In this document: positions 1-64,000 of the stretch, piece by piece
Layout: the number at the start of each line of letters is the position of its first letter
Position numbering within the stretch: the stretch's first letter is position 1
Origin: a virus
Taxonomy: Duplodnaviria > Caudoviricetes
Direction: 5' to 3' (one strand)
Length of the DNA: 64,000 nt
IMG/VR virus record: IMGVR_UViG_3300011008_000034
Location: 113,648-177,647 of that record
Notes under the pieces: model-generated
What the model was told of the DNA's origin: nothing
The model's input: the letters and a program-made list of their open reading frames with translations, nothing else
Database searches by the model: none
Translations under genes and position numbers: made by a program

Positions 1-130
1 TATCTGATTCATTTAAATCATCTTCATCTTCGTTTTTAACTAAAAACTTATTTTGATTACGCAAATAATCAAATGATTTTGGCGCAACTTCATCAATATT
101 TTCTTTTTTTAATTGTTCTGGCGTGCACAT
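1..130 (-). CDS. Hypothetical protein, 5' part only (runs off the left edge)
   Basis: ATG at 130 preceded by GGAGG; frame MCTPEQLKKENIDEVAPKSF... stays open to position 1; not in the ORF track. Confidence 0.6.
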   Translation of the reverse strand, partial: MCTPEQLKKENIDEVAPKSFDYLRNQNKFLVKNEDEDDLNESD

Positions 131-627
131 TCTTCATCCTCCATTTCTATATCTACATATTCCTTATCTAATTCTTCGCGAATATCTTCAAAATCATCAC
201 TATAAACAATTTCATGTTTTTGCGGATTAAAATCATCAAGAAAATATGGTTTTGATAAAAATTCATTCATGGAAAAATCCGCATAACCAAGTAATTTTCC
301 CTGGATATAAGCAGATAACGTATTTAAGTGAAAATTATCTCTCCAATCAGAAGTAACAAAATCAATAAGAAAACGCTGGAACGGATATTTATAAACATAA
401 CAATCTGCTGATTTTAATTTCTTATAAACAATTAATAATGTATATAAGCCACGATGTTTTGCATTTGTTTTGATTTCTTTATAACGTTCTACAACCACAT
501 CATCCATATGCGAATTCGTTTGAAAATCCTCATAATCAGCAACTTCAATTAATGCACAACTTCTAACTCCTTTCTCAATAAGATATGATTCTTCACATAC
601 TCGAGCATAATCATATATAACTGACAT
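109..627 (-). CDS. Hypothetical protein
   Basis: 172-aa ORF, coupled to the upstream gene by a TAATG overlap; no recognisable motif. Confidence 0.75.
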   Translation of the reverse strand: MSVIYDYARVCEESYLIEKGVRSCALIEVADYEDFQTNSHMDDVVVERYKEIKTNAKHRGLYTLLIVYKKLKSADCYVYKYPFQRFLIDFVTSDWRDNFHLNTLSAYIQGKLLGYADFSMNEFLSKPYFLDDFNPQKHEIVYSDDFEDIREELDKEYVDIEMEDEECARQNN

Positions 628-1571
628 TAAATATCATCCTTTCCAAATAAAATATTACCTTTATCATCAGTAAACAATTCAAATCCTTTTCCATAAATAC
701 GATTATTATCATAGTCTATACGAACCCATTTATGTTTTGTATTTAACAAATGTTGTTTTGCAAAGTTAATAATTTTTATAACATTATCATCTGTAAAGGG
801 TTCTTTTTTTACATTTGTATGATCGATAAAAATTAATTTCCATCCTTGTGATTTTAAAAAATAAGCACGTCTAATATCTTTTTTCTTTTTTTCTTTTAAT
901 GTTTCATATCCACATAAATAAGCAAAATAATGTCCTGTACCATTGTATTCCAATCCTATCATTTCACTTGTAAATGCAATGTCAATAGCTGTTCTATCAA
1001 CCGGAAAATTTAATTTTGAATCAATTAAAATATCATGTAAATGATACTGATACTTAGATGTATTAATCGTTCCATTTTTACTTCTTGTTTTTATAGCTTT
1101 TATTTGAATTTGTTTTTGTATTTCTGGATTATCGAATGGATTTCTAAATCCTGTCTTTTTTTCATATGTATCACCACGAGCTTTTTGTACATTAGGGTCA
1201 GCTGATACACTTTTATACCCAGTCCTTTCAAAATGAGTTTGATTCTTTCTATCAGCTAATTCCTGATTTCCTTTTGGATTTTCTATTTTTCCATAATGCG
1301 ATTTAAATGTTTTTATCCTTCTACATAAAGGACATAATTCAGCACCATGATCTCGTATTTTCCATCTTTCAGTTTCAAATTTTTTATTACAATTTTCACA
1401 AACACATTTTACTAATAAATTACTTGAAGGCTTTAAATCTTCATATGTAACTGTAAATTTTTGTCCCCAATTTGCTCCTAAATATTCATAACCTTTTTTT
1501 ACATAATATTTATAAGTCATTGGGTGCCAAGAAATTTCAAATGTTTGATTAGGAATAATCAATAACATCAC
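627..1571 (-). CDS. Free-standing homing-type endonuclease (Zn-ribbon plus Vsr/DUF559-like nuclease domain)
   Basis: CxCxxC...CxxC; repeated F/Y-ExxTG helical units; C-terminal IDIAF...GLEYNGTGHY...DIRRAYFLKSQGWKLIFI; paralogous to 22113-23327. Confidence 0.7.
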   Translation of the reverse strand: MMLLIIPNQTFEISWHPMTYKYYVKKGYEYLGANWGQKFTVTYEDLKPSSNLLVKCVCENCNKKFETERWKIRDHGAELCPLCRRIKTFKSHYGKIENPKGNQELADRKNQTHFERTGYKSVSADPNVQKARGDTYEKKTGFRNPFDNPEIQKQIQIKAIKTRSKNGTINTSKYQYHLHDILIDSKLNFPVDRTAIDIAFTSEMIGLEYNGTGHYFAYLCGYETLKEKKKKDIRRAYFLKSQGWKLIFIDHTNVKKEPFTDDNVIKIINFAKQHLLNTKHKWVRIDYDNNRIYGKGFELFTDDKGNILFGKDDI

Positions 1572-1572
1572 C

Positions 1573-4500
1573 TCATACTGTTACCTCAAAATCTTTTATC
1601 ACAAATTCTTCTTCTTCCTCATATAATTTTCTTCTGCATCTTGCGTGACGATGAAAAATAGGAGTCTCATCGTCAAAATCAAAAACAAAACACTTGTTTT
1701 TCCCAGGATATAAACGCATTACACGTCCAATTCTTTGATATGCTTTACATGACGATTTGCCTCCACCTGCTAAAATCAATGTATCAAGTTTTGGTAAATC
1801 CAATCCCTCGTCTGCTATTGTGGACGAAATAATCAATGTACAATACCCGCGTTTTACTCCTTCAAAAACAACTTGTCGTCTATATATGCTATCGTCTCCA
1901 GATAAAAATTCAATATTAGCTACTGTTTCTTCTACTTCAGTTCCATTATCATTATAGATAAATTTTGTCTCTTTTTTCCCTAAAATATTACATAATTTCT
2001 CATACAAAAATTCGCCATGACGAACATATTTAATTAAAAGCAAAATTGTACGATTACGTTTATACATCTGATAAGCAATTTTACAAATAATCTTATTCCG
2101 ATTCATGTTATCTACAATTGCTTGTTCATATAATTTAGCATAATTTTTCCCTGAAAATCTTCCTGAAATAGGAACAAAATAAATATATGGACGAATTAAA
2201 TATCCTAATTGGATTAATTTTGAAGCAGTAATAGCTTTACTGGGGTCACGTTTTGTCAATAATGCATCAATTAACATTGAGTCTCCAGAATCTCGCCAAG
2301 GCGTCGCGCTTACACCAATACGATAGTATGCATTAGTACATTCTGTAGCTACTTTTAAAAATGTATCTGCAGGAACATGATGACAATTACTCACCACTGC
2401 ATCATTGGTCACAAAATTATGGTTATCTGCTACAGTAATATCATATACATATTCAGTATCATCATCATGAACATATTGAAAATCATATACTTTTCCAACA
2501 ATTGGTTCAATTATAGTATAATAATCTTTTGCTCTAGTAGCTTTATATAAATCGTGATATGTTTGATAAATAGTATCTCCTGATTTATAAGAAATTTTAG
2601 TAGTAATAATATCTTCACCATATAAAATCCAATCAGCTCTAATATATTCTTGACGATTATCTACCCAAATTTTATGATTATTTGTACACGTAATAATAGT
2701 CTTTTCATGATTAGCTGTTTTTACAAAAATCTTGCACATTTTCCTATCACCAATAGGGATTTTAGAATAATTAGTAATAGGTTTAGATTCAAAAAATTTA
2801 CGAGTAGTATTATATGTAATAACATCAAAATGGTCGCCTTTTTCCATTCTTTCTACAATATTCCCAATTGTAGTATAAGTTCCATTTGCCAATAATACTG
2901 TAGCATAATATGGGCAACATTCATCAAATAAAATCATATTAGCTTGTTTAGCTATATCAATATCTGCAGATTGGATTGACATAACAGTAATATCTTTTGG
3001 TTCATAAATTCCATCACCAATGAATCCAATTTCTCTGCCTAGGAATTTTTGAAATTCTTGTTTTAATTGTACACAAAGAGAAATTTTATCAGCAAATACA
3101 CAAACTGGAGATACTTTAAACTTAGCTATTAAAGCGGCCATAATTAAAGTATTATGCGTTACAATAAAATCATTGCAAATAAATGTATGGTCTTCACTAT
3201 CCACAGCAATACATTTCATTTCTGAAAATTTTCCCGTTTTCTCAACATTAACAATTTTTAATAAATCATAATAATGTCCTTTTGTTTGAGGTGCTTTTGC
3301 AAAACGTTCATTATGTTTTTTAGAAGAAAACAACTTATTATCTTTTCCACATACACGAACAGAACAATCATCGGTCGTTACATTTCTATCTTTATAAAAA
3401 CGCTTGCCAATTTTTAAACTTGCACGATATCCTAAACTAAGAATTAAATAATAAACATCTTTTGCAAGTTGTACACTAGTAGTACCAAAACTTACATGAC
3501 CTTTTTCATCAACGTGACCATCTGTATCAATCAACCCGCGTAATAATTCGAGACGGTCTTCTTCTGAAGCAGTCAAATATTCTTGTGGAATAAATTTTTC
3601 ACCTGATTTTGTGCCTTTGAACGTATTCCAAATATAATTAGTTAATGGATTGTTACGACCACCAACAAAATGTTTTTGAATATGAGTAGTATCTTTACGA
3701 CGTTTAAAGAATCCAAATTCTTTTACAGATTCATTAAGTTTATCAAGAATATCATCTTCAGGATTTGTGAATGTAATTACTCTACCAGTAAATCCCCCAT
3801 CACCAAGCAACACTCCTAATGCATAAGGTGGAATTGGTAATTCTTTTTTAGGAAATTGTATTGGCTTACAAACTGGAATAGATAAAGTATATCCATGACC
3901 AGGAACTTTTACACGATATTTTGATACCATTTCTTCAATAGTAGCTACTCGCCATTGTGCACTATGTTCTCTTATTCCATTTGACATAAATTTCCATAAA
4001 TGGTCTTTACAACATTTTACAGTAGAACCATCACGAAAAGTTATTAACCATTCTTCTTTTTTTCCTTGAGGATATTCGCCAATTACTTTTGTTGGTTTTC
4101 CAAAACCATCAAACACAGTATCTCCTACATGAATATCTGAAAGAGGGACAAATCCATTTGGCGTTAAAATTGGAGTATCTAATGGCATAGCCTTGCCCGC
4201 TCCAGTGGCTGCTTGAATTACCTCACGAGGATTGCATATATCTATAACTTCTTTTTGATAATCTCTTATCTTTAATGGATTTCCATTAATCTCTTTTACT
4301 AAAGAATAATCTGCATCAGAAATTGGTTTTATTCTTGTATCGATTAATTTATAAGCAATATGACATTCTTTACAATAATCAATAACATCTTGTAAAAGAC
4401 CGGCATATGTCTTTTTTGTTTTACGATTAAATAAATGACGATATCTTACTTCCATGCTTCCAAATTCTTCTACTGGAAAAGATAATTTTGCCCATAAATT

Positions 4501-4641
4501 ATACATTTGATCTTTGGTCATATTATTAACTTTTAAATAAACATTATCTAAAATTAATTCTACTGGAGCATCTTCACCTAAATCATCTAATGATAATGAC
4601 TTTGTTTTAATTTTAGGGGGTGTAATATTTTGTAGCTTCAT
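1573..4641 (-). CDS. SF2 DExH helicase (UvsW/XPB-like) containing two inteins; 497 aa after splicing
   Basis: Q-motif IRDYQ; Walker A ATGAGK|T and Walker B DE|CH each interrupted; SAT, EGLDLP and QRIGRVMR motifs. Confidence 0.9.
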   Translation of the reverse strand: MKLQNITPPKIKTKSLSLDDLGEDAPVELILDNVYLKVNNMTKDQMYNLWAKLSFPVEEFGSMEVRYRHLFNRKTKKTYAGLLQDVIDYCKECHIAYKLIDTRIKPISDADYSLVKEINGNPLKIRDYQKEVIDICNPREVIQAATGAGKAMPLDTPILTPNGFVPLSDIHVGDTVFDGFGKPTKVIGEYPQGKKEEWLITFRDGSTVKCCKDHLWKFMSNGIREHSAQWRVATIEEMVSKYRVKVPGHGYTLSIPVCKPIQFPKKELPIPPYALGVLLGDGGFTGRVITFTNPEDDILDKLNESVKEFGFFKRRKDTTHIQKHFVGGRNNPLTNYIWNTFKGTKSGEKFIPQEYLTASEEDRLELLRGLIDTDGHVDEKGHVSFGTTSVQLAKDVYYLILSLGYRASLKIGKRFYKDRNVTTDDCSVRVCGKDNKLFSSKKHNERFAKAPQTKGHYYDLLKIVNVEKTGKFSEMKCIAVDSEDHTFICNDFIVTHNTLIMAALIAKFKVSPVCVFADKISLCVQLKQEFQKFLGREIGFIGDGIYEPKDITVMSIQSADIDIAKQANMILFDECCPYYATVLLANGTYTTIGNIVERMEKGDHFDVITYNTTRKFFESKPITNYSKIPIGDRKMCKIFVKTANHEKTIITCTNNHKIWVDNRQEYIRADWILYGEDIITTKISYKSGDTIYQTYHDLYKATRAKDYYTIIEPIVGKVYDFQYVHDDDTEYVYDITVADNHNFVTNDAVVSNCHHVPADTFLKVATECTNAYYRIGVSATPWRDSGDSMLIDALLTKRDPSKAITASKLIQLGYLIRPYIYFVPISGRFSGKNYAKLYEQAIVDNMNRNKIICKIAYQMYKRNRTILLLIKYVRHGEFLYEKLCNILGKKETKFIYNDNGTEVEETVANIEFLSGDDSIYRRQVVFEGVKRGYCTLIISSTIADEGLDLPKLDTLILAGGGKSSCKAYQRIGRVMRLYPGKNKCFVFDFDDETPIFHRHARCRRKLYEEEEEFVIKDFEVTV
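2386..2919 (-). mobile_element. Intein 2 (178 aa), mini-intein without endonuclease
   Basis: Starts CCPYYATVLLANG after FDE; block B TCTNNHKIW; block F YVYDITV; ends VVSN|CHH, restoring DECH. Confidence 0.88.
3151..4191 (-). mobile_element. Intein 1 (347 aa), Ala-start class-3 type, with LAGLIDADG homing endonuclease
   Basis: Starts AMPLDTPILTP after GAGK and ends VTHN|T; W (KDHLW), C (MKCIAV), T (VTHN) signature; LGVLLGDGG and LRGLIDTDG blocks. Confidence 0.9.
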
Positions 4642-4913
4642 TTATCTCCCTCCAATGGAATTATTCCAGTAAAATAATCTTGTTCTGTATCTATCCAACC
4701 AATTTGTTTCAATGTAGATTTATCTATAGAATTACAAAGAGTGGGGATATTAGGTAATCCCCAGTCTGTTGTACGATAAGAACATAAACAAGAAATAACT
4801 TTTATAGGTCCATCGCTTTTAAATGCATATGTTGTTTCTGGATATTCAAAATAAAATCCTTCTACTTCTCTTTTCGTTTCTTTGTCTATGGCTTTATAAT
4901 ATGGAATTCTCAT
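4638..4913 (-). CDS. YopX-like small phage protein
   Basis: MRIPYYKAIDK..VEGFY and IDKSTLKQIGWID resemble the YopX N-terminus and its 'DPETVGQYTG' motif. Confidence 0.45.
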   Translation of the reverse strand: MRIPYYKAIDKETKREVEGFYFEYPETTYAFKSDGPIKVISCLCSYRTTDWGLPNIPTLCNSIDKSTLKQIGWIDTEQDYFTGIIPLEGDK

Positions 4914-5185
4914 TATTCCTCCATAGCTTTTTTAGCTTCATCAAATAATTTATTAAAATGGTCTTGTAAACGTTCTAATTCAAATTCATCTTGAATAGTT
5001 AAACGAAAACCATTTTTAGTAGGGCCAGAATAAGATTCAGTATTTTTAAATTGACGAACATTTAAATAATAACATTGTTTTTGAACATCATGCTGAAAAG
5101 TAAATTGAAAATACATAGATGGATTCTGTTCCATTTGAAAATCTACTAATTTATTATCATTAAAACCAAACTGTTGAATCTTCAT
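4913..5185 (-). CDS. PC4/YdbC-like single-stranded DNA-binding protein
   Basis: YYLNVRQF...GPTKNGFRL matches the PC4 (p15) pattern YxxxRxF...PTKKGxxL. Confidence 0.65.
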   Translation of the reverse strand: MKIQQFGFNDNKLVDFQMEQNPSMYFQFTFQHDVQKQCYYLNVRQFKNTESYSGPTKNGFRLTIQDEFELERLQDHFNKLFDEAKKAMEE

Positions 5186-5448
5186 TATGCATTCTCCTTT
5201 TCTAAATCTTCAATGCGAATTATTTTACCTCTATATGTAGAAATATCATCAGCTTTCACAATATCTAATAATAAATCTTCTAAAACTTTTTCAGGATTAT
5301 TTACTCTTACTCGATAAACATCTTTTCCTACAATCATAGACAATTCATTTAATGTACCTGTACTACTAGTACAAAAAGCATCAATTGAATGTACTGGTAA
5401 TGAACATAATGACTTTAAGTCCATATCTTTAAAAGTTAAAAAAATCAT
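5185..5448 (-). CDS. Hypothetical protein (start probably at MIFLTF, 5448)
   Basis: The ORF-track start overlaps the deaminase gene; GAAGGTG SD-like sequence lies just before the ATG at 5448. Confidence 0.6.
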   Translation of the reverse strand: MIFLTFKDMDLKSLCSLPVHSIDAFCTSSTGTLNELSMIVGKDVYRVRVNNPEKVLEDLLLDIVKADDISTYRGKIIRIEDLEKENA

Positions 5449-5461
5449 ATTTGCACCTTCT

Positions 5462-5881
5462 TTAGAATAAATGTTCTTCAGCATATCCATCGTCTGTAGT
5501 ATAAAAAATAGTACGAATCCCAAAATCTTTTATAGCTTGCATGCATGATGGACATGGTCTTGCCATACCAAATTCTTTTGTTTTTCTTATTCGATAAACA
5601 TATAAACACATTTTTCTAGGGTCTAAAGTTTTATCTTTTATATGCAATAATGCAGCTATTTCTGCATGACATTTCGCATCATAATCATCTGGTGAGTCTA
5701 TTCGATATTTGTTGTATTCTTTTTGCATAGGATGTGTTTTATCTGAATTAACGCCGGTAGCAATGACCATTCCTTTATATGTAATCACACAACCTATATG
5801 AAATTTAAAATATTTTGATTGCTGAGCTACTTGTTTTGCCATTTCAAATGCTAATTCCGCGCGTTTATTCAAAAAAATCAC
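5462..5881 (-). CDS. Zn-dependent cytidine/dCMP deaminase-family protein
   Basis: HAE (KCHAEIAAL) and PCxxC (ARPCPSC) motifs; HIGCVI...IATGVN N-terminus. Confidence 0.85.
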   Translation of the reverse strand: MIFLNKRAELAFEMAKQVAQQSKYFKFHIGCVITYKGMVIATGVNSDKTHPMQKEYNKYRIDSPDDYDAKCHAEIAALLHIKDKTLDPRKMCLYVYRIRKTKEFGMARPCPSCMQAIKDFGIRTIFYTTDDGYAEEHLF

Positions 5882-6070
5882 CTACCCTTGCAAAATAATT
5901 GAATCATTTTTTATAATAACACAACTTACTGGTTTTGCTTTTAATTCTAAATTTTCCATTGTACGATAATCTGCAATCAATACAACATCATCATCGTCAG
6001 CATTTTTTAACATATTTTTTAATATTTTTACTGTCAAATCACAGCGATTAGATGGATTCATTTTAATCAT
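5882..6070 (-). CDS. Hypothetical protein
   Basis: 62-aa ORF packed in the operon with a GGAGG SD. Confidence 0.6.
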   Translation of the reverse strand: MIKMNPSNRCDLTVKILKNMLKNADDDDVVLIADYRTMENLELKAKPVSCVIIKNDSIILQG

Positions 6071-6071
6071 C

Positions 6072-6275
6072 TTATTCCTCCTTTACAAAATGATAAAAAC
6101 ATGTATGAGAGCCATAATCCCATATAATAGGATTCTCTCCATAGCTACGAATATAAGGTGGAGTAAAATGATTTTGTTTCCACCACGCTAATACAGAATC
6201 TTGGGCTTCTTTTAAAGAATTGAATTTCCCATGACATTTAATTTGTCCTAAACCATGCCACTGAACTTCGTACAT
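6072..6275 (-). CDS. Hypothetical protein
   Basis: 67-aa ORF with AAGGTG SD; first gene after a terminator. Confidence 0.7.
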   Translation of the reverse strand: MYEVQWHGLGQIKCHGKFNSLKEAQDSVLAWWKQNHFTPPYIRSYGENPIIWDYGSHTCFYHFVKEE

Positions 6276-6318
6276 TATCTCACCTTCTTAATTTTATTTT
6301 AAAAGAAAAAAGCAAAAA

Positions 6319-6344
6319 TGCATTTACATCTAACTGTAAATGCA
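6319..6344 (-). terminator. Intrinsic terminator
   Basis: TGCATTTACA-6nt-TGTAAATGCA stem followed by a T-rich run on the minus strand. Confidence 0.65.
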
Positions 6345-6352
6345 CTATGCTA

Positions 6353-6535
6353 TTAATCTTCATCAGCGTATTCTAATGATGATGCTTTGATATTCGTATA
6401 ACTAACTTTTCCATTATCAATAAAATAAGTATTATCAGAAAATGTTTGAGTAATTGTATATATGCTATCATCGAAAGGATTTTTAGTAAATCTTACTTTA
6501 TCAAATAAGTAAAAACGTTTTGCTAATCTTTTCAT
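6353..6535 (-). CDS. Small hypothetical protein (SH3/KOW-like pattern)
   Basis: 60 aa; ATGA overlap with the upstream gene. Confidence 0.6.
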   Translation of the reverse strand: MKRLAKRFYLFDKVRFTKNPFDDSIYTITQTFSDNTYFIDNGKVSYTNIKASSLEYADED

Positions 6536-9500
6536 TTTTCAATCAATCTCCCTTTTACATAGAACAAATCTCCATATACAGGATTTAGATGATTAATTAC
6601 CGTGGTATTATAATTAATATTACTTACTACTAACAGCATAACTTCTCCACGTTCATTAATGACTAGACAATATCCACAAACATATTTTTTAATAGGATTT
6701 ACACAATCATTAAAATATAAATTAAAATCTATATTAGCAAAAGTAATTTTTCCGTCTTGGAAATAACTTGAATCTTTGGATATTTTATATGTATTAACCA
6801 AATTACAATATCCTTCATTAATTCCCTTTAACATAAAATCATTCATGAATACTAATTTTTTATTAACATTTTCATTATTTAATGCATAAGACATATCATT
6901 AAAAATATCTTTTAAAATAATATCTTGATTATCTATTTGATATCCATTATACATTCCACCAGGAAGTTCATTTACTAAATTTAAAATAATATTTTCATTA
7001 TTTGGTTTTCCAGTAGATAATGTTGTAATAAAATATGTCCAAGGGGTTACACGTGTAACTTCTTTTGTTTTAGTAGTCATAACACCTTGATAAGGAATAT
7101 GATTATACCAAATTGATAATAGCTCATCACTTGACATTTGATACGATATCATAATAGGAATTTGAATCGACACACCATTTCTTGGTTTTGATGATTCATC
7201 AAATATAATAGTAATAAATGGTGTTCCAAAAGAATCTTCAGTTATATGAACAGGAATAGTATTCCAAATTCGTTTATTTGTAGCTTGTCCATATTCATCA
7301 TAAAAAATTTCACCATCATGATATCCTAAAATCTCAGTATCATACTGTCCTGTAATATTTCCATTTTCATCTAAAATATTATTATTAAACGTATAAACAG
7401 ACTTTAAAATTCCTCCGCGGATTTCTCCATCATGAATAATATCCATACATGGTAAAGTATAAACGTTATCTACACCATTAGCTGTAAATTCTAATAATTT
7501 ACATTTATGCATATTTGTAAAAATGGTTTTAGAATTTAAGTCATAATCAAAACTATATCCCGAACAACCTAATTCCAACGTCAATGTATCGCCAATATTT
7601 AAGGGATATTCTAATTTAATTGTATAATTTAAATCTTCTTCGCCAATTATTGTTGATGGTGTTTTAGTAATTGAAGTAATTCTATTTGTATGAGTTCCTA
7701 CTATAGAAATAATTTTATAGCCATACATTTCCATAGGAATATCATATTGATTCGTACCATTACCAGAAATATTATAATAAATCAAACGGGCATAACATTG
7801 TGATTTAGTACGAGTACTATTAGCAAAATCATATGCTTCATCTTCATTGCCAAATACTTTTCTTGGTTTTAGATATGGTACTTTCCTTGGATATTCTGAA
7901 TCTTTTTTATGGAAAGATACTTCTTCAATAATATCTAATGGATAATCATAATTAGAATCAGGCATATCTAAATCATACTTTACTATGCCTGCAGCTAATA
8001 TTTCTGTAGGCATATCCAATCCACCACAACCTGCTGGGAAGCAAACTTTACAATGTATGACTACTTTTTCTAATGACTGGTCATAAGGTTTAAACTGAAC
8101 AATATTAGTTCCTAATCCTTCACATTTACCATAAATAGAATCCGTGAGATTGTTTCCTGACATATCATAAATAGCATTTATTTCGGATATATACCGGTCT
8201 GAATTTAATGAAATTGTAAATGTTTTTAAACTAACATCTTTATCATATTCTCGATAAAAAACTGTATCTTCTTGTTCAAATTCATTATCACTCAAGTTAT
8301 TGATTATTGAATCAAAGCTTGGAGCTAATAATGTATCTGATTCAAGAAAATCATGAGGAAGCATTGGCCAGAAATTATTGACCATATAACTATATCCAGT
8401 TCCGGAACCCATTACAACTTCAAAACAACGATTATACATCAAAACTTCTTCAATAACAAATCCAGGATTAGTAGTATTTCTTAAATCTCCAATCTTAAAT
8501 CTATATGGAGTCAAATAAGACACAGAACAATTACTTTGAGCAATTAGACTTCCATTTAAATAAACATAAATCTGTCCAATTACCGGGGAAGGATTTTCAT
8601 TATAAGACAACCTGACATGATAATATCTTCCTGAAATCATTAATGTTTCAGATAAATTAGCTATCGCTTTATTTTCAATATAATTATCATTAGATACTTC
8701 ATAATTATACTGAGCGAAGATTAATAAATTCTTTTCTTTACGTAATTGTATAATGGGAGAATTACTTTCATTTACAATGGATAATATGATTTGAGATGTT
8801 TCATCGCATCCATTCCAATTCGGTTTAATAAAGAAATCTATAGTCCCTCTATCTTTTTCTACTAAATCATTAATGGTATAAGATAATTCTGTATTATTAT
8901 CAATAACAGCACCAAGATGATTTAATGAAGATTCATAATAAATTGATTTTTCATAAATTCTTGGAGCCAATGGATCGTTTGTGGGATATTCTTGAATAAT
9001 ACTTCCGTTAAATGGGATATGAAAAATTGTTGAAGATACATTTGTGTAATCAAATGGTTTATTTCCAATCTGAACACGACGCATTTTTTTGGTCTGACTT
9101 GTTTCTAGGTTATTATTAAAAATATCTCGTATGGTATCATCTGCTATAGCGTTATATCTTATACTGGAAAATGTAATAGTTTTTCTTAAATCAATAATAT
9201 CAGATTTTGATATAGAATCATATGCCTTCATATCCGGTCTCATATTATTTTTTAAGTCTCCTTTTAAAGAGGAATCATTAGAGACCAGCATAGCATTATA
9301 TGATGGAGCACCATTATAATTATTGAAACTATATTTAGTAGTATTCCGTCTTCTTACTCTAAACATAGGAATAGCAAAGACATATCTTCCTTTTAAAGTA
9401 GATGACTGGATATCATAATTAGGACGGCCAGCTACATAAAGATTTTTATCTCCATAAAATGGTTCATCTATAAACAAATCATTTTCAGCAGAACAATAAC

Positions 9501-10161
9501 AAAGATTGACGTTAGGAGATGTAGTAAACTGTCCATTACATTTTGGGAATACTGCAGAATAATGAAGCATATCACTATATCCAAACCCTTCTGGATATGT
9601 ATCAAAATCACATTCTTGTTTAGTTTGAATATTCCAGTACGTTACTACCCTTCTAGAAGTCTCCTCATTCACTCTAGAGTCCATCGCCAGCGTTCCTAAG
9701 GAATTACCATTGGCATACCCGTATGCCTTAATCTCGCTATCGCCAGTGACAAATTCCTGCCAGACTTCTAAATATACTAATTCATCTAACGTGGATTTTG
9801 TCTGAGATACCCCTAAATCTATAAGAATATAATTTGGAATATTATTATATGAAAAATTCCCTTGACAGTTTAATGTTATTCCATTTACTATGCATTTAAA
9901 AGGAGCTATGGCTAATCTATTCTTTAAAATCAATCCATTAGAAGAAGGATTCAAAATCATACTATCACCAGTAAATTCTGATGATACTAATTCAGTAAAT
10001 CCACTATATACACTTTTTCTGATTATATCTTTTCTTGCCTCTTCTTGGATTTCCTGCATTTCATTTTGCTCTACGTCAAGTAAAGGACGATCAAAACCGA
10101 ATTTTATTTCAGAAAATCCAGAACGAGGGTCATAATTTGAGTGTTTTTCAAAATAATTCAA
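6532..10161 (-). CDS. Large baseplate/tail-fibre-associated virion protein with a LamG/ConA-like domain
   Basis: N-terminal FDRPLLDVEQNEMQ motif of baseplate-anchored proteins; GTIDFFIKPNW...YHVRLSY...VYLNG LamG-like segment; N-terminal ~330 aa paralogous to 24006-25982. Confidence 0.65.
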   Translation of the reverse strand: MNYFEKHSNYDPRSGFSEIKFGFDRPLLDVEQNEMQEIQEEARKDIIRKSVYSGFTELVSSEFTGDSMILNPSSNGLILKNRLAIAPFKCIVNGITLNCQGNFSYNNIPNYILIDLGVSQTKSTLDELVYLEVWQEFVTGDSEIKAYGYANGNSLGTLAMDSRVNEETSRRVVTYWNIQTKQECDFDTYPEGFGYSDMLHYSAVFPKCNGQFTTSPNVNLCYCSAENDLFIDEPFYGDKNLYVAGRPNYDIQSSTLKGRYVFAIPMFRVRRRNTTKYSFNNYNGAPSYNAMLVSNDSSLKGDLKNNMRPDMKAYDSISKSDIIDLRKTITFSSIRYNAIADDTIRDIFNNNLETSQTKKMRRVQIGNKPFDYTNVSSTIFHIPFNGSIIQEYPTNDPLAPRIYEKSIYYESSLNHLGAVIDNNTELSYTINDLVEKDRGTIDFFIKPNWNGCDETSQIILSIVNESNSPIIQLRKEKNLLIFAQYNYEVSNDNYIENKAIANLSETLMISGRYYHVRLSYNENPSPVIGQIYVYLNGSLIAQSNCSVSYLTPYRFKIGDLRNTTNPGFVIEEVLMYNRCFEVVMGSGTGYSYMVNNFWPMLPHDFLESDTLLAPSFDSIINNLSDNEFEQEDTVFYREYDKDVSLKTFTISLNSDRYISEINAIYDMSGNNLTDSIYGKCEGLGTNIVQFKPYDQSLEKVVIHCKVCFPAGCGGLDMPTEILAAGIVKYDLDMPDSNYDYPLDIIEEVSFHKKDSEYPRKVPYLKPRKVFGNEDEAYDFANSTRTKSQCYARLIYYNISGNGTNQYDIPMEMYGYKIISIVGTHTNRITSITKTPSTIIGEEDLNYTIKLEYPLNIGDTLTLELGCSGYSFDYDLNSKTIFTNMHKCKLLEFTANGVDNVYTLPCMDIIHDGEIRGGILKSVYTFNNNILDENGNITGQYDTEILGYHDGEIFYDEYGQATNKRIWNTIPVHITEDSFGTPFITIIFDESSKPRNGVSIQIPIMISYQMSSDELLSIWYNHIPYQGVMTTKTKEVTRVTPWTYFITTLSTGKPNNENIILNLVNELPGGMYNGYQIDNQDIILKDIFNDMSYALNNENVNKKLVFMNDFMLKGINEGYCNLVNTYKISKDSSYFQDGKITFANIDFNLYFNDCVNPIKKYVCGYCLVINERGEVMLLVVSNINYNTTVINHLNPVYGDLFYVKGRLIEK

Positions 10162-10233
10162 ACATATTCACCTGCCTCTTTTAAATAAAATAGTAAATAT
10201 CATAATGAGGTAAAACACCACTATAAATGAAAT

Positions 10234-10266
10234 GTGGAGAAGACAACTGGTGAATGTCTTCTCCAC
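10234..10266 (-). terminator. Perfect 12-bp hairpin, probable terminator of the AEP-like gene
   Basis: GTGGAGAAGACA-9nt-TGTCTTCTCCAC. Confidence 0.55.
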
Positions 10267-10329
10267 GAAGGTTAATTTGTGTATAATAGAATTAATATTA
10301 ATATACCTCTTTGAAGACATTTTATTTCT

Positions 10330-13300
10330 TTAGTTTTTAAATTTTCCTAATTCACTTGTTATTAATCCTTTTGCAGCTGCTCTTTCATATGATAAAAATT
10401 GACTAAAACTTACATCAAATTTATTTGCATCATAATATTTACTGCATACGTCATATAATCCACTTTTAGTTTTATACAATTTTGTAATTAACCTTACATC
10501 TACATTATCATTTTCAAATCCGGAAATAAATTTACTAATTAATTTCCGAGCTTCAGGCGTATACAAATATGTTAAACGATATGTTTCAAAATCTCTATAT
10601 CCACAATCGTTAATACAATAATCAGTCCTAGTATTAAAGAAACGTTTATTCAATAAAGCCATTTTTGTTTCTAATAAATTGAATTTTATTGCTTCATAAT
10701 AGCTTTTTAATTCTGTTTTTGAAAAATACGATTTTTTCTTAATGAATGTACCATTAGCGCTTGTATAATGATCAAGCATATGTCTATTAAATTCCGAATA
10801 AATATTATTGAAAATAACATCAAATTTCACCGATAATTCAACAATTTTTTTTCTTAATTCTTCAATTCCTGTTTCTGTTTTTCTTAATTCATTGAATATA
10901 TTATTTGATAATTCTTCATCAACTATATAAACCATAACACTAGACAACATTTTCATAAATGCCTTTTTCGGATTACTTATTTTTTGATGAGTAAAATAAT
11001 CACTAATATCGCAAGCCAATAATGTTTCTTTATCAGCTACAATCCCATCAGTCTTTGTAACTTTAATTATAGCATGACTATTGTATATATCCTTATAGAA
11101 CATCTTTAATTGTTTATCGGTATATCTTGTAGTAAAAATATTTTCAACATAATCATATCTGCATAATTTTGAAATATTCTCAACTTTTTTCATAATCTCA
11201 TCTGTATTAAACGTTGATTTTAAATTAATGCATGTATATCCCTTTACAAATTTATTATAATTCATTTGAGGAATACCAAATTCCTTACTATCAATGTAAT
11301 AAAGATTAAATAAATTTAAATATTGATAAATCATCATATATTGATATCCCAATTTTTCTTGACAACCAAATATAATTTCATTTACTGTATCAATCAAATT
11401 TGCATTTATGACAAAATATCCATTTCGGACAATATTTTGATAATTACTATGGAAATTCAAAAATATTGTAATGGCTAATACGCGAATTGCTTGAGCACAA
11501 TATTCAAATACATTTTTATTTTTCCGATTTTTTTCCTCAAATTTTTCTACCAATTTATATAGAGATAAAATATAATTATCAACTTCTTTATTTCTAAGAC
11601 CATAATAGAAAATCTTATCGCATTTATCATTACGAAAAGCTTTATTAAAGAATGCAACACATTTTGATTCAGAAATTCCACGTTCGTTAAACGTCTCAAA
11701 AACATTTCCTACGGTTTTATTTTCGCCCTTTATTCTAAGTGGATCACTAGAAAAATTGTGTCTACCATTAGGAAATTTTTTCTCCGTTTCACTCACTTTT
11801 TCAAATGGAATAAATCCTTTAAAATGAGCTAGATTAATACATTTTCCTTTTAATGGATTATCTCCATGACGTTCATAATCTGATAATTCGGCTAATTCAT
11901 TTAATGATTTTTTTAAAGAAAATCCACGATCTTTAGCATAAAACAATTTTAAGATATAATCCTTCCCACCTTCATAATCATTTTTTACAATATAATCACA
12001 TAACTTATTTTGTGATTCAACGTAAGGAGCATTTTTATGATGATGGAATTCTTTTCTAAATGACTTAAATGCTTGATAATCTTCAGGTTTATCAGAATAG
12101 AAACACCATGAATTTTTTAAAGAATACGTATCTTCATGTTTTGTCAAAATGGTCTGAAGTTTCTCCATAAGTTCTCCAGGAGAATGAAGACATGCTAAAT
12201 TTTTAGGATCTTTTAAATCCTTTATATATCTCAAAACAGATACAGGAAAATCTTTATTGTCATGTTTCATATGAACGCTATACGGAAATCTAAAAATACG
12301 CACAGGTGTAAAAGTGGCATTCATATCTATAGGAATTTCATATCCCAATGCAATGCCTAAAAAGTAAAATAACTCTTCTAAATGTTCATAAGACAAATAA
12401 CCACAATCTTCTTTTAAAATATTATGATGATATTCATAATCTGCTTTGTTTAAATAATACGTTTTATCCAATGACAAAACAATCTGAAAACCATTACATG
12501 ATTCAATCTTAGCTGTTAAATTCAAACCATATTTCATCATAACATGTTCAATTTCAAGATTCATCTGTTTTTTCAATTCATCTTTCTTTTCTTTGGAGGA
12601 AAAGTGAATCTTTTGTTCTACATTCTCAAATAAATCAATATCGAACATCAATGTACGAATAAATTTCATTGAATTCTTATCACGATAAATTTTTAAATCT
12701 GTTAAAATAAATTTTGAAAAATCTTCACTCTTATGTTTTTTTCTTAACTGATGAAAATACTTCTTTTTCTCATCATCAGTCATTGTGTTTATATGATTAA
12801 TTAAATCAAGTTTCGCGTTAGTGTCATTAACATAAAATTTATATGTATTATTTTTATGAACATCGTGAACTGCTTGAGCTGTATAAATATTACAAATCTG
12901 AAAAGCTCCCTCAATATCGCCATTTTGCATTCTTTCATAAGATTGTTTTGCCTTGTCAAGATATTGGTCTATATTATAATAGTACACATCTTTAAAAGAC
13001 TGATATGCAAGAACATATTTTTCACCCTTGAATTTACGATATTCTTTCATCGAAACTTTTTTCTTTTCATGATCGTTTATTTTAATATAGAATTCAGCAT
13101 TAATAATCCCTTGAGAAAGACAAAGACCATTTTTGAATGTATCTCCATATACAGCATATGCATAATCCTCTAATTGCTTTTTAACTTTCCCGTTTTCAAT
13201 ATCATCAAGAGAATTCTGAATACTTTTTTGCGAATTTCTAAGACCATTATCACAAAATTCAATAAAACTATCTCCCTTGAAAAGTGTTTTCCGCTCTTTA

Positions 13301-14055
13301 TTTACTAACTCTTCATTAGGATAAAAATCACCATTAAACGATTCAATGATTACAGAATTATTTTTTTTGTGTTTCGCACGTGGCTCATCTTTAGCAGTAA
13401 GAATATAATGTTCCTCAGTAAATGACTTGTTATTACGTTCATTAGTATAATATACTTCATTACAATATTGACGAATAGATGGTATTTTTTCAACAACTTT
13501 TTTAAATTCTTTCTGAAATTTTTGCGTAGCTTCAATTTTATTACATTGACTTAATTTAATTTTTTCTCGAGACACATCTTTTGAATTATCTTGATTTTCT
13601 TTAACATCTTGTAATGAAATGTTATTTGATTGAATAACTTCAGGTTGAACAACTTCTACTTCTACTTGTTTAGGTTGAATATTCTGAATATTCTTCTTTT
13701 TATTTAACTGAGGATTTAATTCTTCGTGAACAAATACCAATTTATATTTAGAATCAAAATATTCCGTGCTTTTCATATTATTGTATGTTTCAATAACACC
13801 TTGTTCTTCTTCAGGTTTTACGAACCATTTCTCTCTTGTATCTAAAGATTTTCCTTGATGTGATTTATAAATTGCATCGAAATCTTCATTAATATCTTGA
13901 CATAATATCTTTGCGGCCTTATCATCTAACTCAAGACCATATTGATTATCTGGATTAATGTATATATCATAAATCATTTCACCAGTATAATGATTTTTCA
14001 ACTTATATTTTGTCTGCTGAATCTGAGCATAGGTTTTATCAATTCTATTATACAT
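10330..14055 (-). CDS. Large protein with a central AEP (primase-polymerase/RepB'-like) domain; candidate replication initiator
   Basis: LMFDID (motif I), ESCNGFQIV (motif II, Q for H) and IDMNATFTPVRIFRFPYSVH (motif III plus RxxRxP), in the expected order. Confidence 0.6.
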   Translation of the reverse strand: MYNRIDKTYAQIQQTKYKLKNHYTGEMIYDIYINPDNQYGLELDDKAAKILCQDINEDFDAIYKSHQGKSLDTREKWFVKPEEEQGVIETYNNMKSTEYFDSKYKLVFVHEELNPQLNKKKNIQNIQPKQVEVEVVQPEVIQSNNISLQDVKENQDNSKDVSREKIKLSQCNKIEATQKFQKEFKKVVEKIPSIRQYCNEVYYTNERNNKSFTEEHYILTAKDEPRAKHKKNNSVIIESFNGDFYPNEELVNKERKTLFKGDSFIEFCDNGLRNSQKSIQNSLDDIENGKVKKQLEDYAYAVYGDTFKNGLCLSQGIINAEFYIKINDHEKKKVSMKEYRKFKGEKYVLAYQSFKDVYYYNIDQYLDKAKQSYERMQNGDIEGAFQICNIYTAQAVHDVHKNNTYKFYVNDTNAKLDLINHINTMTDDEKKKYFHQLRKKHKSEDFSKFILTDLKIYRDKNSMKFIRTLMFDIDLFENVEQKIHFSSKEKKDELKKQMNLEIEHVMMKYGLNLTAKIESCNGFQIVLSLDKTYYLNKADYEYHHNILKEDCGYLSYEHLEELFYFLGIALGYEIPIDMNATFTPVRIFRFPYSVHMKHDNKDFPVSVLRYIKDLKDPKNLACLHSPGELMEKLQTILTKHEDTYSLKNSWCFYSDKPEDYQAFKSFRKEFHHHKNAPYVESQNKLCDYIVKNDYEGGKDYILKLFYAKDRGFSLKKSLNELAELSDYERHGDNPLKGKCINLAHFKGFIPFEKVSETEKKFPNGRHNFSSDPLRIKGENKTVGNVFETFNERGISESKCVAFFNKAFRNDKCDKIFYYGLRNKEVDNYILSLYKLVEKFEEKNRKNKNVFEYCAQAIRVLAITIFLNFHSNYQNIVRNGYFVINANLIDTVNEIIFGCQEKLGYQYMMIYQYLNLFNLYYIDSKEFGIPQMNYNKFVKGYTCINLKSTFNTDEIMKKVENISKLCRYDYVENIFTTRYTDKQLKMFYKDIYNSHAIIKVTKTDGIVADKETLLACDISDYFTHQKISNPKKAFMKMLSSVMVYIVDEELSNNIFNELRKTETGIEELRKKIVELSVKFDVIFNNIYSEFNRHMLDHYTSANGTFIKKKSYFSKTELKSYYEAIKFNLLETKMALLNKRFFNTRTDYCINDCGYRDFETYRLTYLYTPEARKLISKFISGFENDNVDVRLITKLYKTKSGLYDVCSKYYDANKFDVSFSQFLSYERAAAKGLITSELGKFKN

Positions 14056-14216
14056 AAAATCGACCTTCCTTTCTTATTTAATTTTAAAAAAATTACGAAC
14101 TAGCACAACTTTAATTTATTATAAAAATCAACGCTAAAAATTTTTTTCATAAAATAAAGTTTTTTCTCTATAAAAAAATAATATGCTATGAATAAAAAAT
14201 AACAAAAGTGACTGTT

Positions 14217-14816
14217 TTATTCACAGTCACTAAATAAAGGAACTAACATTTTTTCAATCATCTTAACACTTTTTTTCATCATTGAATCAGTTATAGGATT
14301 ATATAAAATAATTTGACTTTGGGTCTTAAATTTCCCTTCACGTTTACATTTATAAAAATCCAAAGCAAATTGTGCAAACGAATCTTTATCAATTTTTTGT
14401 CTTGAACATTTTACTAAAATAACATATTTATGTGAAAAATATGTAAAATAATCTTCTTGTGTACATTTTATTTCAAATACTGGATTCAACAAATCAATAT
14501 ACAATAAAAATTTCATTAAACTAAGATATGGGAATGTAGCAACTAAATTATATTCACAATCTAATTCTGAATCTGACAAAAATTGCCTGTACTCTTGTTC
14601 AAATTTATCTTTATCTTCTTGTTTATCCCAATTTTCTTTTTGATGATTCAAAAAAAAGTCAATTAATTGCAATGCCAAATCATAATGTTCGTTAGATAAA
14701 TTTAATTTTCCTCCAAATGATTTCATTTTTACATCAAATAAATTTTCATACATAGGATTCGTTAAGACTTCATTAAGTACATCTTTCATAATATGAACTC
14801 CTTCTTTATTAGACAT
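14217..14816 (-). CDS. Hypothetical protein
   Basis: 199-aa ORF with AGGTG SD; first gene left of the repeat region. Confidence 0.7.
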   Translation of the reverse strand: MSNKEGVHIMKDVLNEVLTNPMYENLFDVKMKSFGGKLNLSNEHYDLALQLIDFFLNHQKENWDKQEDKDKFEQEYRQFLSDSELDCEYNLVATFPYLSLMKFLLYIDLLNPVFEIKCTQEDYFTYFSHKYVILVKCSRQKIDKDSFAQFALDFYKCKREGKFKTQSQIILYNPITDSMMKKSVKMIEKMLVPLFSDCE

Positions 14817-15116
14817 TTATTATCACCTAAATTAATTTTAGATAAAAAGGCTTTTCTATTTATCTTTTGTTTCTATAGTTTTCCTTATATTTTTCATATG
14901 CAAAAAAGCGTGCAAAATCAATGGTTATCCGGATAAGGTCTCATGATTGTTTCTTAATTTAAAATAATTTCACTACTACTAGCATATGTATGATATGTTT
15001 AGGCATTTTCGCCTCGGTGTCGGAAGTGAATACAGTGAACTTATTTCTCTAAAGTACTTTAAATACTTTTCTTTAGTAAATTAAATTAGTTAATTAATTT
15101 AGTAAAAAATATTTAC

Positions 15117-15860
15117 TCATAACAGCATGCTTTAGCATGCATGAAATTATTAGAAACTAAAGAGAAAGTAAATTAACTTTAGTATATTAATTTTATCTTA
15201 GATTAGTAAAGAAAACTAGAATCTAATCTCATAAGCATGCTTTAGCATGCATGATAAAAGATAGTAAAACTATTAAAAAAAAAAAGTTTAGTACCAGGTA
15301 CTAATTTTTTTTAAAGAATTAATTTCTTATAAAGTAAATTTAGTAGAGAGTATTTATTCATAGTAGCATGCTGAAAGCATGCATGAATTTACTAGAAACT
15401 AAAAAAAATATAATTAATTTAAGTACTTATCTTAAAATTATTTTTTAGTAAAGAAAGTTAAAGTCTAGTTTCATAGACATGCTTCAGCATGTATGATAAA
15501 AGACAGTAAAAATAACTAAAATAAATTTTAGTATTAAATTCTTTTTTAAGAAAATTAATTTTTAGTACCTAGTACTAATAAAGTAAATTTCATAAGCATG
15601 CTTCAGCATGCATGATAAAGACTAATTTTAGTTTACTTAATAAAAATAAGTTAATAGAGCGCTCCAGAGAGCGCATAAAAGAAAATAAAAAATAAATTAA
15701 GACTAAAAGTTATTTTTAATAAGTTAATCTATTTCATGAAGGCTTTCAACCTTCTATTATGAAATTTATTTTCTATTAGATAAAATTTTAACTACAGTTA
15801 GTTTTTTAGTATTTCATTTAATTTCTAGTAATTTCATGCATGCTAAGCATGCAGTTATGA
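15117..15860. repeat. Periodic array of palindromic units TCATA-n-GCATGCT-nn-AGCATGCATGA
   Basis: Direct copies start at 15117, 15229, 15358, 15471 and 15590; inverted copy at 15834-15860; degenerate hairpins near 15659-15674 and 15731-15765. Confidence 0.9.
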
Positions 15861-15890
15861 ATAGATACTTTCTATTAGATTTACTTTAGT

Positions 15891-15975
15891 AAAATTAATC
15901 TACTTAAAGAAAGTTAATTTACTTAAAGAAAGTTAGTCTACTTTAAGAAAGTTAATCTATTTTTAGAAAGTTAGT
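15891..15975 (+). repeat. 19-bp tandem repeat (about 4.5 copies), iteron-like
   Basis: AAAATTAATCTACTTAAAG / AAAGTTAATTTACTTAAAG / AAAGTTAGTCTACTTTAAG / AAAGTTAATCTATTTTTAG. Confidence 0.85.
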
Positions 15976-16422
15976 ACTAAAAGTACTTCTAAAGGAATTA
16001 AGTAAAGTAAGTACTCTTAGTACAGTGAGGCACCAATATGCGTGTACTACTAATCATACATGCTAGTAGTAGTAAATTATGTTAAATTAGGAAACGGCTG
16101 TCAAGCCTTATCCAGATAACTAGAATTTTGCACGCTTTTTTGCATTCATACTTAAGACTCTTAGTTCACTGTAGAGACATTTTTCTGAAATGCGTTATAA
16201 CTTCTATTCTTTAGAGACTTTTATTCATTAGATCGCCTCTCATGAGGCGACTTAAAGAGAAATAAAAGGAAATTTATTTTAGTAAAAGAACTAAGATAAA
16301 TAAGGACTAAGTTCATATGTTTGCACTATTAAAAAAAAGACTAAATAGTCAAAAAGTCAAACTTATAAAAAAACTATGTACATCTTTGTATTTTTATGGT
16401 AAAATAATCTAAGTAAAGGAGT

Positions 16423-18318
16423 GTGATTGACATGATTAGAGAAGCACATTTGCAGTTAATTAAACAATATGATCACGAATATTATGATTTAGATAATCCA
16501 AGTATTAGTGATTTAGAATATGATAAACTAAGAAAAGATTACATTAATTTATATGGAAGCAAAGATTTAAATTACACTCCAGGAAATGTTAAAGCAGATT
16601 TTGAGAAATTCAAACATCCTACACCTGTAGTTAGCTTAGATAAATGGACTAAAGATGTAGATGATAAAAAAGTTTTTATTAAGAAATGCAATGAATTTTG
16701 GCCTGTAGAAATACAGCCAAAGTATGACGGGCTTACGGTCGTGGTTTATCCGAATTCTGATGGCACTGGTAAGTTTGTTACTCGTGGTGGAGGAGATGTA
16801 GGAGAATTACTTCCTAATTTTATTCCTCAGTATGAGGGCAAGGTTTATTTAGGAGAAAAGTTTCCTATTCGTGGTGAAGTTTTTATTTCACCTGAGAACT
16901 TTATTACTTTAAATAAAAGATTAGAAGCTGCTGGGGAGAAATTGATGAAAAATCCTCGTAATGCAGCTGCAGGATTATTGCGGAGAAAAGAACGCAGTAC
17001 TAATCTTGATTTGTTAAGCTTTATTACATATGATATTCCAGGCAGTGAAATGACTCCGGAAGAAATGAGACAGTATATTAAAGAAAATACTGTTTTTCAT
17101 TTTACTAAAGGCTATACTTTTGATAAAGATACCATTTATGATGATATCTGGGGATTATATGACAAGATTAAAAATGAATATCCTATTGATGGATTGGTTA
17201 TGAAATCTTGTCAGGAAAATAGTTTGACTAAATTTGGTAGTACACAACATCATCCAAATAATGCTCTAGCCATTAAACCAAGTAAAGTTACTTATCGTAC
17301 TGTGATTAAAGATGTTATTTGGACTAATGGCAGAAAAAAGGTTACTCCTGTAGCTATTGTAGAACCAGTAGAAATTGATGGAACGACAGTATGTAAAGCT
17401 TCTTTGCATAATATGGATATGATTAAAAAATTAGGGATTAAAATTGGAGCAGAAGTAGAGATTTATAAGGCTAATGAAATTATTCCTCAGATTGACAGAG
17501 TAATTAAGAATGGATATAAAGAAATTGAGATTCCATTATGTCCTTCCTGTGGTCATGTATTAGAAAATATTAATGGTCAACAGTTTTGTACAAATCCTAA
17601 ATGTAAAGAGAAGATTTGTCAAAATATGGCATTCTTAGGACAGAAAAATGTTTTGAATATTGAAGGATTGAGTAACGAAACTGCTCGGAAAATCGTGGAA
17701 AAATTTGGATGTAAAAACCAAAATGATATCTTCGATTTAGATGAAGATGATTTAATGACACTTCCAGGATTTGCTGAAAAATCTGCTAAAAAGTTATTTA
17801 ATAATATTCAAAACAGCAGGCAGACTACGTTTATCAAATTTATCAAAGCTTGTTGCTGTGATGGAATTGGAGAAAATGTAGGAAAGATTTTATATGAGCG
17901 CTATAATGGGTTAGATAATTTTAGAAATGCAATATTTAAACAAAGTAAAATCAAAGTCGAAACTGAATTATCTGAACTAAAAGGATTAGGACAAGTAGCG
18001 ATTAAAAAACTGATGTCCAATGAATTCTGGGACGCGGTTGACCATTTAGCACATTATATTGAGATTATTGAAGAAAAGAAAAATGAAGGAAAATTTGCTG
18101 GTCAGGTATTTGTATTAACTGGAAAAATGGAACATCCTAGAAGTTATTACATTGATTTAATAGAACGTAATGGAGCTAAAGAAGGAAAATCCGTTTCTAA
18201 TAGTACTAATTATTTGGTTATTGCAGATATTAATAGTACAAGCAGTAAAGCTAAAAAAGCTAGAGAATTAGGAACGGTTTTGATTTCTCCAGAACAATTG
18301 GAAGAAATGATGAGGTGA
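16423..18318 (+). CDS. ligA: NAD-dependent DNA ligase
   Basis: YY..DNPSISDLEYD, KYDG adenylation motif, TRG, RGEV, NPRNAAAG, C4 Zn finger, HhH repeats, C-terminal BRCT (FVLTG...SSSKAKKA). Confidence 0.97.
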   Translation: MIDMIREAHLQLIKQYDHEYYDLDNPSISDLEYDKLRKDYINLYGSKDLNYTPGNVKADFEKFKHPTPVVSLDKWTKDVDDKKVFIKKCNEFWPVEIQPKYDGLTVVVYPNSDGTGKFVTRGGGDVGELLPNFIPQYEGKVYLGEKFPIRGEVFISPENFITLNKRLEAAGEKLMKNPRNAAAGLLRRKERSTNLDLLSFITYDIPGSEMTPEEMRQYIKENTVFHFTKGYTFDKDTIYDDIWGLYDKIKNEYPIDGLVMKSCQENSLTKFGSTQHHPNNALAIKPSKVTYRTVIKDVIWTNGRKKVTPVAIVEPVEIDGTTVCKASLHNMDMIKKLGIKIGAEVEIYKANEIIPQIDRVIKNGYKEIEIPLCPSCGHVLENINGQQFCTNPKCKEKICQNMAFLGQKNVLNIEGLSNETARKIVEKFGCKNQNDIFDLDEDDLMTLPGFAEKSAKKLFNNIQNSRQTTFIKFIKACCCDGIGENVGKILYERYNGLDNFRNAIFKQSKIKVETELSELKGLGQVAIKKLMSNEFWDAVDHLAHYIEIIEEKKNEGKFAGQVFVLTGKMEHPRSYYIDLIERNGAKEGKSVSNSTNYLVIADINSTSSKAKKARELGTVLISPEQLEEMMR

Positions 18319-18325
18319 TTGAATT

Positions 18326-18550
18326 TTGATAATGGTTGCTAAAAATGATAAAGATGATAATTATATAGTTAATTGGTTGAATAGATTGGAAAATATTTCT
18401 AATACAATTTTAGTATTTGATGGAAATACGTGTGAAAGAGCGTTTTTATATTCTTACGATAAGAATACTGACAGATTTTTACAATTGCATCATCAAAAGG
18501 ATTTATGGGTTCTTTTGGATGATGATTATGTTAAGGAAGTTAAAAAGTGA
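18326..18550 (+). CDS. Hypothetical protein
   Basis: 74-aa ORF with GAGGTG SD at the end of ligA. Confidence 0.6.
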   Translation: MIMVAKNDKDDNYIVNWLNRLENISNTILVFDGNTCERAFLYSYDKNTDRFLQLHHQKDLWVLLDDDYVKEVKK

Positions 18551-18595
18551 TTTTATAGTTAAGTTGTGTTTTGATGTATTTACTGAGGGATTGAC

Positions 18596-18874
18596 GTGAA
18601 AGATTTAATAACGGATGAAGCCGCTTTAATGTTAAAAAATAATGATTTAAATGAAAAAGTAAAAAAGATTAAAGAAACATTTTCTCTTTATTTACCTGTA
18701 GAAAGTTATTTACTAGAAGTTATTTTTGACCCTGAAGATGGGAGCAAAGTATTTAACATAACTGCATTAACAAAAGTAGAATTGACAAGAGCATTGGATA
18801 TTTTGGAATGTTTTTGTCAAGATAATGAAATGGATTCTAATATCATTTTAGATGTATCAATTTTGGAGTGTTAG
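18596..18874 (+). CDS. Hypothetical protein
   Basis: 92-aa acidic ORF with GAGGG SD. Confidence 0.65.
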   Translation: MKDLITDEAALMLKNNDLNEKVKKIKETFSLYLPVESYLLEVIFDPEDGSKVFNITALTKVELTRALDILECFCQDNEMDSNIILDVSILEC

Positions 18875-18875
18875 G

Positions 18876-19577
18876 ATGAACGGGAGAAATTATCTAAGAA
18901 ATACAATATTGGCTTTGGAAAAGTTAAATAAACCATTTATTCTTCAAGGCCAATATTGTTCACATCTTAATTGTAACTACATTACTTATATTAAAATTCG
19001 TCCTTATATGTTCAATGGAGCTTCTACGAATAAAATTTGTGACCACTTAAATGTTCTATATCCTGATGTTAAAAAATACATAGAAGTAAATTACGATTAT
19101 AACGGAATAGATGTGTTTGTTTGTAGAGCTAGAACATATCAAGATAGTGAAGGCGTTTTACGTGGAGGAATTTATTTAACTGAGGAATTAGGAATTCCTC
19201 CGGTTATGGAACGAAAATTTGCTAAACGATATGTTAGAAGATTAGATAAGAGTGAATATGTTGATTTTTTAAAATTTGCAGAAGGTAGATATGCTTATTT
19301 TGGCGAAAATCTTTGGAAACATGGACATAAGAAAAGAGAAATTAAAGAAGTAAAAACACATAAAAAACATAATGTGGTAGATTTTTCTGTAGATGTATTT
19401 ATGGAAATGCATAAGGAGCAAAATCCATTATGGATTCCACCGCCAATTTCATTAAAGTATAAGAATGAACGTAAGTGGTTGTATATGGCAGTTCCACAAC
19501 GGTCTTTAAGAAAAATTTTAGACAAAAGTCCTTCATTAAGAAGGAAAGTTGTTGATGAATTGTCAAAAAAAATGTAA
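18876..19577 (+). CDS. Hypothetical protein (start probably MNGRNY at 18876)
   Basis: Long ORF in the plus-strand operon; GGAG upstream of the ATG at 18876. Confidence 0.65.
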   Translation: MNGRNYLRNTILALEKLNKPFILQGQYCSHLNCNYITYIKIRPYMFNGASTNKICDHLNVLYPDVKKYIEVNYDYNGIDVFVCRARTYQDSEGVLRGGIYLTEELGIPPVMERKFAKRYVRRLDKSEYVDFLKFAEGRYAYFGENLWKHGHKKREIKEVKTHKKHNVVDFSVDVFMEMHKEQNPLWIPPPISLKYKNERKWLYMAVPQRSLRKILDKSPSLRRKVVDELSKKM

Positions 19578-19588
19578 AGGAGAATGTA

Positions 19589-19702
19589 ATGAGTTCTGAC
19601 CAAATAATGCTATTAATGATTTTTATCCCATTGTTACTTTTGTTTTCTCTTGGAGTTTGGACATTGAATGAATTATGTAATTTTTTGGAGGGAAAATCAT
19701 GA
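19589..19702 (+). CDS. 37-aa single-pass membrane microprotein
   Basis: AAGGAG SD; MSSDQIMLLMIFIPLLLLFSLGVWTLNELCNFLEGKS; its stop overlaps the helicase start (ATGA); below the ORF-track cutoff. Confidence 0.65.
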   Translation: MSSDQIMLLMIFIPLLLLFSLGVWTLNELCNFLEGKS

Positions 19703-22068
19703 AATTGCCAATTTATCAGGTCAAAGATGAAATTATAGAAGCAGTAAAAAATCATAATGTTATCATTATTGAAGCGGAAACTGGAAGTGGCAAATCTACT
19801 CAGGTTCCGCAGATTTTATTGGGAGAATTAGGATTAAGTAGTATTTCTACTCAGCCACGAAGATTGGCTTGTGTATCATTATTTGATAGAGTAAAACAAG
19901 AAATTGGTGATGACAAAATTGTAGGATATAAAACCGCATTTGAAGAAGAATATGACCATAACTATAATCGTATTTTGTTTGTCACCGATGGATTATTAGT
20001 GGCCGCAGGAATCCAGTGTGATTATGATTGTATTATTATAGATGAAGTTCATGAACAATCATTAAATATAGAAACATTAATTGCCTGGTCAAAACATCAT
20101 TTAATGAATAGTGGAAAAAAGATTATTTTAATGTCTGCTACATTGAATATTGGGAAATTGGAATACTTCTTTAAAGAGTATGACCCAGTTACGGTAAAAT
20201 GTCCAAACTCTCCTTATCATGTCGATGTATTATTTAATGATAAAATCAAACATGAGTTGTTAGCAGTAGATTATGCTATTCAAGGTAAGAATGTTATGAT
20301 GTTTTTACCAGGGAAAAAAGAAATCGAAGATATGGAATATGCTATTAGAAAAAATCTTCCTTCTCAAGATAGATACGTTATTTATCAAGTTCATGGTGAC
20401 CAGACAATAGACGAACAACGTCCAATATTTGATGATATTTCTCCAAAAGTAAAAATCATATTATGTACTAATATTTGTCAAACATCTATTACAATAAGTG
20501 ATATAGATGTTGTAATAGATACAGGAAAAGCAAAAATTAGTGAAATTGAAGATGGAATGAAAGCTTTGGTTTTACAAGATATTTCTCAAAGTGATTGTTT
20601 ACAAAGAAAAGGAAGAGTAGGAAGAACCAAACCTGGAATTTACATATTAAGTAGTAAAGTTCCTTTGAAAAAAAGACCACTATATCCAGTTCCAGAAATT
20701 AAACGAATGTTTTTATCTGAAATTATTTTGAGATTAGCCAGTTATGGAATTGATATTAGTGAATTAGAATTTTTGCATCAGCCACCAAAAAAATTGATTG
20801 AATTAGCAAAACAAGAATGTATTCAATTAAACGCATTATCTGATAATCAAATAACTGATTTAGGAATGCGTATGTCATTATTACCATTAAATGTAAAAAC
20901 CGCCAAGATGTTAATCGAAGCAGAAAGTTATAATAAAGATGTATTAGATGCAGTAATGAAAGTATCAGCTATTCAACAAATTGGTGGATTAATTTATCAT
21001 GGTAAAAATGGTACTTATTACGGAAAATTCACTGATGAACATAAATCTGATTTATTAGCAGAGATGGACATCTTTGATTATATTCAAACAAATCACGTTA
21101 ATTTTAAGAATGAAGGATTAAATGAACGGAATTATATAAAAGCTGAAGAATACTATAGAAAATTAAAAAGTATGTCTTGGAATCCCGGAAATAAAAAATG
21201 TGATACAAGAAAAGCTGTAATTGAATGCATTATTAAATCTGCTGTAAAAGATGATATATTCGATTTTCGTTATTACAATATGACTTGTGATTTAAATAAA
21301 GACCGGGAAAGTTGCGTCCGTGGAAATTTGGTTATTGGAACGCCAAGAGTAATTCATTTTGAAAAGGAAGTGGAATGTAATTGGTATTCTGATAAAGAAG
21401 AAGACGATTATATAGAAGACGAAAAATCTTTACCTGAAGTATATCATGGAGAATTAAAATTAGTAGTTAATTTAACGGCTATTAGTGAAAAAGATTTGAC
21501 AAAATATTTTGGTAAATGTATCAAAGAACATATGGATTCAACGTTTAACATATTTAATGATTCATTTGATATTATGTCGTATAGTAGAATGATTCATACC
21601 AATTATATGGATATTGTGTTTGAAAAGAATCCTATTAAAACAGCTACTAAAAATAGTAAGTTATATCAATTAGCATATCAAACAGCATATAATCATGATG
21701 TTAAAAAATTAGGAAAAGATTTTTTAAAGAAAAGAAAAATTTCTATATATGGAAAAGAATTCTTTATTCATCATTTATATGTTATGAATAAGAATCGTCC
21801 ATTGAAAAAAACATTTTCTAAAGTATTGGATATGAGATTAAAAGTAAAAGATATTCAATTTTTAACGTCTTTGGATAAGAAAAGATTTTTACATATTCCT
21901 CCCACAATAAAAGATAAGATATTTCCTGTAATAGTATTACACAACGATGATTTGACTGATGATTTTATTAAACAAGCAAAATTATACGAACAGATTTTAA
22001 TTGATGATGAGCCTTTGGTATTTGTAAAAGGAAATTGTTATAGTAGAGATTTAAAGAATTTTATATGA
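19699..22068 (+). CDS. HrpA/HrpB-like DEAH-box (RHA family) helicase
   Basis: LPIY, AETGSGKSTQVPQ, TQPRRLA, TDGLL, DEVHE, MSAT, FLPG, TNICQTSITI, QRKGRVGRT, PEI and HA2-like ITDLG.RMSLLPL. Confidence 0.9.
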   Translation: MKLPIYQVKDEIIEAVKNHNVIIIEAETGSGKSTQVPQILLGELGLSSISTQPRRLACVSLFDRVKQEIGDDKIVGYKTAFEEEYDHNYNRILFVTDGLLVAAGIQCDYDCIIIDEVHEQSLNIETLIAWSKHHLMNSGKKIILMSATLNIGKLEYFFKEYDPVTVKCPNSPYHVDVLFNDKIKHELLAVDYAIQGKNVMMFLPGKKEIEDMEYAIRKNLPSQDRYVIYQVHGDQTIDEQRPIFDDISPKVKIILCTNICQTSITISDIDVVIDTGKAKISEIEDGMKALVLQDISQSDCLQRKGRVGRTKPGIYILSSKVPLKKRPLYPVPEIKRMFLSEIILRLASYGIDISELEFLHQPPKKLIELAKQECIQLNALSDNQITDLGMRMSLLPLNVKTAKMLIEAESYNKDVLDAVMKVSAIQQIGGLIYHGKNGTYYGKFTDEHKSDLLAEMDIFDYIQTNHVNFKNEGLNERNYIKAEEYYRKLKSMSWNPGNKKCDTRKAVIECIIKSAVKDDIFDFRYYNMTCDLNKDRESCVRGNLVIGTPRVIHFEKEVECNWYSDKEEDDYIEDEKSLPEVYHGELKLVVNLTAISEKDLTKYFGKCIKEHMDSTFNIFNDSFDIMSYSRMIHTNYMDIVFEKNPIKTATKNSKLYQLAYQTAYNHDVKKLGKDFLKKRKISIYGKEFFIHHLYVMNKNRPLKKTFSKVLDMRLKVKDIQFLTSLDKKRFLHIPPTIKDKIFPVIVLHNDDLTDDFIKQAKLYEQILIDDEPLVFVKGNCYSRDLKNFI

Positions 22069-22069
22069 T

Positions 22070-22099
22070 AAAAAGGACAGATTAGTTTCTGTCCTTTTT
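22070..22099. terminator. Bidirectional intrinsic terminator between convergent genes
   Basis: AAAAAGGACAGA-6nt-TCTGTCCTTTTT. Confidence 0.85.
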
Positions 22100-22112
22100 A
22101 ATGAATAAAATC

Positions 22113-23327
22113 TTATTGGATTATTCCGTTTTCATCAAAAATAGCAAATATATTTTCCGAATCATGAATGCATAATGAATCAACATTAATGTATATTAAA
22201 TCGTAATTTTTTAAACATTCATAACAAAAATCAAATAAAGATAAAAGTTCTTTATCTTCAAATATGATATCATATGTTGTTACATAACGAATAATCTTAT
22301 ATCCTTGTTTAATGATTGATTGATTTCGTTTTTCTTCATAATTAGTTGTATCAAAATTTTTATAATACAAGTGTCCTCCACCATCATATTCAATGTCATA
22401 TTTTTGATTATTTTTCTCTATTACCATATCTAAAAGATAACGTTTTGCTATAATGTGTTGTTCTGCGTTTAAAATTTGTGCTAATAAATCTTGTTCTTTT
22501 GATGATTGACACGTGCCGTTTTCTTTTTTACCAATAAGCATTTTTTCCATAATTTTATCATTTTGATACATATACTCAACACCATAACGTTCAAATGTAG
22601 TTGCTTTTATTTTTTCAAGTATTTCCGGATGTTCTTGATATGCTTTTTTATGACTTTCAGAACTTTTTTTCTTTATTTCAGGATTTTTACTAACATTATC
22701 ATATTGGTATTTTTCTATACATGTTTTCTTTCGTTTTTCTTGAATTTGTTCTTTTTTCTCAGAAGAAAAATTTTGTATTGTTTGTTTTTGTTTTTCTTTT
22801 GCTCCAGGAACTTCCATTGGATTAGTTGTATTATATCTTTCTAGCATAGTGTTGTTAAATTTGTTTTTTACATTAGGATTTTGCCATGGATAGTCACATC
22901 CATATCTTTCTCTACTAGTAGCTTTTAATTTTTCTTGTAGCTGTTGATATCCTTCAGGATTTATCTCTTTATCATAATGATTTTTATATGTATTTAACGC
23001 TTTTTCTTTAAATTGTGAACATTGCATTGGTTTTTCGCATCCGTATTTTTTTAAATTTGTTATTTTTGATAGCTTATTTCCACATTTTCTTCCACAAGAA
23101 AATGGTAAATTATTTTTTACACGGTAAGCTATTCTTCCAAATGGAACTGAAAATTCTCTATAACATACATCACATTTACAATCAACAATTGCAGTACAAC
23201 AATCACTTAAATCCTCAATTTTTACAGGAAATTTATCGTTAAACTTTGTAAATATATATCCTTTTGATTCATAATATTTTTTATTTACTCCATTCCATGT
23301 TACCGTAGCAAATTTACTTAATAGCAT
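22113..23327 (-). CDS. Free-standing homing-type endonuclease (Zn-ribbon, K/R-YG repeats, Vsr/DUF559-like domain)
   Basis: Start MLLSKF after GGGGTG SD; KYYESKGY, CKCDVC; repeats KYGCEKPMQ/RYGCDYPWQ/RYGVEYMYQ; LLDMV...DIEYDGGGH...RNQSIIKQGYKIIR. Confidence 0.7.
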   Translation of the reverse strand: MLLSKFATVTWNGVNKKYYESKGYIFTKFNDKFPVKIEDLSDCCTAIVDCKCDVCYREFSVPFGRIAYRVKNNLPFSCGRKCGNKLSKITNLKKYGCEKPMQCSQFKEKALNTYKNHYDKEINPEGYQQLQEKLKATSRERYGCDYPWQNPNVKNKFNNTMLERYNTTNPMEVPGAKEKQKQTIQNFSSEKKEQIQEKRKKTCIEKYQYDNVSKNPEIKKKSSESHKKAYQEHPEILEKIKATTFERYGVEYMYQNDKIMEKMLIGKKENGTCQSSKEQDLLAQILNAEQHIIAKRYLLDMVIEKNNQKYDIEYDGGGHLYYKNFDTTNYEEKRNQSIIKQGYKIIRYVTTYDIIFEDKELLSLFDFCYECLKNYDLIYINVDSLCIHDSENIFAIFDENGIIQ

Positions 23328-23342
23328 TTTATCACCCCATAA

Positions 23343-23375
23343 AAAATAATGGTAAAAATTCTTTACCATTATTTT
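23343..23375 (-). terminator. Probable terminator of the baseplate operon
   Basis: AAAATAATGGTAAA-5nt-TTTACCATTATTTT. Confidence 0.6.
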
Positions 23376-23386
23376 ATAAAAATTAT

Positions 23387-23992
23387 TTAGAATGTTAATC
23401 TCCAAATTATAGAAATCCTATGGTTGTTTGTCTTAGATATACATTCGAAACTTTTCATATTGAACATGATACCTGATCCTTTTTCACTAGTAGCGTTTCC
23501 CCCGAATAATGCTACTTCATTTAATGGGGCATTCGCTTCGTCTTCAGTTAGTGTAGTACTAATTTGAAGAATATTTGTAGCTACATCAGATATTGACCCA
23601 TCAGGATTTAAGAAATTCCAAGAAGTAAATTGTTTTCTAAAAATTTCATTGGTTAATTGTGTTCTATCTAATGTTGGTTCTGGAGGATTTAAAATATCAT
23701 ATGCATCTCTATCTACAGGATTTGTTTCTTTATCATATTCTCTAGTAGAGTCTGTTAATATTCCTGTTCCTACGGCTAGGTATTGAAGTCCATGGTCAAA
23801 ATAATCTCCTTCAAAACTTTCTTCTTCACCACCTGTAATAGCGCCGGGAGCCATTCGACCAGCCATTAACGTACTTGCTGCAGAAACAATGAGGTTATGG
23901 TCTTCTATTTCTCGTACGACTTTATCTTTTTCATACATTGTGATTTTTATCTCACCATGAGGTTTTTTATATTTTTTTTCAATTAAAATCAA
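23387..23992 (-). CDS. Tail-collar/fibre-attachment baseplate protein
   Basis: HNLIV...YLAVGTG...LTNEIFRK...EANAPLNEVALFGG...KT...IIWRLTF, the pattern of myophage fibre N-terminal/collar domains. Confidence 0.7.
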   Translation of the reverse strand: MILIEKKYKKPHGEIKITMYEKDKVVREIEDHNLIVSAASTLMAGRMAPGAITGGEEESFEGDYFDHGLQYLAVGTGILTDSTREYDKETNPVDRDAYDILNPPEPTLDRTQLTNEIFRKQFTSWNFLNPDGSISDVATNILQISTTLTEDEANAPLNEVALFGGNATSEKGSGIMFNMKSFECISKTNNHRISIIWRLTF

Positions 23993-24005
23993 AATGATTC
24001 ACTCC

Positions 24006-25982
24006 TTAATCTATATCAATCTTATTCATGGGAATAGTTTTACGTACTGGTGTTACATCATATAAATCATGATGAGGTACTTCGCAGAATACTAAGCAAT
24101 TAATAAATAATTCAGTATCTATACTGCCAGATTGATATACAGTAAATTTATTTTCTTCTTCAGTATCAACAAATGTTTCACCAATTTGTCCAGTTTCATC
24201 TATTTCACCAGAGGAAATTAACCATGGCGTACTTAAACATACACTATAATTTTCCCCAAATGATAGTGATTCTTTTGTAATGCCTTCAGGACCATTTAAA
24301 TTTAATGAAAACATTTCAAGATTACGAATTGTACTATCTGAAATATCAATTAATACCCAAGTAAATTCATTGTCAGTGGTAGAAACAGTTTCACCAGTAT
24401 CATCAGTTGTTAAACCAGTATTGAATACTGTAAATGATGTTTGATTTAATCTGATATAAATATCGCCATTACGTCCATTAGTATCTTCATTTGGAATAAT
24501 AGAAATAAAATGTATATCGTTATTTATGTCAAATCCGACATCAATTTCAGTTCCATCTGTACCATTAAATACATCTGTGCCAGACATAACATATTTATCA
24601 TTTGCATTAAAAGTAGCAAAATTCATTTGTAAGTCTTTAGCACCAGTATTATTAAAGATGAAATATTTTTTACCTTTAGTGATAAAATAATCGCCAAGTT
24701 CACCCTTTTCATCATAATTATATTCATACAATGTCGGGATTACTACATAATCTTCTTCTTCAAATTGATTTCCGACATAGTATTTATTTTTACGATAAAT
24801 AATTAATGAATCATCATCATGAGGGATTAAATACCCACCAGACGTAATACCATTTTGACGATAGCAATCTATTCCATAAATTTTTTTATCATATATAGAA
24901 GGAATTGAATATCCAAGATTATGTAAAATTGTATCACATGCTTTTAAATCAATAGATAAGTGATTGATTTTATTTTTTAGCATGGTTTGATATTTATAAG
25001 CATCTTCTAATTTAGCATAAATTTTATTATATTGTGCTTCGCCTAATGCTGATAAATGTCGTAAATCTACAATTTGGTCTTCATAAATAATATTAGAAAA
25101 TTTATTATCCGGACGGTCAGATATTGAAGATTCATTGATATAATCAATTCCACCATATGGATTCATTTCAGCAGAATATCCAGAATTATTTAATCGTCTA
25201 ATAGTAAATAATGGAATTGCATAAATATACCCGTCAACCGTTGGGATTCTAGAAGTATTTCCTTCACCAGCAATATATAATCCTTCATCAGTTGTTGAGG
25301 GAATGAAATAATAATCTGTATAATATAAACCATTTAATCCTGTCGGATGAATTCTAGGATTAGGATTATTATCATCATCAATAAATCCCGTATTTGTCTT
25401 GTCTTCATAATCTTCGTAAACATTTATTCTCCATTGGAATTGTAATCTTCTACTCGTTTCAATTCCGCATCTGTCATCAATAATAGAATAAGCAAGAACA
25501 TCATTATCTTCATATCCATAACAATGTACTTGGTCATTTTGCTTTAATTCTTTAATCCAACATTGTAAGAATATAAAATCATTTCTTGTTCCAGCAACCG
25601 GAGGATTAGAAAGACGTACATCAATATTTTTTTCTACATTGTCTTCTATATATTTTACATTAATAATATCTCCATTTACTACACATTTAAATGGGGGAAA
25701 TGTAACTGTATTTGGTTTTCCTAATATAGGAAGAAAACATTTACTACAATTATGAATATTGTTTTCATCGTCTAATTCCGGATTTTCTGTAATAACTCCA
25801 GAATTGGTGATTTCTCGAATTAAATTAGATGTTTGTTCTGAATTAATAAACTGCATTTCATTTAATTCTTGTTCTGTTACGTATGCATCAGAGCCAATAT
25901 TTAAAGACTTAAAACTGGCTTTTTGATTATATTTTCCTTTATATGGATATGTAAAAGTGGGATTTGAGTCTATCAGGGACAT
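24006..25982 (-). CDS. Baseplate/tail-fibre-associated virion protein
   Basis: EQELNEMQ, ETSRR, YAIPLFTIRR, RPD and IVDLR motifs shared with 6532-10161; baseplate operon context. Confidence 0.65.
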   Translation of the reverse strand: MSLIDSNPTFTYPYKGKYNQKASFKSLNIGSDAYVTEQELNEMQFINSEQTSNLIREITNSGVITENPELDDENNIHNCSKCFLPILGKPNTVTFPPFKCVVNGDIINVKYIEDNVEKNIDVRLSNPPVAGTRNDFIFLQCWIKELKQNDQVHCYGYEDNDVLAYSIIDDRCGIETSRRLQFQWRINVYEDYEDKTNTGFIDDDNNPNPRIHPTGLNGLYYTDYYFIPSTTDEGLYIAGEGNTSRIPTVDGYIYAIPLFTIRRLNNSGYSAEMNPYGGIDYINESSISDRPDNKFSNIIYEDQIVDLRHLSALGEAQYNKIYAKLEDAYKYQTMLKNKINHLSIDLKACDTILHNLGYSIPSIYDKKIYGIDCYRQNGITSGGYLIPHDDDSLIIYRKNKYYVGNQFEEEDYVVIPTLYEYNYDEKGELGDYFITKGKKYFIFNNTGAKDLQMNFATFNANDKYVMSGTDVFNGTDGTEIDVGFDINNDIHFISIIPNEDTNGRNGDIYIRLNQTSFTVFNTGLTTDDTGETVSTTDNEFTWVLIDISDSTIRNLEMFSLNLNGPEGITKESLSFGENYSVCLSTPWLISSGEIDETGQIGETFVDTEEENKFTVYQSGSIDTELFINCLVFCEVPHHDLYDVTPVRKTIPMNKIDID

Positions 25983-25996
25983 CCTATCACGCTCCT

Positions 25997-26650
25997 TTAT
26001 GATTTGATTAAAATTTGATAATCATAAATTGTGTTTTCTTCATTTGTTTGATTTTTAAATTTAATATATAAAGGAGCTTTTTTATTCTTAAAAGTATCTC
26101 CTTTTTTATAATTTTTATTATCATAGCTATACAATACTGATATTGGTTTATCACTATGCACTTGTACTGAAATTGTTTTTCCTTCTAATTTTAAGGGAAG
26201 TAATGAAATAATTCCATTACGTTGTAATTTAATGGTATTTACTCCTGCATCGCAATTATCACTTTCATTAATATCCATGTATTTATTTAAATTAAATTCA
26301 TATAATCTGGCGTCATCATAGCCTTGATTAATATAAATTTGTTTCTTGCAAATCATGACATCATATAATGAAAAATATTTAGGATAATGTGCAAAATCAA
26401 CTATATTAAATGAAGTATTTTTTTGTGTTAATTTCTTTCCAATTTTATTGGTTGAAATAACATGATTTTTATCAATATATAATTGACGGCCTTGTTCATC
26501 TAAAATATCAGAAATTGTTTCTTTTTCTACAATTTTCTTTAGCTCATTTAAATCATTTACATATACGCCTACAGTAAATGGCTTTATATAATTTGAACAG
26601 CCGATAGATTTTGAATTAATATCCATATCTTTCGAAAATAGTATATACAT
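25997..26650 (-). CDS. Hypothetical virion protein
   Basis: 217-aa ORF coupled within the baseplate operon. Confidence 0.65.
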   Translation of the reverse strand: MYILFSKDMDINSKSIGCSNYIKPFTVGVYVNDLNELKKIVEKETISDILDEQGRQLYIDKNHVISTNKIGKKLTQKNTSFNIVDFAHYPKYFSLYDVMICKKQIYINQGYDDARLYEFNLNKYMDINESDNCDAGVNTIKLQRNGIISLLPLKLEGKTISVQVHSDKPISVLYSYDNKNYKKGDTFKNKKAPLYIKFKNQTNEENTIYDYQILIKS

Positions 26651-29640
26651 TAAAAATCCTCCTCATTAACGAGTACTTCAACACCGTCAATTATTTCATA
26701 TACTTTTATTGAACAAGCATCATGCATTTTTATAGGAAAACAAGTAGTTGATTGATTTGTAATAGAATGGTTTGTAATAAGCATACTTGGTTTTTCCACA
26801 AAATTATATGGTGCTTCTATAATTGGCATAGATTGAGATATAAGATTAAATTCTTCTGGTTTTGGAAATTGTTCTTGATGAATAATATCCAAAGATGTTT
26901 TTGATTCAATTTTTGGTTTAGGGAATTGTTCTTTTAAAATAAAATCTGTATTTATTTCTAATACATCATCCATTTTCTCAACAAATCCGGTTTTATAGGA
27001 ATTTGTCTTTAATCCCGTTTTTAAGACTTTATCTAATTTTATTCTATAAGGAAGTTCAGAAAAAGATAATTGTGAATTGAATAAATAATCATCTGATTTA
27101 GGTTCATAATTATCTTGATGATATAATTCTACAGTTAAAAGTAATTCATCTAATGGTTTGGGTACATCATCACTTAATGTCATAGATAATTCAAATGTAC
27201 AATCATCAGACAACATATATTTAAATCCAGTTACAAAATTATTTGTAGTTAAGCCTGTTCTTAATACTCTATCTTTATAATTCCGATATCCAAAACGTTG
27301 TTCAATTAATAGCATTTCTATATTTAATAAATCAAATTCTTCAGGCGTTTTTTCATATACTTCATTATAATTGGCATATACATCAAATTCATCTAATTCA
27401 TGAGGAGTTTGATAATATTCTTTATGATTAATTACAGAAATATAATTATCTCTATCATGCAAAGTATATTTAGGCCCTAAAACATATGCAGAATTTAAGT
27501 TGTGAACATTTGGATGAAATACTAGAGGATATTGTAATGACTTCCAGCCATATTGGTTTGATTCTTCAAAATCATATACTATAACTTCATTTTTATCAGA
27601 ATTTTTCCATTCTTCACCATGAATGGTTTCATATTGTGATTGATAATCTTCTTCACCAACATATGAAATAATAATGATGGGAATTGTATGAGCTGGTTTT
27701 GTAATATCTATAACTAAATGAATGTCTTTAATTAATAAATCTAAATCCCCACTAGCATCAAAACTTTTTTCGACATCTACATAAAACCGGTACTGATTTT
27801 CAAAACTCATATCTTCAGTCATGCCATATCGTTCATAATCTTTATACATTTCATAAATATGGACCGTAAATCCTGTACATGTCATTAAAGCTTTTTCTAT
27901 ACTTGGTTTGGTTGCGCCGTGGAGCAATGATTCTATAATTGCAGATACTACAGAACGATATTTTTCTTCATCCCAGTCTCTGCGCTGTTCAACTTGAATC
28001 ATACATCCGAAGTTATTATAAATCATATCTCCATGGGCGGTTTTTAAGTAATAATTATCTTCTAATATGGTTCGTTCGTATTCTAAATCACCTAATTCCA
28101 TAGCTAATGCACGTAAGAATTTAGGATAATTTAATCCATCATATGTTTCTTTAGGATAATCATTAGGAACGTCATCCAATAAAACTCGTGCATAATTTCG
28201 ATAAATTTGCATTCGTTTTTCTGCTTCTGCATAAACACTGTCATCTACTTTCGCATCTAAAGATACTTCTTCTTCTACAAAAATAAAATCATAAGTCTTA
28301 AAGACAATATCTAATGGATTTAATAACATTCCATTAGTTTTATCAGGCAAATAATAATATCTATTTGCTGCAGGCTTTAATGTTACTTTAGTATAAACAG
28401 GATTTTTTACTAATACTTGACGTTCTTTTGTTGGAAAAATAATCGTACCTAATAATGATTTATCACTATTCATTAACATAATGCTGGTGACATCATCACT
28501 AATAACATATGGACGTTTATTTGCTAAATGATAGGTGTTATCTGCTAATTGAGTATATTGCTCTATTTTATTTAATATGAAATTAAATTGGTCATAAGCA
28601 GGTTTTTTAGTATTCCCTAAAAAATAGTAAAGTAAGCCATAACAATTTTTTTCTAAATCAGAATCTTCATTATAAAATTCATCTACTAGTTGTGTCTTAA
28701 AAGGAATAACATCACATGAATAAGCATTAATGATTTCTCTTAAATCTCTAAATGCTTGAGTCTGTAAATCTGAAAAATTACCTTGTTCAGCTTGATGTCC
28801 TTGATATGTAGAATAATAAATAAATTGTTTAGATAAATTATTTCGTCTTAATTGAGTATTGATTCCATCTTTTAAATTTTTTATGATTTCAGGATATGAT
28901 TCATATTTTAAGTCTTCAAAATCTTGTCTTCCTTGAAAAGCAAAAAAATCAATATAAGATAAAAATCCTGCAGGTTCGTCTACATCAGTATATTGATTCG
29001 TTCCATAATATTCTCCAATTGCTTCAGCTAACCAGCCTAAATGATAAGTATCATTATCTGGAGTTTGATATGCAGACTTTACATAATTAGCAATTCCATG
29101 ACTACATCCTGGACCACCAATTTGTATGTCTGGATATTTAATAGAAATAACTTCTTTAACATATTTTAAAATTTTGACATATAAATGTGCTGGACATTTT
29201 ATTTTTCCCGCAGAATCTAAACTATCTGGTTCTGTACAAATTTGCCAGTATTTTACCCAAGAATAATTATTAATAATGTTTGCTGTAAATTGAGCATATG
29301 CCATATAATTTTGTTGAGTAACTACTGTGGGAAAATCTATTTCTAAAAATAGATTTAATTTATAGTGTTGACATAAGTCTTTATATGTTTTTAATCTTTC
29401 AACAAAAGGCCATAATTCGCCATTAATTCCTGAATTAGCAATATATAATTGATTATAATTATCTTTAGCAATGGGAATACTGTCAATGACTTCAGTAAAA
29501 TTTAATTTTGATATATAAAGGAATAAATCTTCTAATTTTTGTTGTACTGCTTCTACTCCAGATAAGTCTTTATAATTCCAAACTTCTCCTAATAATGAAT
29601 CACCATTTTTTAAAGCAGTCAGTCTTACGCCAGTTCTCAA
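26650..29640 (-). CDS. Baseplate wedge protein (P2 gpI/DUF2313-like) fused to an N-terminal glycoside-hydrolase-like barrel
   Basis: Follows the baseplate J gene; YLKTAHG..NNFG...EKYR...LLHGAT...KPAHT wedge motifs; N-terminal YWQICTEPD, IQIGGPG, IDFFAF, YGLL...KKPAY. Confidence 0.65.
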   Translation of the reverse strand: MRTGVRLTALKNGDSLLGEVWNYKDLSGVEAVQQKLEDLFLYISKLNFTEVIDSIPIAKDNYNQLYIANSGINGELWPFVERLKTYKDLCQHYKLNLFLEIDFPTVVTQQNYMAYAQFTANIINNYSWVKYWQICTEPDSLDSAGKIKCPAHLYVKILKYVKEVISIKYPDIQIGGPGCSHGIANYVKSAYQTPDNDTYHLGWLAEAIGEYYGTNQYTDVDEPAGFLSYIDFFAFQGRQDFEDLKYESYPEIIKNLKDGINTQLRRNNLSKQFIYYSTYQGHQAEQGNFSDLQTQAFRDLREIINAYSCDVIPFKTQLVDEFYNEDSDLEKNCYGLLYYFLGNTKKPAYDQFNFILNKIEQYTQLADNTYHLANKRPYVISDDVTSIMLMNSDKSLLGTIIFPTKERQVLVKNPVYTKVTLKPAANRYYYLPDKTNGMLLNPLDIVFKTYDFIFVEEEVSLDAKVDDSVYAEAEKRMQIYRNYARVLLDDVPNDYPKETYDGLNYPKFLRALAMELGDLEYERTILEDNYYLKTAHGDMIYNNFGCMIQVEQRRDWDEEKYRSVVSAIIESLLHGATKPSIEKALMTCTGFTVHIYEMYKDYERYGMTEDMSFENQYRFYVDVEKSFDASGDLDLLIKDIHLVIDITKPAHTIPIIIISYVGEEDYQSQYETIHGEEWKNSDKNEVIVYDFEESNQYGWKSLQYPLVFHPNVHNLNSAYVLGPKYTLHDRDNYISVINHKEYYQTPHELDEFDVYANYNEVYEKTPEEFDLLNIEMLLIEQRFGYRNYKDRVLRTGLTTNNFVTGFKYMLSDDCTFELSMTLSDDVPKPLDELLLTVELYHQDNYEPKSDDYLFNSQLSFSELPYRIKLDKVLKTGLKTNSYKTGFVEKMDDVLEINTDFILKEQFPKPKIESKTSLDIIHQEQFPKPEEFNLISQSMPIIEAPYNFVEKPSMLITNHSITNQSTTCFPIKMHDACSIKVYEIIDGVEVLVNEEDF

Positions 29641-29656
29641 AAGATTTCACCTTCCT

Positions 29657-31585
29657 TTATATTACAATTTCTGACTCAGAAATAACTTTGATTTCTATAT
29701 TTTTGATTCTAAAATATTCGTTTGCTTCTAACTGGATTTTAGCTACTTCACTATGATTAATAATAGATAATGATACTTTGTCTAAATCAACCTGAGTAAT
29801 TCCATAAGTATCTCTTGCAAATGCTACTAAAGTAGATTCTTCTAAGACGTCACCCATTCTTAATAAATTATTGACATAATTTGATATTTTTGTTGTTATA
29901 GTTCCTGATACTACAGACGAATCTACATTTTCAGTACAATAACAAGTCATTAATATTTGCACAGGTACTTCGTAAGCTTCTCTCATTAAAATATCTGCAG
30001 TTAAGATTTTTATAGAATTCATATCTTGTTGCAATAAATAAATTAATGTATTATATGTGTAACTAATATTTAATGAATCTCCTTCTTGCAAGATATTATC
30101 TTTTAGCCAATGAATACGATTAGTAGCAAATACGCTGCCGCCTAAATCTTCATTAATTAATGATTCATATTTTTGTCCTGAATAATCATTTTTTAGTAAT
30201 ATGTAATCAGGTGTATCGTAATACCGAAGGAATATGCGGTCATCACGCTTCACGAATGTTCTCCCGTTTAATCGTTTATCAACAGCTATAATTTTATATG
30301 GAATACCATTGAAATACACTTTCTGGAACATCGGAGGAACTTCGTATTGTGATATGTCTTCATAAGTAACAAGACTCCAATTGATATTATAATTAATATT
30401 TTCCAAATAATTTAAAGCGTCTTTTAATTCTTCATCTAATTGCTTTTTCAAAATTTCGACTTCAGTTGCGTCTTGAATATCTAATGGATATAAATCTACA
30501 TCAGGGAATGTGTCAGTAATAGAAAAATCCCATAAAATATCTTTAAAATATGTTTCTTGTTCAACATTATCTAATACACCATATTCAACTTCATATTTAT
30601 CAGCATTTTCATATACATATCCAGATGTATTAGAAGTAATTGATGTAATTGAATAAACCGGCTGATTATATAATGTAATATCTTTATCTTCACGAGATAA
30701 ATATTCTGTGGTGATTTGATGTTGGTAAGTAGATTCCATTAATTGTCTTCCGCGAATCCAAATATCTACCATGCCGCCACGTCCAAAAACATATTCGCCA
30801 GCAACATTTAGATATCCACCATCACGAAACATAATCTGATCTCCACCACCAACAACCAATGCATCTTCTACATAATCTTGTTGAATAACATATTTTAGAT
30901 ATCCATTTTTAGTACAAATACTGGCTCCTAAAACTGACAACATAATCCTGAAACGAAGAGATATGTCATTTTCCATATCTTCTCCGCCTTGTGTAGCAGA
31001 GACATTAGCCACACTGTCAATTCCTTCAATTGGAGATGTAGCAATTAATATTGTACCAGATGATACATTAGAATCCTGTCCTGCTTCAACTGCTTCTATG
31101 GGAACTTCAATATATTTATAATTATTCGTATAATCAGTTAAAAGACTTAGTATTTCATTACGTGTAATAAATACAGATTCTGTAGTAATGAATTCTACAT
31201 AAGGAACGACACTTGTTTCTACTGTAGCTACTCTAAAATTTAATGGAATATAAATAGATGCAGGCAAATCTTCTGTTTTAACATCTTGTTTATTTGTATT
31301 AGTAACGTAAAATCTTATTGTTCCAGTAGATTTTGTAGCGGTTTTTCTCATTGCAAAATAATTTCCTGCTATTCTATCTAAATCTTGTCCAGAAGCAGTT
31401 AAAACAGATTGATTGATTTCCATAATCTTTAAATCTGCATATGTTGCTCCAAGTTCATCAGATACTGGCATAATAATTACATCTGATGTCCAAGTACCAG
31501 GTTTTGTATCTGCACTAGGTAATCGGTCATTTACTCCATTTCTTAAACTTTGAGAGATTTCATCAAACATTTTTTGTCTAATCAA
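29657..31585 (-). CDS. Baseplate J-like wedge protein
   Basis: TASGQDLDRIA...RKTATKSTG, VPIEAVEAG..SNV, SVAN..ATQGGEDMEND..LRFRI, GMVDIWI. Confidence 0.9.
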   Translation of the reverse strand: MIRQKMFDEISQSLRNGVNDRLPSADTKPGTWTSDVIIMPVSDELGATYADLKIMEINQSVLTASGQDLDRIAGNYFAMRKTATKSTGTIRFYVTNTNKQDVKTEDLPASIYIPLNFRVATVETSVVPYVEFITTESVFITRNEILSLLTDYTNNYKYIEVPIEAVEAGQDSNVSSGTILIATSPIEGIDSVANVSATQGGEDMENDISLRFRIMLSVLGASICTKNGYLKYVIQQDYVEDALVVGGGDQIMFRDGGYLNVAGEYVFGRGGMVDIWIRGRQLMESTYQHQITTEYLSREDKDITLYNQPVYSITSITSNTSGYVYENADKYEVEYGVLDNVEQETYFKDILWDFSITDTFPDVDLYPLDIQDATEVEILKKQLDEELKDALNYLENINYNINWSLVTYEDISQYEVPPMFQKVYFNGIPYKIIAVDKRLNGRTFVKRDDRIFLRYYDTPDYILLKNDYSGQKYESLINEDLGGSVFATNRIHWLKDNILQEGDSLNISYTYNTLIYLLQQDMNSIKILTADILMREAYEVPVQILMTCYCTENVDSSVVSGTITTKISNYVNNLLRMGDVLEESTLVAFARDTYGITQVDLDKVSLSIINHSEVAKIQLEANEYFRIKNIEIKVISESEIVI

Positions 31586-31598
31586 ACATATTCACCTC

Positions 31599-32087
31599 CT
31601 ATCCTGTATAAATAGTTTGGTCATAAATTTCATTGCTTTGATTTTTTATTGTTACATTTATATCGTATCCACGAGAAAATTGTGTTGTTTGAATAGATTC
31701 TACATCTAATAGAATTTCATCACTAGTCATATTATCATATGATGCATTTTGAGATTGTTGTAACATTTTTAGATAATCTAATGACATACGTATAGCCATT
31801 TCACATTTTGCTACAGGCATATTAGTCATTTTTGTACCAATGATATTATGAATTGTTGAACCCCATCTATCAAAAAATAAATTATTCCCTCGTTCATCAT
31901 TAATTATTTTTAATACTTCTTGTTGAAGTTTTATTGTTCCTGTTGCTAATACTGGATTTCCAGTAGGGTCAAATGATATATCATAATAATACCCTTTCCC
32001 TAAACATTTAGGACATAAATCGTAAGTATATTGTTTTCCATTTGAATAATGGTCACATTGACAAAACATTTTAATATCTGTCGACAT
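31599..32087 (-). CDS. Baseplate wedge/sheath-initiator protein (gp25/gpW-like) with an N-terminal Cys cluster
   Basis: Position just before J; DISFD..G...KLQQEVLKI...RGNN.F...WGS; CQC...CPKCLGKG. Confidence 0.7.
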   Translation of the reverse strand: MSTDIKMFCQCDHYSNGKQYTYDLCPKCLGKGYYYDISFDPTGNPVLATGTIKLQQEVLKIINDERGNNLFFDRWGSTIHNIIGTKMTNMPVAKCEMAIRMSLDYLKMLQQSQNASYDNMTSDEILLDVESIQTTQFSRGYDINVTIKNQSNEIYDQTIYTG

Positions 32088-32110
32088 AAAATCCCCTCCA
32101 AATATGGAGA

Positions 32111-33007
32111 TTAATTATTCTTCTGGCTTGCAGTATTTTCGTTCATAGCACCAACGTTACTCTGTACAGCACCAGCGGTTCTATTGATTCCATCATGAGT
32201 TAATTCTAATGATGTTTTACCACCAGTAAGCATACTAATTCCTTGTGGTGTTATTCTTAAACCAGAACGCTGTTCTTTTGATGCACCTTGTGCTGAGATT
32301 TCTATAAATCCATTATCTGCATCCATTCTAATCCATAATTCACAAGATGCTTTAACTTTTTGGTCTCCTTCTTTCGCATCACGGTCTTGGTCGCCTGCAT
32401 TTGCAGCTGCAAATATATCTAATTTATTACTCCAACGAGTATGAATATAGTTATTTCCTGCACCTTTTATCATGATTTCACCAGGTTTTAAATATGGTTT
32501 GCATGATTTAAAATCTGGATTCAAATATCCTAAAATATAAACATCATGACGTCGTCCAAAACCTACAATAACTTCAGAATTTAAGGGAGGAATATAATTA
32601 ATTCCTGCCCAAGTATCTTGTCCTACCCACATGAATGGATATGATAATGGAATTTTTTCTTCATTTGATTTATTTGTTACTTCATCTAATACTCTATCTT
32701 CAGGATTATAACTAATATCTTTATAATCTGTCATATTACTTTGTCTAGGAGATATATATCCAGCAATTTCCATCGTTAAAATAACTTTTCCAGTTGTTTC
32801 ATTAACAGCTGTTTTTACATCCAACATGTTATATGTTGTTGGAGATAAGTTGTTTAATTGCGGATTCCAAATCCTAGCGGAACGGATAAACATGATTGTA
32901 TTATCATCTAATTTATTATCTTTCGTTTGTCCATATTCAATATGAGCATCGGTCGGCTCTACATAAGTAAACGAACCATCGTGATATAAATAAGGCATTA
33001 ATATCAC
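32111..33007 (-). CDS. Baseplate central spike (gpV/gp5 OB-fold-like)
   Basis: GINYIPPLNSEVIVGF...YILGY...LKPGEIMIKG followed by a beta-rich C-terminus; synteny. Confidence 0.65.
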   Translation of the reverse strand: MILMPYLYHDGSFTYVEPTDAHIEYGQTKDNKLDDNTIMFIRSARIWNPQLNNLSPTTYNMLDVKTAVNETTGKVILTMEIAGYISPRQSNMTDYKDISYNPEDRVLDEVTNKSNEEKIPLSYPFMWVGQDTWAGINYIPPLNSEVIVGFGRRHDVYILGYLNPDFKSCKPYLKPGEIMIKGAGNNYIHTRWSNKLDIFAAANAGDQDRDAKEGDQKVKASCELWIRMDADNGFIEISAQGASKEQRSGLRITPQGISMLTGGKTSLELTHDGINRTAGAVQSNVGAMNENTASQKNN

Positions 33008-33022
33008 TCCTTTCTAAAAAAA

Positions 33023-33050
33023 ATATACCTCGAAATGAATCAAGGTATAT
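33023..33050 (-). terminator. Probable terminator
   Basis: ATATACCT...AGGTATAT stem followed by a poly-T run on the minus strand. Confidence 0.5.
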
Positions 33051-33055
33051 CAATT

Positions 33056-33661
33056 TTAAAAATTTGTTGGACCACTTAATCCTCCACCAATTGTATATGA
33101 TTTTCCGGAAACTTTTCCAATTATTGGACTACTTCCAATATCTGTATTTAATTTTCCCGCTGATATTCCATTAACAGTTTGTTGCCCAGATATTGTTGAA
33201 GTAGCTGTTGAAATATTTGTTGAATTTGTCGAATTTTTTGCTTTTTCAGTAGCTGCATTTTTTGCTTCATTTAATTTATCCATGGCTCCAGCTTTTGCCG
33301 AATCAGTACTGGGAATACCAGATTTTGCATCACCAATTGATTTTGCTTTTGATACCATTTTTGTAATGTTTTCAGCTATTTTTAAAATCTTTTGAGCACC
33401 TCTTAATTTTCCAGCTAAATCAGGTAACAATGCATCAGGAGTAGCCATAGCTAATACTCCTGCAGCGTCACCTAATTTTCCCATTAATCCACCTAAATTA
33501 AAAACATTAGATAAATTGCTCATGTTTTTTAAATTATCAGCCATAGATTTCATTTCATCTAATTTTCCTGTAACTGATGATGCTGCATTTTTTGCAGAAG
33601 TCGTTGCTCCGGAAACTGCATTTGAAGCTTGAGCTTTTGCTCCTGAAATTGGATTAGCCAT
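33056..33661 (-). CDS. Low-complexity Ala/Ser/Lys-rich hypothetical protein in the tail module
   Basis: 201-aa ORF with GAGGTG SD. Confidence 0.7.
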   Translation of the reverse strand: MANPISGAKAQASNAVSGATTSAKNAASSVTGKLDEMKSMADNLKNMSNLSNVFNLGGLMGKLGDAAGVLAMATPDALLPDLAGKLRGAQKILKIAENITKMVSKAKSIGDAKSGIPSTDSAKAGAMDKLNEAKNAATEKAKNSTNSTNISTATSTISGQQTVNGISAGKLNTDIGSSPIIGKVSGKSYTIGGGLSGPTNF

Positions 33662-33717
33662 TTATTTTTTCACCTCTTCAATTGATTATGACGAAGTTTT
33701 GTTAAAATTTCTGAATC

Positions 33718-35739
33718 TTATACATTTTTTTCTATTCTTTTTCGTTCAGCATTAACATCATCTTTGTTTTGAATGTTATTATTATTTCGTTGTATTTCCT
33801 TTTTATTTCCTTCACTTGAAATTCCAGTAATTGTTCCTTTGCTATTATTTATGCATCTATAATTATTATCAAATTCTTGTTCTGTAATTACATCCTTGAT
33901 TTCACCGTCACGACCCGTTATGGTTTCCGTTTTTGTTCTTTTTATTTCTGGTTCTTGAGCTTGTGATTGACGACCTTCCGTTGTTTTTGAATCTGTTGTT
34001 TCTCCTTTTGAAGGGACTTTATATTCACCTAATACTAAGTTTTTAGGGATAATTATTGCCGCATCAATATAATTAGTCAAAACAATATTAATTTGTTCTT
34101 CTATTTGCGCAAGAGAATTTCCAAATTTTCCTTCATTTAATGCTATAATAGCATATTTTAATTCATCAAATTGTTGTTGTATATTACTTTGTTCTAATAC
34201 ATCTTTAAATGCTTCTATGGTTTCATATGTTTTTAAATCTAGGTCTGATTTCCATTTTATTTGTGTTCCAGCTTTATCTGATGTCATTGTTACGTTTGTA
34301 GCAGATGATTTTACGCCTGCGCTATTTGCTAAATTATCTGCTATATTTTTTACATATGTTCCGTAATCTCTTCCATCTTGTTTATTTATTTCACCATTAT
34401 TTATTTCACCATTAATATTTGTAACGCCTTTATATACAAATTTTGTTCTATCAAAATCATAAATAAAGATTTCAAAATCACCAATTTTTTGTGGCGTTTC
34501 TTGAATTTGGCCATTAGGTAAACGTGTTTGTTGGACTTTATAAAATTCTCCCGTACTTTTTCCAGTTCTACGATTCCATTTTAAATTATATGTTTCTGAA
34601 TCCCAAGGCTCATTAGCATTATTTGCTTCTTTTAATGCTAATGTTGTCCATTTATCTGCTCGTTTTTCTTCATCGGATTTTTCTTGAGCAGCTTTCATTG
34701 CTGGTTGTGAAATATCTATTCCATATTCTTTTATAGCAATAGATTTTACAGTGTCTCCAGCAAGTACAGTGTATTCTTTAAAATTATTAGTATCTCGATA
34801 TTTTTTTGATTCAGATACAATATCAGCCAATTGCGGACAATACCCAGTATTAACATCATAATATGTTTTGTATAATAATAACATCTGATCAATTGCTGAG
34901 GGTTCGCCCATCATACGTCCAAATGTCAATGATAATGTCATTGTTGATTCTTTGTTTGTATTAATATTTCTTCTTATTGCAGATACATAATAAATACTTT
35001 GCGCGTCTGTTTTTTGTGCTGCGTAACTTGCTCGTAATCCTTTATACGATGAACTAGTTCTTATTCCTCCAATAGTACCATTTAAATCACTACCAGATAT
35101 TTCTTTTGAATCACTAACTGCTTCGGCTGCTTTTTCTTCAGTTCCGTTATTTGCTGAAACGTTGTCTTTTGTTTTTTCAGCACTTTGCACTTGTGCTTTA
35201 TCTCCCATTACTTCTGGAGAACTATCTTTTTTATTACTTTGTTCTTCTGTTTTTACAGTTAATTTTGGAAGTTCTATATTTACCACATCTTTTCCCATTG
35301 ATGAAAATGCTGAGACTATTCCTCCATTTACTGCATTTTGAGCATTTTGTAATGATTGATAATTATGTTGATTTGACATATTTCCCCATGCAGAAGGAGC
35401 ACTAGACCCATTTTCTTGAGAAGCTAATGGCTTATGAGGATGTTCATCATATGCAAAAAATCTTACAGGATTTCCAATTTTTATAGCACTATCATCTATC
35501 ATACTTAATGTACCTGAATAACGTTCAGCTACAGATTTTGCACACATCATATATCCTAATACATGCGCATTTTCTTTATTTCCCATATGAGGAATATTAA
35601 AAGTTCGTGGAGACGGACGACATCCAAAACGAATCATAGAATTAATATCAGGAAATACTCGACGAATTTTTCCCAATGGACCTGCTTGTTCATAAGGAGA
35701 ATGATCTCCAATAATTTCGACTTCATACATATTGTAAAA
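33718..35739 (-). CDS. Baseplate hub-like protein, exon 2 (contains LysM)
   Basis: Begins TTT TAC AAT ATG directly after the intron's terminal G and is in frame with exon 1; IKIGNPVRF...YYVSAIRR...MTLSLTFGR hub C-terminal pattern; LysM YTVLAGDTVKSIA. Confidence 0.8.
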   Translation of the reverse strand, partial: FYNMYEVEIIGDHSPYEQAGPLGKIRRVFPDINSMIRFGCRPSPRTFNIPHMGNKENAHVLGYMMCAKSVAERYSGTLSMIDDSAIKIGNPVRFFAYDEHPHKPLASQENGSSAPSAWGNMSNQHNYQSLQNAQNAVNGGIVSAFSSMGKDVVNIELPKLTVKTEEQSNKKDSSPEVMGDKAQVQSAEKTKDNVSANNGTEEKAAEAVSDSKEISGSDLNGTIGGIRTSSSYKGLRASYAAQKTDAQSIYYVSAIRRNINTNKESTMTLSLTFGRMMGEPSAIDQMLLLYKTYYDVNTGYCPQLADIVSESKKYRDTNNFKEYTVLAGDTVKSIAIKEYGIDISQPAMKAAQEKSDEEKRADKWTTLALKEANNANEPWDSETYNLKWNRRTGKSTGEFYKVQQTRLPNGQIQETPQKIGDFEIFIYDFDRTKFVYKGVTNINGEINNGEINKQDGRDYGTYVKNIADNLANSAGVKSSATNVTMTSDKAGTQIKWKSDLDLKTYETIEAFKDVLEQSNIQQQFDELKYAIIALNEGKFGNSLAQIEEQINIVLTNYIDAAIIIPKNLVLGEYKVPSKGETTDSKTTEGRQSQAQEPEIKRTKTETITGRDGEIKDVITEQEFDNNYRCINNSKGTITGISSEGNKKEIQRNNNNIQNKDDVNAERKRIEKNV

Positions 35740-35880
35740 CTGTTATATTTAACTAAAAGTTAAATTTGCTATTTCATCGAACCCCATTTTGTCGAAACTA
35801 ATTTGGTTTGTATAGTTCTCAATAGCTTAAAGTTGTAACAACAACTCTAAAGTTAATACTTTTCTTATTAAGTATTATAC
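35740..35880 (-). ncRNA. Putative TnpB omegaRNA scaffold, also the intron's 3' end
   Basis: Stem-rich non-coding segment right after tnpB: AGAGTTGT/ACAACTTT, GCTATT..GAAC/GTTC..AATAGC, and subterminal ATTTAACT-TTT-AGTTAAAT; its position matches known omegaRNAs. Confidence 0.6.
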
Positions 35881-37022
35881 TTTTCTAAATTTTTAGCTGC
35901 ATTTAAATCTCGATCTATTATTAATTTACAAATTGGACATTTATATATTCTAACATTTAATTTTAAATTCTTTTTTATATGTCCACAGTTTGAACATGTT
36001 TTTGAGCTAGGATAAAATCTATCAGCTAATACAAATTCAATTCCTTCAAATTTACATTTGTATTTTATTTGTCGCTTAAATTCATAAAATTTTTGTTCAG
36101 ATATACTTTTTGCAAGATATTTATTTTTCATCATTCCTCTAACATTTAAATCTTCCATCACAATTCGTTTTGGATGTTGATTAATTAAAAACCTTGTTAT
36201 TTGATGAATATAATTATTACGTATGTTAGTTTGTTTTGCACATAATCTTTGATATTTTTGAACTTCTTTAAAATATCTATTTGAACAACGTATTTTATTT
36301 TTTTTATTTATACGATATTTTCTAGCCAAATTTCTTTGAACATGTTTTATTTGTGATTCTAATTTTTTCATTTTTTTAGATCGATTAATATTATTAAATG
36401 CGAATTGTTTATTTCCAAAAGAAACAACAGCTAATTTTTTTACTCCAAGGTCAATACCCATACTATCGTTATTTGCATTATTATTATTATTTACTTGGTT
36501 ATCGTATTTTAATGCAAATGATAAAATCCATTTTCCATTTTTTAATGATATTCTAGGATTAATTGCGTGTAATTTAAATCTTCCCAATGGAAAATTAAAT
36601 TTTGTTTTACATTTTACTTTTCCGCATTTTTCAATATTTACTAAATTTTTTGTTCGAAAATAAACATTCGTTTGACATGTAGGAAAAGATAACTTTGTTT
36701 TATGCTTACTTTTAAATTTAGGATATCCTTGATTTCCATTGAAAAAATTTTGAAATGCAAAATGCATATCGGTACATATTATTTGTAATGATGCATTGGC
36801 TATTTCTTGAAGCCAATCATGTTGACCATCATATTTTAAATTTTTTGTTATTTCCATCATGTCAAATCTTGATATATGTTTATTGTTTAATTTATATTCA
36901 TTATTTTGACATTCAAGTAAATAATTATATATATACCTGCAACATCCTATATGTTTTAAAAATAATTCTTCTTGTTCTTTTGTTGGATATAACCTTATTT
37001 TATAACCTTTTATTATTGTCAC
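35868..37022 (-). CDS. tnpB: TnpB RNA-guided endonuclease (IS200/IS605/IS607 OrfB family)
   Basis: KGYKIRLYPTKEQ HTH, GYPKFKSK, RuvC-I GIDLG, RuvC-II VMEDL, PSSKTCSNCG/CPIC Zn finger, RuvC-III DRDLNAA; GTG start at 37022 after AGGAGGTG. Confidence 0.95.
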   Translation of the reverse strand: MTIIKGYKIRLYPTKEQEELFLKHIGCCRYIYNYLLECQNNEYKLNNKHISRFDMMEITKNLKYDGQHDWLQEIANASLQIICTDMHFAFQNFFNGNQGYPKFKSKHKTKLSFPTCQTNVYFRTKNLVNIEKCGKVKCKTKFNFPLGRFKLHAINPRISLKNGKWILSFALKYDNQVNNNNNANNDSMGIDLGVKKLAVVSFGNKQFAFNNINRSKKMKKLESQIKHVQRNLARKYRINKKNKIRCSNRYFKEVQKYQRLCAKQTNIRNNYIHQITRFLINQHPKRIVMEDLNVRGMMKNKYLAKSISEQKFYEFKRQIKYKCKFEGIEFVLADRFYPSSKTCSNCGHIKKNLKLNVRIYKCPICKLIIDRDLNAAKNLEKYNT

Positions 37023-37059
37023 AATTTTCACCTCCTTTATAATTAAATAAAAGAAATGA

Positions 37060-37458
37060 ATAAATTTAACTACCGTTCGTTAGACGTGTTAGCTATTTTA
37101 TAGCTCTCTTATTTTCATAAGAGCATAGACTATATCATTCTCACCATATCATTTCATTTTATAAAACGAAATGACTTAGGTTTTGTCCCCCACTTCCCAG
37201 TCACTTGACCAGTACGAGCATTTCAGCTACATAGTCGTTGAACCTTCCTCTTTAATAAAAGGAGGATTGGCTGCGGATTGCCCAATTCTTAATGTTTTTA
37301 CCATACATGAGTAATTAATTCATCCATAATAATATCACTATTATTATTTGGTAATTAAGACTCTAAGGGGTTTCCCGCAATTCGAGGGAATACATATAAT
37401 ACGTTTCCATATTATACGAACTATTTCATATTAGAAAGTCGATATCTAATATGATTTA
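37060..37458 (-). ncRNA. Group I ribozyme core (IA2-like)
   Basis: P GAATTGCGGGAAA (37371-37383), Q AATCCGCAGC (37270-37279), R GTTCAACGACTA (37232-37243), S GATATAGTCT (37127-37136); P7 GACTA/TAGTC with two extra stems after it; GAAA-capped P2 and P9. Confidence 0.92.
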
Positions 37459-39948
37459 ATTTTCGTCACTTTCTTGTGTAGTAAAAGAAATAATATATTC
37501 TTGTGGAATTTCGGGAATTAATGCATCTGTTAATTCAGATAATGTACAATCATACCATTGACGTTTTGCACGTTCCAATTTAGCTTTTGAAATATTTTTT
37601 CCAGTATCTACATATTCATATGTTTCTTTTCCCTTTTTCTCAGCTTCTTCGGCTAATACTTTTGAAGCTGAGCTTGCATTTTCTACTGCTTTTTCATATG
37701 ATGTATTAATATTTAATGCTTCGCCATTTAATTTATATAAATCATTTGGGTCAACATCTTTAAATTTGTCAGGATTTTGTGCTATAATTTCTTTATATTT
37801 ATTTCCGTCTCCCAACCATTTTTCAGCAAGACTAACTAATGTATCTCCTTGTTGTACTCTAATAGTTGTAGTATTATTTGCTAATCTATTTGCTAATCCC
37901 GCAGTATTTGCGGACCCCGATGTACCTAATCTTACGTTTTCATCTTTTGCGTTTATTCCTTGTCTTCGTGTTTGTTCATAAAAACTTTCTTGAGCAGATG
38001 CATTCATAGACTCCTTTTGAGCTTGACTCATATGAACAATTTTCTGTTTATCTGGGTCTCGAACATATAATCCATCACTACCTTTAACTTGACCTTTTTT
38101 GGGGTCTGGTACTGAATCTTTATTTGTTCCAGGTATTTTCATCATGCCATTTTTTAGCATTTCTTCATCTTTACCAATTAAATCATTTTGGATTGGAAGT
38201 TCTTCATCATGTCTAGCCCAATATCCATTAATCATGTTTTTTGTATTAATCTCTTCTGAATCCAATAATCCATCTTTTAATTGTTCATATCCCATATTAT
38301 TTTTTACAAGACGATTTGCTCCAAGTGCATAATTAGGCGCTTTTAATACAATATTTCCTTCTTCATCTGCAAAAAATTCTAATAATAAATCTTGAGCAGC
38401 GCGTTTACAAACAGATAATCTTGTTTCAGCTGAAGCGGACATAAGTTGGTCAGATGCTGCTTGTTTGATATTAAAAGTAAAAGGTGGAAATTCAATTGGT
38501 TCTATTCTTTCTCTTAAATACCATGTTGGAATACCAGCATCTAAACATAATTGCGTTACTATTTCTACTAATCTTAATCCTGCAAAAATATTTTGCATTG
38601 TCATGCTTTTCCATGCAGCATGTAATGCACGTTCTTCTTCTTTATTAGCACTGGAAATATTTTTTTCCTTCATAATTGCTAATACTTCAAATGGATTAAA
38701 AATTTCTACAGTACCAAAATTTTTATTATCAATATTTCCCCATCTTAAGTCTAATCCTGTATTTCCCATCGATGCACCGGCAATCATGGTAGGATTTGTA
38801 GAAACATAACTCAATTCAAGCATTTTTAATTGGTCTTGTGCTGTTATCATAATTTGACATCCAGCATTTGCTCCTGAAGTATGTGTCTTTTTGACCGAAT
38901 TAATATATCCGAAGAATATTTGATTCATTTTAAAATCATTAGTTTGTTCATCACGTTCAAAATTTGATTTACCAAATACCCATACTTCATCCATACTTTC
39001 CCAATCACATTTTTCAGCAAACTTCCAACCAGATGTAGGACCAGGAGTATCATCAACGTTTTTTACTTTTTCATATGCCATTGGATATTCAGTTGGAAGG
39101 TTTAACGTAACTGTTTTTCCGTTTCCGTAATCAAATGTTGCTTCAGTTGTAGTAGCTTTTTCATTATCAAATGTAGTTTTTTCAGTAATTTTTGTCGTTT
39201 TGTTAATTGCAGTAAAAGTACGATTTCCTACTTTTGTTTTAGATATATCTCCATCTTTTGTTTCATTTGTTGCTGCAAATTTAGTTGCTCCACCTTGTTC
39301 AGTGTTACTATCAATTCTATTTTGGTCGGTTTTTGCCCCATTTCTTTGACCCATAGAATTATTTCCATCGCGATAAATATCTGCATATCCAGGATTTTCC
39401 ATTCCATTTATCATTCTATTCATAGATGGAATTCCCGTTTCAACGAATGTATCTTGTTCATAACACATTACTCTTTCTGCACCTTGAATGGTTAATGAAC
39501 ATGTTCCTGACGATAATATTGAAGTTGAAATAGATACATTGACAAAATTATCTATTTTATAAGTGCGCATATAATTTCCTTTACTTGCTTTGTCTTTATC
39601 TATTTCACCAACAGACATTCTTTGATTTGCTGCATTAGCTGCATAAAATAATTTTTTTCTAATAAATACAACGTAATCTTGTTTAAAATTAACAATTTTT
39701 TTAGAACCAGCTCGTTGTTTATATTGTTCTTGTATGCCCTCTAAATGTTGAGGTTGGTCATACATTTTATATTTAGAACCTTGTAAAATATCATCACTAG
39801 CACTTAATTCAATGGTGCCAGCATCAACATTATAGCCTACTCGTTGATCGCTTTCAGGAGTAGAATAAGGGTCTTTTCCAGATTTTCCATCATTTTGATT
39901 TGTACTTTGTATAGCATTTGTTTCTTTAGTCTTATCGTTTTCTGACAT
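37459..39948 (-). CDS. Baseplate hub-like protein, exon 1 (contains LysM); spliced product 1503 aa
   Basis: QIFFGYINSV...ITAQDQLKML, LEFFADEEGNIVLKAP hub (gp27/gpD-like) pattern; LysM VQQGDTLVSLAEKWLGDG. Confidence 0.8.
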
Positions 39949-39969
39949 ATCATCACGCCTTTATATTAA

Positions 39970-41676
39970 TTAAAAAGAAATATCTCCAAGATAATTTTTT
40001 TTGCGAGGATCGTCATATGGTTGCCTTCCCCAATTCAATTGACTATTAGCTGGATTTCCAAAAAGATTTACATTTGCTCCACCGCTATATGTTGTACCAG
40101 AATTAACCATTCCAGTAAATCCATTTGTTAATGTGTCTATATTTTTTCCTCCAGACCATGATGTTCCTGCTTTTGTATTAGTAGAACCAGAAAATAATCC
40201 GCCTACAGCTCCACCTAATAATCCAATTCCTACACCTGTCAAAACTCCACCTAGGCCTCCTCCAAATAATCCACCGCCACCGCTATTTCCATATACAAAT
40301 CCTTGTTGATTTCTTTGTACAATTACTTGACGACATACGGTGAATTTCATATCATAAGAAATTGATTTTGTAGTAGCTTGACGAGTCCAGTTAAAAGAAT
40401 CAAAATGTCCAATAAATACTCGATCATCAAAATAAATAAAGATTTGCCGTGGACGATAGAGGTCCGTATAATGATCTTCCATATCACTCCAATTACTAGC
40501 TACACGCTGATGGTCAATAAGATTGTTTTTATTTACTGCTTGAACGCTATTAACAATTAAATTTAAATTACTGGCACTTAAATGACCTAATACATAAAAA
40601 TTACCCTGTGTAGATTTTCTTTGATATGTAGATAAATTACTTAATGGCGTGTTTGAATTATTTCCAGATAATAGATCTGATATTGCTCCAATAGCATTAT
40701 CCAAGTTAAATCCTAATTGTTGCGTATAAGGATCGCCACCTCCGCCTAATCCTCCTAATACAATTTCTGCTGCGAGATTTCCAATAGTATTTTTATCAAA
40801 TCCTTGCATTAAAGTCCCCAATGCATTTTTAGTATTATCCATATTTGTTTTAAAAGATTTTCCAGTATCTACTCCAAGATTTCCAAAACTACTACTTATA
40901 GCTCCTTGAGCAAAAGTTCCTAACATTGATGATGTAATACCACCAATTAAATTATTATTTGCTGCATTATTTGAATTACCACCAAAACAATCTCCACCTT
41001 TTAGTGATATGCCTAAACTTTTGTTGTCAAAACCAAATTTATCTTTCATGGTTCCCACAACTTTATCGTTTAAATATTTTGTAACAGATTCGCCAAATCC
41101 GCCTAAACCAATTCCACCTAACAATCCTCCAAATAATCCACTATTATCATTACTATTACTTTGAGACATATTTCCAATATTATTAGTATGTACTGTTTGT
41201 TGAGTAATTCCTTGATATTTTAATAATGCGCCGGAGTAATGATATACTTCTTCTAAAGCTTCTATTCCTTTCATATTAGATAAACCAGTTTCTCCGGTTA
41301 TTGTCATATTCCAGATGTCATCACCATAATGATGGAAATAAATTCCACCACGAGTAACAACTTTTGCTTTTAATTTTTGAGTATTTATAGATATTTTATT
41401 CGGGTTGATATACAATACTACTTCCTTTTTTTCTTTTGGTGTTAAGTAATATTCTATTGACATAGGAATGCGTTCCTTTAATGTCATATATCTATCAGAA
41501 GCTTCTTGTGCAGCACCATAATTACTTATTAAATAATTATTATAACGCTGAACATTTTGTAAGTACTGGTTTGTTGCAGCTACGTCTTTTAATGTTCCTA
41601 CGATTGTTCCAGGGATATTAATTGACTCTGAATATCCTCCCACAACGCCAGTATTTCCTGTCATATTATAATTCAA
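39970..41676 (-). CDS. Tail-tube initiator/distal-tail-like protein with Gly-rich insertions
   Basis: LYINP.KIS...TRGG...HYGDD...ITGETG and FIGHFDSFNW...ISYDMKF; lies between the tape-measure-like genes and the hub. Confidence 0.6.
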   Translation of the reverse strand: MNYNMTGNTGVVGGYSESINIPGTIVGTLKDVAATNQYLQNVQRYNNYLISNYGAAQEASDRYMTLKERIPMSIEYYLTPKEKKEVVLYINPNKISINTQKLKAKVVTRGGIYFHHYGDDIWNMTITGETGLSNMKGIEALEEVYHYSGALLKYQGITQQTVHTNNIGNMSQSNSNDNSGLFGGLLGGIGLGGFGESVTKYLNDKVVGTMKDKFGFDNKSLGISLKGGDCFGGNSNNAANNNLIGGITSSMLGTFAQGAISSSFGNLGVDTGKSFKTNMDNTKNALGTLMQGFDKNTIGNLAAEIVLGGLGGGGDPYTQQLGFNLDNAIGAISDLLSGNNSNTPLSNLSTYQRKSTQGNFYVLGHLSASNLNLIVNSVQAVNKNNLIDHQRVASNWSDMEDHYTDLYRPRQIFIYFDDRVFIGHFDSFNWTRQATTKSISYDMKFTVCRQVIVQRNQQGFVYGNSGGGGLFGGGLGGVLTGVGIGLLGGAVGGLFSGSTNTKAGTSWSGGKNIDTLTNGFTGMVNSGTTYSGGANVNLFGNPANSQLNWGRQPYDDPRKKNYLGDISF

Positions 41677-44600
41677 GCTTTTGCACCTCCTAATTCTACT
41701 CCAGTATCTTCAATCATTGAAATATCTTTCGTCCATTTATGGGTTTTTAATGTAGAATATATTTCTTGTAACATATCATCGGAAGACATTTTTTCTTTCA
41801 TAAATCCTTTTATGATAATTAATGCTATATTCTTTTTATCAGCTTCTGCCTTCTGTTTTTGAATTTCTTTTAATTCTTCTTGTTCTTTTGAAAGAAGTTG
41901 TTGATGTTCTAATATATCTTCACTTAATTTTATTGCCGATTGTTCTTCAGCTATTTGTTGATAATATGTGTTAACATTATAATTTATTTTTGAAGCCTTT
42001 GCTTTTCGTTCTTCCAAACTTTCCGGTTTTTGATTTTTATCTACAAATACTCCATCAATTAATCGTCCAGTATAAGAACTAAATGCTAATTTTTTCATTA
42101 ATGCATTTGCATCAGCCATTTCTTGTTGAAATGTTTTTGGAGGCTTTGGCGTATAACCTCCTCCTATTAAAGGAATTCCAGCAGCTACGCCTGTTATGCC
42201 ATGTTTTTGAAGTGTTTGTACTATATTTACCATACTTTTTCGATAACTTTCTTCTGTAGTAGTAAAATATCCAGCTTCTTTCATAACATGTACATATTCA
42301 GCTACATCATTTTTTGCTGCGGCCGCTAATAATCGACTTTTATATTGCGGATCATTAATTGCTATTACTTTTCTTACCCAATAATCTGCATATTGTTCAT
42401 CACTAGCAAAAATTGTATGGTCTTTACTTCTTTTTCCCCATAATCCATATCCAATATCTCCAGCTTTTAATCCACCATAATTATGATATGCTCCTCCAGC
42501 TTCATCATCTGTCCAACCAGATTCTTTTATCATTTGAGCTAATATATACTCTACTGGAATTCCAGTCCTTTGAGAAATGATTTGAGCAGTACGCAATTTT
42601 CCTAATCCTACACCTAATTTTGCTGCAGCCGTTTCAAATCCACTATTACTTTGTGTGGGAGTAGTTGGAGTTGAAGGCGGTGGGCCACCACTTCCTCCAC
42701 GAGGTTTTGTTGTAGGTTTAAAATTAGCACGACTATCATAACCAGAAGCATTGGCGTCTACATGAGCATTTCTAGAACCGGCATCTTCAATTCCAGCTGC
42801 GTAACCATGTTCTCTTAACCATTTAGCTACCCATTCCATATCATTTGCGACAATATCTACTTTCCAACCGGAATGATGAGAATATTCGCCAGGTTGATGT
42901 ACAGGACGACCATCGCTACCTATTTTTTCAGCTGCACCAGTAAGTGTAATTTTTTCCCCACCATGAGATTGCATATATGCTAAAGCTACAGCATTTGTCA
43001 TTTCTATTGCTTCAGGACGTAATTTTTCATGGTCTGTATATTTAGGGTCCCAATTCCAATTATGTTCCATAATATTTCTGTCTAATTGGGTTTTACTTAC
43101 ATCAAAATGATTTTGTGAATCTAATTGGGATTTTGCCCATGACTGAAATGCTGAAAATGTTTCTGGCGAATCTTTGGCATTTTTTGCGAGTCTTGCCATG
43201 GTTTCAGTAGCTGCATCTGCGTTAAAATCTTCAAAAGCATATTCAAAAATTAAATCATCAGAAACTTCTGTATCATCACTGTCGGCATATGAACTGGTAC
43301 TTGACATTGCTTTTGCGCGTTGCTCATATATTTGCCATTTTCCAGTTTGCATTAAATAATCTTTATAATTATTTCTTACTCTTTTTCCTAATTCACTTAA
43401 ATTTTTTTGTCCTTCTTCTTTTAATTGATATGCTTCATTTTCCCAATATTCTTTATCGTCACTACCCGCATTAGGATGATAATAATAATTTGCAATATGT
43501 GTATAAACTTGTTTATATTGAGGATTATCTTCTTGTTCTGACATATATTCAAAGAACTTTCCTAATTGGGTATTGTCATTCATCATTTCTTCTATTTTCG
43601 GATTATTTTGATTGTTTATTCCTAATCCTTGAGTATTATTTAATACAATTTGATTCATTAACTGTGCTAATGTCATATGTTCTTTAGAAAATCTATCTAA
43701 CATTTCAGACATAATTTTATTTTGAATGTCAGTCATATTTTCTACATCTATGCCATTTTCTTTTAAAAATTGTCTTAAATCTTGACCTAATTTGGTTTCA
43801 GATTTAATCAATTCTTCTATATTTTTTCCAAACATATCTGAGTTCTCAGTTAATGAATATGCCCATTGTCTTGTTCCTTCGCTTAATTTTTCTCCCATTC
43901 CTAATTTTTCTAATACCCAGTCTGCAGTTTTTGACCCAGCATAGGAACCAACCATCATGCCTGCAAATGAACCAACACCTGCTGCTGGAGCAGTTAAAAC
44001 ACCACCAGCAATACCACCAACAACAGCTCCTGTGGTTTCGAGTCCACCTCTAATAAGTACACGCATTAAACGTTCTTCATCTGAACGAATATTACCCATT
44101 TCATAGTCAGCATATTCTGATATTCCAGCTGTTGCAAAAGAAAATGCTCCTATGAATTTTGTTCCACCTTTTACTTCTTTTACTACATTAGATAATTTTG
44201 CAGCTTCTTGTGCATTCGCATTATATACAGAACGAAATTCTTGAAATGTTTTTATTTTTGTGTCTACATTATATTTAAATTGTGTTTTTAATCCTTGTTT
44301 TTTATTTGCAATGTTACTGGTAATTCTATGAGTAAATCTTCCAATTCTACTCATTTTAGGAGGTTTAGGTGGTTTTGGAGGACGTGTAAGTTTTGCATTA
44401 TGTCTTCTTATTGCTTTTGCATTTATTTTTTGTTGTGCAATATTTAGTTTCGCTTGTTTATAAGCTTGATACATTGGATTTAAAAGTTTATATGTTAATA
44501 TTCCTCCGAATAGAAGATTTCCTGCAAATGATTGAACATCTTCTATTTCTTCATTATCTTGTTCATACTCAATTAATTGTTCTCCAGGCGCCATTAATTT

Positions 44601-47600
44601 TATATGAGCATTTCCTGATTCAGACATTTTTATAACATCCTGAGAAGATTTCCCAATTTGATTACTTTGGTCAATAATTTTATCTTCTATATTTTCATTT
44701 TTAATACTTGAAGTTTCTGCGCTAGATGTCATAAATGATATAAGTCCTCCTACCGCAGCTGCACCCAGTGCTATCTTTCCACCGCCCTTTGCTAAACTTT
44801 TTATAGTATTAGCATTAAGAAGTCTTCTTGGAGCATGATTATTTCCTAAAAATTGAGATTTAATTGCACTTCTTGCTAATTGAACGCCAGCTCCTGCAAC
44901 ACCAGCAGTGGCAATTGCTCCAGCTATTGAAGTTTTAGGATTTTCTTGTGCCCATGATAATCCTTTTTGAACAAATTTGCTATCATATAAATTCATTAGA
45001 AAATCATAAATTTGCATTATAATGTCAGCAGCTGCACGTAAAAATCCTTCAATTAATTTTCCAAGCATATCATATAATGGACCGAATGCATCTTCCCATG
45101 CTTGTGCTAATTGTAATGTTGCGTCTTTTCTATCTGCTAATATTTTTTGTATTTCCGATAATTGACTTCCATTTGCTTCAATAGCAACATTTGCTCCAGC
45201 TATGGCATTTGCTAAATCTTCTTTCTTTTTTAATTCTCGATCATTTTTCCCACCTAAGAATTTTTCTAAATCTTCTATTTTTCCTTCTTTTTTCATGGAC
45301 ATAGCCATACTTACTTCTTTATCGTTATAGCCATCTTCTTTTAACATTTTACCAAAATAAGCTAATGTTAGATTTGAATCTCCAGAACCACCTAGAAAAT
45401 CTTCATACATAGAATATTTTGTTAACATAATTTTTCCCATATTACGTTGAAAATCTTCTATATTATTCCCAAATCTATCTACCGAAATACGTCCTAACAT
45501 CATGTTAGCAAACATATCTCCACCAAATCCAGCCATTCCTCCAAAGTAAGCTGTTTGAGATGCATTTTTTCCAAAATCAGCTCTAATTTGAGCAGAATGC
45601 TTTACAAATGAAGTAACATCTTCAATTAAATATCCTTTATTGGTAAAATGTGCTGTAATATCCATAGCATCTTCAGCAGACATTGATAATTCATATACTG
45701 AAGATACCATTCCACCAACTTGTTGTAGATATGCTTTTACAGGTACATTTGAAGATTTTGCATTTGCTATAGTAGTAGCAATTAATCGCGATGTTGTTTC
45801 TACATCATAATTAGAATCCTTATATAATGTTTTTATTAATGGATTAAAAGAACTATCATCTAATCCATGAGCTTCTTTTATGGCAAATAGATTAGTAGAA
45901 AATTCGAACATATCTCTTTGATTTTGATTAGGATTTTGTCCATATCGTCCACCAATACTATTTGTTAATGCACCAAAGAATTTTGCCGGCGCTTCTTTTG
46001 AAATATTCATTCCTGAAATATGATGATAATATCTTCCCATTTCAGTAAATGTGCGTCCATAAGCAGGATTAATATCTGCACCAGATTGAACTTGATTTCT
46101 TGCTACATTATATCTAATTTGTCCTAACTGTTTTTGTTGTTCAGGAACATCTTTTAATAATTTATATAATGAAAATATTCCACCAAGACCTAACATAGCA
46201 GCTACGCTATTTAAAAATCCCCAGGGACCTTTCAAATAACTGAGAATTTTATTTCCTATAGATTCATCGTTATTTGTATTTTTTGCTCGTTCAAGTTTTT
46301 GTTTTCGTTCAACTAATTCTCTATTTAATTGTTTAACATGGTCAACAACTTCAGGATTTTCTCCTAATAATTCAAATGACCGGATTAAATTCATATTAGA
46401 CAAAATTTGTTGTGTTAATTGTTCTAATGATCGGTCATAATATGCTTTATCATTTTTATCTAAATTTTTATATGATTTAATTGAAATTTGGTCAGTTAAA
46501 TTTAAAAGATTTGATGAATTTATTTCAGCAATATTCCCTACACTAGTTAAGACTGCTCCCTTTTCTGTTATATCAGCGCTTTGAGCTAAAGTTATATCTT
46601 GATTAAGCTTGTCGTTCACCAGAATTGATTCTCGTGATACTCGAGATGATACGTTAGAATAACTATTACGATTAAAAAAATTTCTCTTGAGAACATTATT
46701 AGAAGGTATATATGTATTAGTTAGTACTGGCATATTAATTTGAGCAATATGTTTATTAATTAATTGATTGTCTAAGCCATGGTCTGTTTTTGCACCTGCT
46801 ACTCGTGTTAATATTTCATTTCCTTCTATTTCTAATTGTTCTTCTAAATCATTTAATATTTTTTTAATTGCAATATTAATATTTTCTGTTTCATCACGAC
46901 TGTTATTTAATGGATCGTTATTTTCTGCATCAGCTGCGGAAATTTTATTTAATGATTTATTTTGAGATTTTAATTTTTCTAATGATGAATGAATGGATAT
47001 TAAATCACTTACAGATTTTTTATTATCATCATTGGCAATATAACTAGAAATAGCACTAAATTCGTTTTGAAGTGATTCTTTATCTAATAATGATTTTGAT
47101 TGAATTAATCTATGTAATGCATTTTGAACGTTTTCTGTATATGTTTTTAAGTATGTATAAGGGTCTATATTTTCAGACATGCCTCGCCATGATGTTTTTA
47201 ATTCAGGACTATCAAAATAAGATAAATTAATAAATCCTGTCATTAATTTAGAAAACGTATCTGTTGTTGATATAGATTTTAATGTTCCAGCTTTTGCCTG
47301 ACGTTCACGTTCAATTGTATCGATTATTTCAGCTTCAGTTTTATTTTTATTTTCTGAACGTTTTGAAGTTCTTAATTTCCGTTCTTTTTGTCGATTAGAT
47401 TCATTTTTTCTTTTTATTTCAGTAATCTTCTGTTCTATTTCTTTAGAATTATTATTTAAATTTCCAAATATAGGAGCTAAATCTCCTGAATTTAATAATT
47501 CATGTGTTTGTTTATATAGTTCATCAAATGTTGGTTTTGATGAAGGACTAACGAAATATGATAATTTTGAAAAATCTACAGAATCTAATAAATTTATCTT

Positions 47601-47786
47601 TTTTAACATCAATGTACCTTCTGATACATTTTTGTTTTTATAATTTTCCAATATAAATTTTAAGTTATTTATTGCAGCTTGTAATGTTACTAATTCTGGT
47701 ATTTTGTTTTGTTTTATTGCTTGTTTTATATTTGTTTCGTAGTTATTCAATAAATCTTGCAATTTATTTTGGAATTTTCTATCCAT
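41673..47786 (-). CDS. Tape-measure-like protein C (2037 aa) with C-terminal M15-like Zn peptidase and GH73-like glucosaminidase domains
   Basis: Helical core with Gly/Ala hydrophobic stretches; HQPGEYSHHSGWKVDI...HVD; ILAQMIKESGW...HNYGGLK...GYFT. Confidence 0.75.
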   Translation of the reverse strand: MDRKFQNKLQDLLNNYETNIKQAIKQNKIPELVTLQAAINNLKFILENYKNKNVSEGTLMLKKINLLDSVDFSKLSYFVSPSSKPTFDELYKQTHELLNSGDLAPIFGNLNNNSKEIEQKITEIKRKNESNRQKERKLRTSKRSENKNKTEAEIIDTIERERQAKAGTLKSISTTDTFSKLMTGFINLSYFDSPELKTSWRGMSENIDPYTYLKTYTENVQNALHRLIQSKSLLDKESLQNEFSAISSYIANDDNKKSVSDLISIHSSLEKLKSQNKSLNKISAADAENNDPLNNSRDETENINIAIKKILNDLEEQLEIEGNEILTRVAGAKTDHGLDNQLINKHIAQINMPVLTNTYIPSNNVLKRNFFNRNSYSNVSSRVSRESILVNDKLNQDITLAQSADITEKGAVLTSVGNIAEINSSNLLNLTDQISIKSYKNLDKNDKAYYDRSLEQLTQQILSNMNLIRSFELLGENPEVVDHVKQLNRELVERKQKLERAKNTNNDESIGNKILSYLKGPWGFLNSVAAMLGLGGIFSLYKLLKDVPEQQKQLGQIRYNVARNQVQSGADINPAYGRTFTEMGRYYHHISGMNISKEAPAKFFGALTNSIGGRYGQNPNQNQRDMFEFSTNLFAIKEAHGLDDSSFNPLIKTLYKDSNYDVETTSRLIATTIANAKSSNVPVKAYLQQVGGMVSSVYELSMSAEDAMDITAHFTNKGYLIEDVTSFVKHSAQIRADFGKNASQTAYFGGMAGFGGDMFANMMLGRISVDRFGNNIEDFQRNMGKIMLTKYSMYEDFLGGSGDSNLTLAYFGKMLKEDGYNDKEVSMAMSMKKEGKIEDLEKFLGGKNDRELKKKEDLANAIAGANVAIEANGSQLSEIQKILADRKDATLQLAQAWEDAFGPLYDMLGKLIEGFLRAAADIIMQIYDFLMNLYDSKFVQKGLSWAQENPKTSIAGAIATAGVAGAGVQLARSAIKSQFLGNNHAPRRLLNANTIKSLAKGGGKIALGAAAVGGLISFMTSSAETSSIKNENIEDKIIDQSNQIGKSSQDVIKMSESGNAHIKLMAPGEQLIEYEQDNEEIEDVQSFAGNLLFGGILTYKLLNPMYQAYKQAKLNIAQQKINAKAIRRHNAKLTRPPKPPKPPKMSRIGRFTHRITSNIANKKQGLKTQFKYNVDTKIKTFQEFRSVYNANAQEAAKLSNVVKEVKGGTKFIGAFSFATAGISEYADYEMGNIRSDEERLMRVLIRGGLETTGAVVGGIAGGVLTAPAAGVGSFAGMMVGSYAGSKTADWVLEKLGMGEKLSEGTRQWAYSLTENSDMFGKNIEELIKSETKLGQDLRQFLKENGIDVENMTDIQNKIMSEMLDRFSKEHMTLAQLMNQIVLNNTQGLGINNQNNPKIEEMMNDNTQLGKFFEYMSEQEDNPQYKQVYTHIANYYYHPNAGSDDKEYWENEAYQLKEEGQKNLSELGKRVRNNYKDYLMQTGKWQIYEQRAKAMSSTSSYADSDDTEVSDDLIFEYAFEDFNADAATETMARLAKNAKDSPETFSAFQSWAKSQLDSQNHFDVSKTQLDRNIMEHNWNWDPKYTDHEKLRPEAIEMTNAVALAYMQSHGGEKITLTGAAEKIGSDGRPVHQPGEYSHHSGWKVDIVANDMEWVAKWLREHGYAAGIEDAGSRNAHVDANASGYDSRANFKPTTKPRGGSGGPPPSTPTTPTQSNSGFETAAAKLGVGLGKLRTAQIISQRTGIPVEYILAQMIKESGWTDDEAGGAYHNYGGLKAGDIGYGLWGKRSKDHTIFASDEQYADYWVRKVIAINDPQYKSRLLAAAAKNDVAEYVHVMKEAGYFTTTEESYRKSMVNIVQTLQKHGITGVAAGIPLIGGGYTPKPPKTFQQEMADANALMKKLAFSSYTGRLIDGVFVDKNQKPESLEERKAKASKINYNVNTYYQQIAEEQSAIKLSEDILEHQQLLSKEQEELKEIQKQKAEADKKNIALIIIKGFMKEKMSSDDMLQEIYSTLKTHKWTKDISMIEDTGVELGGAKA

Positions 47787-47820
47787 TTATTCATCACCTC
47801 TTTTAAAAAAAATAAATTGA

Positions 47821-47848
47821 AAAGAGTACCACAATCCCGGTACTCTTT
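47821..47848 (-). terminator. Intrinsic terminator
   Basis: AAAGAGTACC-8nt-GGTACTCTTT followed by a T-rich run on the minus strand. Confidence 0.7.
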
Positions 47849-47851
47849 AAC

Positions 47852-48208
47852 TTATTTAATATCTGCTAATTCTTTTTCTTTATTACCACGCTCTTCATCA
47901 TATTGCATGTATAAAGAAGTAACAATGTAAGGATTAACATTATCAAATAATGCATTTTTATCGCTTTCAGATAGTGGAAAATCATCAATGGAAATCAATG
48001 CTTCTTTTAAAGTCTGGCATTGCATTCTAAAAATACGGCTAACAACATCATCAGCACTATCTTTAGATTCTTCTAATGTGCGAAGATGTTCTTTGGTATT
48101 TAACATTTTAAATACCCATTTTTTACCAAACTTCATTAAAGTAACTTCGCCACTACCAATAGATACTAAATCAGAAATAATTTTATCTGCAGCTATTTCA
48201 TTTCTCAT
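47852..48208 (-). CDS. Tail assembly chaperone-like protein, short form
   Basis: Directly upstream of a TMP-like gene; alignable with the first ~110 aa of 61090-61953. Confidence 0.6.
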   Translation of the reverse strand: MRNEIAADKIISDLVSIGSGEVTLMKFGKKWVFKMLNTKEHLRTLEESKDSADDVVSRIFRMQCQTLKEALISIDDFPLSESDKNALFDNVNPYIVTSLYMQYDEERGNKEKELADIK

Positions 48209-48277
48209 ATATCAAAGGAGCTCCTTTCTAATTTTTATAAATAAAATATTAAAATTATATATCTTTATAATAGTTTT

Positions 48278-51200
48278 TCACTTAAAATCTACATTTGACT
48301 CAATATTTACCTTATTCATATATTTTTTTGCAATCTTTTCTATTAGTTGCACAGCTTCTTTAAAATGTTTTTTAGGAATCAAATCTTCATTTTTAGTTAT
48401 TTCAGCTTTTACTTCTTTTAATTTTTGACGTTCTTCATCTATTTGTGCTTGTAAATGAGTCTTTTCGGCTTCTATAGATTCTTGTTTATCTTGACTTATT
48501 TCGGCGCTTGATTTTGTTGCCGGTTTTTTAGGTTGCACTGGTTTTTGTTGTTGTGCTAGCTTTTTAGATTGTGCAGGTTTTTGTGGTTGTGCGGTTTTTT
48601 GAGATGGTTTTTGGGAAGGAGAAAAAATTGCTTTATTATCTGGTTTTTTTACTTCTTTAGGAGTAATATCTTTTTGTTTTGGTGTTAATGATTCATATGT
48701 ATGATTCCACATTTTTGCTGCACGAGCTTTTCTTTCTTCCAAACTTTCTGGTTTTTGATTTTTATCTACAAAAACCCCATCAATTAATCGTCCTGTATAA
48801 CTACCAAGAGATAATCTTTTCATAAAAGAATTTGCATCAGACATTTCTTGTGCATGTGTTTTTGGTTTTGGAGGAGGTGCTTTTACTGGAGATTTGTTCC
48901 CCGATGTTCCACCTAAAGAAGATAAATCATATGCACCAGCTGTTTCAATACCATTTGCGTATCGATTATAAATTTCTTTTGCATGATTAATACGACGTTG
49001 ATATGATCCAGTATCTCCTGAAATTTCGAAACCTTTTTCCCAAGTAATCGTAGCATCTTCTAAAGATTGATTTTGCATTTTTTCTACTACCCATTTATAT
49101 CCTTTTTCTTTTATTTCATAATCAAGATACATCATTTGCAAATTGACATCTCGCCAATCCATTCCATGTTCAGCAGCAAATTGGTCTAATCTAGTTGCAC
49201 GACCTTTATACCATTGTGCTAAACCTTTTGCGCCAATGCTATTTATTACATCGTTTTGCCAGCCAGCAGATTCATGTTGTAAATTACCCATAATTGCGGC
49301 GGCTATTTTTGTTCCATATCTAGGAGCTAAATAATTCCATACTTGAGCCTCTACTGCTCTTGCACCAGCTCCTTTTTTATATGAACTATTTAGAGATGCT
49401 GTTAATGCTTTATTTTTTTCTTCTATACGTTCTTTGGTTTTTATAGTTAAATATTCTCTTTTTACTAATTCATAATTTTTTAATGCTAAATGTTTATAAA
49501 AATCTTTTATTTCTTGCGCGGTAGCAGTTCCTAAACTAGATGATTTATCATGACTAGTAAATGATTTAAATTGCCGTTCTAAATAATCATCTAATGTTCC
49601 TTCTTTTGCAGCTTCGTGATATGCATTTGCTTGCGTTTCCCAAAATTCATTATCTTTTTCAGTTGAATGATAATAATAATTCGCAGCTGCTTCCATTTCT
49701 TTCCGCATTTCTGCAGTATATCCATCACCTTCAGATAATCTTTGAAAAAAACTACCTTTAGTATTATCGTCATTTTCCCATTCTTGTTCTACTTCTTTTT
49801 TAGCCTGTTCTTCTATTTCTGGTGAATTTACCGTTGGATTTTCACTTAATTTTTTTGATGCTAATGCTAAAGCTTCTTGCATATTTTTATCAGCTTTTTT
49901 AAATTCTTCAAATTGGTCTAACCAATATTGTTTTTGTTTTTCATTTAAGTTTCCCCAATCAATTTTATGATTAGCTAATGACATGGTAATTATAGATGTA
50001 AATTCTCTACTACTTAATCCATATTTAGCTGCAGCATCACCAAATGCTTTAGTTTGTTCGAAATTACTTTCAGTACCAGCATCAACATCATTCATTCTCT
50101 TGTCAATACCCACTGTTTCTTTCATTTCGTCTTTTCTTTTGGGGTCAGAAGAATCAATTTTTTTATCATCTTTTTTATCTTTTTTGTTTTCTACTTTTCC
50201 TGGTTTTAAAAATCCAGCTCGTTCTGCATCTTTTTCATTATATACTCCAAGATGTTTATTTCCTGCTACATTTGCGTCTAACATTTGTTGATATGCATTG
50301 TTAATTTTAGATTTTTTTTGTGGTTGATAATTTGCTTGATATTGTGGTGGTAATGCTCGTAATCCTGGTAAATTAGATATATCATCTTGATTTTGATTTT
50401 CTTCAGGAAGTCTAAGAGCTTGAGGTAAAAGTGGCTCTTCTTTTAAATAAGAAAATTCTTCTTGATTTGCTAATTCACTTATATCTTGAGAAGAATGTTC
50501 ATCATCTTGAGACATTAGTATTCCATCTTCTAGAGATTTTCTTAATTCACTTTTTTCGGTTCCATCATCATATTCATGTTCATCATGAATTTTTTCAGCT
50601 ATTTCATGTACATTGGAATCTATTTGAGAACTTCCTTTTTTAGGTTTTGGCAAAGATGGTTGTTCGGGTACTTGTTCAGATGGATTTGCAAAAGCTACAC
50701 TTGATGCTGCGTAATATATTCCACCAGCTGCTATACTTACTAAAGCGAATTTTCCCTTACCTTTCATATTTTTTAATGATTTTAAGAATCCTAGATTTTT
50801 AGCATTTGATGCAGTTGTAGGAGAAAAGAATCCTCTAGCTTTATTCCAAAGATGTCTTAATCCTGCTAAAGTCAATCCGCCTAATCCAATGCTTGTTAAA
50901 AACATAGGAATACTAAATCCTTCTTTAGTTAGTAATGGCAATTCATGACTTTGACCTGTAATAGATCGATATGCTTTAGAAACAAAACTTTTTTCTCCAT
51001 TCATATATAAATCTAATCCAGCAATAGCTAATCCACCAATTATTATAGCAGATATAATGGGGACAAATCCCATTCCAGCCGCAGCAGCTCCACCAGCAGC
51101 GGCTGCTCCTCCAGAACTGAACAACATTCCTAATAATTTAGGCGCGATGCCTAAAGCAGACCATGCCATTTTATATAATCCATATCCTCCAGCCAATGCT

Positions 51201-54200
51201 AGAATAGGATGCTCTTCAGCCCAATTGATTAAATCTTTTATAATCTTTATTTTTGCAAATTTTTCTAATATATCTATAACTTTTTGTACAAATTTCTTTG
51301 CTTCGTCAAATGCTTTTTTAATAAATCGGTCAAAAACTTCTCCGAAATTAACATGTAATATTCTTGCGATTCTATTAATAGCATCTTTATAATCAGCTTC
51401 CATTTTTTGTGTTTCAGCTAATTGTTCGGAAGCATTAATTAATGCCTCGGTGTAATTTTTAGTAGCATCTGATGGTGCATTAGGGTCAGATAATTCTGTT
51501 CGTTCTTTTAATTTTTTCTTGACTTCCTCCCAGTTTCCTTCTTGTGCAGTGGATAATAATATTGACGCATCTCTGTCTGTATATCCATTTTCTTTTAAAT
51601 TTTTATAGAATAATGTTTGACCTACATTAGAATCTAATCCACCAAAAAATTCTATTTGAGACATAGCTCGATTAATTACTGTGTCATAATATGCATCATT
51701 TACTTTACCAAATCTATCCGTAGAAATCATGGAAGACATAATGGCATCTGCTGATGTTGTGCTATCTCCAGAAATAATTCCAAATAAGATATTTTTTGCC
51801 CAGTTTTGAGAATTAGTAGAAGACCAGTTTTTACTAGCATTCTCCGCTGTATTTTTAGCAATAGATATAGCGTCTTCTAATAACATATTACTTCTATTCA
51901 TTAGTGATGAAACTATATCAATAGCTCTAGTTTCTGAAATTCCCATATTACGAAATTCTTTTGCTAATGGTGAAATATTTTTTATAAATGTATTAATAGG
52001 AATTTGATTATCATTTGCGAAGCCTTCTAATTTTCTAAATTCTATAATTGTTTGGTCTGCATTCCATCCTAAATCTTTATAAAAAGTATTAATGAATGAT
52101 GCCATTGTCCCATCATCAATATTATTTACTGTTTTATCATGAATTAATTGCGTGGAAAATTTAGTCAAATCTTGTCTAGTTTGTTGAGGAGAAGAATTAT
52201 ATTGTCCACCTACTGAGGACGCTAATTGTGAATATAATTTTTGTATAGCTCCTCGTTGTACTTGACCATAAGTTTGAGCAAATAATCTATCTTCATGATT
52301 ATATAAAATTGTTTCGTTGTTTAATTGAGAAACATTATTTCCTAGTGCCACATCCGAACGGGACAAATTATACATAATTTGTCCGCCTTCTACCAGACTA
52401 TTTTGAATGTCTTCGGTCCATTTAAAAGGATTTAATAAATCTAAAAAGCTAAATCCTGAAGAACCAAACATCATACTAGCAGAACCGAGCATTAAAAATA
52501 ATGCATCTTTTGAAGTAGAAAAAATACTTTTTATTGCATTAACAAAAGATTTATTTGATGATTGAATATTTTGTAAATGTTCTTTTGCTAAAATTAATTC
52601 TTTTCTTTTTCCTTTTAAATGTTTGATTAATACTTCATCTTTATCCAACTGCTCAATTGCTGAAATAATAACATTGTATTGTTTAATTTGATCGTTTAAA
52701 TTATTAATGTATTGATATATAATCTGCTGATCACGTTTTGATAATTGTGATAAACTAGATAATGGTAAATTAACTTTTGATGCTTGTAAGTGCTTATCTG
52801 AAACTTCATCTAAAATTTTAGACATTGATTCTAACATATATTTTCTAGAACCAGTATCTTCAACTTTCCCATATTGTTTTACTAGTTTTTCTAATTGATT
52901 TTTTGCTTCATTTTGTTCATATAATAATTGAGTATTTTTTTTAAGCATTGTATCGTTTGAGCCTAATAATACTCTTGATTGAAAACTTTGCAATATACTT
53001 TGATTTTGTTTTTTATCTGAATAAAATGTATCTAGTAATTTTCTTGTGTTATTTGTATCAATTTTTAATTGTGATATTATTTTTATATCTTGATTTTTTA
53101 ATGGATCGTGTAATTTATTAACATCATATTCTTTTACATCTGTTTCTTGATTCTTTTCTCGATATGCTTCTAATCTATCTTGAGTAGTTCCCTGAGATGC
53201 TTTTGCGTATAAATCTCCTGTTAAAATGATGGAGTCCATAAGATTAAGACTCCATATTTTATTTAATTCTTTAAATTTAGTGGCATAGTTTAAATTATTA
53301 ATTTTATCTAATAAATCTTTATCAACTGTATCTGATTTTTTTACTTCGTTTTTTAATTTATCTACACTTCTGGAAATATCCAAAGCAAAATCATCAATTT
53401 CACTAAGTGTTTTTAAGAAAATTTCATTTTTAGGGTCAATGTCACTTCTTGAAATCTTTTTAAATAATAATGCATTTGATAGATTTTTAAATTGATTTAA
53501 ATGTTTAATAATATTTTCTTTTAAAATTTCTTGATTTTCTTCGTTAGTAAACTTTATATCTTGTTCAAGATTTTCTAATAATTTGTTTTTTGTTTCAATT
53601 AAATTATTTAATACAGATACTTCAGGTGATGATTGTTTATTTTCTTTCGTTATAATTGCATCAAAATCTTGTTGTAATACTTTATAATCTAAATTATTTA
53701 AAGCTAAATTCAAACTTTCTAATAATTCATTTACAGAAGGCGGTGTTTTTATTTTTTTATTAATCGAAGCAATGTGTTTTACTTCAGGATAAGATATTTT
53801 TTTTATGCTTTTAAATTTTTGATCAGCTGTTTGAACTGCAGATAATAATTTATTTCTTATATCTTCAGAATTAAATTGAAATTGTTCAACATTCGCTATA
53901 TCAGATATTTTTAAATTTAATTCAAAATCTGAAAGTTCATCACAAATAGATTGATAAAAATAATGTACTTTATCATTAAATTCTTCTAAATCAGTTATGT
54001 CTTTAGAATAATCAATATTTTCTATTGTTGTCAAAAATTGATTTTGTTGGGCTTGAATTTTTTGTAATCCTGATTTTAATTTTTCTATATATGAATATAA
54101 GATTTTTGTTTTTGTCGATGTGGCATATTCATCACATTTGTTAATTAATTTATCTACAATTTCAGTAAGCTCAATTAATGAATCTTTAATATCTTGTTCC

Positions 54201-54202
54201 AT
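48278..54202 (-). CDS. Tape-measure-like protein B (1974 aa) with a C-terminal phage-tail lysozyme domain
   Basis: Paralogous core (VGGQY..SP.Q..QDL, TFYKDL); AAAIMGNLQHES...GAKGLAQW..GR...Q..Y...E...FE. Confidence 0.78.
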   Translation of the reverse strand: MEQDIKDSLIELTEIVDKLINKCDEYATSTKTKILYSYIEKLKSGLQKIQAQQNQFLTTIENIDYSKDITDLEEFNDKVHYFYQSICDELSDFELNLKISDIANVEQFQFNSEDIRNKLLSAVQTADQKFKSIKKISYPEVKHIASINKKIKTPPSVNELLESLNLALNNLDYKVLQQDFDAIITKENKQSSPEVSVLNNLIETKNKLLENLEQDIKFTNEENQEILKENIIKHLNQFKNLSNALLFKKISRSDIDPKNEIFLKTLSEIDDFALDISRSVDKLKNEVKKSDTVDKDLLDKINNLNYATKFKELNKIWSLNLMDSIILTGDLYAKASQGTTQDRLEAYREKNQETDVKEYDVNKLHDPLKNQDIKIISQLKIDTNNTRKLLDTFYSDKKQNQSILQSFQSRVLLGSNDTMLKKNTQLLYEQNEAKNQLEKLVKQYGKVEDTGSRKYMLESMSKILDEVSDKHLQASKVNLPLSSLSQLSKRDQQIIYQYINNLNDQIKQYNVIISAIEQLDKDEVLIKHLKGKRKELILAKEHLQNIQSSNKSFVNAIKSIFSTSKDALFLMLGSASMMFGSSGFSFLDLLNPFKWTEDIQNSLVEGGQIMYNLSRSDVALGNNVSQLNNETILYNHEDRLFAQTYGQVQRGAIQKLYSQLASSVGGQYNSSPQQTRQDLTKFSTQLIHDKTVNNIDDGTMASFINTFYKDLGWNADQTIIEFRKLEGFANDNQIPINTFIKNISPLAKEFRNMGISETRAIDIVSSLMNRSNMLLEDAISIAKNTAENASKNWSSTNSQNWAKNILFGIISGDSTTSADAIMSSMISTDRFGKVNDAYYDTVINRAMSQIEFFGGLDSNVGQTLFYKNLKENGYTDRDASILLSTAQEGNWEEVKKKLKERTELSDPNAPSDATKNYTEALINASEQLAETQKMEADYKDAINRIARILHVNFGEVFDRFIKKAFDEAKKFVQKVIDILEKFAKIKIIKDLINWAEEHPILALAGGYGLYKMAWSALGIAPKLLGMLFSSGGAAAAGGAAAAGMGFVPIISAIIIGGLAIAGLDLYMNGEKSFVSKAYRSITGQSHELPLLTKEGFSIPMFLTSIGLGGLTLAGLRHLWNKARGFFSPTTASNAKNLGFLKSLKNMKGKGKFALVSIAAGGIYYAASSVAFANPSEQVPEQPSLPKPKKGSSQIDSNVHEIAEKIHDEHEYDDGTEKSELRKSLEDGILMSQDDEHSSQDISELANQEEFSYLKEEPLLPQALRLPEENQNQDDISNLPGLRALPPQYQANYQPQKKSKINNAYQQMLDANVAGNKHLGVYNEKDAERAGFLKPGKVENKKDKKDDKKIDSSDPKRKDEMKETVGIDKRMNDVDAGTESNFEQTKAFGDAAAKYGLSSREFTSIITMSLANHKIDWGNLNEKQKQYWLDQFEEFKKADKNMQEALALASKKLSENPTVNSPEIEEQAKKEVEQEWENDDNTKGSFFQRLSEGDGYTAEMRKEMEAAANYYYHSTEKDNEFWETQANAYHEAAKEGTLDDYLERQFKSFTSHDKSSSLGTATAQEIKDFYKHLALKNYELVKREYLTIKTKERIEEKNKALTASLNSSYKKGAGARAVEAQVWNYLAPRYGTKIAAAIMGNLQHESAGWQNDVINSIGAKGLAQWYKGRATRLDQFAAEHGMDWRDVNLQMMYLDYEIKEKGYKWVVEKMQNQSLEDATITWEKGFEISGDTGSYQRRINHAKEIYNRYANGIETAGAYDLSSLGGTSGNKSPVKAPPPKPKTHAQEMSDANSFMKRLSLGSYTGRLIDGVFVDKNQKPESLEERKARAAKMWNHTYESLTPKQKDITPKEVKKPDNKAIFSPSQKPSQKTAQPQKPAQSKKLAQQQKPVQPKKPATKSSAEISQDKQESIEAEKTHLQAQIDEERQKLKEVKAEITKNEDLIPKKHFKEAVQLIEKIAKKYMNKVNIESNVDFK

Positions 54203-54214
54203 TTTTTCACCACC

Positions 54215-57200
54215 TTATTTTGAGAAATTTTTATCTCGTTTACCACCAGCATATATAACTCCATCAAAATTTGCCGATACATCTTTTACGAATTTATAAG
54301 TAAATGTTTCCAATTTAACTATTCTTTCTTTTAATCCTTTTGATTCTTCTCCACCAATAGGCATAACACGTATATCTACGGAATTTTTATCATTTATATC
54401 TGTTCCAGTTTTTTCTGCATCTTTTGCTTCATAACGTTCTTCTGCTAATTTACGAGCTTCTTGCGCATCATCTTTAGCTTTATTAATAGCTTCTTGACGT
54501 TTTTCTTCTGCTGGACTACGTAATGAAATCATTTTATTATAATTAGGTAAATGACCAAATTCTTTTAAACGTTTTTCTTGTTCTTTTTGAATAATTTTCA
54601 TAGCTCCGGTTTCATGGAAAGTTCCTTTATCATCATAATATCCATTATAAGTGTAACCGTATAAATCGGATTGTTTTACACCGGAATTTAATAAGAATTT
54701 TCCTCTTACTCCTTCTGGAGTCATAAATACACTTCTATCTCTAGAAAATGCTGTAGTACCATCTAATATTAATCGTCCTGAAGCAATTTTGTCAGAATAA
54801 TCCATTTTTGCTAATCCTTTTGCTTCTAACATTTTTTTAGCTTGTTCTCTATTTGCTTCAGCTGCAGCAAATAAATCATTACCATATTTTTTTCTAAATT
54901 CTTCACTAGATGTTCCACCAACACCTTCTCCTGGAGTAGCTCCCGCTGCATTTGGCGATACACTAGTAGAACCTGGTGCTTTTCCTTGAGCAATTGAATC
55001 TATATAATCAGGGTCTATAACTTGTTGTCCATCTTTTAATACTTCAAAATGAACATGCTCTCCTGTTGCAGAACCTGTTTTACCGGCAAATCCAATTAAT
55101 TGTCCCGCTTTTATTTCTTGGCCAACTTGTAATCCTTCAGCATAATTATTAAAATGCGCATATCTTGTTTGTAATCCATTTCCATGGTCAACTGTAACAT
55201 ATTTTCCCCATCCATCAGGGTCAACATCAACTTCCGTCACTTTTCCAGCCATTGCGGAAAACACTTTATCATTTAAATGTGCTCCATAGTCATTTCCTTT
55301 ATGAGGACGTACATAACCTTTTACAGGATGCATTCTTCCTGATGATGCTTCTGATGATAATCCATGAGATGACATATTTTCCATAATCGGAGAACTTTCA
55401 AAACCTGGTGTACTTGACGGAGACGGAGATGAAGTTGTATTCCCTTTATCTGATTTTTTATTTTCGTTTGAAGTATTTGATGTTGAAGAACTTCCCATAT
55501 CAGGATATTTTTCAGCAGCTTCCCATCTTACACCTTCTGAAGTATTACTTACGCCTTGAGCGAATGTATTATAACCACCAGATTCATCTTTATAACCTAT
55601 AGCAGATAATACAGTTGGACGATTATATCCTTTATCGGGGTCATTTTTTATTCTATCATCAATATATTTATCTATTGAAAATGAATCATCTCGCATATTT
55701 CCAGATAATAATGCATATTCTTCTGTACCTTTTCCTAAATGTTCATAATCACCCATATGTAATACATATTGAGCATATTTCCATGAATCATCTATTTGTT
55801 TTTGACTAGCAGTTCCACCTTTTGTATCACTAGATAAATTTCTCATTGCAAATAATTCAGCTTGTCTCTTAACTTCAGTATGACCTTGATTTTTATATTT
55901 TAATACGTGATTACCTAAACGATACATATAATCTTTAGTTGCATAATTTAAATCTTTTGATAATACCGTTTCTGCTACTTTATATCGAGAAATTTTATCT
56001 TCATTAGCAGATTTATTTAAATCTGAAGCATTTTCATCAAATCCTTGTAACCCACCTTCTTTTAAACCGCGTCTAACTGCTTCAAGTGATTTTTCTTTAT
56101 CACTATATGTAGCTTTTGATTGTTCATTCATGAATCCACCAAGAGTACTACTTGCAGCTAATGCAGCTTGTAAATCTGTCATTCCTAGATTTTTTAATTC
56201 ATTAAATATTTGATCTAATTTTGCCTGTTGTTCTTTTGTTAATTCTGTTAATTTTATGTTATGTTCTGATAATCCTTCAGCCGCAGCTTTTTGTCGAGCA
56301 TCATTAGAATTTACTAAACTATTAGTATTGTCCGTATATTTTCCAGCCGCAAATGTAGAAGATTTTTCGTATTTTTCTGCATATGTTTTGCCATCTTCAT
56401 CTGAAATTTTTAATAATTTTTTTAATTGGTCACCTGCCATAGACCCTAACATTCCGCCTGCCATCATTCCTGCAGGACCGAGCATACTTCCTATCATAGC
56501 TCCACCAACAGTTGATGCAATATCAATTCCTACACGGGCTACACGTTGTCCCATAGTAAATTGTTCTGGATTTGCATTATATTTTGCAACTTCTGAAAAA
56601 ACTGAAATTCCAGCAGTTAAGGGAGCAGTCGATCTTGCAATTGCTTTCATTCCTAAATTTTTTATTGACGATTCAGCTATTGCTTTTTCCGCAGCTTTTG
56701 TTGCTGCAGATTTTGCTTGTTGTCTAGCTGCTTTTGCAGCTTCTTGTCGTGCATTTGCAGCTGATGGCATATGAGACCATCTACCAGAAGCTGCAGCTTT
56801 GTTTGCAGCATTTTGTTTTGCTCGATAATCTTTTAAAACTTTTAATCTTGCTTCACGACCAGCTTTTAATTTTGCTTGATCTGCTAATTTTTTTCCCTGA
56901 TAATAAAATTGTGCACCAGTTACGCCATATCCTACTGCATGCATAGCAGTTGTTGCAAGAGGACTAAATCCACCATCTTCTTCTCCAAATTGTTCAGCTA
57001 GATCATCTTCATCCATATCACCATATTTATCTACAGCGTTTTTCATAGCAATTGCCATAGGGTCTTTTATTTGTGCTTCTTTTTGTTTTTGATAATCTTG
57101 AGCAGATGTCGCACCAGCTTGAATAGGAGTATCTTTTGTTATTCCACTATAAATTTCTTCAGCTTGTTTTTGTAAATCTTCCTCTGTTTTTTTAGTCAGT

Positions 57201-60200
57201 TCGGATTCATTATATCCGCCTTCTCTAGCTAATTCATCAAACAAACTTTCTTCTGTTTTTTTAGCTTCAAATTTTTTCTTTTCTTTTTGTGGGTCCGAAC
57301 TACCAAATCCAAAGAAAGATTTTAATCCTTCCCATAATCCACTGAGCGTTGCAGAAAAGCTTCCATTGGTAAAAATATCTACAATTTTAGGTAAAAATGT
57401 GGTTACTAATGCTAATGCAGTTGCTATGGCTGCTATTTTTCCTCCACTTGTTTTTGCGGCAGCCAGTAATGTTTTGGTTATTCCTGACGCACCTTTTGCT
57501 CCGCCTGGTGAAAACAATGCTTTACCAGCCCGTTTTGCGCCCCACATTGCTAATTTCCCGCCAGCCAGAATACCTACTCCTCCGGCGGCTAAATATCCAG
57601 GATTGTCTAATGCTTTTTTTCCTAAATCAGAATTAAAGAATTCACCTAATGCTTTAGCTACTCGTTTTAATGCTCCTACTACTATAGCTAAACCTTTTTT
57701 AAATATATCTTTAAAATTAGCTAATGGTTTGTCTAGATGAGTATAAATAGCTTCACCTAGTTTTTTCTCAGCTAATGTTACTTCTGCTTGGATTTTAGAT
57801 ATACCAGACATTTGTGTTCCTGATGCAGTAATACTTTTTTCTGCATCTTGCATAGCTTTAGTTAATTTTTCTTGAGCACCATCTTTTTCTTCTTCTGCTT
57901 GTTCTAATAATGTTTGGAATAATTCCATATCATTATTAGCATAAGCGTCTGTTAACATGGAAACGCTACGTTGTGAATAACCACGTTTATTTAATTGATT
58001 AGACACCATCATAGCACCTAATGGACTTCCTGGTCCTCCGCCAATTCCACCCATTAATCCTGTTTCTGAAAATAAACGTTGTGTCATCATCTGGCTCCAA
58101 CCTTTATTAACATTACCTTGAGAATCAATAGGCGTTAATCCAGCTGCAATATTCCCAAAGAAATCCCCGCTTTGACCAGACACCATCCCAAAGAATCCTG
58201 ACATTCCCCAGTCATTAGCCATATTTCGATTAGCTTTAGCGGTTTCATTAACTAATCCCTGAGCATCTTCCATACGTAATCCTTGTGAATTGATTAACGT
58301 ATCCATCATTCCTGCTATACTCTCGGCTGACATTCCATATTCACGTAATGAAGATGTCATATTTGTTAAAGCTGATACATAATTAGCTACAGGAATTCCA
58401 GCTTGTTGTGCAGACTGAGCTAATTTAACCATCATATAACTAGCATCAGTAACTGACATGCGCATATCTTTATAATATGTTTTCATAAAATTACTAACAT
58501 CACTATCAGACATATTATATGAATATGCTAATGCAAATGTATTATTAGTAATTGCTTGCATATCTTTAGATGCTTGTTCAGGATTAGACCCATAATGTCC
58601 ACCAACATTATATGCTAAATTAGTATAGAAGTTTTTTGTTTGGTCAAATCCAATATTCCCAACAGACATTTCATAATATCTATCAGCTAAATCATTGATT
58701 AAATAGGAATCCATTCCAGGGCTAATACTAGCTCCCATTGCTTGACGTGCACGACTTAAATCATATCGTCTCTGTCCATCTTCTTTATAAAAATCAAATG
58801 ATTTAGATATAAAATTTTTAATATTCCCAGGAGTCGGAATTATTGCAGATAATCCCATTAATCCTGCCCCTGCGGTTATAACACCTAATATAGATTTTAC
58901 TCCTGAGGTAGCTGCTTTAAAAATATCTGCAATAGGATTAGATTCTGCTTTTATATCTTTAATGTGTTGAGTAGTATTTAATAATTCTTTATTTGTTTTC
59001 TTTAATGTATCTAACGTTTTATTTTCAGGGTCTAATTGTGATAATGCTGCTATAATTTGTGATAATGACTGTGCTGCATTTTCAGAAGAAGCTATTGATG
59101 AATCTAATGCATTTTTATCTTCTTGTGATAATTTATCATACTGTCCACGATGAAGATTAACATTTTTCATCATAGTCATATGTGATAATGCATTTTCATT
59201 AGCTATTTTTGCTATATTTTCTATTGAAGCTTTAAAATCTTTTTCATTTCCTGCTGCTTTAAATTTTTTAGCTTCTTCAAACATTTTTGGTAATTCCATT
59301 TGACTTTGAATGTTTGTTCGCTGTGCAGCTTCTACAGAACCAGCAAATTTATCTCTATTTCCTAAGAAATTACCAAAAGTCATTCTATATAATATGCCTT
59401 GTTGACCAGCATCATGATATGCATTTCCCATCATTAAGGCATTAGATACATTCTGTAAATTACTCCCGGCATATCCAATATTTTGAATAGATGTATCTGT
59501 GAATTTTTGAGCTAAATCCATAGACGAGCTCATATATTCTTTTGTGCCAGGTTTATTAACATTTTTTAAAGATTCCTGAATTTGAGTACTTTGTCTTAAT
59601 ACTACTTCATTTAATCCTTGATGTAAAGTGGCATTTGTTGTTTCTTGAACTTTTCTTACAGCATCAATCTGTGTTTTTAGATTTTCAGCTGATTTTAATA
59701 AATCATCATTATGACTTTTTTCTCCCATTTCTTTGATATTTTTATACATGGAATCCATAATATTGGTAGTATTGGAAGAAAAAAGTCTGATTCCTTGAAT
59801 CATTTTTACCATTGATTCAAGACCATTATCTTGTTCCGCTGCAGTTTCAGCTGTTTCATTTAATTGTGATACTACTTCAGCGATCGTTTTTGGAATTTCA
59901 CCAAATGAACCAGAAGTTTCAGGATTTAATAGATTAACAATGGCTTCGGTATCATTTTTATCCATTAATGACTTAATTTCAGTCATGAATGTATTTACAT
60001 TTCCAGCAATAGCATCTTGGACATTTCTTAAATATGTATCAGTTACCTTTTCTACTTCATCAATAGCTTTTACACTATCTCCATATTGCTGTTGAAGTAA
60101 TTTAATATGTTCAGAAACATCTTTTATTGTTTCTCCAACTTGCTCAGCTGCGTCTATTCCTGATTTTGTCTGGTCTGATAATCCACTAACATCATCAGCT

Positions 60201-61078
60201 AAATCGTTAACATTTTCAGCTACATCAGAAACAACATTTCCTGCATCATTAGCAGCATCAACAACTTTCTGGACCAAATCAAAAAATGTTTGTAATGTTT
60301 CTACATTTATAGATTCGTCAATGAATTTGGGAATATTTTCAAATACAGATAGTACTTCTTTATATGCTGAAAATTGTTCATTAATTTTTTCAGCTGTTTC
60401 TTTATTAACTTTTTCTAAAACTTCTTCATAATTACTTTCAATCTGCTTTTTAAATTCAGAAACATTTATAGCATCTTTAATTGTATTAGAAATATTTTCT
60501 ACTTGTTTTGCAAGATTTCCAATATTTGTTTTTTCGTTAATGTTTTGGACATCCATCATGATGTCGCTAACTTCTTTTATTGCATCACTTAATAATTGTA
60601 AGTCACTAAAAACATCATTAGAAATTATATTATTGTTAGTTAAAGATTCAAATCTTTCTAATTGAGATTTTAAATCATCTATTTTTTCCGATAATCCCCT
60701 TAGAATTACATTTGCTCCAACAATGTGTTCTCTTGCAGTTTGTTCTTCTTGAGTAACATTAACAAACCTTTGAGCTGGTTTTGAAGAAGCAGGTGTTTTA
60801 ATATCATTTATAGGAATAGTATCTACAACACCAGCAGGACGAGACGTTGATTGTCCAGTAGAGTAATTGTTTTCATTTAGTTGTCTTCCTAATCCATCTA
60901 AAGATGAATTTTCTGTTACATGCTGAGAATTAGGAATACTATTTCTCATATTTAAAAACGGAATCTGTGCATTTGCATCTGTTTTTAATTGTTCACGATA
61001 AGAATCATTAAATGTAGTATTTGCTATATTAGTATTTTGTGCTTGGTCTAATGCACCAAATTTTGTATTTGTCGCCAA
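54215..61078 (-). CDS. Tape-measure-like protein A (2287 aa) with a C-terminal M23 peptidase domain
   Basis: Paralogous core (VGGHYGSNPEQ..KDM, TYYKDM); RMHPVKG..RPHKGNDYG, TRYAHF, GSATGEHVHFEV. Confidence 0.82.
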   Translation of the reverse strand: MATNTKFGALDQAQNTNIANTTFNDSYREQLKTDANAQIPFLNMRNSIPNSQHVTENSSLDGLGRQLNENNYSTGQSTSRPAGVVDTIPINDIKTPASSKPAQRFVNVTQEEQTAREHIVGANVILRGLSEKIDDLKSQLERFESLTNNNIISNDVFSDLQLLSDAIKEVSDIMMDVQNINEKTNIGNLAKQVENISNTIKDAINVSEFKKQIESNYEEVLEKVNKETAEKINEQFSAYKEVLSVFENIPKFIDESINVETLQTFFDLVQKVVDAANDAGNVVSDVAENVNDLADDVSGLSDQTKSGIDAAEQVGETIKDVSEHIKLLQQQYGDSVKAIDEVEKVTDTYLRNVQDAIAGNVNTFMTEIKSLMDKNDTEAIVNLLNPETSGSFGEIPKTIAEVVSQLNETAETAAEQDNGLESMVKMIQGIRLFSSNTTNIMDSMYKNIKEMGEKSHNDDLLKSAENLKTQIDAVRKVQETTNATLHQGLNEVVLRQSTQIQESLKNVNKPGTKEYMSSSMDLAQKFTDTSIQNIGYAGSNLQNVSNALMMGNAYHDAGQQGILYRMTFGNFLGNRDKFAGSVEAAQRTNIQSQMELPKMFEEAKKFKAAGNEKDFKASIENIAKIANENALSHMTMMKNVNLHRGQYDKLSQEDKNALDSSIASSENAAQSLSQIIAALSQLDPENKTLDTLKKTNKELLNTTQHIKDIKAESNPIADIFKAATSGVKSILGVITAGAGLMGLSAIIPTPGNIKNFISKSFDFYKEDGQRRYDLSRARQAMGASISPGMDSYLINDLADRYYEMSVGNIGFDQTKNFYTNLAYNVGGHYGSNPEQASKDMQAITNNTFALAYSYNMSDSDVSNFMKTYYKDMRMSVTDASYMMVKLAQSAQQAGIPVANYVSALTNMTSSLREYGMSAESIAGMMDTLINSQGLRMEDAQGLVNETAKANRNMANDWGMSGFFGMVSGQSGDFFGNIAAGLTPIDSQGNVNKGWSQMMTQRLFSETGLMGGIGGGPGSPLGAMMVSNQLNKRGYSQRSVSMLTDAYANNDMELFQTLLEQAEEEKDGAQEKLTKAMQDAEKSITASGTQMSGISKIQAEVTLAEKKLGEAIYTHLDKPLANFKDIFKKGLAIVVGALKRVAKALGEFFNSDLGKKALDNPGYLAAGGVGILAGGKLAMWGAKRAGKALFSPGGAKGASGITKTLLAAAKTSGGKIAAIATALALVTTFLPKIVDIFTNGSFSATLSGLWEGLKSFFGFGSSDPQKEKKKFEAKKTEESLFDELAREGGYNESELTKKTEEDLQKQAEEIYSGITKDTPIQAGATSAQDYQKQKEAQIKDPMAIAMKNAVDKYGDMDEDDLAEQFGEEDGGFSPLATTAMHAVGYGVTGAQFYYQGKKLADQAKLKAGREARLKVLKDYRAKQNAANKAAASGRWSHMPSAANARQEAAKAARQQAKSAATKAAEKAIAESSIKNLGMKAIARSTAPLTAGISVFSEVAKYNANPEQFTMGQRVARVGIDIASTVGGAMIGSMLGPAGMMAGGMLGSMAGDQLKKLLKISDEDGKTYAEKYEKSSTFAAGKYTDNTNSLVNSNDARQKAAAEGLSEHNIKLTELTKEQQAKLDQIFNELKNLGMTDLQAALAASSTLGGFMNEQSKATYSDKEKSLEAVRRGLKEGGLQGFDENASDLNKSANEDKISRYKVAETVLSKDLNYATKDYMYRLGNHVLKYKNQGHTEVKRQAELFAMRNLSSDTKGGTASQKQIDDSWKYAQYVLHMGDYEHLGKGTEEYALLSGNMRDDSFSIDKYIDDRIKNDPDKGYNRPTVLSAIGYKDESGGYNTFAQGVSNTSEGVRWEAAEKYPDMGSSSTSNTSNENKKSDKGNTTSSPSPSSTPGFESSPIMENMSSHGLSSEASSGRMHPVKGYVRPHKGNDYGAHLNDKVFSAMAGKVTEVDVDPDGWGKYVTVDHGNGLQTRYAHFNNYAEGLQVGQEIKAGQLIGFAGKTGSATGEHVHFEVLKDGQQVIDPDYIDSIAQGKAPGSTSVSPNAAGATPGEGVGGTSSEEFRKKYGNDLFAAAEANREQAKKMLEAKGLAKMDYSDKIASGRLILDGTTAFSRDRSVFMTPEGVRGKFLLNSGVKQSDLYGYTYNGYYDDKGTFHETGAMKIIQKEQEKRLKEFGHLPNYNKMISLRSPAEEKRQEAINKAKDDAQEARKLAEERYEAKDAEKTGTDINDKNSVDIRVMPIGGEESKGLKERIVKLETFTYKFVKDVSANFDGVIYAGGKRDKNFSK

Positions 61079-61089
61079 ACTTTTTCACC

Positions 61090-61953
61090 TCACTCCACTG
61101 GTATAATTTCATCTAAATCTTGATTAAAATGTTGTTGATTATATTCCTCTGCAGATTGTTCAAAAGCCAATGTACGTTTTATAAAATCTTCCTGAGATTC
61201 GTACTGATTTCCTTTTACTTCACTTCCTGGTAATTCAGTAAATTCTTCATTTGATTCTTCCATCATAACTTTTAATTTTTCGTCAAAATCATCGTCAGAT
61301 ATGGTACTTCCATAACTAACTTTAGACATACCTTGTAAAGGAGAATTATCTTTTAATGCTTCTTCTTTTTCTTTTATATGACTAAATAGCTCAGGATTCA
61401 TAAACATACATAAATAATCACGTTTTGCTTTTTCTAATTCTTCATCTTCATCAAATTTTTTACGCATATTATACCAATACCATAACCACTGATAATCATT
61501 CATATCTTTTACTCGTTGTTCTGTTGGTAATGCGTGTGCATCTTGCATAACATAAAATTTAATGCGTTCAAATGATGGTTGTGTAAATTCTTCTATAATA
61601 TCTTCGTGAGAAATAGCTTCATGCTGAATATATTCCAATTCATCATATTTCTCATATAATTTATCAAATAATATAGGAGATAAATGATCGATTAACTGTG
61701 ATTTTTGTTCGTCCGATAAAGTGATACTATTAATAGACAGAAGAGATTTTGTTAAAATCATTGATTGAAATTTTCTTTGCCTTGTTAAATCATCTAAATC
61801 GAGCTTTAAAACATAGTTAGAGATTTCATTACGTTCATCATATGAAATTGTTTTTAAGACCCATGTTTTATTACAAAAATCAAATTCTTTTGTGGCATAT
61901 CCTTTAAAAATAAATTGTTCAATAATATTTTTTAACTGTTCTCTTTCTGCCAT
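61090..61953 (-). CDS. Tail assembly chaperone-like protein, long form
   Basis: Directly upstream of the first TMP-like gene; N-terminal chaperone-like domain plus an acidic extension (ALPTEQRVKDMNDYQWLW). Confidence 0.6.
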   Translation of the reverse strand: MAEREQLKNIIEQFIFKGYATKEFDFCNKTWVLKTISYDERNEISNYVLKLDLDDLTRQRKFQSMILTKSLLSINSITLSDEQKSQLIDHLSPILFDKLYEKYDELEYIQHEAISHEDIIEEFTQPSFERIKFYVMQDAHALPTEQRVKDMNDYQWLWYWYNMRKKFDEDEELEKAKRDYLCMFMNPELFSHIKEKEEALKDNSPLQGMSKVSYGSTISDDDFDEKLKVMMEESNEEFTELPGSEVKGNQYESQEDFIKRTLAFEQSAEEYNQQHFNQDLDEIIPVE

Positions 61954-62075
61954 CTAATATCACTCCTTTATTTATAAAATAGATCATAATGTGGCAATAA
62001 AAAATAAGGTAAAATTTTGTTTACCTTATAATGAATCAAATTTGACATATCTTTGTGTATCATTATGTTTGTTAT

Positions 62076-62109
62076 AAAAAAGAGAGGATTTCCGCTCCTC
62101 TCTATTTTT
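62076..62109. terminator. Probable bidirectional terminator
   Basis: A-run, AGAGAGGA-7nt-TCCTCTCT, T-run. Confidence 0.6.
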
Positions 62110-62415
62110 ATATAACCTGGTTTTGTTTTGTATAAACTATTCATGTACACTCTAGAATGTCTCTGGAGAGTACCAATAGGTGTACGTATATAAATATATA
62201 AATGATAAAAATGATTTAATTATTTTTATTTTTGTAAATTCCATTTATATTAGATAAGTATATTCGTACATTAAACTTCTATATTTCTTAAAATTTTTGA
62301 AGAAATTAATTGAAACATATCCCTTTTTTCTTCTTTGATAAATTTGCAAACCAACAGAGTTTCAGTGTGTCTATCATTTGTGTCGAATTTACAGAGTTCA
62401 ATTTGTTATGCCTCC

Positions 62416-63324
62416 TTAATAACCAATTGCTTGCCAGTAGAAACCATAGCCCCGACCAGCGGTGCGTCTCCCTTTTAGAGTCATATTCATAGAGTATATC
62501 GAAATACCACCCGTTATGGCAAAAATATTTTGAGAGAAATTATCATTTGACCAGGGCATACATGTAGCGTTGGCATATGTAGCAAAACTAATAGGAAATA
62601 GTACAGGAATATTTTCATTAGTAAAATCATCTGTTGATTCTGCAGTAACTTCATATATCCCCCACTGCACAATCAACCCCGATGCATACTTAATATAGCC
62701 ATTCGTGCCGAGTGATTTTGTGACGATGGCTGAGCCTGCAAGGTCATTATAATCCCATGTCAAACTGCCATCAGGAGATCCGTCTAATCTTTTCACGTTC
62801 CATTCATCGCCATTCGCAGCACATAGTCTAAACATTCCGGATTCCCCATCATTATAGTCTTTGCCAAATAATACTAAATGTGATCCATTATAAAAAACTG
62901 ACCCCGAGTGAATTTGAATACTGCCGTTATTGTTTTCTGTCATTATGGTAAAACCATTAGGTGTTATATTACCACACACAGACAAATTTTTCATTATAGT
63001 CCACGTTACAGTACCATCAGTAACCGTACCATTAATGCTTGGGTTGTTAATCGTTAATTCACTGCTACCACTCATACCTCCAATAGTACACTCTAAGTAC
63101 CATCCTGTAGGTAATGTATTGTGGTATGTGATGTCGCCAACAGAGTATGTTGTATTAGACTGACGATAACCCAATTCATTTTTGCTGATTAAATCCAATG
63201 TATTTCTAACTTCACTCGCCGAAGTATCATCTAAAAATGTATGTGCAAAGTCGCTTATATTTAAATCTTCTATAGAAGGAATAGTTTTCAGTTCGTATTC
63301 GACAGAACCATCAATTATATTCAT
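62416..63324 (-). CDS. Short tail fibre/receptor-binding protein with a gp53-like C-terminal domain
   Basis: YSVGD...YLECT..G.SG...VTDGTVTW module; SLGTNGYIKYASGLIVQWG...FPISF...YWQAIGY tip; GGGAGG SD. Confidence 0.8.
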   Translation of the reverse strand: MNIIDGSVEYELKTIPSIEDLNISDFAHTFLDDTSASEVRNTLDLISKNELGYRQSNTTYSVGDITYHNTLPTGWYLECTIGGMSGSSELTINNPSINGTVTDGTVTWTIMKNLSVCGNITPNGFTIMTENNNGSIQIHSGSVFYNGSHLVLFGKDYNDGESGMFRLCAANGDEWNVKRLDGSPDGSLTWDYNDLAGSAIVTKSLGTNGYIKYASGLIVQWGIYEVTAESTDDFTNENIPVLFPISFATYANATCMPWSNDNFSQNIFAITGGISIYSMNMTLKGRRTAGRGYGFYWQAIGY

Positions 63325-63348
63325 TTTTTAATCCTCCCTTTAATTTTT

Positions 63349-63520
63349 ATGGTGAGTTATTATCATGTATTTTATTAGACTGCTATAAAATGCTAAGATT
63401 TTTCAATATATTCAAGGAAAATTAAAAAATCAATATAAAAAAATAGTAAAAATAAATACATTTTTACTATTTATATCTTATATATGTACTTTTATGAAGG
63501 AAATCGTAATAACTCACCAT
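63349..63520. repeat. Perfect 14-bp inverted repeat enclosing 144 bp between divergent fibre genes
   Basis: ATGGTGAGTTATTA (63349-63362) and TAATAACTCACCAT (63507-63520). Confidence 0.85.
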
Positions 63521-63733
63521 TTTATTTTTAGAAACTATTAAGTTATTTTAAAAATTATAAACGTAGATACATAAAATAAATATATTTTTATCTATGTTTT
63601 TCTTTTATGTAAATTTATTTTAATGGTATTGTTTTACTTTACAAAAATCCTTCTAAAATAAAAATATTTAATGTATATGTTTAAAATCTTATAAATGTTT
63701 GGTAATAACTTAATAGAAAAAGGGGGATAAATA

Positions 63734-64000
63734 ATGAGTATAACAGATGGTTCTGTGGAATACACATTAAAAACCATATCTTCTATAGATGATTTACCAG
63801 CAATAATGAATGGTGCCACGGCAAGTACAAATGGAAAAAAAGGACTTGTACCAGCTCCAACTGCAGGAGATGAAACTAAATTCTTATGTGGCGATGGAAC
63901 ATGGAAAACACCAATAGATGAAGATACAACATATAGTGAAGCTACTACATCTACAGCTGGTCTTATGAGTGCAACCGACAAAACAAAATTAAATGGTATA
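63734..64000 (+). CDS. Tail fibre protein, 5' part only (runs off the right edge)
   Basis: AGGGGG SD; MSITDGSVEYTLKTISSIDDL...GLVPAPTAG..KFLCGDGTW...ATTSTAGLMSATDKTKLNGI fibre repeats; not in the ORF track. Confidence 0.85.
   Translation, partial: MSITDGSVEYTLKTISSIDDLPAIMNGATASTNGKKGLVPAPTAGDETKFLCGDGTWKTPIDEDTTYSEATTSTAGLMSATDKTKLNGI

Follow-up and report, generated by a model that had tools for sequence, protein, structure and literature searches.

What is the function of a long, symmetric and gene-free stretch of DNA placed where the genes of a phage switch from one strand to the other? The question is raised by a 1248-nt non-coding element (E1, 14898-16145; coordinates refer to the window, i.e. 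the whole stretch of 64,000 nt that was analysed, unless stated otherwise), which the original prediction had interpreted as a replication origin or, alternatively, as a transposon of the MITE type. The source contig is 177 kb long and represents ~36% of the phage genome (CheckV estimate). To our knowledge, hardly any replication origin has been mapped in very large uncultured phages.

Results

E1 is a gene-free, mirror-symmetric 1.25 kb element, rich in repeats and hairpins, and no other non-coding gap of the contig is as long as the one that holds it (14817-16422, 1606 nt). The switch from minus- to plus-strand genes described for this place was confirmed: E1 is found between a minus-strand gene encoding a 199-aa orphan without Pfam or PHROG match (14217-14816), which adjoins the left arm, and a plus-strand operon whose first gene (16423-18318) encodes an NAD-dependent DNA ligase with Pfam and PHROG matches. 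A misassembly can be discarded, since in an alignment of 21,887 nt spanning the region the ENA contig L013 (66.8 kb, which may share the sample) differed at a single position. The element is bounded by terminal inverted repeats of 21 nt (14898-14918 and 16125-16145) that are complementary at 21/21 positions, or by 20 nt once the A/T in common with the neighbouring TTCATA is excluded. As predicted, these perfect ends belong to inverted arms of ~95 nt, with a complementarity of ~81%; in 25-nt blocks taken from the outside inwards, arm identity was 23/25, 19/25, 18/25 and 22/25, and ~60% thereafter. The symmetry stops abruptly at the ends, the similarity of the flanks past the 21-mer not being significant (p=0.64). 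The TG...CA ends were also present, as were the two plus-strand copies of TTCATA (14893-14898 and 16145-16150), a 6-bp direct repeat resembling a target-site duplication. The same hexamer, as already noticed in the original prediction, recurs in the internal repeats, where it forms the conserved 5' flank of hairpins H3-H6. No further copy of the 21-mer was found in the 177-kb contig, even with up to 4 mismatches allowed.

The core had been described as extremely AT-rich. The interior proved richer than that, with repeat units, hairpins, GC-rich palindromes and a tandem array. There are five direct repeat units of ~120 bp plus an inverted one, each with a hairpin. On the plus strand, unit alignment and single-stranded DNA folding placed type A hairpins at 15117-15144 (H1, -6.2 kcal/mol) and 15357-15387 (H3, -8.4 kcal/mol, z -3.3), and type B hairpins at 15229-15254 (H2, -6.6 kcal/mol), 15471-15496 (H4) and 15590-15615 (H5, -6.7 kcal/mol). 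H4 carries a compensated G-C to A-T stem pair, and its stem ACATGC...GCATGT keeps 6 pairs (-5.9 kcal/mol). The only unit in the opposite orientation, of type A, holds H6 (15833-15861, -8.2 kcal/mol on the minus strand), and its inversion is seen in the inverted matches I3 and I4 (89-93%). All GCATGC-N3-6-GCATGC palindromes of the 177-kb contig are confined to E1. A CRISPR-like array was rejected because the "spacers" between the hairpins are ~80% alike. The least stable duplex stretch of E1 in a nearest-neighbour scan, a candidate unwinding region, is near the geometric centre (15496-15600) and ranks within the top 0.1-0.3% of the contig's 60-100-nt windows, without being the extreme. Two palindromes are unique, namely the GC-rich GCGCTC-CAGA-GAGCGC (15659-15674, -7.6 kcal/mol, z -5.4) and another, also classed as GC-rich, around GAAGG-N7-CCTTC (15734-15762) that is weak (-3.5 kcal/mol). 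A plus-strand array of iterons comprises 4.4 copies of a 19-bp unit (15891-15973, consensus AAAGTTAATCTACTTAAAG, TRF score 117), and there are a solitary copy on the plus strand (15721-15738) and, in the left half of E1, a solitary inverted core on the minus strand (15166-15177). Every 18-mer iteron match in the contig (up to 3 mismatches) fell inside E1.

Each arm was said to hold a palindrome or near-palindrome, and we found TTATCCGGATAA at 14925-14936 and TTATCCAGATAA at 16108-16119. The former, followed by GG (14925-14938), contains the motif CGGATAAGG shared with the second element described below, and its mirror in the right arm is the near-palindrome CCTTATCCAGATAA (16106-16119). Of the 7 occurrences of the motif GGATAAGG in the contig, E1 and the second element account for 2 each. 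The resemblance of the right-arm site to a DnaA box was true to the extent that TTATCCAGA is one mismatch off, but such boxes are at chance level: with 1 mismatch, there was one in E1 and one in the second element, versus 0.6 expected. Since no exact box (TTATCCACA) was present in either element and the boxes were not enriched, a DnaA-dependent origin was rejected.

A second symmetric non-coding element (E2) was found at 29.6-31.1 kb of the contig, 99 kb from E1 (at ~129 kb), with arms of 80 nt at 89%, 53 nt at 89%, and more. The k-mers TCTACTTAA(A), which is the iteron core, AAGTTAATCTA, CGGATAAGG and AGTTCACTG are common to E1 and E2 and absent elsewhere in the contig, and a local alignment of the two elements gave a z of about 5. 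Judged from their sequences, E1 and E2 are related. The ends of E2 are different from those of E1 and fuzzy, it lacks the GCATGC hairpins, and its iterons point inward, those of E1 outward. Taken whole, E2 is not AT-rich; the least stable 60-100-nt windows of both elements are in the contig's top 0.1-0.6%, several promoter regions being less stable. A 62-aa ORF at the edge of E2 seems spurious.

Both elements lie in clusters of DNA-metabolism genes, beside genes of replication and recombination. Around E1, these are the ligase, a DEAD-type helicase, an intein-bearing helicase and, two genes off, a 1241-aa orphan with AEP-like motifs (10330-14055, minus strand); E2 adjoins the RuvC, SbcD and SbcC genes, with DnaE-like genes, including one for a DnaE-like HHH_6 protein, ~5 kb away. 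The proteins neighbouring E1 showed no paralogy with those neighbouring E2. The description of the 1241-aa protein as AEP-like has to be qualified. It matches no AEP HMM, and the likeness consists of motifs identified by eye (MFDIDLF, SCNGFQ and D..RIFRFPYSVHMK) and of the protein-language-model neighbours of residues 430-660, which are AEP families (0.88-0.90). Searches with this protein in Pfam, PHROGs, PDB sequences and 1.84 billion representative proteins yielded no match, residues 420-650 had no Pfam match even at E<=5, and the AlphaFold model of residues 400-680 was unusable (pLDDT 38.7). With regard to promoters, the ligase operon has a canonical phage promoter of the class AAAAACTATTTACA-N14-TGnTATAAT (16373-16405, plus strand), and since it lies outside E1, the right arm is not needed for that purpose. 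This class has ~20 intergenic copies in the contig, of which that of the ligase is the only intergenic one in the window, and the contig scan located none inside E1 or E2.

An inflection of the GC skew was a further expectation for an origin. The raw cumulative GC skew follows the orientation of the genes, without a global minimum at E1. Since it only tracks orientation, we adopted instead a GC skew computed at third codon positions and freed of the effect of gene direction (orientation-free GC3 skew). When calculated on minus-strand genes only, its two largest steps in the contig were at E2 (0.25 to -0.32) and E1 (0.35 to -0.13), the next largest being 0.19. Gene shuffling gave p=0.008 for a second step of at least this size and p=0.0105 for both peaks at these two sites, in a test that used crude ORF calls and drew on only a few genes immediately to the right of each element. 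The cumulative corrected skew drew a double V whose minima fell at 28-32 kb (E2) and 124-128 kb (E1) of the contig, and the plus strand was richer in G to the right, as is the case at an origin. For 13 canonical minus-strand promoters, this step statistic was -0.07 +/- 0.13 (maximum 0.17), versus 0.62 at E2 and 0.52 at E1. When only four-fold degenerate sites were used, the step at E1 still ranked first at 12 and 20 kb, although this measure is noisy, with too few G/C sites. The two strongest orientation-free switches are thus those at E1 and E2. Such a step could also be produced where two gene modules that differ in codon habits meet.

It had also been asked whether relatives with the AEP-like gene lack the region. 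The only such relative, L009 (97%), retains at least the left arm of E1, its contig ending ~175 nt inside the arm and not at the terminal repeat. There is one C>T change in its left terminal 21-mer, and the palindrome at 14925-14938 is unchanged; the 81-nt flank upstream of the 199-aa gene is 98.7% conserved, versus 93% for the arm. Between two close relatives, the visible arm is 93% and 90% identical, versus 87-92% at third codon positions, and since these divergences are about equal, most of the arm is not strongly constrained. In a relative's ligase contig, only 150 nt upstream of the ligase are present. Searches of IMG/VR with the 199-aa protein and the ligase disclosed no close relatives, and among GenBank phages neither the DNA of the region nor the 1241-aa protein had a match, all ligase matches being below 60% identity. 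Among the ligase relatives at 54-60% identity (L010-L012, and G001-G005 from IMG/VR), neither synteny nor DNA matches to E1 or E2 were observed. A 19-mer of the end sequence had 7 matches in IMG/VR and 88 in one genome per GTDB species, all single, scattered, at chance level and unrelated to the phage. The hairpin 20-mer pattern had 0 viral matches in IMG/VR and 2 unrelated ones, in coding DNA, in JGI metagenomes; the iteron-pair pattern gave 12 matches, all unrelated, and the scan with a two-block module pattern gave 0. Nothing in E1 reached the gathering score in Rfam, the sole match at E<=1 being a sub-threshold tsr26 outside E1.

Discussion

Since strand composition flips exactly at E1 and E2, we believe that E1 is most likely one of at least two origins in this phage and, on balance, probably a cis-acting palindromic origin of the iteron type, from which replication would be bidirectional. 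The orientation-free skew and the left arm kept in the only relative with the AEP-like gene lend indirect support to the origin predicted at the outset. The anatomy is also of an origin type and counts for this interpretation, with the iterons (4.4 tandem direct copies of the 19-bp unit and two solitary ones), the low-stability centre, the palindromes and hairpins unique in the contig and the longest non-coding gap, as do the related second element, the placement of both elements in clusters of DNA-metabolism genes and the absence of canonical promoters from their interiors. Iteron-type origins, such as those of plasmids P1, F, RK2 and pSC101, phage lambda ori and T4 oriE, have tandem repeats of 17-22 bp beside an easily melted AT-rich stretch and near replication genes. 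E1 resembles them in its tandem repeats, nearby replication genes and long non-coding region, and its AT-rich centre is a candidate for the easily melted stretch. In contrast to them, it has no recognisable Rep or initiator gene and no enrichment in DnaA boxes, the entire element is an imperfect palindrome of 1.25 kb with sharp ends, there is an array of six hairpin units, and at least two related copies per genome exist with their iterons in different directions. A parallel can also be drawn with HSV oriL and oriS, which are palindromic, with an AT-rich centre, lie between divergent genes that include replication genes and are more than one per genome. E1 shares the palindromic form, the AT-rich centre, the divergent flanking genes and the presence of more than one copy. 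However, herpesvirus origin palindromes span 45-144 bp with defined UL9 boxes, and E1 is ~10x longer, has internal tandem units and is phage-borne.

Several points count against an origin. Most genes right of both elements would face the proposed forks head-on, the low-stability windows are surpassed elsewhere in the contig, most of the arm is not strongly constrained, and the sharp ends of E1 and the TTCATA direct repeat look like those of a transposon. MITEs and mobile insertion cassettes are non-coding elements of ~1 kb with IS-type ends, terminal inverted repeats and short direct repeats, and E1 has a comparable size, no coding capacity, a perfect terminal inverted repeat of 20-21 nt, TG...CA ends and a flush 6-bp direct repeat, whose chance of occurring at these fixed positions is ~0.001 (estimated from base composition). 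It could accordingly be a MITE, a foldback-type element or a mobile insertion cassette, in any case non-autonomous and inserted at TTCATA, with E2 as a diverged relative and both perhaps carrying origin-like cargo. The abrupt end of the symmetry and the roughly neutral evolution of the arm fit this idea, and foldback elements are known for long inverted arms containing tandem sub-repeats, which E1 also has. Nevertheless, only one pair of such ends is known: there is no other copy in the 177 kb, the end matches in IMG/VR (7) and GTDB (88) are unrelated to the phage, those of the hairpin motif in IMG/VR and JGI metagenomes are likewise not related, and the ends of E2 are of another kind. Among the families searched (rve, DDE_Tnp_1, resolvase and tyrosine recombinase/integrase), no gene was found in the contig. 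No empty site was found, the site being occupied in L009, the only relative available. Moreover, TTCATA is also the conserved 5' flank of internal hairpins, E1 coincides with a switch in strand composition, and a selfish insertion would not predict skew minima at both copies. We therefore consider a mobile element, which the original prediction kept as its alternative, improbable and for the most part unsupported. The TTCATA pair itself is real and is not accounted for by an origin. A perfect 21-bp inverted repeat whose halves are 1.2 kb apart between divergent genes would also suit an invertible DNA switch, in which a recombinase crosses over at the repeats and flips the 1.2-kb core. This is the least plausible explanation and, in our opinion, very improbable: the 177-kb contig has no serine or tyrosine recombinase gene, the core has the same orientation in the two assemblies, the L009 contig breaks ~175 nt inside the arm instead of at the repeat, and the interior holds no canonical promoter to be switched.

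Other explanations dispense with movement of the DNA. E1 might control transcription or encode a non-coding RNA. In that case the arms would provide the divergent genes with promoters or operators, or else direct transcription inward, and the hairpin units would be transcribed as small RNAs, terminators or processing sites. The location between divergent transcription units, the palindromic operator-like site in each arm, the conserved polar two-tier shape of the hairpins with one compensated pair and the leftward 199-aa gene devoid of a canonical promoter are in keeping with such a role, and the right arm has TTGACA-17-CATAAT facing inward and a weaker CTGTCA-17-TAGAAT facing outward. However, the inward sequence, which was dismissed as not significant, is an 11/12 match of which there are 40 in the contig, ~17 of them intragenic, the chance of one falling in E1 being ~0.13. 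The left arm has no good equivalent, the canonical promoter of the ligase operon and the best-conserved upstream stretch of the 199-aa gene are both outside E1, and neither an Rfam family match nor terminator-like tails were found. This explanation, which we find unlikely, would in addition leave the strand-composition switch unaccounted for, ordinary promoter boundaries being without it. The switch is likewise not predicted for another type of cis site made of protein-binding repeat arrays, for partition (centromere-like), packaging or nucleoid organisation. Iterons and palindromes common to two distant loci and absent elsewhere do fit a single protein that marks few positions, but no ParA, ParB or terminase-linked gene was beside E1 or E2 among the proteins scanned, and we regard such a site as quite unlikely.

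If E1 and E2 are origins, as we favour, a course of events can be proposed, whose binding, melting and priming steps are inferred, as is any part played in it by the AEP-like neighbour. A phage initiator, possibly one of the flanking orphan proteins, would bind the 19-bp iterons and the GGATAAGG near-palindromes of E1 and E2. The AT-rich centre would then melt and the strand-specific GCATGC hairpins, five one way and one the other, would extrude, either to stabilise the open state or to serve as entry or priming sites, and forks would depart both ways. The oriV of the IncQ plasmid RSF1010 combines iterons, an AT-rich stretch and the hairpin sites ssiA and ssiB on complementary strands; the AEP-fold primase RepB' recognises a 40-nt site with a hairpin at nt 7-27 that is flanked on its 5' side by 6 specific nt (PMC8567376). 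E1 is alike in its iterons, in its hairpin units of 32-36 nt with a conserved 5' hexamer, which are present on both strands, and in the AEP-like gene two genes away, while its AT-rich centre may correspond to the AT-rich stretch. It differs in that the hairpins are six (5+1), ~120 nt apart, versus two, that its 1241-aa orphan neighbour has no HMM-detectable similarity to RepB', that no RepA- or RepC-type genes were seen in the phage contig and that E2 has none of the hairpins. RepB'-style priming at the E1 hairpins is speculation. In its full form, this idea would make each hairpin of the array a strand-specific single-strand initiation site, five of them serving one fork and the sixth the other, read by the 1241-aa AEP-like primase inside a palindromic iteron origin, with several such origins in the phage, and we give it little credence; if true, it would be the RSF1010-like priming logic, multiplied, borne by a virus and served by a primase family without detectable relatives.

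Two related cis-elements were in this way placed to within ~1 kb from sequence alone. Should they be origins, a likely function would follow for a block of orphan genes that includes the 1241-aa AEP-like protein, and the orientation-free skew would be a means of locating origins where the raw GC skew of a phage reflects transcription alone.

Organization of the E1 region

The record, of which the window is the final 64 kb, is 177,647 nt long with a GC content of 28% and, since CheckV estimated it to be about 36% complete, the phage is very large. To the left of the symmetric non-coding element E1 (window 14898-16145, about 129 kb of the contig), a series of genes on the minus strand encodes orphans of 199, 1241 and 1209 aa and a helicase with an intein; to its right, a short operon on the plus strand encodes an NAD-dependent ligase, three small orphans and a DEAD/HA2 helicase. 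When gaps were listed contig-wide, the one around E1 was the longest non-coding stretch, and a second public assembly (L013) agreed with this region over 21,887 nt except for a single mismatch. As to the genes nearby, the first 340 residues of the 1209-aa orphan (window 6532-10161) were 28% identical to a 658-aa structural-block protein (24006-25982). A 430-aa protein (window 22113-23405) displayed DUF7487 together with a weak match of endonuclease type (DUF559/MTES_1575). Its gene belongs to a set of five paralogues, at window 22113-23405 and 627-1571 and at contig 54969, 74437 and 80889, one of which directly adjoins the end of the ligase operon.

The structure put forward in the original prediction is confirmed here. 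The inverted ends were complementary at 21 of 21 positions (14898-14918 and 16125-16145), the symmetry stopping abruptly at these 21-mers, and the arms of about 95 nt were about 81% complementary; the TTATCC[G/A]GATAA palindromes in the arms, the TG...CA ends and TTCATA on either flank were all present. Between the arms, a unit of about 120 bp was repeated five times in the same orientation, with two types alternating, and one inverted unit was present in addition. Every unit contained a two-tier hairpin with a lower stem TCAT/ATGA, an upper stem GCATGC/GCATGC, a loop of 3-4 nt and a bulge of 2-4 nt on the 5' side only. Folded as single-stranded DNA, these hairpins yielded -5.9 to -8.4 kcal/mol, and one copy carried a compensated G-C to A-T pair. 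GCATGC hairpin palindromes were not found outside E1 in the 177-kb contig. Two unique palindromes and an array of 4.4 iterons of 19 bp, with matches confined to E1, lay to the right of the centre, and the 60-100 bp of lowest stability were near the geometric centre. In close relatives, short-read contigs are interrupted within E1 or close to it: that of a 97% relative (L009) stops about 175 nt into the left arm, and that of P0122 starts 150 nt upstream of the ligase; the internal repeats probably hinder assembly.

A second element and strand composition

The listing of long non-coding gaps also disclosed E2, an ORF-free imperfect palindrome outside the window (G000:C1:29610-31125, L112:2111-3626) whose arms measure at least about 240 nt. 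The iteron core TCTACTTAA(A), AAGTTAATCTA, CGGATAAGG and AGTTCACTG were common to both elements and absent elsewhere in the contig, and the iteron regions aligned with a z of about 5. GCATGC hairpins were absent from E2, which carries four CCTT-N7-AAGG palindromes in their place, and the iterons point inward in E2 and outward in E1. These results show that E1 is a real, reproducible and highly organised cis-element with a paralogue. E2 adjoins the RuvC, SbcD and SbcC genes, with a DnaE-like gene about 5 kb away. On the minus strand at contig 36290-39460 (L114:17291-20461), a 468-nt gap separates a first ORF of 441 aa, with an HHH_6 domain (DNA polymerase III alpha), from a second of 458 aa; the pair may represent a split or intron-interrupted DnaE-type polymerase.

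Because the raw GC skew merely tracks gene orientation, we used an orientation-free measure, G versus C at third codon positions of the coding strand. The inflection that the original prediction had named as a check on an origin was missing from the raw curve and present in the corrected one, whose cumulative plot had the form of a double V, its minima lying at 28-32 kb (E2) and 124-128 kb (E1). When only minus-strand genes were considered, E2 and E1 had the two largest steps in the contig, and the third-largest did not reach half of their size; when the genes were shuffled 2,000 times, a second step this large arose in 0.8% and both peaks fell at E2 and E1 in 1%. The sign of both switches is that expected of origins. 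Calculated from crude ORF calls, and with much of the signal coming from few genes, the steps amounted to 0.62 (E2) and 0.52 (E1) as compared with -0.07 +/- 0.13 at 13 ordinary minus-strand promoter boundaries and, therefore, the starts of transcription units do not in general produce such a switch. Part of these steps could come from a change of gene module. The 274-aa and 821-aa orphans just right of E2 (contig 31178-34481) displayed negative coding-strand GC3 skews (-0.22 and -0.34), which sets them apart from almost every other gene of the contig.

Possible functions of E1

We believe that a replication origin of the iteron and palindromic type is the best-supported function and, on balance, a probable one. 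That E1 represents a regulatory or RNA locus seems unlikely. The regular phage promoter, AAAAACTATTTACA-N14-TGnTATAAT, has about 20 copies contig-wide, nearly all within contig 4-109 kb, and none inside E1 or E2; the sole intergenic copy of the window (16373-16405) lies outside E1 and serves the ligase operon. The structural-gene half of the contig lacks this promoter and must therefore use another type. An inward TTGACA-17-CATAAT in the right arm was discarded as a promoter, such sites being at chance level (40 contig-wide, of which about 17 are intragenic), and Rfam yielded no match for E1. To the right of E1, a GC-rich hairpin without a T tail (TCGCCTC-TCAT-GAGGCGA, window 16231-16251) precedes the ligase promoter, which is overlapped by a possible ORF of 30 codons whose ribosome-binding site is weak (16318-16410). 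Elsewhere, Rfam matched a group I intron and a RAGATH-18 RNA (window 35766-37437); two tRNA matches just above threshold (L113:1109-1178 and 1458-1529, contig about 93.6-94.0 kb) fell within a gap of 755 nt that is rich in GC and follows a canonical promoter.

Perfect ends with a 6-bp direct repeat flush against them would suit a mobile element, which the original prediction had offered as an alternative (MITE), but most of the evidence argues against it. The end sequence had no further copy in the contig and gave chance matches only in IMG/VR and in one genome per GTDB species, none of the four common transposase/recombinase families searched was found, and the site was filled in L009, the sole relative. 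Moreover, the E2 ends differ from those of E1, and the skew result also speaks against transposition. Since TTCATA is also the conserved 5' flank of the E1 hairpins, the flanking pair may be a functional word and not a duplication. We consider a mobile element improbable, to the same degree as another protein-binding cis site, and an invertible switch very improbable.

With regard to the origin, the 1241-aa protein encoded two genes from E1 had been proposed to be AEP-like. It had no match in Pfam, PHROG or PDB and its AlphaFold model was unusable; on the other hand, it contains the motifs MFDIDLF, SCNGFQ and D..RIFRFPYSVHMK, and its language-model neighbours were all AEP families (0.88-0.90), so that the assignment is a lead drawn from just these motifs and neighbours. 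By analogy with the model for RSF1010 (PMC8567376), this protein might prime at the E1 hairpins, an attractive if doubtful extension.

Relatives of the phage

The lineage stands almost by itself: a single relative (97%, in L009) was found for the 1241-aa protein, with no further homologue among 1.84 billion representatives. The L009 contig, which ends inside the E1 repeat array, keeps the left arm at 93%, with the palindrome unchanged and one change in the terminal 21-mer; as the neighbouring genes are 87-92% identical at third codon positions, the arm as a whole drifts approximately neutrally. Phages with a 54-60%-identical ligase displayed neither the synteny nor E1/E2 elements. One of their contigs (L010, 254 kb, ligase 59% identical) carries Csf1, Csf3 and Cas6-like genes plus a helicase (type IV CRISPR-Cas-like, L010:11952-17675), followed by a gene-free stretch of 1.8 kb.

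What the first reader, a model, noticed from the sequence alone, without database searches (positions are those of the whole stretch)
35740..37458. Self-splicing intron with TnpB and no transposase in a virion gene: candidate RNA-guided homing intron
Seen: the two neighbouring ORFs (830 and 670 aa) are one gene. A complete group I core starts at the apparent stop codon (GAC GAA AAT|TAA) and the element ends ATAACAG|TTT TAC AAT ATG, so splicing gives an in-frame 1503-aa hub protein. The exon end and first intron bases (AAU|UA) can pair with intron UAGUU, placing the required U-G at the splice site; the upstream ACG could additionally pair with the adjacent CGU. The only cargo is a TnpB with all three RuvC acidic residues plus a structured 3' tail, with no room for tnpA. 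Known: IStrons combine a group I intron with IS605/IS607 genes, TnpB takes its guide from the sequence just beyond the element's 3' end, and phage group I introns usually home using protein-only endonucleases (GIY-YIG, HNH and others). Inference: the guide would be the start of exon 2 (TTTTACAATATGTATGAAG) and the TAM the end of exon 1 (...GAAAAT). TnpB would then cut only the intron-less allele of a co-infecting relative, acting as an RNA-guided homing endonuclease. The same RNA end must serve as both 3' splice site and omegaRNA, linking tail production to nuclease arming.
Basis: partly seen in the sequence, partly recalled or inferred. Interest (0 to 1): 0.9.

Follow-up and report, generated by a model that had tools for sequence, protein, structure and literature searches.

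The report
TnpB-only IStron splitting megaphage tail gene
A 1.7-kb selfish element (an "IStron": a self-splicing intron carrying an RNA-guided nuclease gene and its guide-RNA scaffold) interrupts a tail/baseplate gene of an uncultured giant phage. It is a real, well-formed variant of a known class, but whether the nuclease spreads the intron between phages is still only a hypothesis, and one already in the literature.

Summary
On the minus strand, 37458..35740 is a 1,719-nt element holding:
- a complete group I intron core (Rfam, 78 bits);
- an intact 387-aa tnpB (RuvC D194/E293/D375 and the zinc finger);
- a RAGATH-18 omegaRNA scaffold.

Removing it joins the 830-aa and 670-aa ORFs colinearly with uninterrupted homologues (ESDEN|FYNMYEV against ESDEN|LFNMYEV and ESDEQ|FYNMYEV).

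In about 20 related elements the exon tail covaries with the guide sequence at the same position.

It is an IStron. The cargo is IS607/group-B type: 44% identity to the Clostridium phage c-st IStron TnpB. The junctions are not group B: a U·G splice site, an AAAAT flank and a CAG end, instead of GG and CGG.

It is single-copy in the 177-kb record, which holds no tnpA. Its TnpB clade consists largely of TnpB-only IStrons on viral contigs.

RNA-guided homing remains inference. The TAM is unknown, close relatives sit after GG-containing flanks, and the nearest empty allele has a different flank and one seed mismatch. A 2026 review already proposes the idea, and this scan has noted such phage IStrons in at least 50 other genomes.

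The parts
35740..37458 (-). Whole IStron (1,719 nt = 573 codons), equal to the intron from the 5' splice site to omegaG
   Evidence: Colinearity with uninterrupted homologues.
37459..39948 (-). Exon 1 of the tail/baseplate gene (830 codons, ends ...GAC GAA AAT)
   Evidence: Homologue of phage G gp185.
37457..37461 (-). P1 5' strand AAU|UA. The 5' splice site lies between 37459 and 37458, after the U of the U·G pair
   Evidence: MFE fold. Homologous U·G position in relatives.
37426..37454 (-). P1 extension hairpin (10-bp stem, 9-nt loop) between the splice site and the guide sequence
37419..37423 (-). Internal guide sequence UAGUU. Its G pairs with the last exon U
   Evidence: The conserved 'UAg' lies 36-42 nt 5' of J3/4 in relatives, and its 3' part covaries with the exon tail.
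37393..37418 (-). P2 hairpin
37106..37437 (-). Group I catalytic core (P3-P9, J3/4 AAUUGCGGGAAA, P7 strands GACUA/UAGUC)
   Evidence: Rfam RF00028, 78 bits, full-length match.
35868..37031 (-). tnpB (387 aa from GTG, preceded by AAGGAGG), catalytically intact
   Evidence: Pfam, PHROG 506, invariant D194/E293/D375 and CxxC...CxxC.
35766..35826 (-). omegaRNA scaffold core (RAGATH-18 motif)
   Evidence: Rfam RF03064, 55 bits. In the 22-sequence alignment, 20 of 31 predicted pairs show compensatory changes.
35748..35764 (-). Terminal scaffold hairpin UUUAACU-uuu-AGUUAAA
   Evidence: Identical hairpin in L010, L011 and L097.
35740..35747 (-). Scaffold end and 3' splice site, UAUAACAG, with omegaG at 35740
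   Evidence: Relatives end in AACGG or AACAG.
35720..35739 (-). Start of exon 2 (TTTTACAATATGTATGAAGT): the presumed guide template and the target in an empty allele
   Evidence: Inferred from the position just 3' of the scaffold, using knowledge of TnpB (10.1101/2023.11.20.567912). Not tested here.
33718..35739 (-). Exon 2 (673 codons plus stop). Its first ~100 residues are the most widely conserved part of the protein

Best explanation
This is a TnpB-only IStron of the IS607/RAGATH-18 lineage, lodged in one tail/baseplate gene of an uncultured megaphage related to Bacillus phage G.

The whole element is transcribed within the host gene. Its 5' group I ribozyme pairs the exon end with the guide sequence (AAU|UA with UAGUU, a U·G pair at the cleavage site). 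It excises 37458..35740, ending at omegaG 35740. This restores an in-frame 1503-codon message.

Unspliced transcripts supply the TnpB message. They also supply, from the last ~130 nt plus the first ~16-20 nt of exon 2, an omegaRNA whose guide matches the intron-less junction. Splicing and guide production therefore compete for the same RNA end, as was shown for CboIStron.

Shown here in silico: the anatomy, the junction, P1, the intact catalytic residues, the conserved covarying scaffold, and the absence of tnpA.

Inferred: that splicing occurs, that TnpB loads this RNA, and that it cuts empty alleles. My estimate that TnpB-guided homing or retention operates for this copy is about 0.35.
For: - Rfam finds the intron and RAGATH-18.
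- TnpB has all its domains and catalytic residues.
- The exons are colinear with P0121, L093 and L095 at the predicted junction.
- The P1 fold has z = -4.3.
- In ~20 relatives the exon tail covaries with the guide sequence: GGAT/UAgUCC, CGGCT/UAgGUCG, GGAAT/UAgUUCC, TGAAT/UAgUUCA, GAAAT/UAgUUUC, GCAAT/UAgUUGC, TCGAT/UAgUCGA.
- The U·G junction is in frame in 5 of 5 relatives tested.
- For L016, the junction is confirmed to the base by an empty allele in the 97-99% identical phage L023.
- The omegaRNA scaffold has 20 of 31 pairs with compensatory changes.
- The TnpB clade at 45% identity or more is almost all intron-linked on viral contigs.
- No Y1 TnpA is found in 32 such records. Serine recombinase is found in 3 of 32, far from the one element I checked.
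- TnpB is 44% identical to that of the described IStron in Clostridium phage c-st.
Against: - There are no RNA data, so splicing and omegaRNA processing are unobserved.
- The record is only about 36% complete by CheckV. A tnpA or further copies could lie in the unsequenced part.
- The 5' flank (AAAAT) and the 3' end (CAG) differ from the GG/CGG rule of classical group B IStrons, so the family assignment applies to the cargo, not to the junctions.
- P10 is weak. Exon 2 starts UUUU, against AUA/AAA 5' of the guide G.
Confidence: 0.85

Rival explanations
1. This is the first reader's reading: the element is a dedicated RNA-guided homing intron. TnpB-omegaRNA, guided by the start of exon 2 and using the exon-1 end (GAAAAT) as TAM, cuts intron-less alleles of co-infecting relatives. 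Repair then copies the intron in.
For: - TnpB and the scaffold are intact and conserved.
- No tnpA is found here or in 32 related viral records, 12 of them at least 90% complete.
- The distribution is sporadic: relatives L095, L093 and L008 are intron-less at this exact site.
- The site lies at the most conserved stretch of the protein.
- In the related L016/L023 pair, one empty site matches the other phage's presumed guide 40/40 with the same TGGCT flank.
- The second insertion in that pair sits in a ~1.3-kb tract of raised divergence with clustered synonymous changes at the site, which looks like co-conversion.
- The idea is stated in PMC13565253.
Against: - The TAM is unknown. The closest relatives have TGGAT or TGGGT flanks, and reported IS607-type TAMs are G-rich.
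- Only the -1 T is shared across the clade, and that T is also required for splicing.
- The nearest empty allele (L095) has the flank AACAA and a mismatch at target position 6.
- No allele with a perfectly matching empty site was found for this element.
- Relatives sit in unrelated genes (a tail gene, nrdG, others), which guide-directed homing alone cannot produce.
Confidence: 0.35
2. The element is an ordinary non-autonomous IStron. A serine-recombinase TnpA acting in trans put it here, from the host cell, another phage or the unsequenced ~64% of this genome. TnpB serves only for retention after excision.
For: - The cargo is IS607-type.
- A near-identical relative family (L016, L017, L023, L025, L031; 91-94% identity) occupies at least five different sites.
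- The record is incomplete.
- Bacterial MAGs of Clostridia carry related TnpBs, a few with room for tnpA.
Against: - IS607 transposases need a GG core, and the site here has none. Intron-less relatives show GAAAAT|TTG, so it had none before insertion either.
- There is no tnpA in 177 kb, and no second copy.
- 10 of 12 near-complete related phage genomes carry no serine recombinase at all.
Confidence: 0.2
3. TnpB is a stranded passenger with no DNA-targeting role at this site. The element persists only because splicing makes it harmless and precise loss is rare. TnpB binding may merely modulate splicing.
For: - The flank is atypical for the clade.
- The element is single-copy.
- No matching empty allele is known.
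- TnpB was reported to influence splicing levels in CboIStron (10.1101/2023.11.20.567912).
Against: All catalytic and zinc-binding residues, and every scaffold helix, are kept despite only 61% identity to the nearest TnpB. This argues for continued selection on the ribonucleoprotein.
Confidence: 0.15

Closest known systems
Group B (IS607-type) IStrons: CbISt3/CbISt4 of Clostridium botulinum phages c-st and D-1873, BcISt1, CboIStron (Tourasse 2014, PMC4227781; Zedaveinyte 2023, 10.1101/2023.11.20.567912)
   Same: - The layout is the same: group I intron at the 5' end, then tnpB, then the omegaRNA at the 3' end overlapping the 3' splice site.
- TnpB is 44% identical to that of c-st.
- The scaffold is RAGATH-18-type.
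- P2 and the guide-sequence position are homologous to the c-st element.
- TnpB-only copies are known.
- Phage residence is known.
   Different: - The 5' exon ends AAAAU with a canonical U·G pair, instead of GG with a G-C pair.
- The 3' end is CAG, not CGG.
- There is no GG core for a serine transposase.
- P1 carries a 10-bp extension hairpin.
- The host is a phage-G-like megaphage, not a Clostridium prophage.
Group A (IS200/IS605-type) IStrons: CdISt1 / CdiIStron of Clostridioides difficile
   Same: - The flank is A/T-rich and ends in T (TTGAT, ATTAT, TTTAT; AAAAT here).
- The element ends in CAG (TCAG there, ACAG here).
- The splice site is a U·G pair.
- Most copies lack tnpA.
   Different: - The TnpB and omegaRNA here are of the RAGATH-18/IS607 lineage, not IS605.
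- The pentanucleotide does not match any of the three described.
Phage group I introns with protein homing endonucleases (T4 td/I-TevI, Twort, SPO1)
   Same: - A self-splicing intron sits at a highly conserved site of an essential phage gene.
- Its distribution among relatives is sporadic.
- An endonuclease ORF is looped out of the ribozyme.
   Different: The endonuclease would be RNA-guided, with its specificity supplied by the adjacent exon, and its guide competes with the 3' splice site.

Membership tests
IStron (chimeric group I intron + IS200/605/607 element) | Group I ribozyme at the 5' end of the element | tested here: met
   RF00028, 78 bits, full model.
IStron (chimeric group I intron + IS200/605/607 element) | IS605/IS607-family ORF inside the intron, 3' of the ribozyme | tested here: met
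   Three TnpB Pfam domains.
IStron (chimeric group I intron + IS200/605/607 element) | Element ends coincide with splice sites, so removal restores the host ORF | tested here: met
   Colinear with P0121, L093 and L095 without a gap.
IStron (chimeric group I intron + IS200/605/607 element) | Splicing in vivo or in vitro | not testable with these tools
   No RNA data.
IStron (chimeric group I intron + IS200/605/607 element) | Copies at several unrelated sites (mobility) | tested here: not met
   There is one copy in the 177-kb record. The feature is met at clade level: L016-type copies occupy at least 5 sites.
Group B (IS607-type) IStron | IS607-lineage TnpB with a RAGATH-18 omegaRNA | tested here: met
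   RF03064, 55 bits. 44% identity to the c-st TnpB.
Group B (IS607-type) IStron | Inserted after GG, with the last exon G paired to C in P1 | tested here: not met
   The flank is GAAAAT with a U·G pair. The empty alleles also lack GG.
Group B (IS607-type) IStron | 3' terminus CGG | tested here: not met
   The element ends ACAG. Most relatives end in CGG; a few, such as L015 and L047, end in CAG.
Group B (IS607-type) IStron | Serine-recombinase TnpA in full-length copies | tested here: not met
   No PF00239 hit in the record. The record is incomplete.
Group A (IS605-type) IStron | Flank TTGAT, ATTAT or TTTAT and terminus TCAG | tested here: not met
   AAAAT and ACAG: similar in character, but not the described motifs.
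TnpB / OMEGA RNA-guided nuclease | RuvC D-E-D triad and zinc finger | tested here: met
   D194, E293, D375, C346, C349, C365 and C368 are invariant in 25 sequences.
TnpB / OMEGA RNA-guided nuclease | Structured omegaRNA at the element's 3' end, running into the flank | tested here: inconclusive
   The scaffold is present and covaries. Extension into exon 2 is not observable.
TnpB / OMEGA RNA-guided nuclease | TAM-dependent cleavage of the guide-matching DNA | not testable with these tools
   The TAM could not be derived. Flanks vary between lineages and covary with the guide sequence.
Mobile (homing) group I intron | Intron-plus and intron-minus alleles among relatives | tested here: met
   L095 (77% aa identity), L093 and L008 are empty at the site.
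Mobile (homing) group I intron | Encoded endonuclease cuts the intron-minus allele | not testable with these tools
   L095 differs in the flank and at target position 6.

The most novel reading that the evidence does not exclude
The phage-borne clade to which this element belongs may have left the transposon life cycle altogether. These would be IS607-type TnpB/omegaRNA modules that have acquired canonical U·G splice junctions and no longer need, or have, a GG core or a TnpA. They would persist as true RNA-guided homing introns in essential phage genes. This copy would then use a non-G TAM ending in the same T that forms the U·G pair, so that one nucleotide serves splicing, TAM recognition and self/non-self discrimination (flank ...T against element end ...G).
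Probability: 0.3. Interest if true: 0.7.

Novelty: new variant of a known kind. Interest (0 to 1): 0.35.

Why it matters
IStrons, TnpB-only IStrons, phage-borne IStrons and the conflict between splicing and guide production are all published. The homing idea is in a 2026 review as an untested proposal. This copy therefore does not open a new category.

It adds a clean example of a hybrid design: cargo of the IS607/RAGATH-18 type with canonical U·G junctions at a site lacking GG.

The family survey shows that such TnpB-only elements are common in large phages. It also shows that their exon flank covaries with the ribozyme guide sequence, and that some occupied/empty allele pairs exist between near-identical phages.

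That makes RNA-guided intron homing testable with synthetic constructs. This particular uncultured phage is not the best test case.

Tried and rejected
- Megablast of the region against GenBank phages found nothing.
- A single-protein scan of IMG/VR with TnpB found nothing. The alignment-based scan worked.
- A metagenome scan for the exon-2 start pattern gave 0 hits and missed even L095.
- The exact 3'-hairpin pattern found no viral or genome contigs and only two metagenome contigs.
- My first two automatic junction finders were too noisy and were discarded. A version anchored on the conserved 'UAg' position was used instead.
- I considered a 'classical group B' splice site directly after GG for the relatives. 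I rejected it because it is out of frame in L016 and is contradicted by the empty allele in L023.
- PDB sequence searches for the host protein gave nothing, so 'hub' stays a positional guess.
- P0141 looked like a second split allele, but its junction is uninterrupted and its gene is divided elsewhere.
- No TAM could be derived from the flanks.

Full report
**Observation**

On the minus strand, an 830-aa ORF (39948..37456) and a 670-aa ORF (35730..33718) flank a 387-aa ORF (37031..35868).

An Rfam scan of the whole window gives exactly two hits, both inside the finding:
- Intron_gpI at 37437..37106: 78 bits, E=4e-18, full model.
- RAGATH-18 at 35826..35766: 55 bits.

The middle ORF has the three TnpB Pfam domains and matches PHROG 506 over its full length. 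In an alignment with 24 relatives, the RuvC residues D194, E293 and D375 and the four zinc-finger cysteines are invariant.

Only 74 nt separate the ribozyme from tnpB, and 127 nt follow the tnpB stop. There is no room for a transposase gene.

**The two ORFs are one gene**

Both ORFs match consecutive parts of PHROG 14367. A search for longer proteins found uninterrupted homologues of about 1500 aa.

Against the best of them (P0121, 1513 aa, from a 504-kb phage contig):
- exon 1 ends ...FTTQESDEN at residue 851;
- exon 2, read from 35739, starts FYNMYEV at residue 852, with no gap.

The exhaustive representative search found a closer relative, P0143 (77% identity). Its 1,080-bp contig L095 reads ...CAAGAAAGTGATGAACAA|TTTTATAATATGTATGAAGTGG, an empty site. 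Two more distant megaphages are also empty: L008 has GATGAAAAT|CTCTTT and L093 has GATGAAAAT|TTGTTT.

So the intron is 37458..35740 (1,719 nt), and the joined product has 830+3+670 = 1503 residues. The only sliding ambiguity is one T, and it is resolved by the need for a terminal G.

Most database relatives of exon 2 align only to its first ~100 residues. The intron therefore sits at the edge of the most conserved segment of the protein.

**P1 and the splice site**

The minimum-energy fold of 37467..37391 (z = -4.3) contains four features:
- AAU|UA pairs with UAGUU, which puts the last exon U opposite a G.
- A 10-bp hairpin extends P1.
- P2 is formed.

In related elements, a conserved 'UAg' lies at the same distance (36-42 nt) 5' of the J3/4 sequence GAAUUGC. 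The nucleotides 3' of its G covary with the exon tail:

| Exon tail | Guide sequence |
|---|---|
| GGAT | UAgUCC |
| CGGCT | UAgGUCG |
| GGAAT | UAgUUCC |
| TGAAT | UAgUUCA |
| GGAGT | UAgCUCC |
| GAAAT | UAgUUUC |
| GCAAT | UAgUUGC |
| TCGAT | UAgUCGA |

The script required a T at -1, so that position is not independent evidence. Two independent checks support the junction:
- It is in frame (phase 0/0) in five of five relatives tested, whereas a junction directly after GG is out of frame in L016.
- For L016, a phage with 97-99% identical flanks (L023) carries the empty site. It reads exactly as the predicted ligated exons...AATGGCT|CAAGCAC....

**What family it belongs to**

According to PMC13565253, RAGATH-18 is the omegaRNA of IS607-family TnpB.

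The TnpB is 44% identical to the OrfB of the IStron in Clostridium phage c-st. That element is one of the group B IStrons of Tourasse et al. 2014 (PMC4227781), and its P2 and guide-sequence position are homologous to the ones here.

The nearest TnpBs are only about 61% identical. The two I examined also sit in phage contigs:
- L010 lies in a tail gene: intron 93.9 bits, tnpB, then RAGATH-18.
- L011 lies in nrdG, next to an nrdD full of HNH introns.

An alignment-based scan of IMG/VR returned 80 loci. Nearly all those with at least 45% identity carry the group I P7 signature 100-300 nt upstream of tnpB. The more distant ones do not.

The 3' untranslated regions of 22 elements align into one scaffold, with compensatory changes in 20 of 31 predicted pairs.

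Among 32 viral records holding such elements:
- None has a Y1 transposase.
- Three have a serine recombinase. Two of those are integrase-sized (532 and 563 aa). The third (232 aa, in G021) lies more than 100 kb from its IStron locus L038. I did not check how far the two integrase-sized genes lie from their IStrons.
- Ten of the twelve near-complete genomes have no serine recombinase.

In one-genome-per-species bacterial contigs, only a few Clostridia-class MAG contigs reach 48-55% identity.

**Where this copy departs from the described groups**

| Feature | Classical group B | This element |
|---|---|---|
| Insertion site | after GG | after GAAAAT |
| Last exon nucleotide in P1 | G paired to C | U in a U·G pair |
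| 3' terminus | CGG | ACAG |
| CboTnpB TAM (10.1101/2023.11.20.567912) | TGGG | unknown |

The intron-less relatives show that GAAAAT is original host sequence without any GG.

The three elements that share its terminal hairpin sit after TGGAT, TGGAT and TGGGT and end in CGG. The A-only flank is therefore derived.

The junctions resemble group A (a T-ending A/T-rich flank and a ...CAG end), while the cargo is group B. I file it as an IStron, but not as a member of either described group.

**Copy number and transposase**

The 177,647-bp record (CheckV completeness about 36%) holds one copy of the element, one TnpB and one group I intron. It has no Y1 or serine recombinase.

A second assembly of the same phage is 100% identical over 11 kb.

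**Homing**

The hypothesis that TnpB cuts the empty allele is mechanistically reasonable. Three lines support it:
- The ribonucleoprotein parts are conserved.
- tnpA is absent.
- The distribution among relatives is sporadic.

Support also comes from one pair of relatives:
- L023 is empty at L016's site, with a 40/40 match to the presumed guide and the same TGGCT flank.
- L016 is empty at L023's site, but with five synonymous differences within 15 nt of the junction.
- L023's element lies in a ~1.3-kb tract of raised divergence in otherwise nearly identical genes. This resembles co-conversion but could be ordinary mosaicism.

For the window's own element the case is weaker:
- The TAM is unknown.
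- The flank is atypical for the clade.
- The only close empty allele has the flank AACAA and a C-to-T difference at target position 6.
- No perfectly matching empty site was found.
- The sub-clade occupies unrelated genes, so some other process must create new insertions. Candidates are a transposase acting in trans, or reverse splicing at sites that fit the guide sequence.

**Literature and earlier notes**

The following are published:
- IStrons.
- Phage-borne group B IStrons (PMC4227781).
- The antagonism between splicing and omegaRNA production (10.1101/2023.11.20.567912; PMC13521648).
- The explicit suggestion that TnpA-less IStrons spread by intron homing, 'awaiting experimental validation' (PMC13565253).

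This scan has already noted TnpB-carrying phage IStrons 138 times, in at least 50 genomes. Those notes agree with my reading but are not independent evidence.

**Verdict**

The element is a new variant (group-B cargo with canonical U·G junctions at a non-GG site) of a known kind. Interest is moderate to low.

Noticed in passing
L016:2511-4279 and L023:2512-4279 (IMG/VR contigs 3300045988_089288 and _074121): Two phages with 97-99% identical flanks each carry a 94%-identical TnpB-only IStron at different GGCT sites about 1.15 kb apart in the same gene, and each is empty at the other's site. One empty site matches the presumed guide 40/40. The other has five synonymous changes within 15 nt and lies in a ~1.3-kb tract of raised divergence.
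   Followed up: partly
L016, L017, L023, L025, L031 (IMG/VR, metagenome 3300045988): One IStron family (91-94% identity) occupies at least five different sites on different viral contigs. The three flanks I examined all end in GGCT. None of the 32 related viral records searched, which include these contigs, has a Y1 transposase.
   Followed up: partly
L011:1-7300: A phage nrdD gene is broken into at least five pieces by inserts carrying HNH endonuclease ORFs, at least one with an Rfam group I intron hit. The adjacent nrdG is split by a TnpB-only IStron.
   Followed up: partly
P0141 contig (ENA ERZ27256887, 22 kb): In one relative the homologous tail gene is called as three ORFs (566, 110 and 847 aa), divided at places other than the IStron site. 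The cause (introns, frameshifts or a true split) could not be examined because no DNA was available.
   Followed up: no
L010:5673-5895: The Rfam scan at the gathering threshold missed a group I intron that scores 93.9 bits when the region is searched with the permissive filters. A negative 'gathering' scan is therefore not proof that an intron is absent.
   Followed up: yes
I did not check this here.
   Followed up: no

Follow-up and report, generated by a model that had tools for sequence, protein, structure and literature searches.

Three paralogous tape-measure genes with different cell-wall hydrolase domains in the tail module of an uncultured jumbo phage

Gene organization and overall architecture

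The window, which is the whole stretch of 64,000 nucleotides that was analysed, forms the last part of a 178-kb fragment from an uncultured phage-G-like jumbo myovirus. The gene that sets tail length, the tape measure, is normally present as a single copy. Three giant tape-measure-like genes were found in the window, TMP1 (54215..61078; 2287 aa), TMP2 (48278..54202; 1974 aa) and TMP3 (41673..47786; 2037 aa), all on the minus strand, as are the other features given below. TMP1 starts with a TTG codon, with the ribosome-binding site GAGGTG 7 nt upstream. TMP2 starts with ATG 12 nt past the TMP1 stop, and the stop codon of TMP3 overlaps the start of the next gene, a 568-aa ORF. Pairwise BLASTP comparison of the three proteins revealed 24-25% identity over 612-658 aa, with E values of 6e-40, 2e-43 and 3e-46, confirming the shared core that an earlier note on this DNA had described. 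The motifs listed there (GG[HQR]Y..P.Q...D[ML], T[YFL]YKD, [IV]P[VI]..[YF], EDA/EDV and D[RS].G) all lie in conserved columns of the core alignment.

The three proteins have the same layout. A charged helical N-terminal region, consistently longer in TMP1, is followed by a PhageMin_Tail-like all-alpha core of about 650 aa, which spans residues ~549-1230 of TMP1 (nt 57389-59434), ~389-1030 of TMP2 (nt 51113-53038) and ~415-1020 of TMP3 (nt 44727-46544). The core is followed by Gly-rich hydrophobic segments, one or more muralytic domains and a conserved C-terminal module. The AF2 model of the core is a compact, all-alpha helical domain for which no match was found in the PDB, a result uninformative for or against a location in the tail lumen. 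Each paralog contains two to four Gly/Ala-rich hydrophobic 19-mers; such segments are present in TMP1, three hydrophobic Gly-rich segments lie at residues 1045-1170 of TMP2, and matches to Gly-zipper/DUF6861 also occur, as at residues 1252-1298 of TMP3. At the C-terminus, a motif block of TMP3 (KPKT...GRLIDGVFVDKNQKPES; 41919..42149) matches nt 48644-48874 of TMP2 at 60% identity, whereas the two proteins share only ~25% identity outside this block. The KPKT...GRLIDGVFVDKNQKPES motif is kept in the TMP2 and TMP3 orthologs, and a related motif, ATG[RQ]LILDG, is found in TMP1. These paralog-specific, conserved modules, together with the motif shared by TMP2 and TMP3, point to a docking partner in common.

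Tape-measure identity

The gene order is GT, TMP1, TMP2, G, TMP3, the tube-initiator-like 568-aa ORF, a LysM protein and a gp6-like wedge, which places the trio between the chaperones and the tube initiator, hub and baseplate genes, the position expected of a tape measure. The 568-aa ORF (39970..41676), the first gene past the tape measures, is a putative tail tube initiator; it gave a weak match to PF23980 (Phage_tail_tube_init) with an E value of 1e-4, under the cut-off, and its position directly after the TMP gene is kept in phage G and all relatives.

In a tblastn search of 50,697 phage records, the only cultured homolog of the trio core was gp183 of Bacillus (Lysinibacillus) phage G ('tail protein with lysin activity'), which matched the three window proteins with E values of 8e-21, 7e-25 and 8e-17 and whose own role is an annotation from position and size. 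The homology covers about 500-600 aa of the core at 24-26% identity (E 8e-17 to 7e-25) and extends to the surrounding module, gp178-gp189. Similar to the trio, gp183 follows the sheath, two tube paralogs and the G/GT chaperones, precedes a ~490-aa protein, a ~840-aa LysM-type protein and a gp6-like wedge, and bears a C-terminal M23 domain and Gly-rich hydrophobic segments. However, phage G encodes a single tape measure, of 2893 aa, and its G/GT pair is of the frameshift type. In the window there are three genes, for proteins of ~2000-2290 aa; GT is fused, G stands apart, and a hairpin precedes the third copy.

A Pfam search gave no match to PF10145 (PhageMin_Tail) in the three window proteins at E <= 0.01. 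PF10145 matches were found in the homologous core of 11 of the 23 single-copy relatives and in P0005/P0049, all below the gathering score, the best with an E value of 1.9e-7. The tape-measure-like nature proposed in the earlier note is borne out by the gp183 homology and the synteny with the phage G tail module. Judged by homology and gene order, the three genes are true tape-measure paralogs rather than giant proteins of another kind.

Chaperones and the intergenic hairpin

Upstream of TMP1 lies a GT-type tail assembly chaperone gene (61090..61953; 287 aa), in which a G domain (residues ~7-118) and a T domain (residues ~136-266) are fused in frame. Since GT is a single in-frame ORF, no frameshift is needed for its synthesis. 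In single-TMP relatives and phage G, separate ORFs encode G (115-117 aa) and T (159-239 aa); BLASTP matched the GT protein to these with E values of 1e-11 to 2e-29, and its ortholog in locus G001 gave a weak match to a tail-assembly-chaperone PHROG. A stand-alone G-type paralog of 118 aa (47852..48208) lies between TMP2 and TMP3, as in every trio locus, and shares homology with the G part of GT proteins (E 1e-11) as well as with the G ORFs found in single-TMP relatives (E 8e-14 and 1e-12). A lambda-style G/GT pair made from overlapping ORFs by -1 programmed frameshifting was considered and rejected, as GT is continuous over 287 aa and G is separate, 13 kb downstream.

In Bacillus thuringiensis phage 0305phi8-36, G-like and GT-like proteins with a shared domain (gp143/gp144) are made from separate genes with no programmed frameshift (PMC2147016). 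By analogy, the window chaperones may work like G/GT without a frameshift; compared with 0305phi8-36, the G gene of the trio phages has moved to between the second and third tape-measure genes. Gaps of 12-69 nt separate the genes of the module, and every gene has a ribosome-binding site of its own. A terminator-like hairpin (47821..47848), made up of a 10-11 bp stem followed by a T-run, lies in the gap between the G gene and TMP3. In each of the 11 loci that were folded, a stem-loop with a T-run, of differing sequence, occupies this position. As this conserved hairpin separates TMP3 from TMP1 and TMP2, the three proteins may not be made in equal amounts.

Cell-wall hydrolase domains

Three predicted hydrolase domains are solid assignments above the Pfam thresholds, at positions within a few bases of those in the earlier note. 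TMP1 carries a Peptidase_M23 domain at residues 1925-2020 (55019..55306; 85.4 bits, cut-off 28.7) with intact zinc motifs HxxxD and HxH, read as HKGND and HVH, and it matched M23 structures in the PDB down to an E value of 3.9e-19. TMP2 carries a phage tail lysozyme domain (PF18013, Phage_lysozyme2) at residues 1618-1748 (48959..49351; 82.8 bits, cut-off 28.2), which by tblastn matched tail lysins and TMPs in 357 phage records. A GH73 N-acetylglucosaminidase domain (PF01832) lies at residues 1733-1860 of TMP3 (42207..42590; 41.3 bits, cut-off 30.2), with FlgJ-type NCBIfam matches and the catalytic-Glu motif KESGW.

The earlier note had also assigned an M15-like peptidase to TMP3. A Pfam search of residues ~1560-1700 (42687..43109) gave no match to M15/VanY or any other family, but profile and model comparisons point to a divergent LAS-fold (Hedgehog/DD-peptidase, M15-like) zinc peptidase. 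A profile built from four sequences of the region matched the Hedgehog N-domain (ShhN) with an E value of 0.007 and a D-Ala-D-Ala carboxypeptidase with an E value of 0.26. The H-x6-D...H zinc ligands align with those of ShhN and are invariant in the four homologs. Foldseek with the AF2 model of the region (pLDDT 74) returned ShhN as the top match (E 1.5e-3, TM 0.48), followed by the VanY-like LdcB, a DD-peptidase and the LysB4 endolysin. A LAS-type peptidase is therefore the probable fourth enzyme; of the four hydrolase types of the earlier note, three are firmly present and the LAS/M15-like one has the weaker support.

The statement that each protein carries a different hydrolase is true in the window, but it is no fixed rule. 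In relatives, SLT, C39-like, NlpC/P60, M23, GH73 and LAS domains are shuffled among the three TMP positions. In addition, some TMP copies in relatives, including TMP1 or TMP2 orthologs, have no detectable enzyme, and the gene is still conserved.

Conservation, phylogeny and length of the trio

The earlier note had raised the question of whether the trio is conserved in related genomes. The order GT, TMP1, TMP2, G, TMP3 was found in nine further full loci (G001-G005, L040, L043, L044 and L054), and two more trio loci, G006 and L041, are truncated by contig ends. Phylogenies by FastTree and IQ-TREE support the trio clade at 99-100 and its three subclades at 98-99. Within each subclade the genomes are represented by one protein apiece, and the branching orders agree between subclades, indicating 1:1 orthologs; this orthology holds across genomes whose baseplate proteins are 50-68% identical. 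All seven outgroups sampled have a single TMP, and in single-copy relatives its length reaches 3400-4266 aa. Locus L053 has only two copies, with 31.6% identity across 1597 aa; strict 1:1:1 trimers are therefore not obligatory.

All three copies are under purifying selection, with dN/dS values of 0.22, 0.17 and 0.17 between G003 and G004. Relaxed selection on the extra copies, named in the earlier note as evidence against its reading, was not seen; with the trio also conserved in relatives, two of the refuting conditions set in that note came out in its favour. No stop codons or frameshifts were found in more than 30 genes examined.

Across the trio loci, TMP lengths range from 1713 to 2287 aa. 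The lengths of TMP2 and TMP3 co-vary (r = 0.78), whereas those of TMP1 and TMP3 do so weakly (r = 0.37), in statistics that ignore relatedness. The length spread within trios is smaller than in shuffled trios (permutation p ~0.0015, relatedness not corrected for). The similar lengths stressed in the earlier note thus hold in that the three are alike and co-vary, but they are unequal, with a spread of 68-324 aa within trios (313 aa in the window and 324 aa in L054).

Comparison with other tail proteins

Adjacent paralogous genes for proteins of ~1960-1990 aa, with an M23 and a tail-lysozyme domain respectively, occur in Staphylococcus jumbo phage vB_SauM-UFV_DC4, where they are annotated as 'TMP with M23' (00260) and 'tail lysozyme' (00259) (PMC10638138), and also in PALS2, Madawaska and MarsHill. 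The two proteins have the N-terminal region and a mid segment in common, and their C-terminal block is much more similar. A paralogous tail-protein pair is already annotated in these phages; in the paper the two genes are given separate functions, without discussion of a heteromeric tape measure (PMC10638138). The Staphylococcus phages differ from the trio phages in having two copies rather than three and in belonging to another lineage with its own multisubunit RNA polymerases. The trio core showed no detectable homology to this pair by tblastn against the 50,697 phage records, in which phage G alone was matched.

Enzyme-bearing single TMPs are delivered through the tail at infection. T5 pb2, mycobacteriophage TM4 Tmp and the SPbeta-type TMPs (PF10145/TIGR01760 class) are likewise long and helical, with hydrophobic segments and embedded peptidoglycan hydrolase motifs (PMC1796659). 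However, these are homo-oligomers of one gene product, whereas in the window the role is spread over three diverged genes.

A proposed heteromeric tape measure

We consider co-assembly of the three paralogs in one tail lumen the best reading of the locus and give it about an even chance; that one tail is shared by all three copies is probable. The trio would have originated by two successive tandem duplications, in which TMP3 split first and TMP1 and TMP2 separated later. The three proteins would be produced together late in infection, handled by the two-gene chaperone set of fused GT and separate G, and packed alongside one another, as a hetero-oligomer, within the lumen of a single tail tube. 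Known tape-measure copy numbers are three or six, so stoichiometries of 1:1:1 or 2:2:2 would be allowed. Expulsion of the proteins through the tube tip upon infection would bring four enzymes to the host wall, namely an M23 endopeptidase, a lysozyme-like glycosidase, a GH73 glucosaminidase and a LAS-type peptidase. Co-assembly, stoichiometry and this division of enzymatic labour are what we infer from the locus; the tight gene packing, the length co-variation and the shared C-terminal motif count for co-assembly, and the unequal lengths, the weak TMP1-TMP3 correlation, the two-copy L053 and the hairpin before TMP3 count against it. In a published myophage structure, six TMP copies are reported to end in a 3-helix plug (PMC13338283).

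A stronger version of the proposal is offered tentatively, as possible but somewhat short of an even chance. The trio may be an obligate hetero-oligomeric tape measure (2:2:2 or 1:1:1), the first built from different gene products, served by remodelled chaperones (fused GT and free G). A conserved attenuator would precede the third subunit, which would be made along with the tail-tip initiator genes. On this view, the same principle would be found independently in the two-copy relative and in the Staphylococcus jumbo-phage pair. No paper on a triple or heteromeric tape measure was found in the literature, and we know of no phage in which paralogous tape measures have been shown to share one tail.

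Tape measures are textbook homo-oligomers from one gene. Their stoichiometry (three or six) and their state in the tube are debated because cryo-EM rarely resolves TMPs. Three long-kept, diverged and individually recognisable copies would be natural labels for chain copy number and register, and the trio phages could reveal whether the longest chain or all chains set the length. The trio could also reveal how a channel of 4 nm suffices for a phage to deliver several complementary wall hydrolases, knowledge that would be useful for engineering tail-delivered enzymes.

Alternative explanations

One paralog, for instance TMP3, the copy transcribed together with the genes for the tube initiator and the hub, might alone set the length, the other two being TMP-derived ejection or lysin proteins, mainly enzyme carriers, placed in the lumen or baseplate in other amounts. 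The hairpin that sets TMP3 apart in 11 of 11 loci, length differences of up to 15% within a trio, the free shuffling of enzyme cargo among copies and the 'TMP' plus 'tail lysozyme' annotation of the Staphylococcus jumbo-phage pair (PMC10638138) all fit such a division. However, all three proteins keep the full architecture of core, hydrophobic segments and conserved C-terminal module, their lengths co-vary, and some TMP1 and TMP2 orthologs are conserved despite having no detectable enzyme; we therefore regard this explanation as unlikely, if with some weight. Less probable still is that each paralog forms its own homo-oligomer, giving up to three kinds of tail per burst that differ in length and enzymes, as bet-hedging against different cell walls. 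The different enzymes and somewhat different lengths agree with this, but the genes form a single, compact late module in which no invertible or switching element was seen, a single chaperone set, tube initiator and hub are common to all, and length co-variation is unexpected for independent tails. The alternative tails for different hosts suggested in the earlier note thus found no support.

If the three proteins were instead arranged end to end, their ~6300 aa would measure a tail near 1 micrometre, and the single-copy relatives of 3400-4266 aa make very long tails plausible in this family. Yet N-terminal regions and C-terminal modules are found in all three paralogs, not just once for the whole array, a serial layout leaves the individual lengths unconstrained although they co-vary, and the arrangement is without precedent, so that we hold it to be highly improbable. 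The last explanation, that the extra copies are redundant recent duplicates being lost, draws on the tandem arrangement and the one lineage with two copies. It is effectively refuted, as the paralogs are only 24-25% identical, free of stops and frameshifts in the more than 30 genes, 1:1 orthologous across genomes, and held at dN/dS values of 0.17-0.22 in all three copies.

Identification of three tape-measure paralogs

The window forms the terminal 64 kb of a 177,647-bp IMG/VR viral contig, which is 36% complete by CheckV, and has a GC content of about 30%. Low-GC bacteria of the gut or rumen are the probable hosts. On the minus strand, 41673-61078 is occupied by three ORFs (2287, 1974 and 2037 aa), numbered TMP1, TMP2 and TMP3 by order of transcription. 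Pairwise BLASTP comparison of the three proteins revealed 24-25% identity across 612-658 aa (E 6e-40 to 3e-46), and the core motifs listed in the earlier note map to conserved positions when the cores are aligned. The upstream genes for sheath and tube lie beyond the contig end. The products encoded downstream of the trio include a gp6-like wedge and further components of the baseplate, indicating that the phage is contractile-tailed. An early idea that these are crAss-like giant genes was abandoned in view of the baseplate-wedge and phage G matches.

All three proteins match phrog_6700. Bacillus phage G is the sole cultured phage that matches the core (the conserved ~650-aa region of each TMP) by tblastn, at one place, the 2893-aa gp183 annotated as tapemeasure. 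Ahead of this gene lie those for the sheath, for two proteins resembling the tube and for a G/GT chaperone pair with a frameshift; after it come ~490-aa and ~840-aa proteins and then the wedge. The gene order downstream of the tape measure(s) is identical in phage G and the window, and the 568-aa protein directly after TMP3 shows a weak tube-initiator match. Gly/Ala-rich hydrophobic segments resembling those of gp183 are found in every paralog. An exhaustive search of 1.84 billion proteins with the core profile yielded only 113 clusters (at 50% identity), nearly all of 1500-4300 aa. Within the homologous core, 11 of 23 single-copy members carry a sub-threshold match to PF10145 (PhageMin_Tail), and Pfam gave no match to this family at E <= 0.01 in TMP1-3 of the window.

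The core was predicted by AF2 from 43 sequences as a confident all-alpha domain (pLDDT 80). In the model, residues ~750-1060 of TMP1, whose core lies at 57389-59434, pack as numerous short helices into a compact bundle (pLDDT >90), with no long coiled coil. A Foldseek search of the core model against the PDB gave no match at E <= 0.001, the top rows being unrelated membrane proteins. As the core has no PDB counterpart, fold comparison neither helps nor hurts the tape-measure identity. The core profile searched against PDB sequences was likewise uninformative, with only designed helical bundles matched at E ~1e-3.

Conservation and evolution of the trio

The earlier note had left the conservation of the trio in related genomes to be checked. 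Full trios were found in nine relatives: the 416-kb, 99%-complete G001, G002 (504 kb), G003, G004, G005, L040, L043, L044 and L054 (a 501-kb contig), and in G006 and L041 the trio locus is cut off where the contig stops. Between G001 and the window, the one-to-one orthologs share 31-33% identity and comparisons across paralogs yield 22-28% (BLASTP), with 50-68% for the baseplate proteins. The order of genes is invariant: a GT-like chaperone (287-330 aa), TMP1, TMP2, an ORF of 116-149 aa, TMP3 and a protein of ~520-730 aa.

Core trees were built with FastTree (104 cores) and IQ-TREE (LG+C20, 53 cores). Both recovered a single trio clade (support 99-100) composed of three subclades (98-99), each with one protein per genome and with congruent internal topologies. 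Upon rooting with the outgroup, TMP3 branches first, followed by the split of TMP1 and TMP2 (support 84). All seven sampled outgroup contexts, namely phage G and the loci of P0055, P0097, P0037, P0046, P0071 and P0061, contain a single TMP. Further copies flanking the 3459-aa P0061 were considered and ruled out, its neighbors being devoid of the TMP core; the 1847-aa neighbor ends in a tube-initiator domain.

Comparison of G003 with G004 gave dN/dS values of 0.22, 0.17 and 0.17 for TMP1, TMP2 and TMP3, respectively, and 0.00-0.09 for the sheath, tube and chaperone genes. By this measure the TMPs are fast-evolving, yet all are constrained to a similar degree. Relaxed selection on the extra copies, named in the earlier note as part of a refuting condition, was not seen, with dN/dS of 0.17-0.22 in all three. 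Taken together, the data show the trio to be an ancient, conserved and selected set of true tape-measure paralogs.

The two-copy relative L053 (ENA ERZ4230568 NODE_1, 171,687 bp) encodes GT, a 1997-aa TMP, G and an 1855-aa TMP at 9058-22111, and the two TMP copies are 31.6% identical across 1597 aa. Both nest beside TMP1 in the core trees but bear C-terminal motifs of the TMP2/3 type. From this nesting, the two-copy state is a secondary change within the trio clade; the mixed signals suggest either gene conversion or the loss of copies with a later re-duplication.

In the ten trios the TMPs range from 1713 to 2287 aa, with a spread of 68-324 aa within a trio. Ignoring relatedness among the ten trios, lengths correlate with Pearson r of 0.57 for TMP1-TMP2, 0.37 for TMP1-TMP3 and 0.78 for TMP2-TMP3, and after centering by paralog, lengths within a real trio lie closer together than in shuffled trios (p = 0.0015, also ignoring relatedness). 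Near the C-terminus, TMP2 and TMP3 have in common a block of the form KPKT...GR[IL]I[ND]G[MV][FY]VD, 60% identical in the window, and TMP1 carries a related ATG[RQ]LILDG motif; past the C-terminal motif, the ending is conserved but distinct for each paralog. The strand-plus-helix module at the C-termini of the trio resembles the endings of single-copy relatives by eye. Searches with an HMM built from 40 C-termini of single-copy proteins, with phmmer and with reverse HMMs yielded no significant match between the two sets, so this likeness is not claimed.

Enzyme domains of the tape-measure proteins

The M23, Phage_lysozyme2 and GH73 domains previously recognized from the sequence were all recovered by Pfam at the same positions, each above the gathering score, with the HxxxD/HxH motifs of M23 and the KESGW motif of GH73 intact. 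The segment of TMP3 at residues 1560-1700 had been described as M15-like, and neither it nor its homologs matched M15/VanY in Pfam. However, four homologous segments share an invariant H-x6-D...H triad, and their profile matches the N-domain of Hedgehog (E 0.007), whose LAS fold is also seen in DD-peptidases. The AF2 model of the TMP3 segment (pLDDT 74) also has the Hedgehog N-domain as its top fold, followed by VanY-like LdcB, a Streptomyces DD-peptidase and the LysB4 endolysin with modest scores. The segment is probably a LAS-type peptidase.

The enzyme sets vary by genome and by TMP position. G001 carries SLT plus C39-like domains in TMP2 and C39-like plus SLT in TMP3, with none detected in TMP1. 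G002 has M23, SLT and LAS-like domains in TMP1, TMP2 and TMP3, respectively. The TMP1 of G003 carries NlpC/P60 (read on the G006 copy), its TMP2 none detected and its TMP3 SLT plus GH73. A LAS-like domain was found in TMP2 of G004, the only one of its three TMPs scanned, and G005 has none detected in TMP1, SLT in TMP2 and a weak GH73, below the cut-off, in TMP3. The TMPs thus keep a conserved scaffold, on which the enzymes can be exchanged. Single-TMP relatives contain the same enzyme types in either the TMP or a downstream hub-like protein. At L048 10843-14787, in the single-TMP relative with P0097, no enzyme is detectable in the TMP, and M23 and Phage_lysozyme2 are found in a protein of 1314 aa encoded two genes further downstream, indicating that these lytic domains shift between the tape measure and hub-like proteins.

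Chaperone genes and expression signals

The 287-aa ORF upstream of TMP1 (61090-61953) is an in-frame GT fusion, as its N-terminus aligns with the 115-117-aa G ORFs of single-TMP relatives and its residues 136-266 align with their T ORFs. The 118-aa ORF between TMP2 and TMP3 (47852-48208) is a paralog of G that stands alone and shares ~26-35% identity with the G portion of the GT fusion. The window thus encodes a fused G-T ORF and a diverged, remote G with no programmed frameshift, whereas single-TMP relatives retain the usual adjacent G and T ORFs. A frameshift-free two-gene chaperone is known from phage 0305phi8-36 (PMC2147016).

TMP1 starts with TTG 11 nt past the GT stop, with GAGGTG as ribosome-binding site, TMP2 starts 12 nt past TMP1, and the TMP3 stop overlaps the next gene. 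A terminator-like stem-loop with a T-run lies between G and TMP3 at 47821-47848. A hairpin and T-run recur at this position in each of the 11 folded loci (the window, G001-G005, L040, L043, L044, L053 and L054), conserved in structure and differing in sequence. The chaperone-to-TMP gap in single-TMP relatives is only 13-30 nt. The tape-measure genes may be divided by this hairpin into two units of expression.

Proposed copy number and roles of the three proteins

On the most economical reading, the three TMPs would share one tail: they are encoded together in a late tail module with a single chaperone set, a single initiator and a single hub, the lengths co-vary and the C-termini share docking-like motifs. 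Its main rival, in which one copy would set the length and the other two would be TMP-derived enzyme carriers, is kept plausible by the hairpin that precedes TMP3 and by the unequal lengths within a trio. Published work puts tape measures at three or six copies. In a recent myophage atlas, six tape-measure chains with a 3-helix plug at the end were described (PMC13338283). If the three TMPs share one tail, we infer that a set of six chains would suit the trio, as 2:2:2, as well as the two-copy variants, as 3:3.

Literature searches turned up no tape measure described as multi-gene, triple or heteromeric, and yielded only the chaperone paper on 0305phi8-36 and the annotation of Staphylococcus jumbo phage DC4. 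DC4 and its kin carry an adjacent pair annotated as "TMP with M23" (1990 aa) and "tail lysozyme" (1962 aa) (PMC10638138). The members of this pair are paralogous, with a highly similar C-terminal block, and tblastn with the trio core detected no homology to them. The DC4-type phages have two copies, compared with three in the window.

Neighboring genes

A large LysM-bearing tail or hub gene is a single 1266-aa ORF in G001 and is split in the window (33718-39948) into 830-aa and 670-aa pieces, ORFs 37456-39948 and 33718-35730, respectively, between which lies a 387-aa TnpB/transposase-like ORF at 35868-37031 (phrog_506, E 1e-104). Just upstream of the GT chaperone, a 302-aa ORF at 62416-63324 contains a Gp53-like tail-fibre C-terminal domain (PF21882, E 2e-7); the corresponding region of G001 harbors homing endonucleases and a TnpB-like gene instead. 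Several homing-endonuclease-like ORFs (phrog_12131) are dispersed among structural and replication genes, both in the window (22113-23405 and 627-1571) and in the relative G001 (L009 8540-12016). The 1022-aa ORF at 1573-4641 matches DnaB-type helicase families at both ends, and its middle (~residues 120-500) hits PHROGs annotated as terminase, primase or helicase loader; this middle part may be an intein or other insertion in the helicase.
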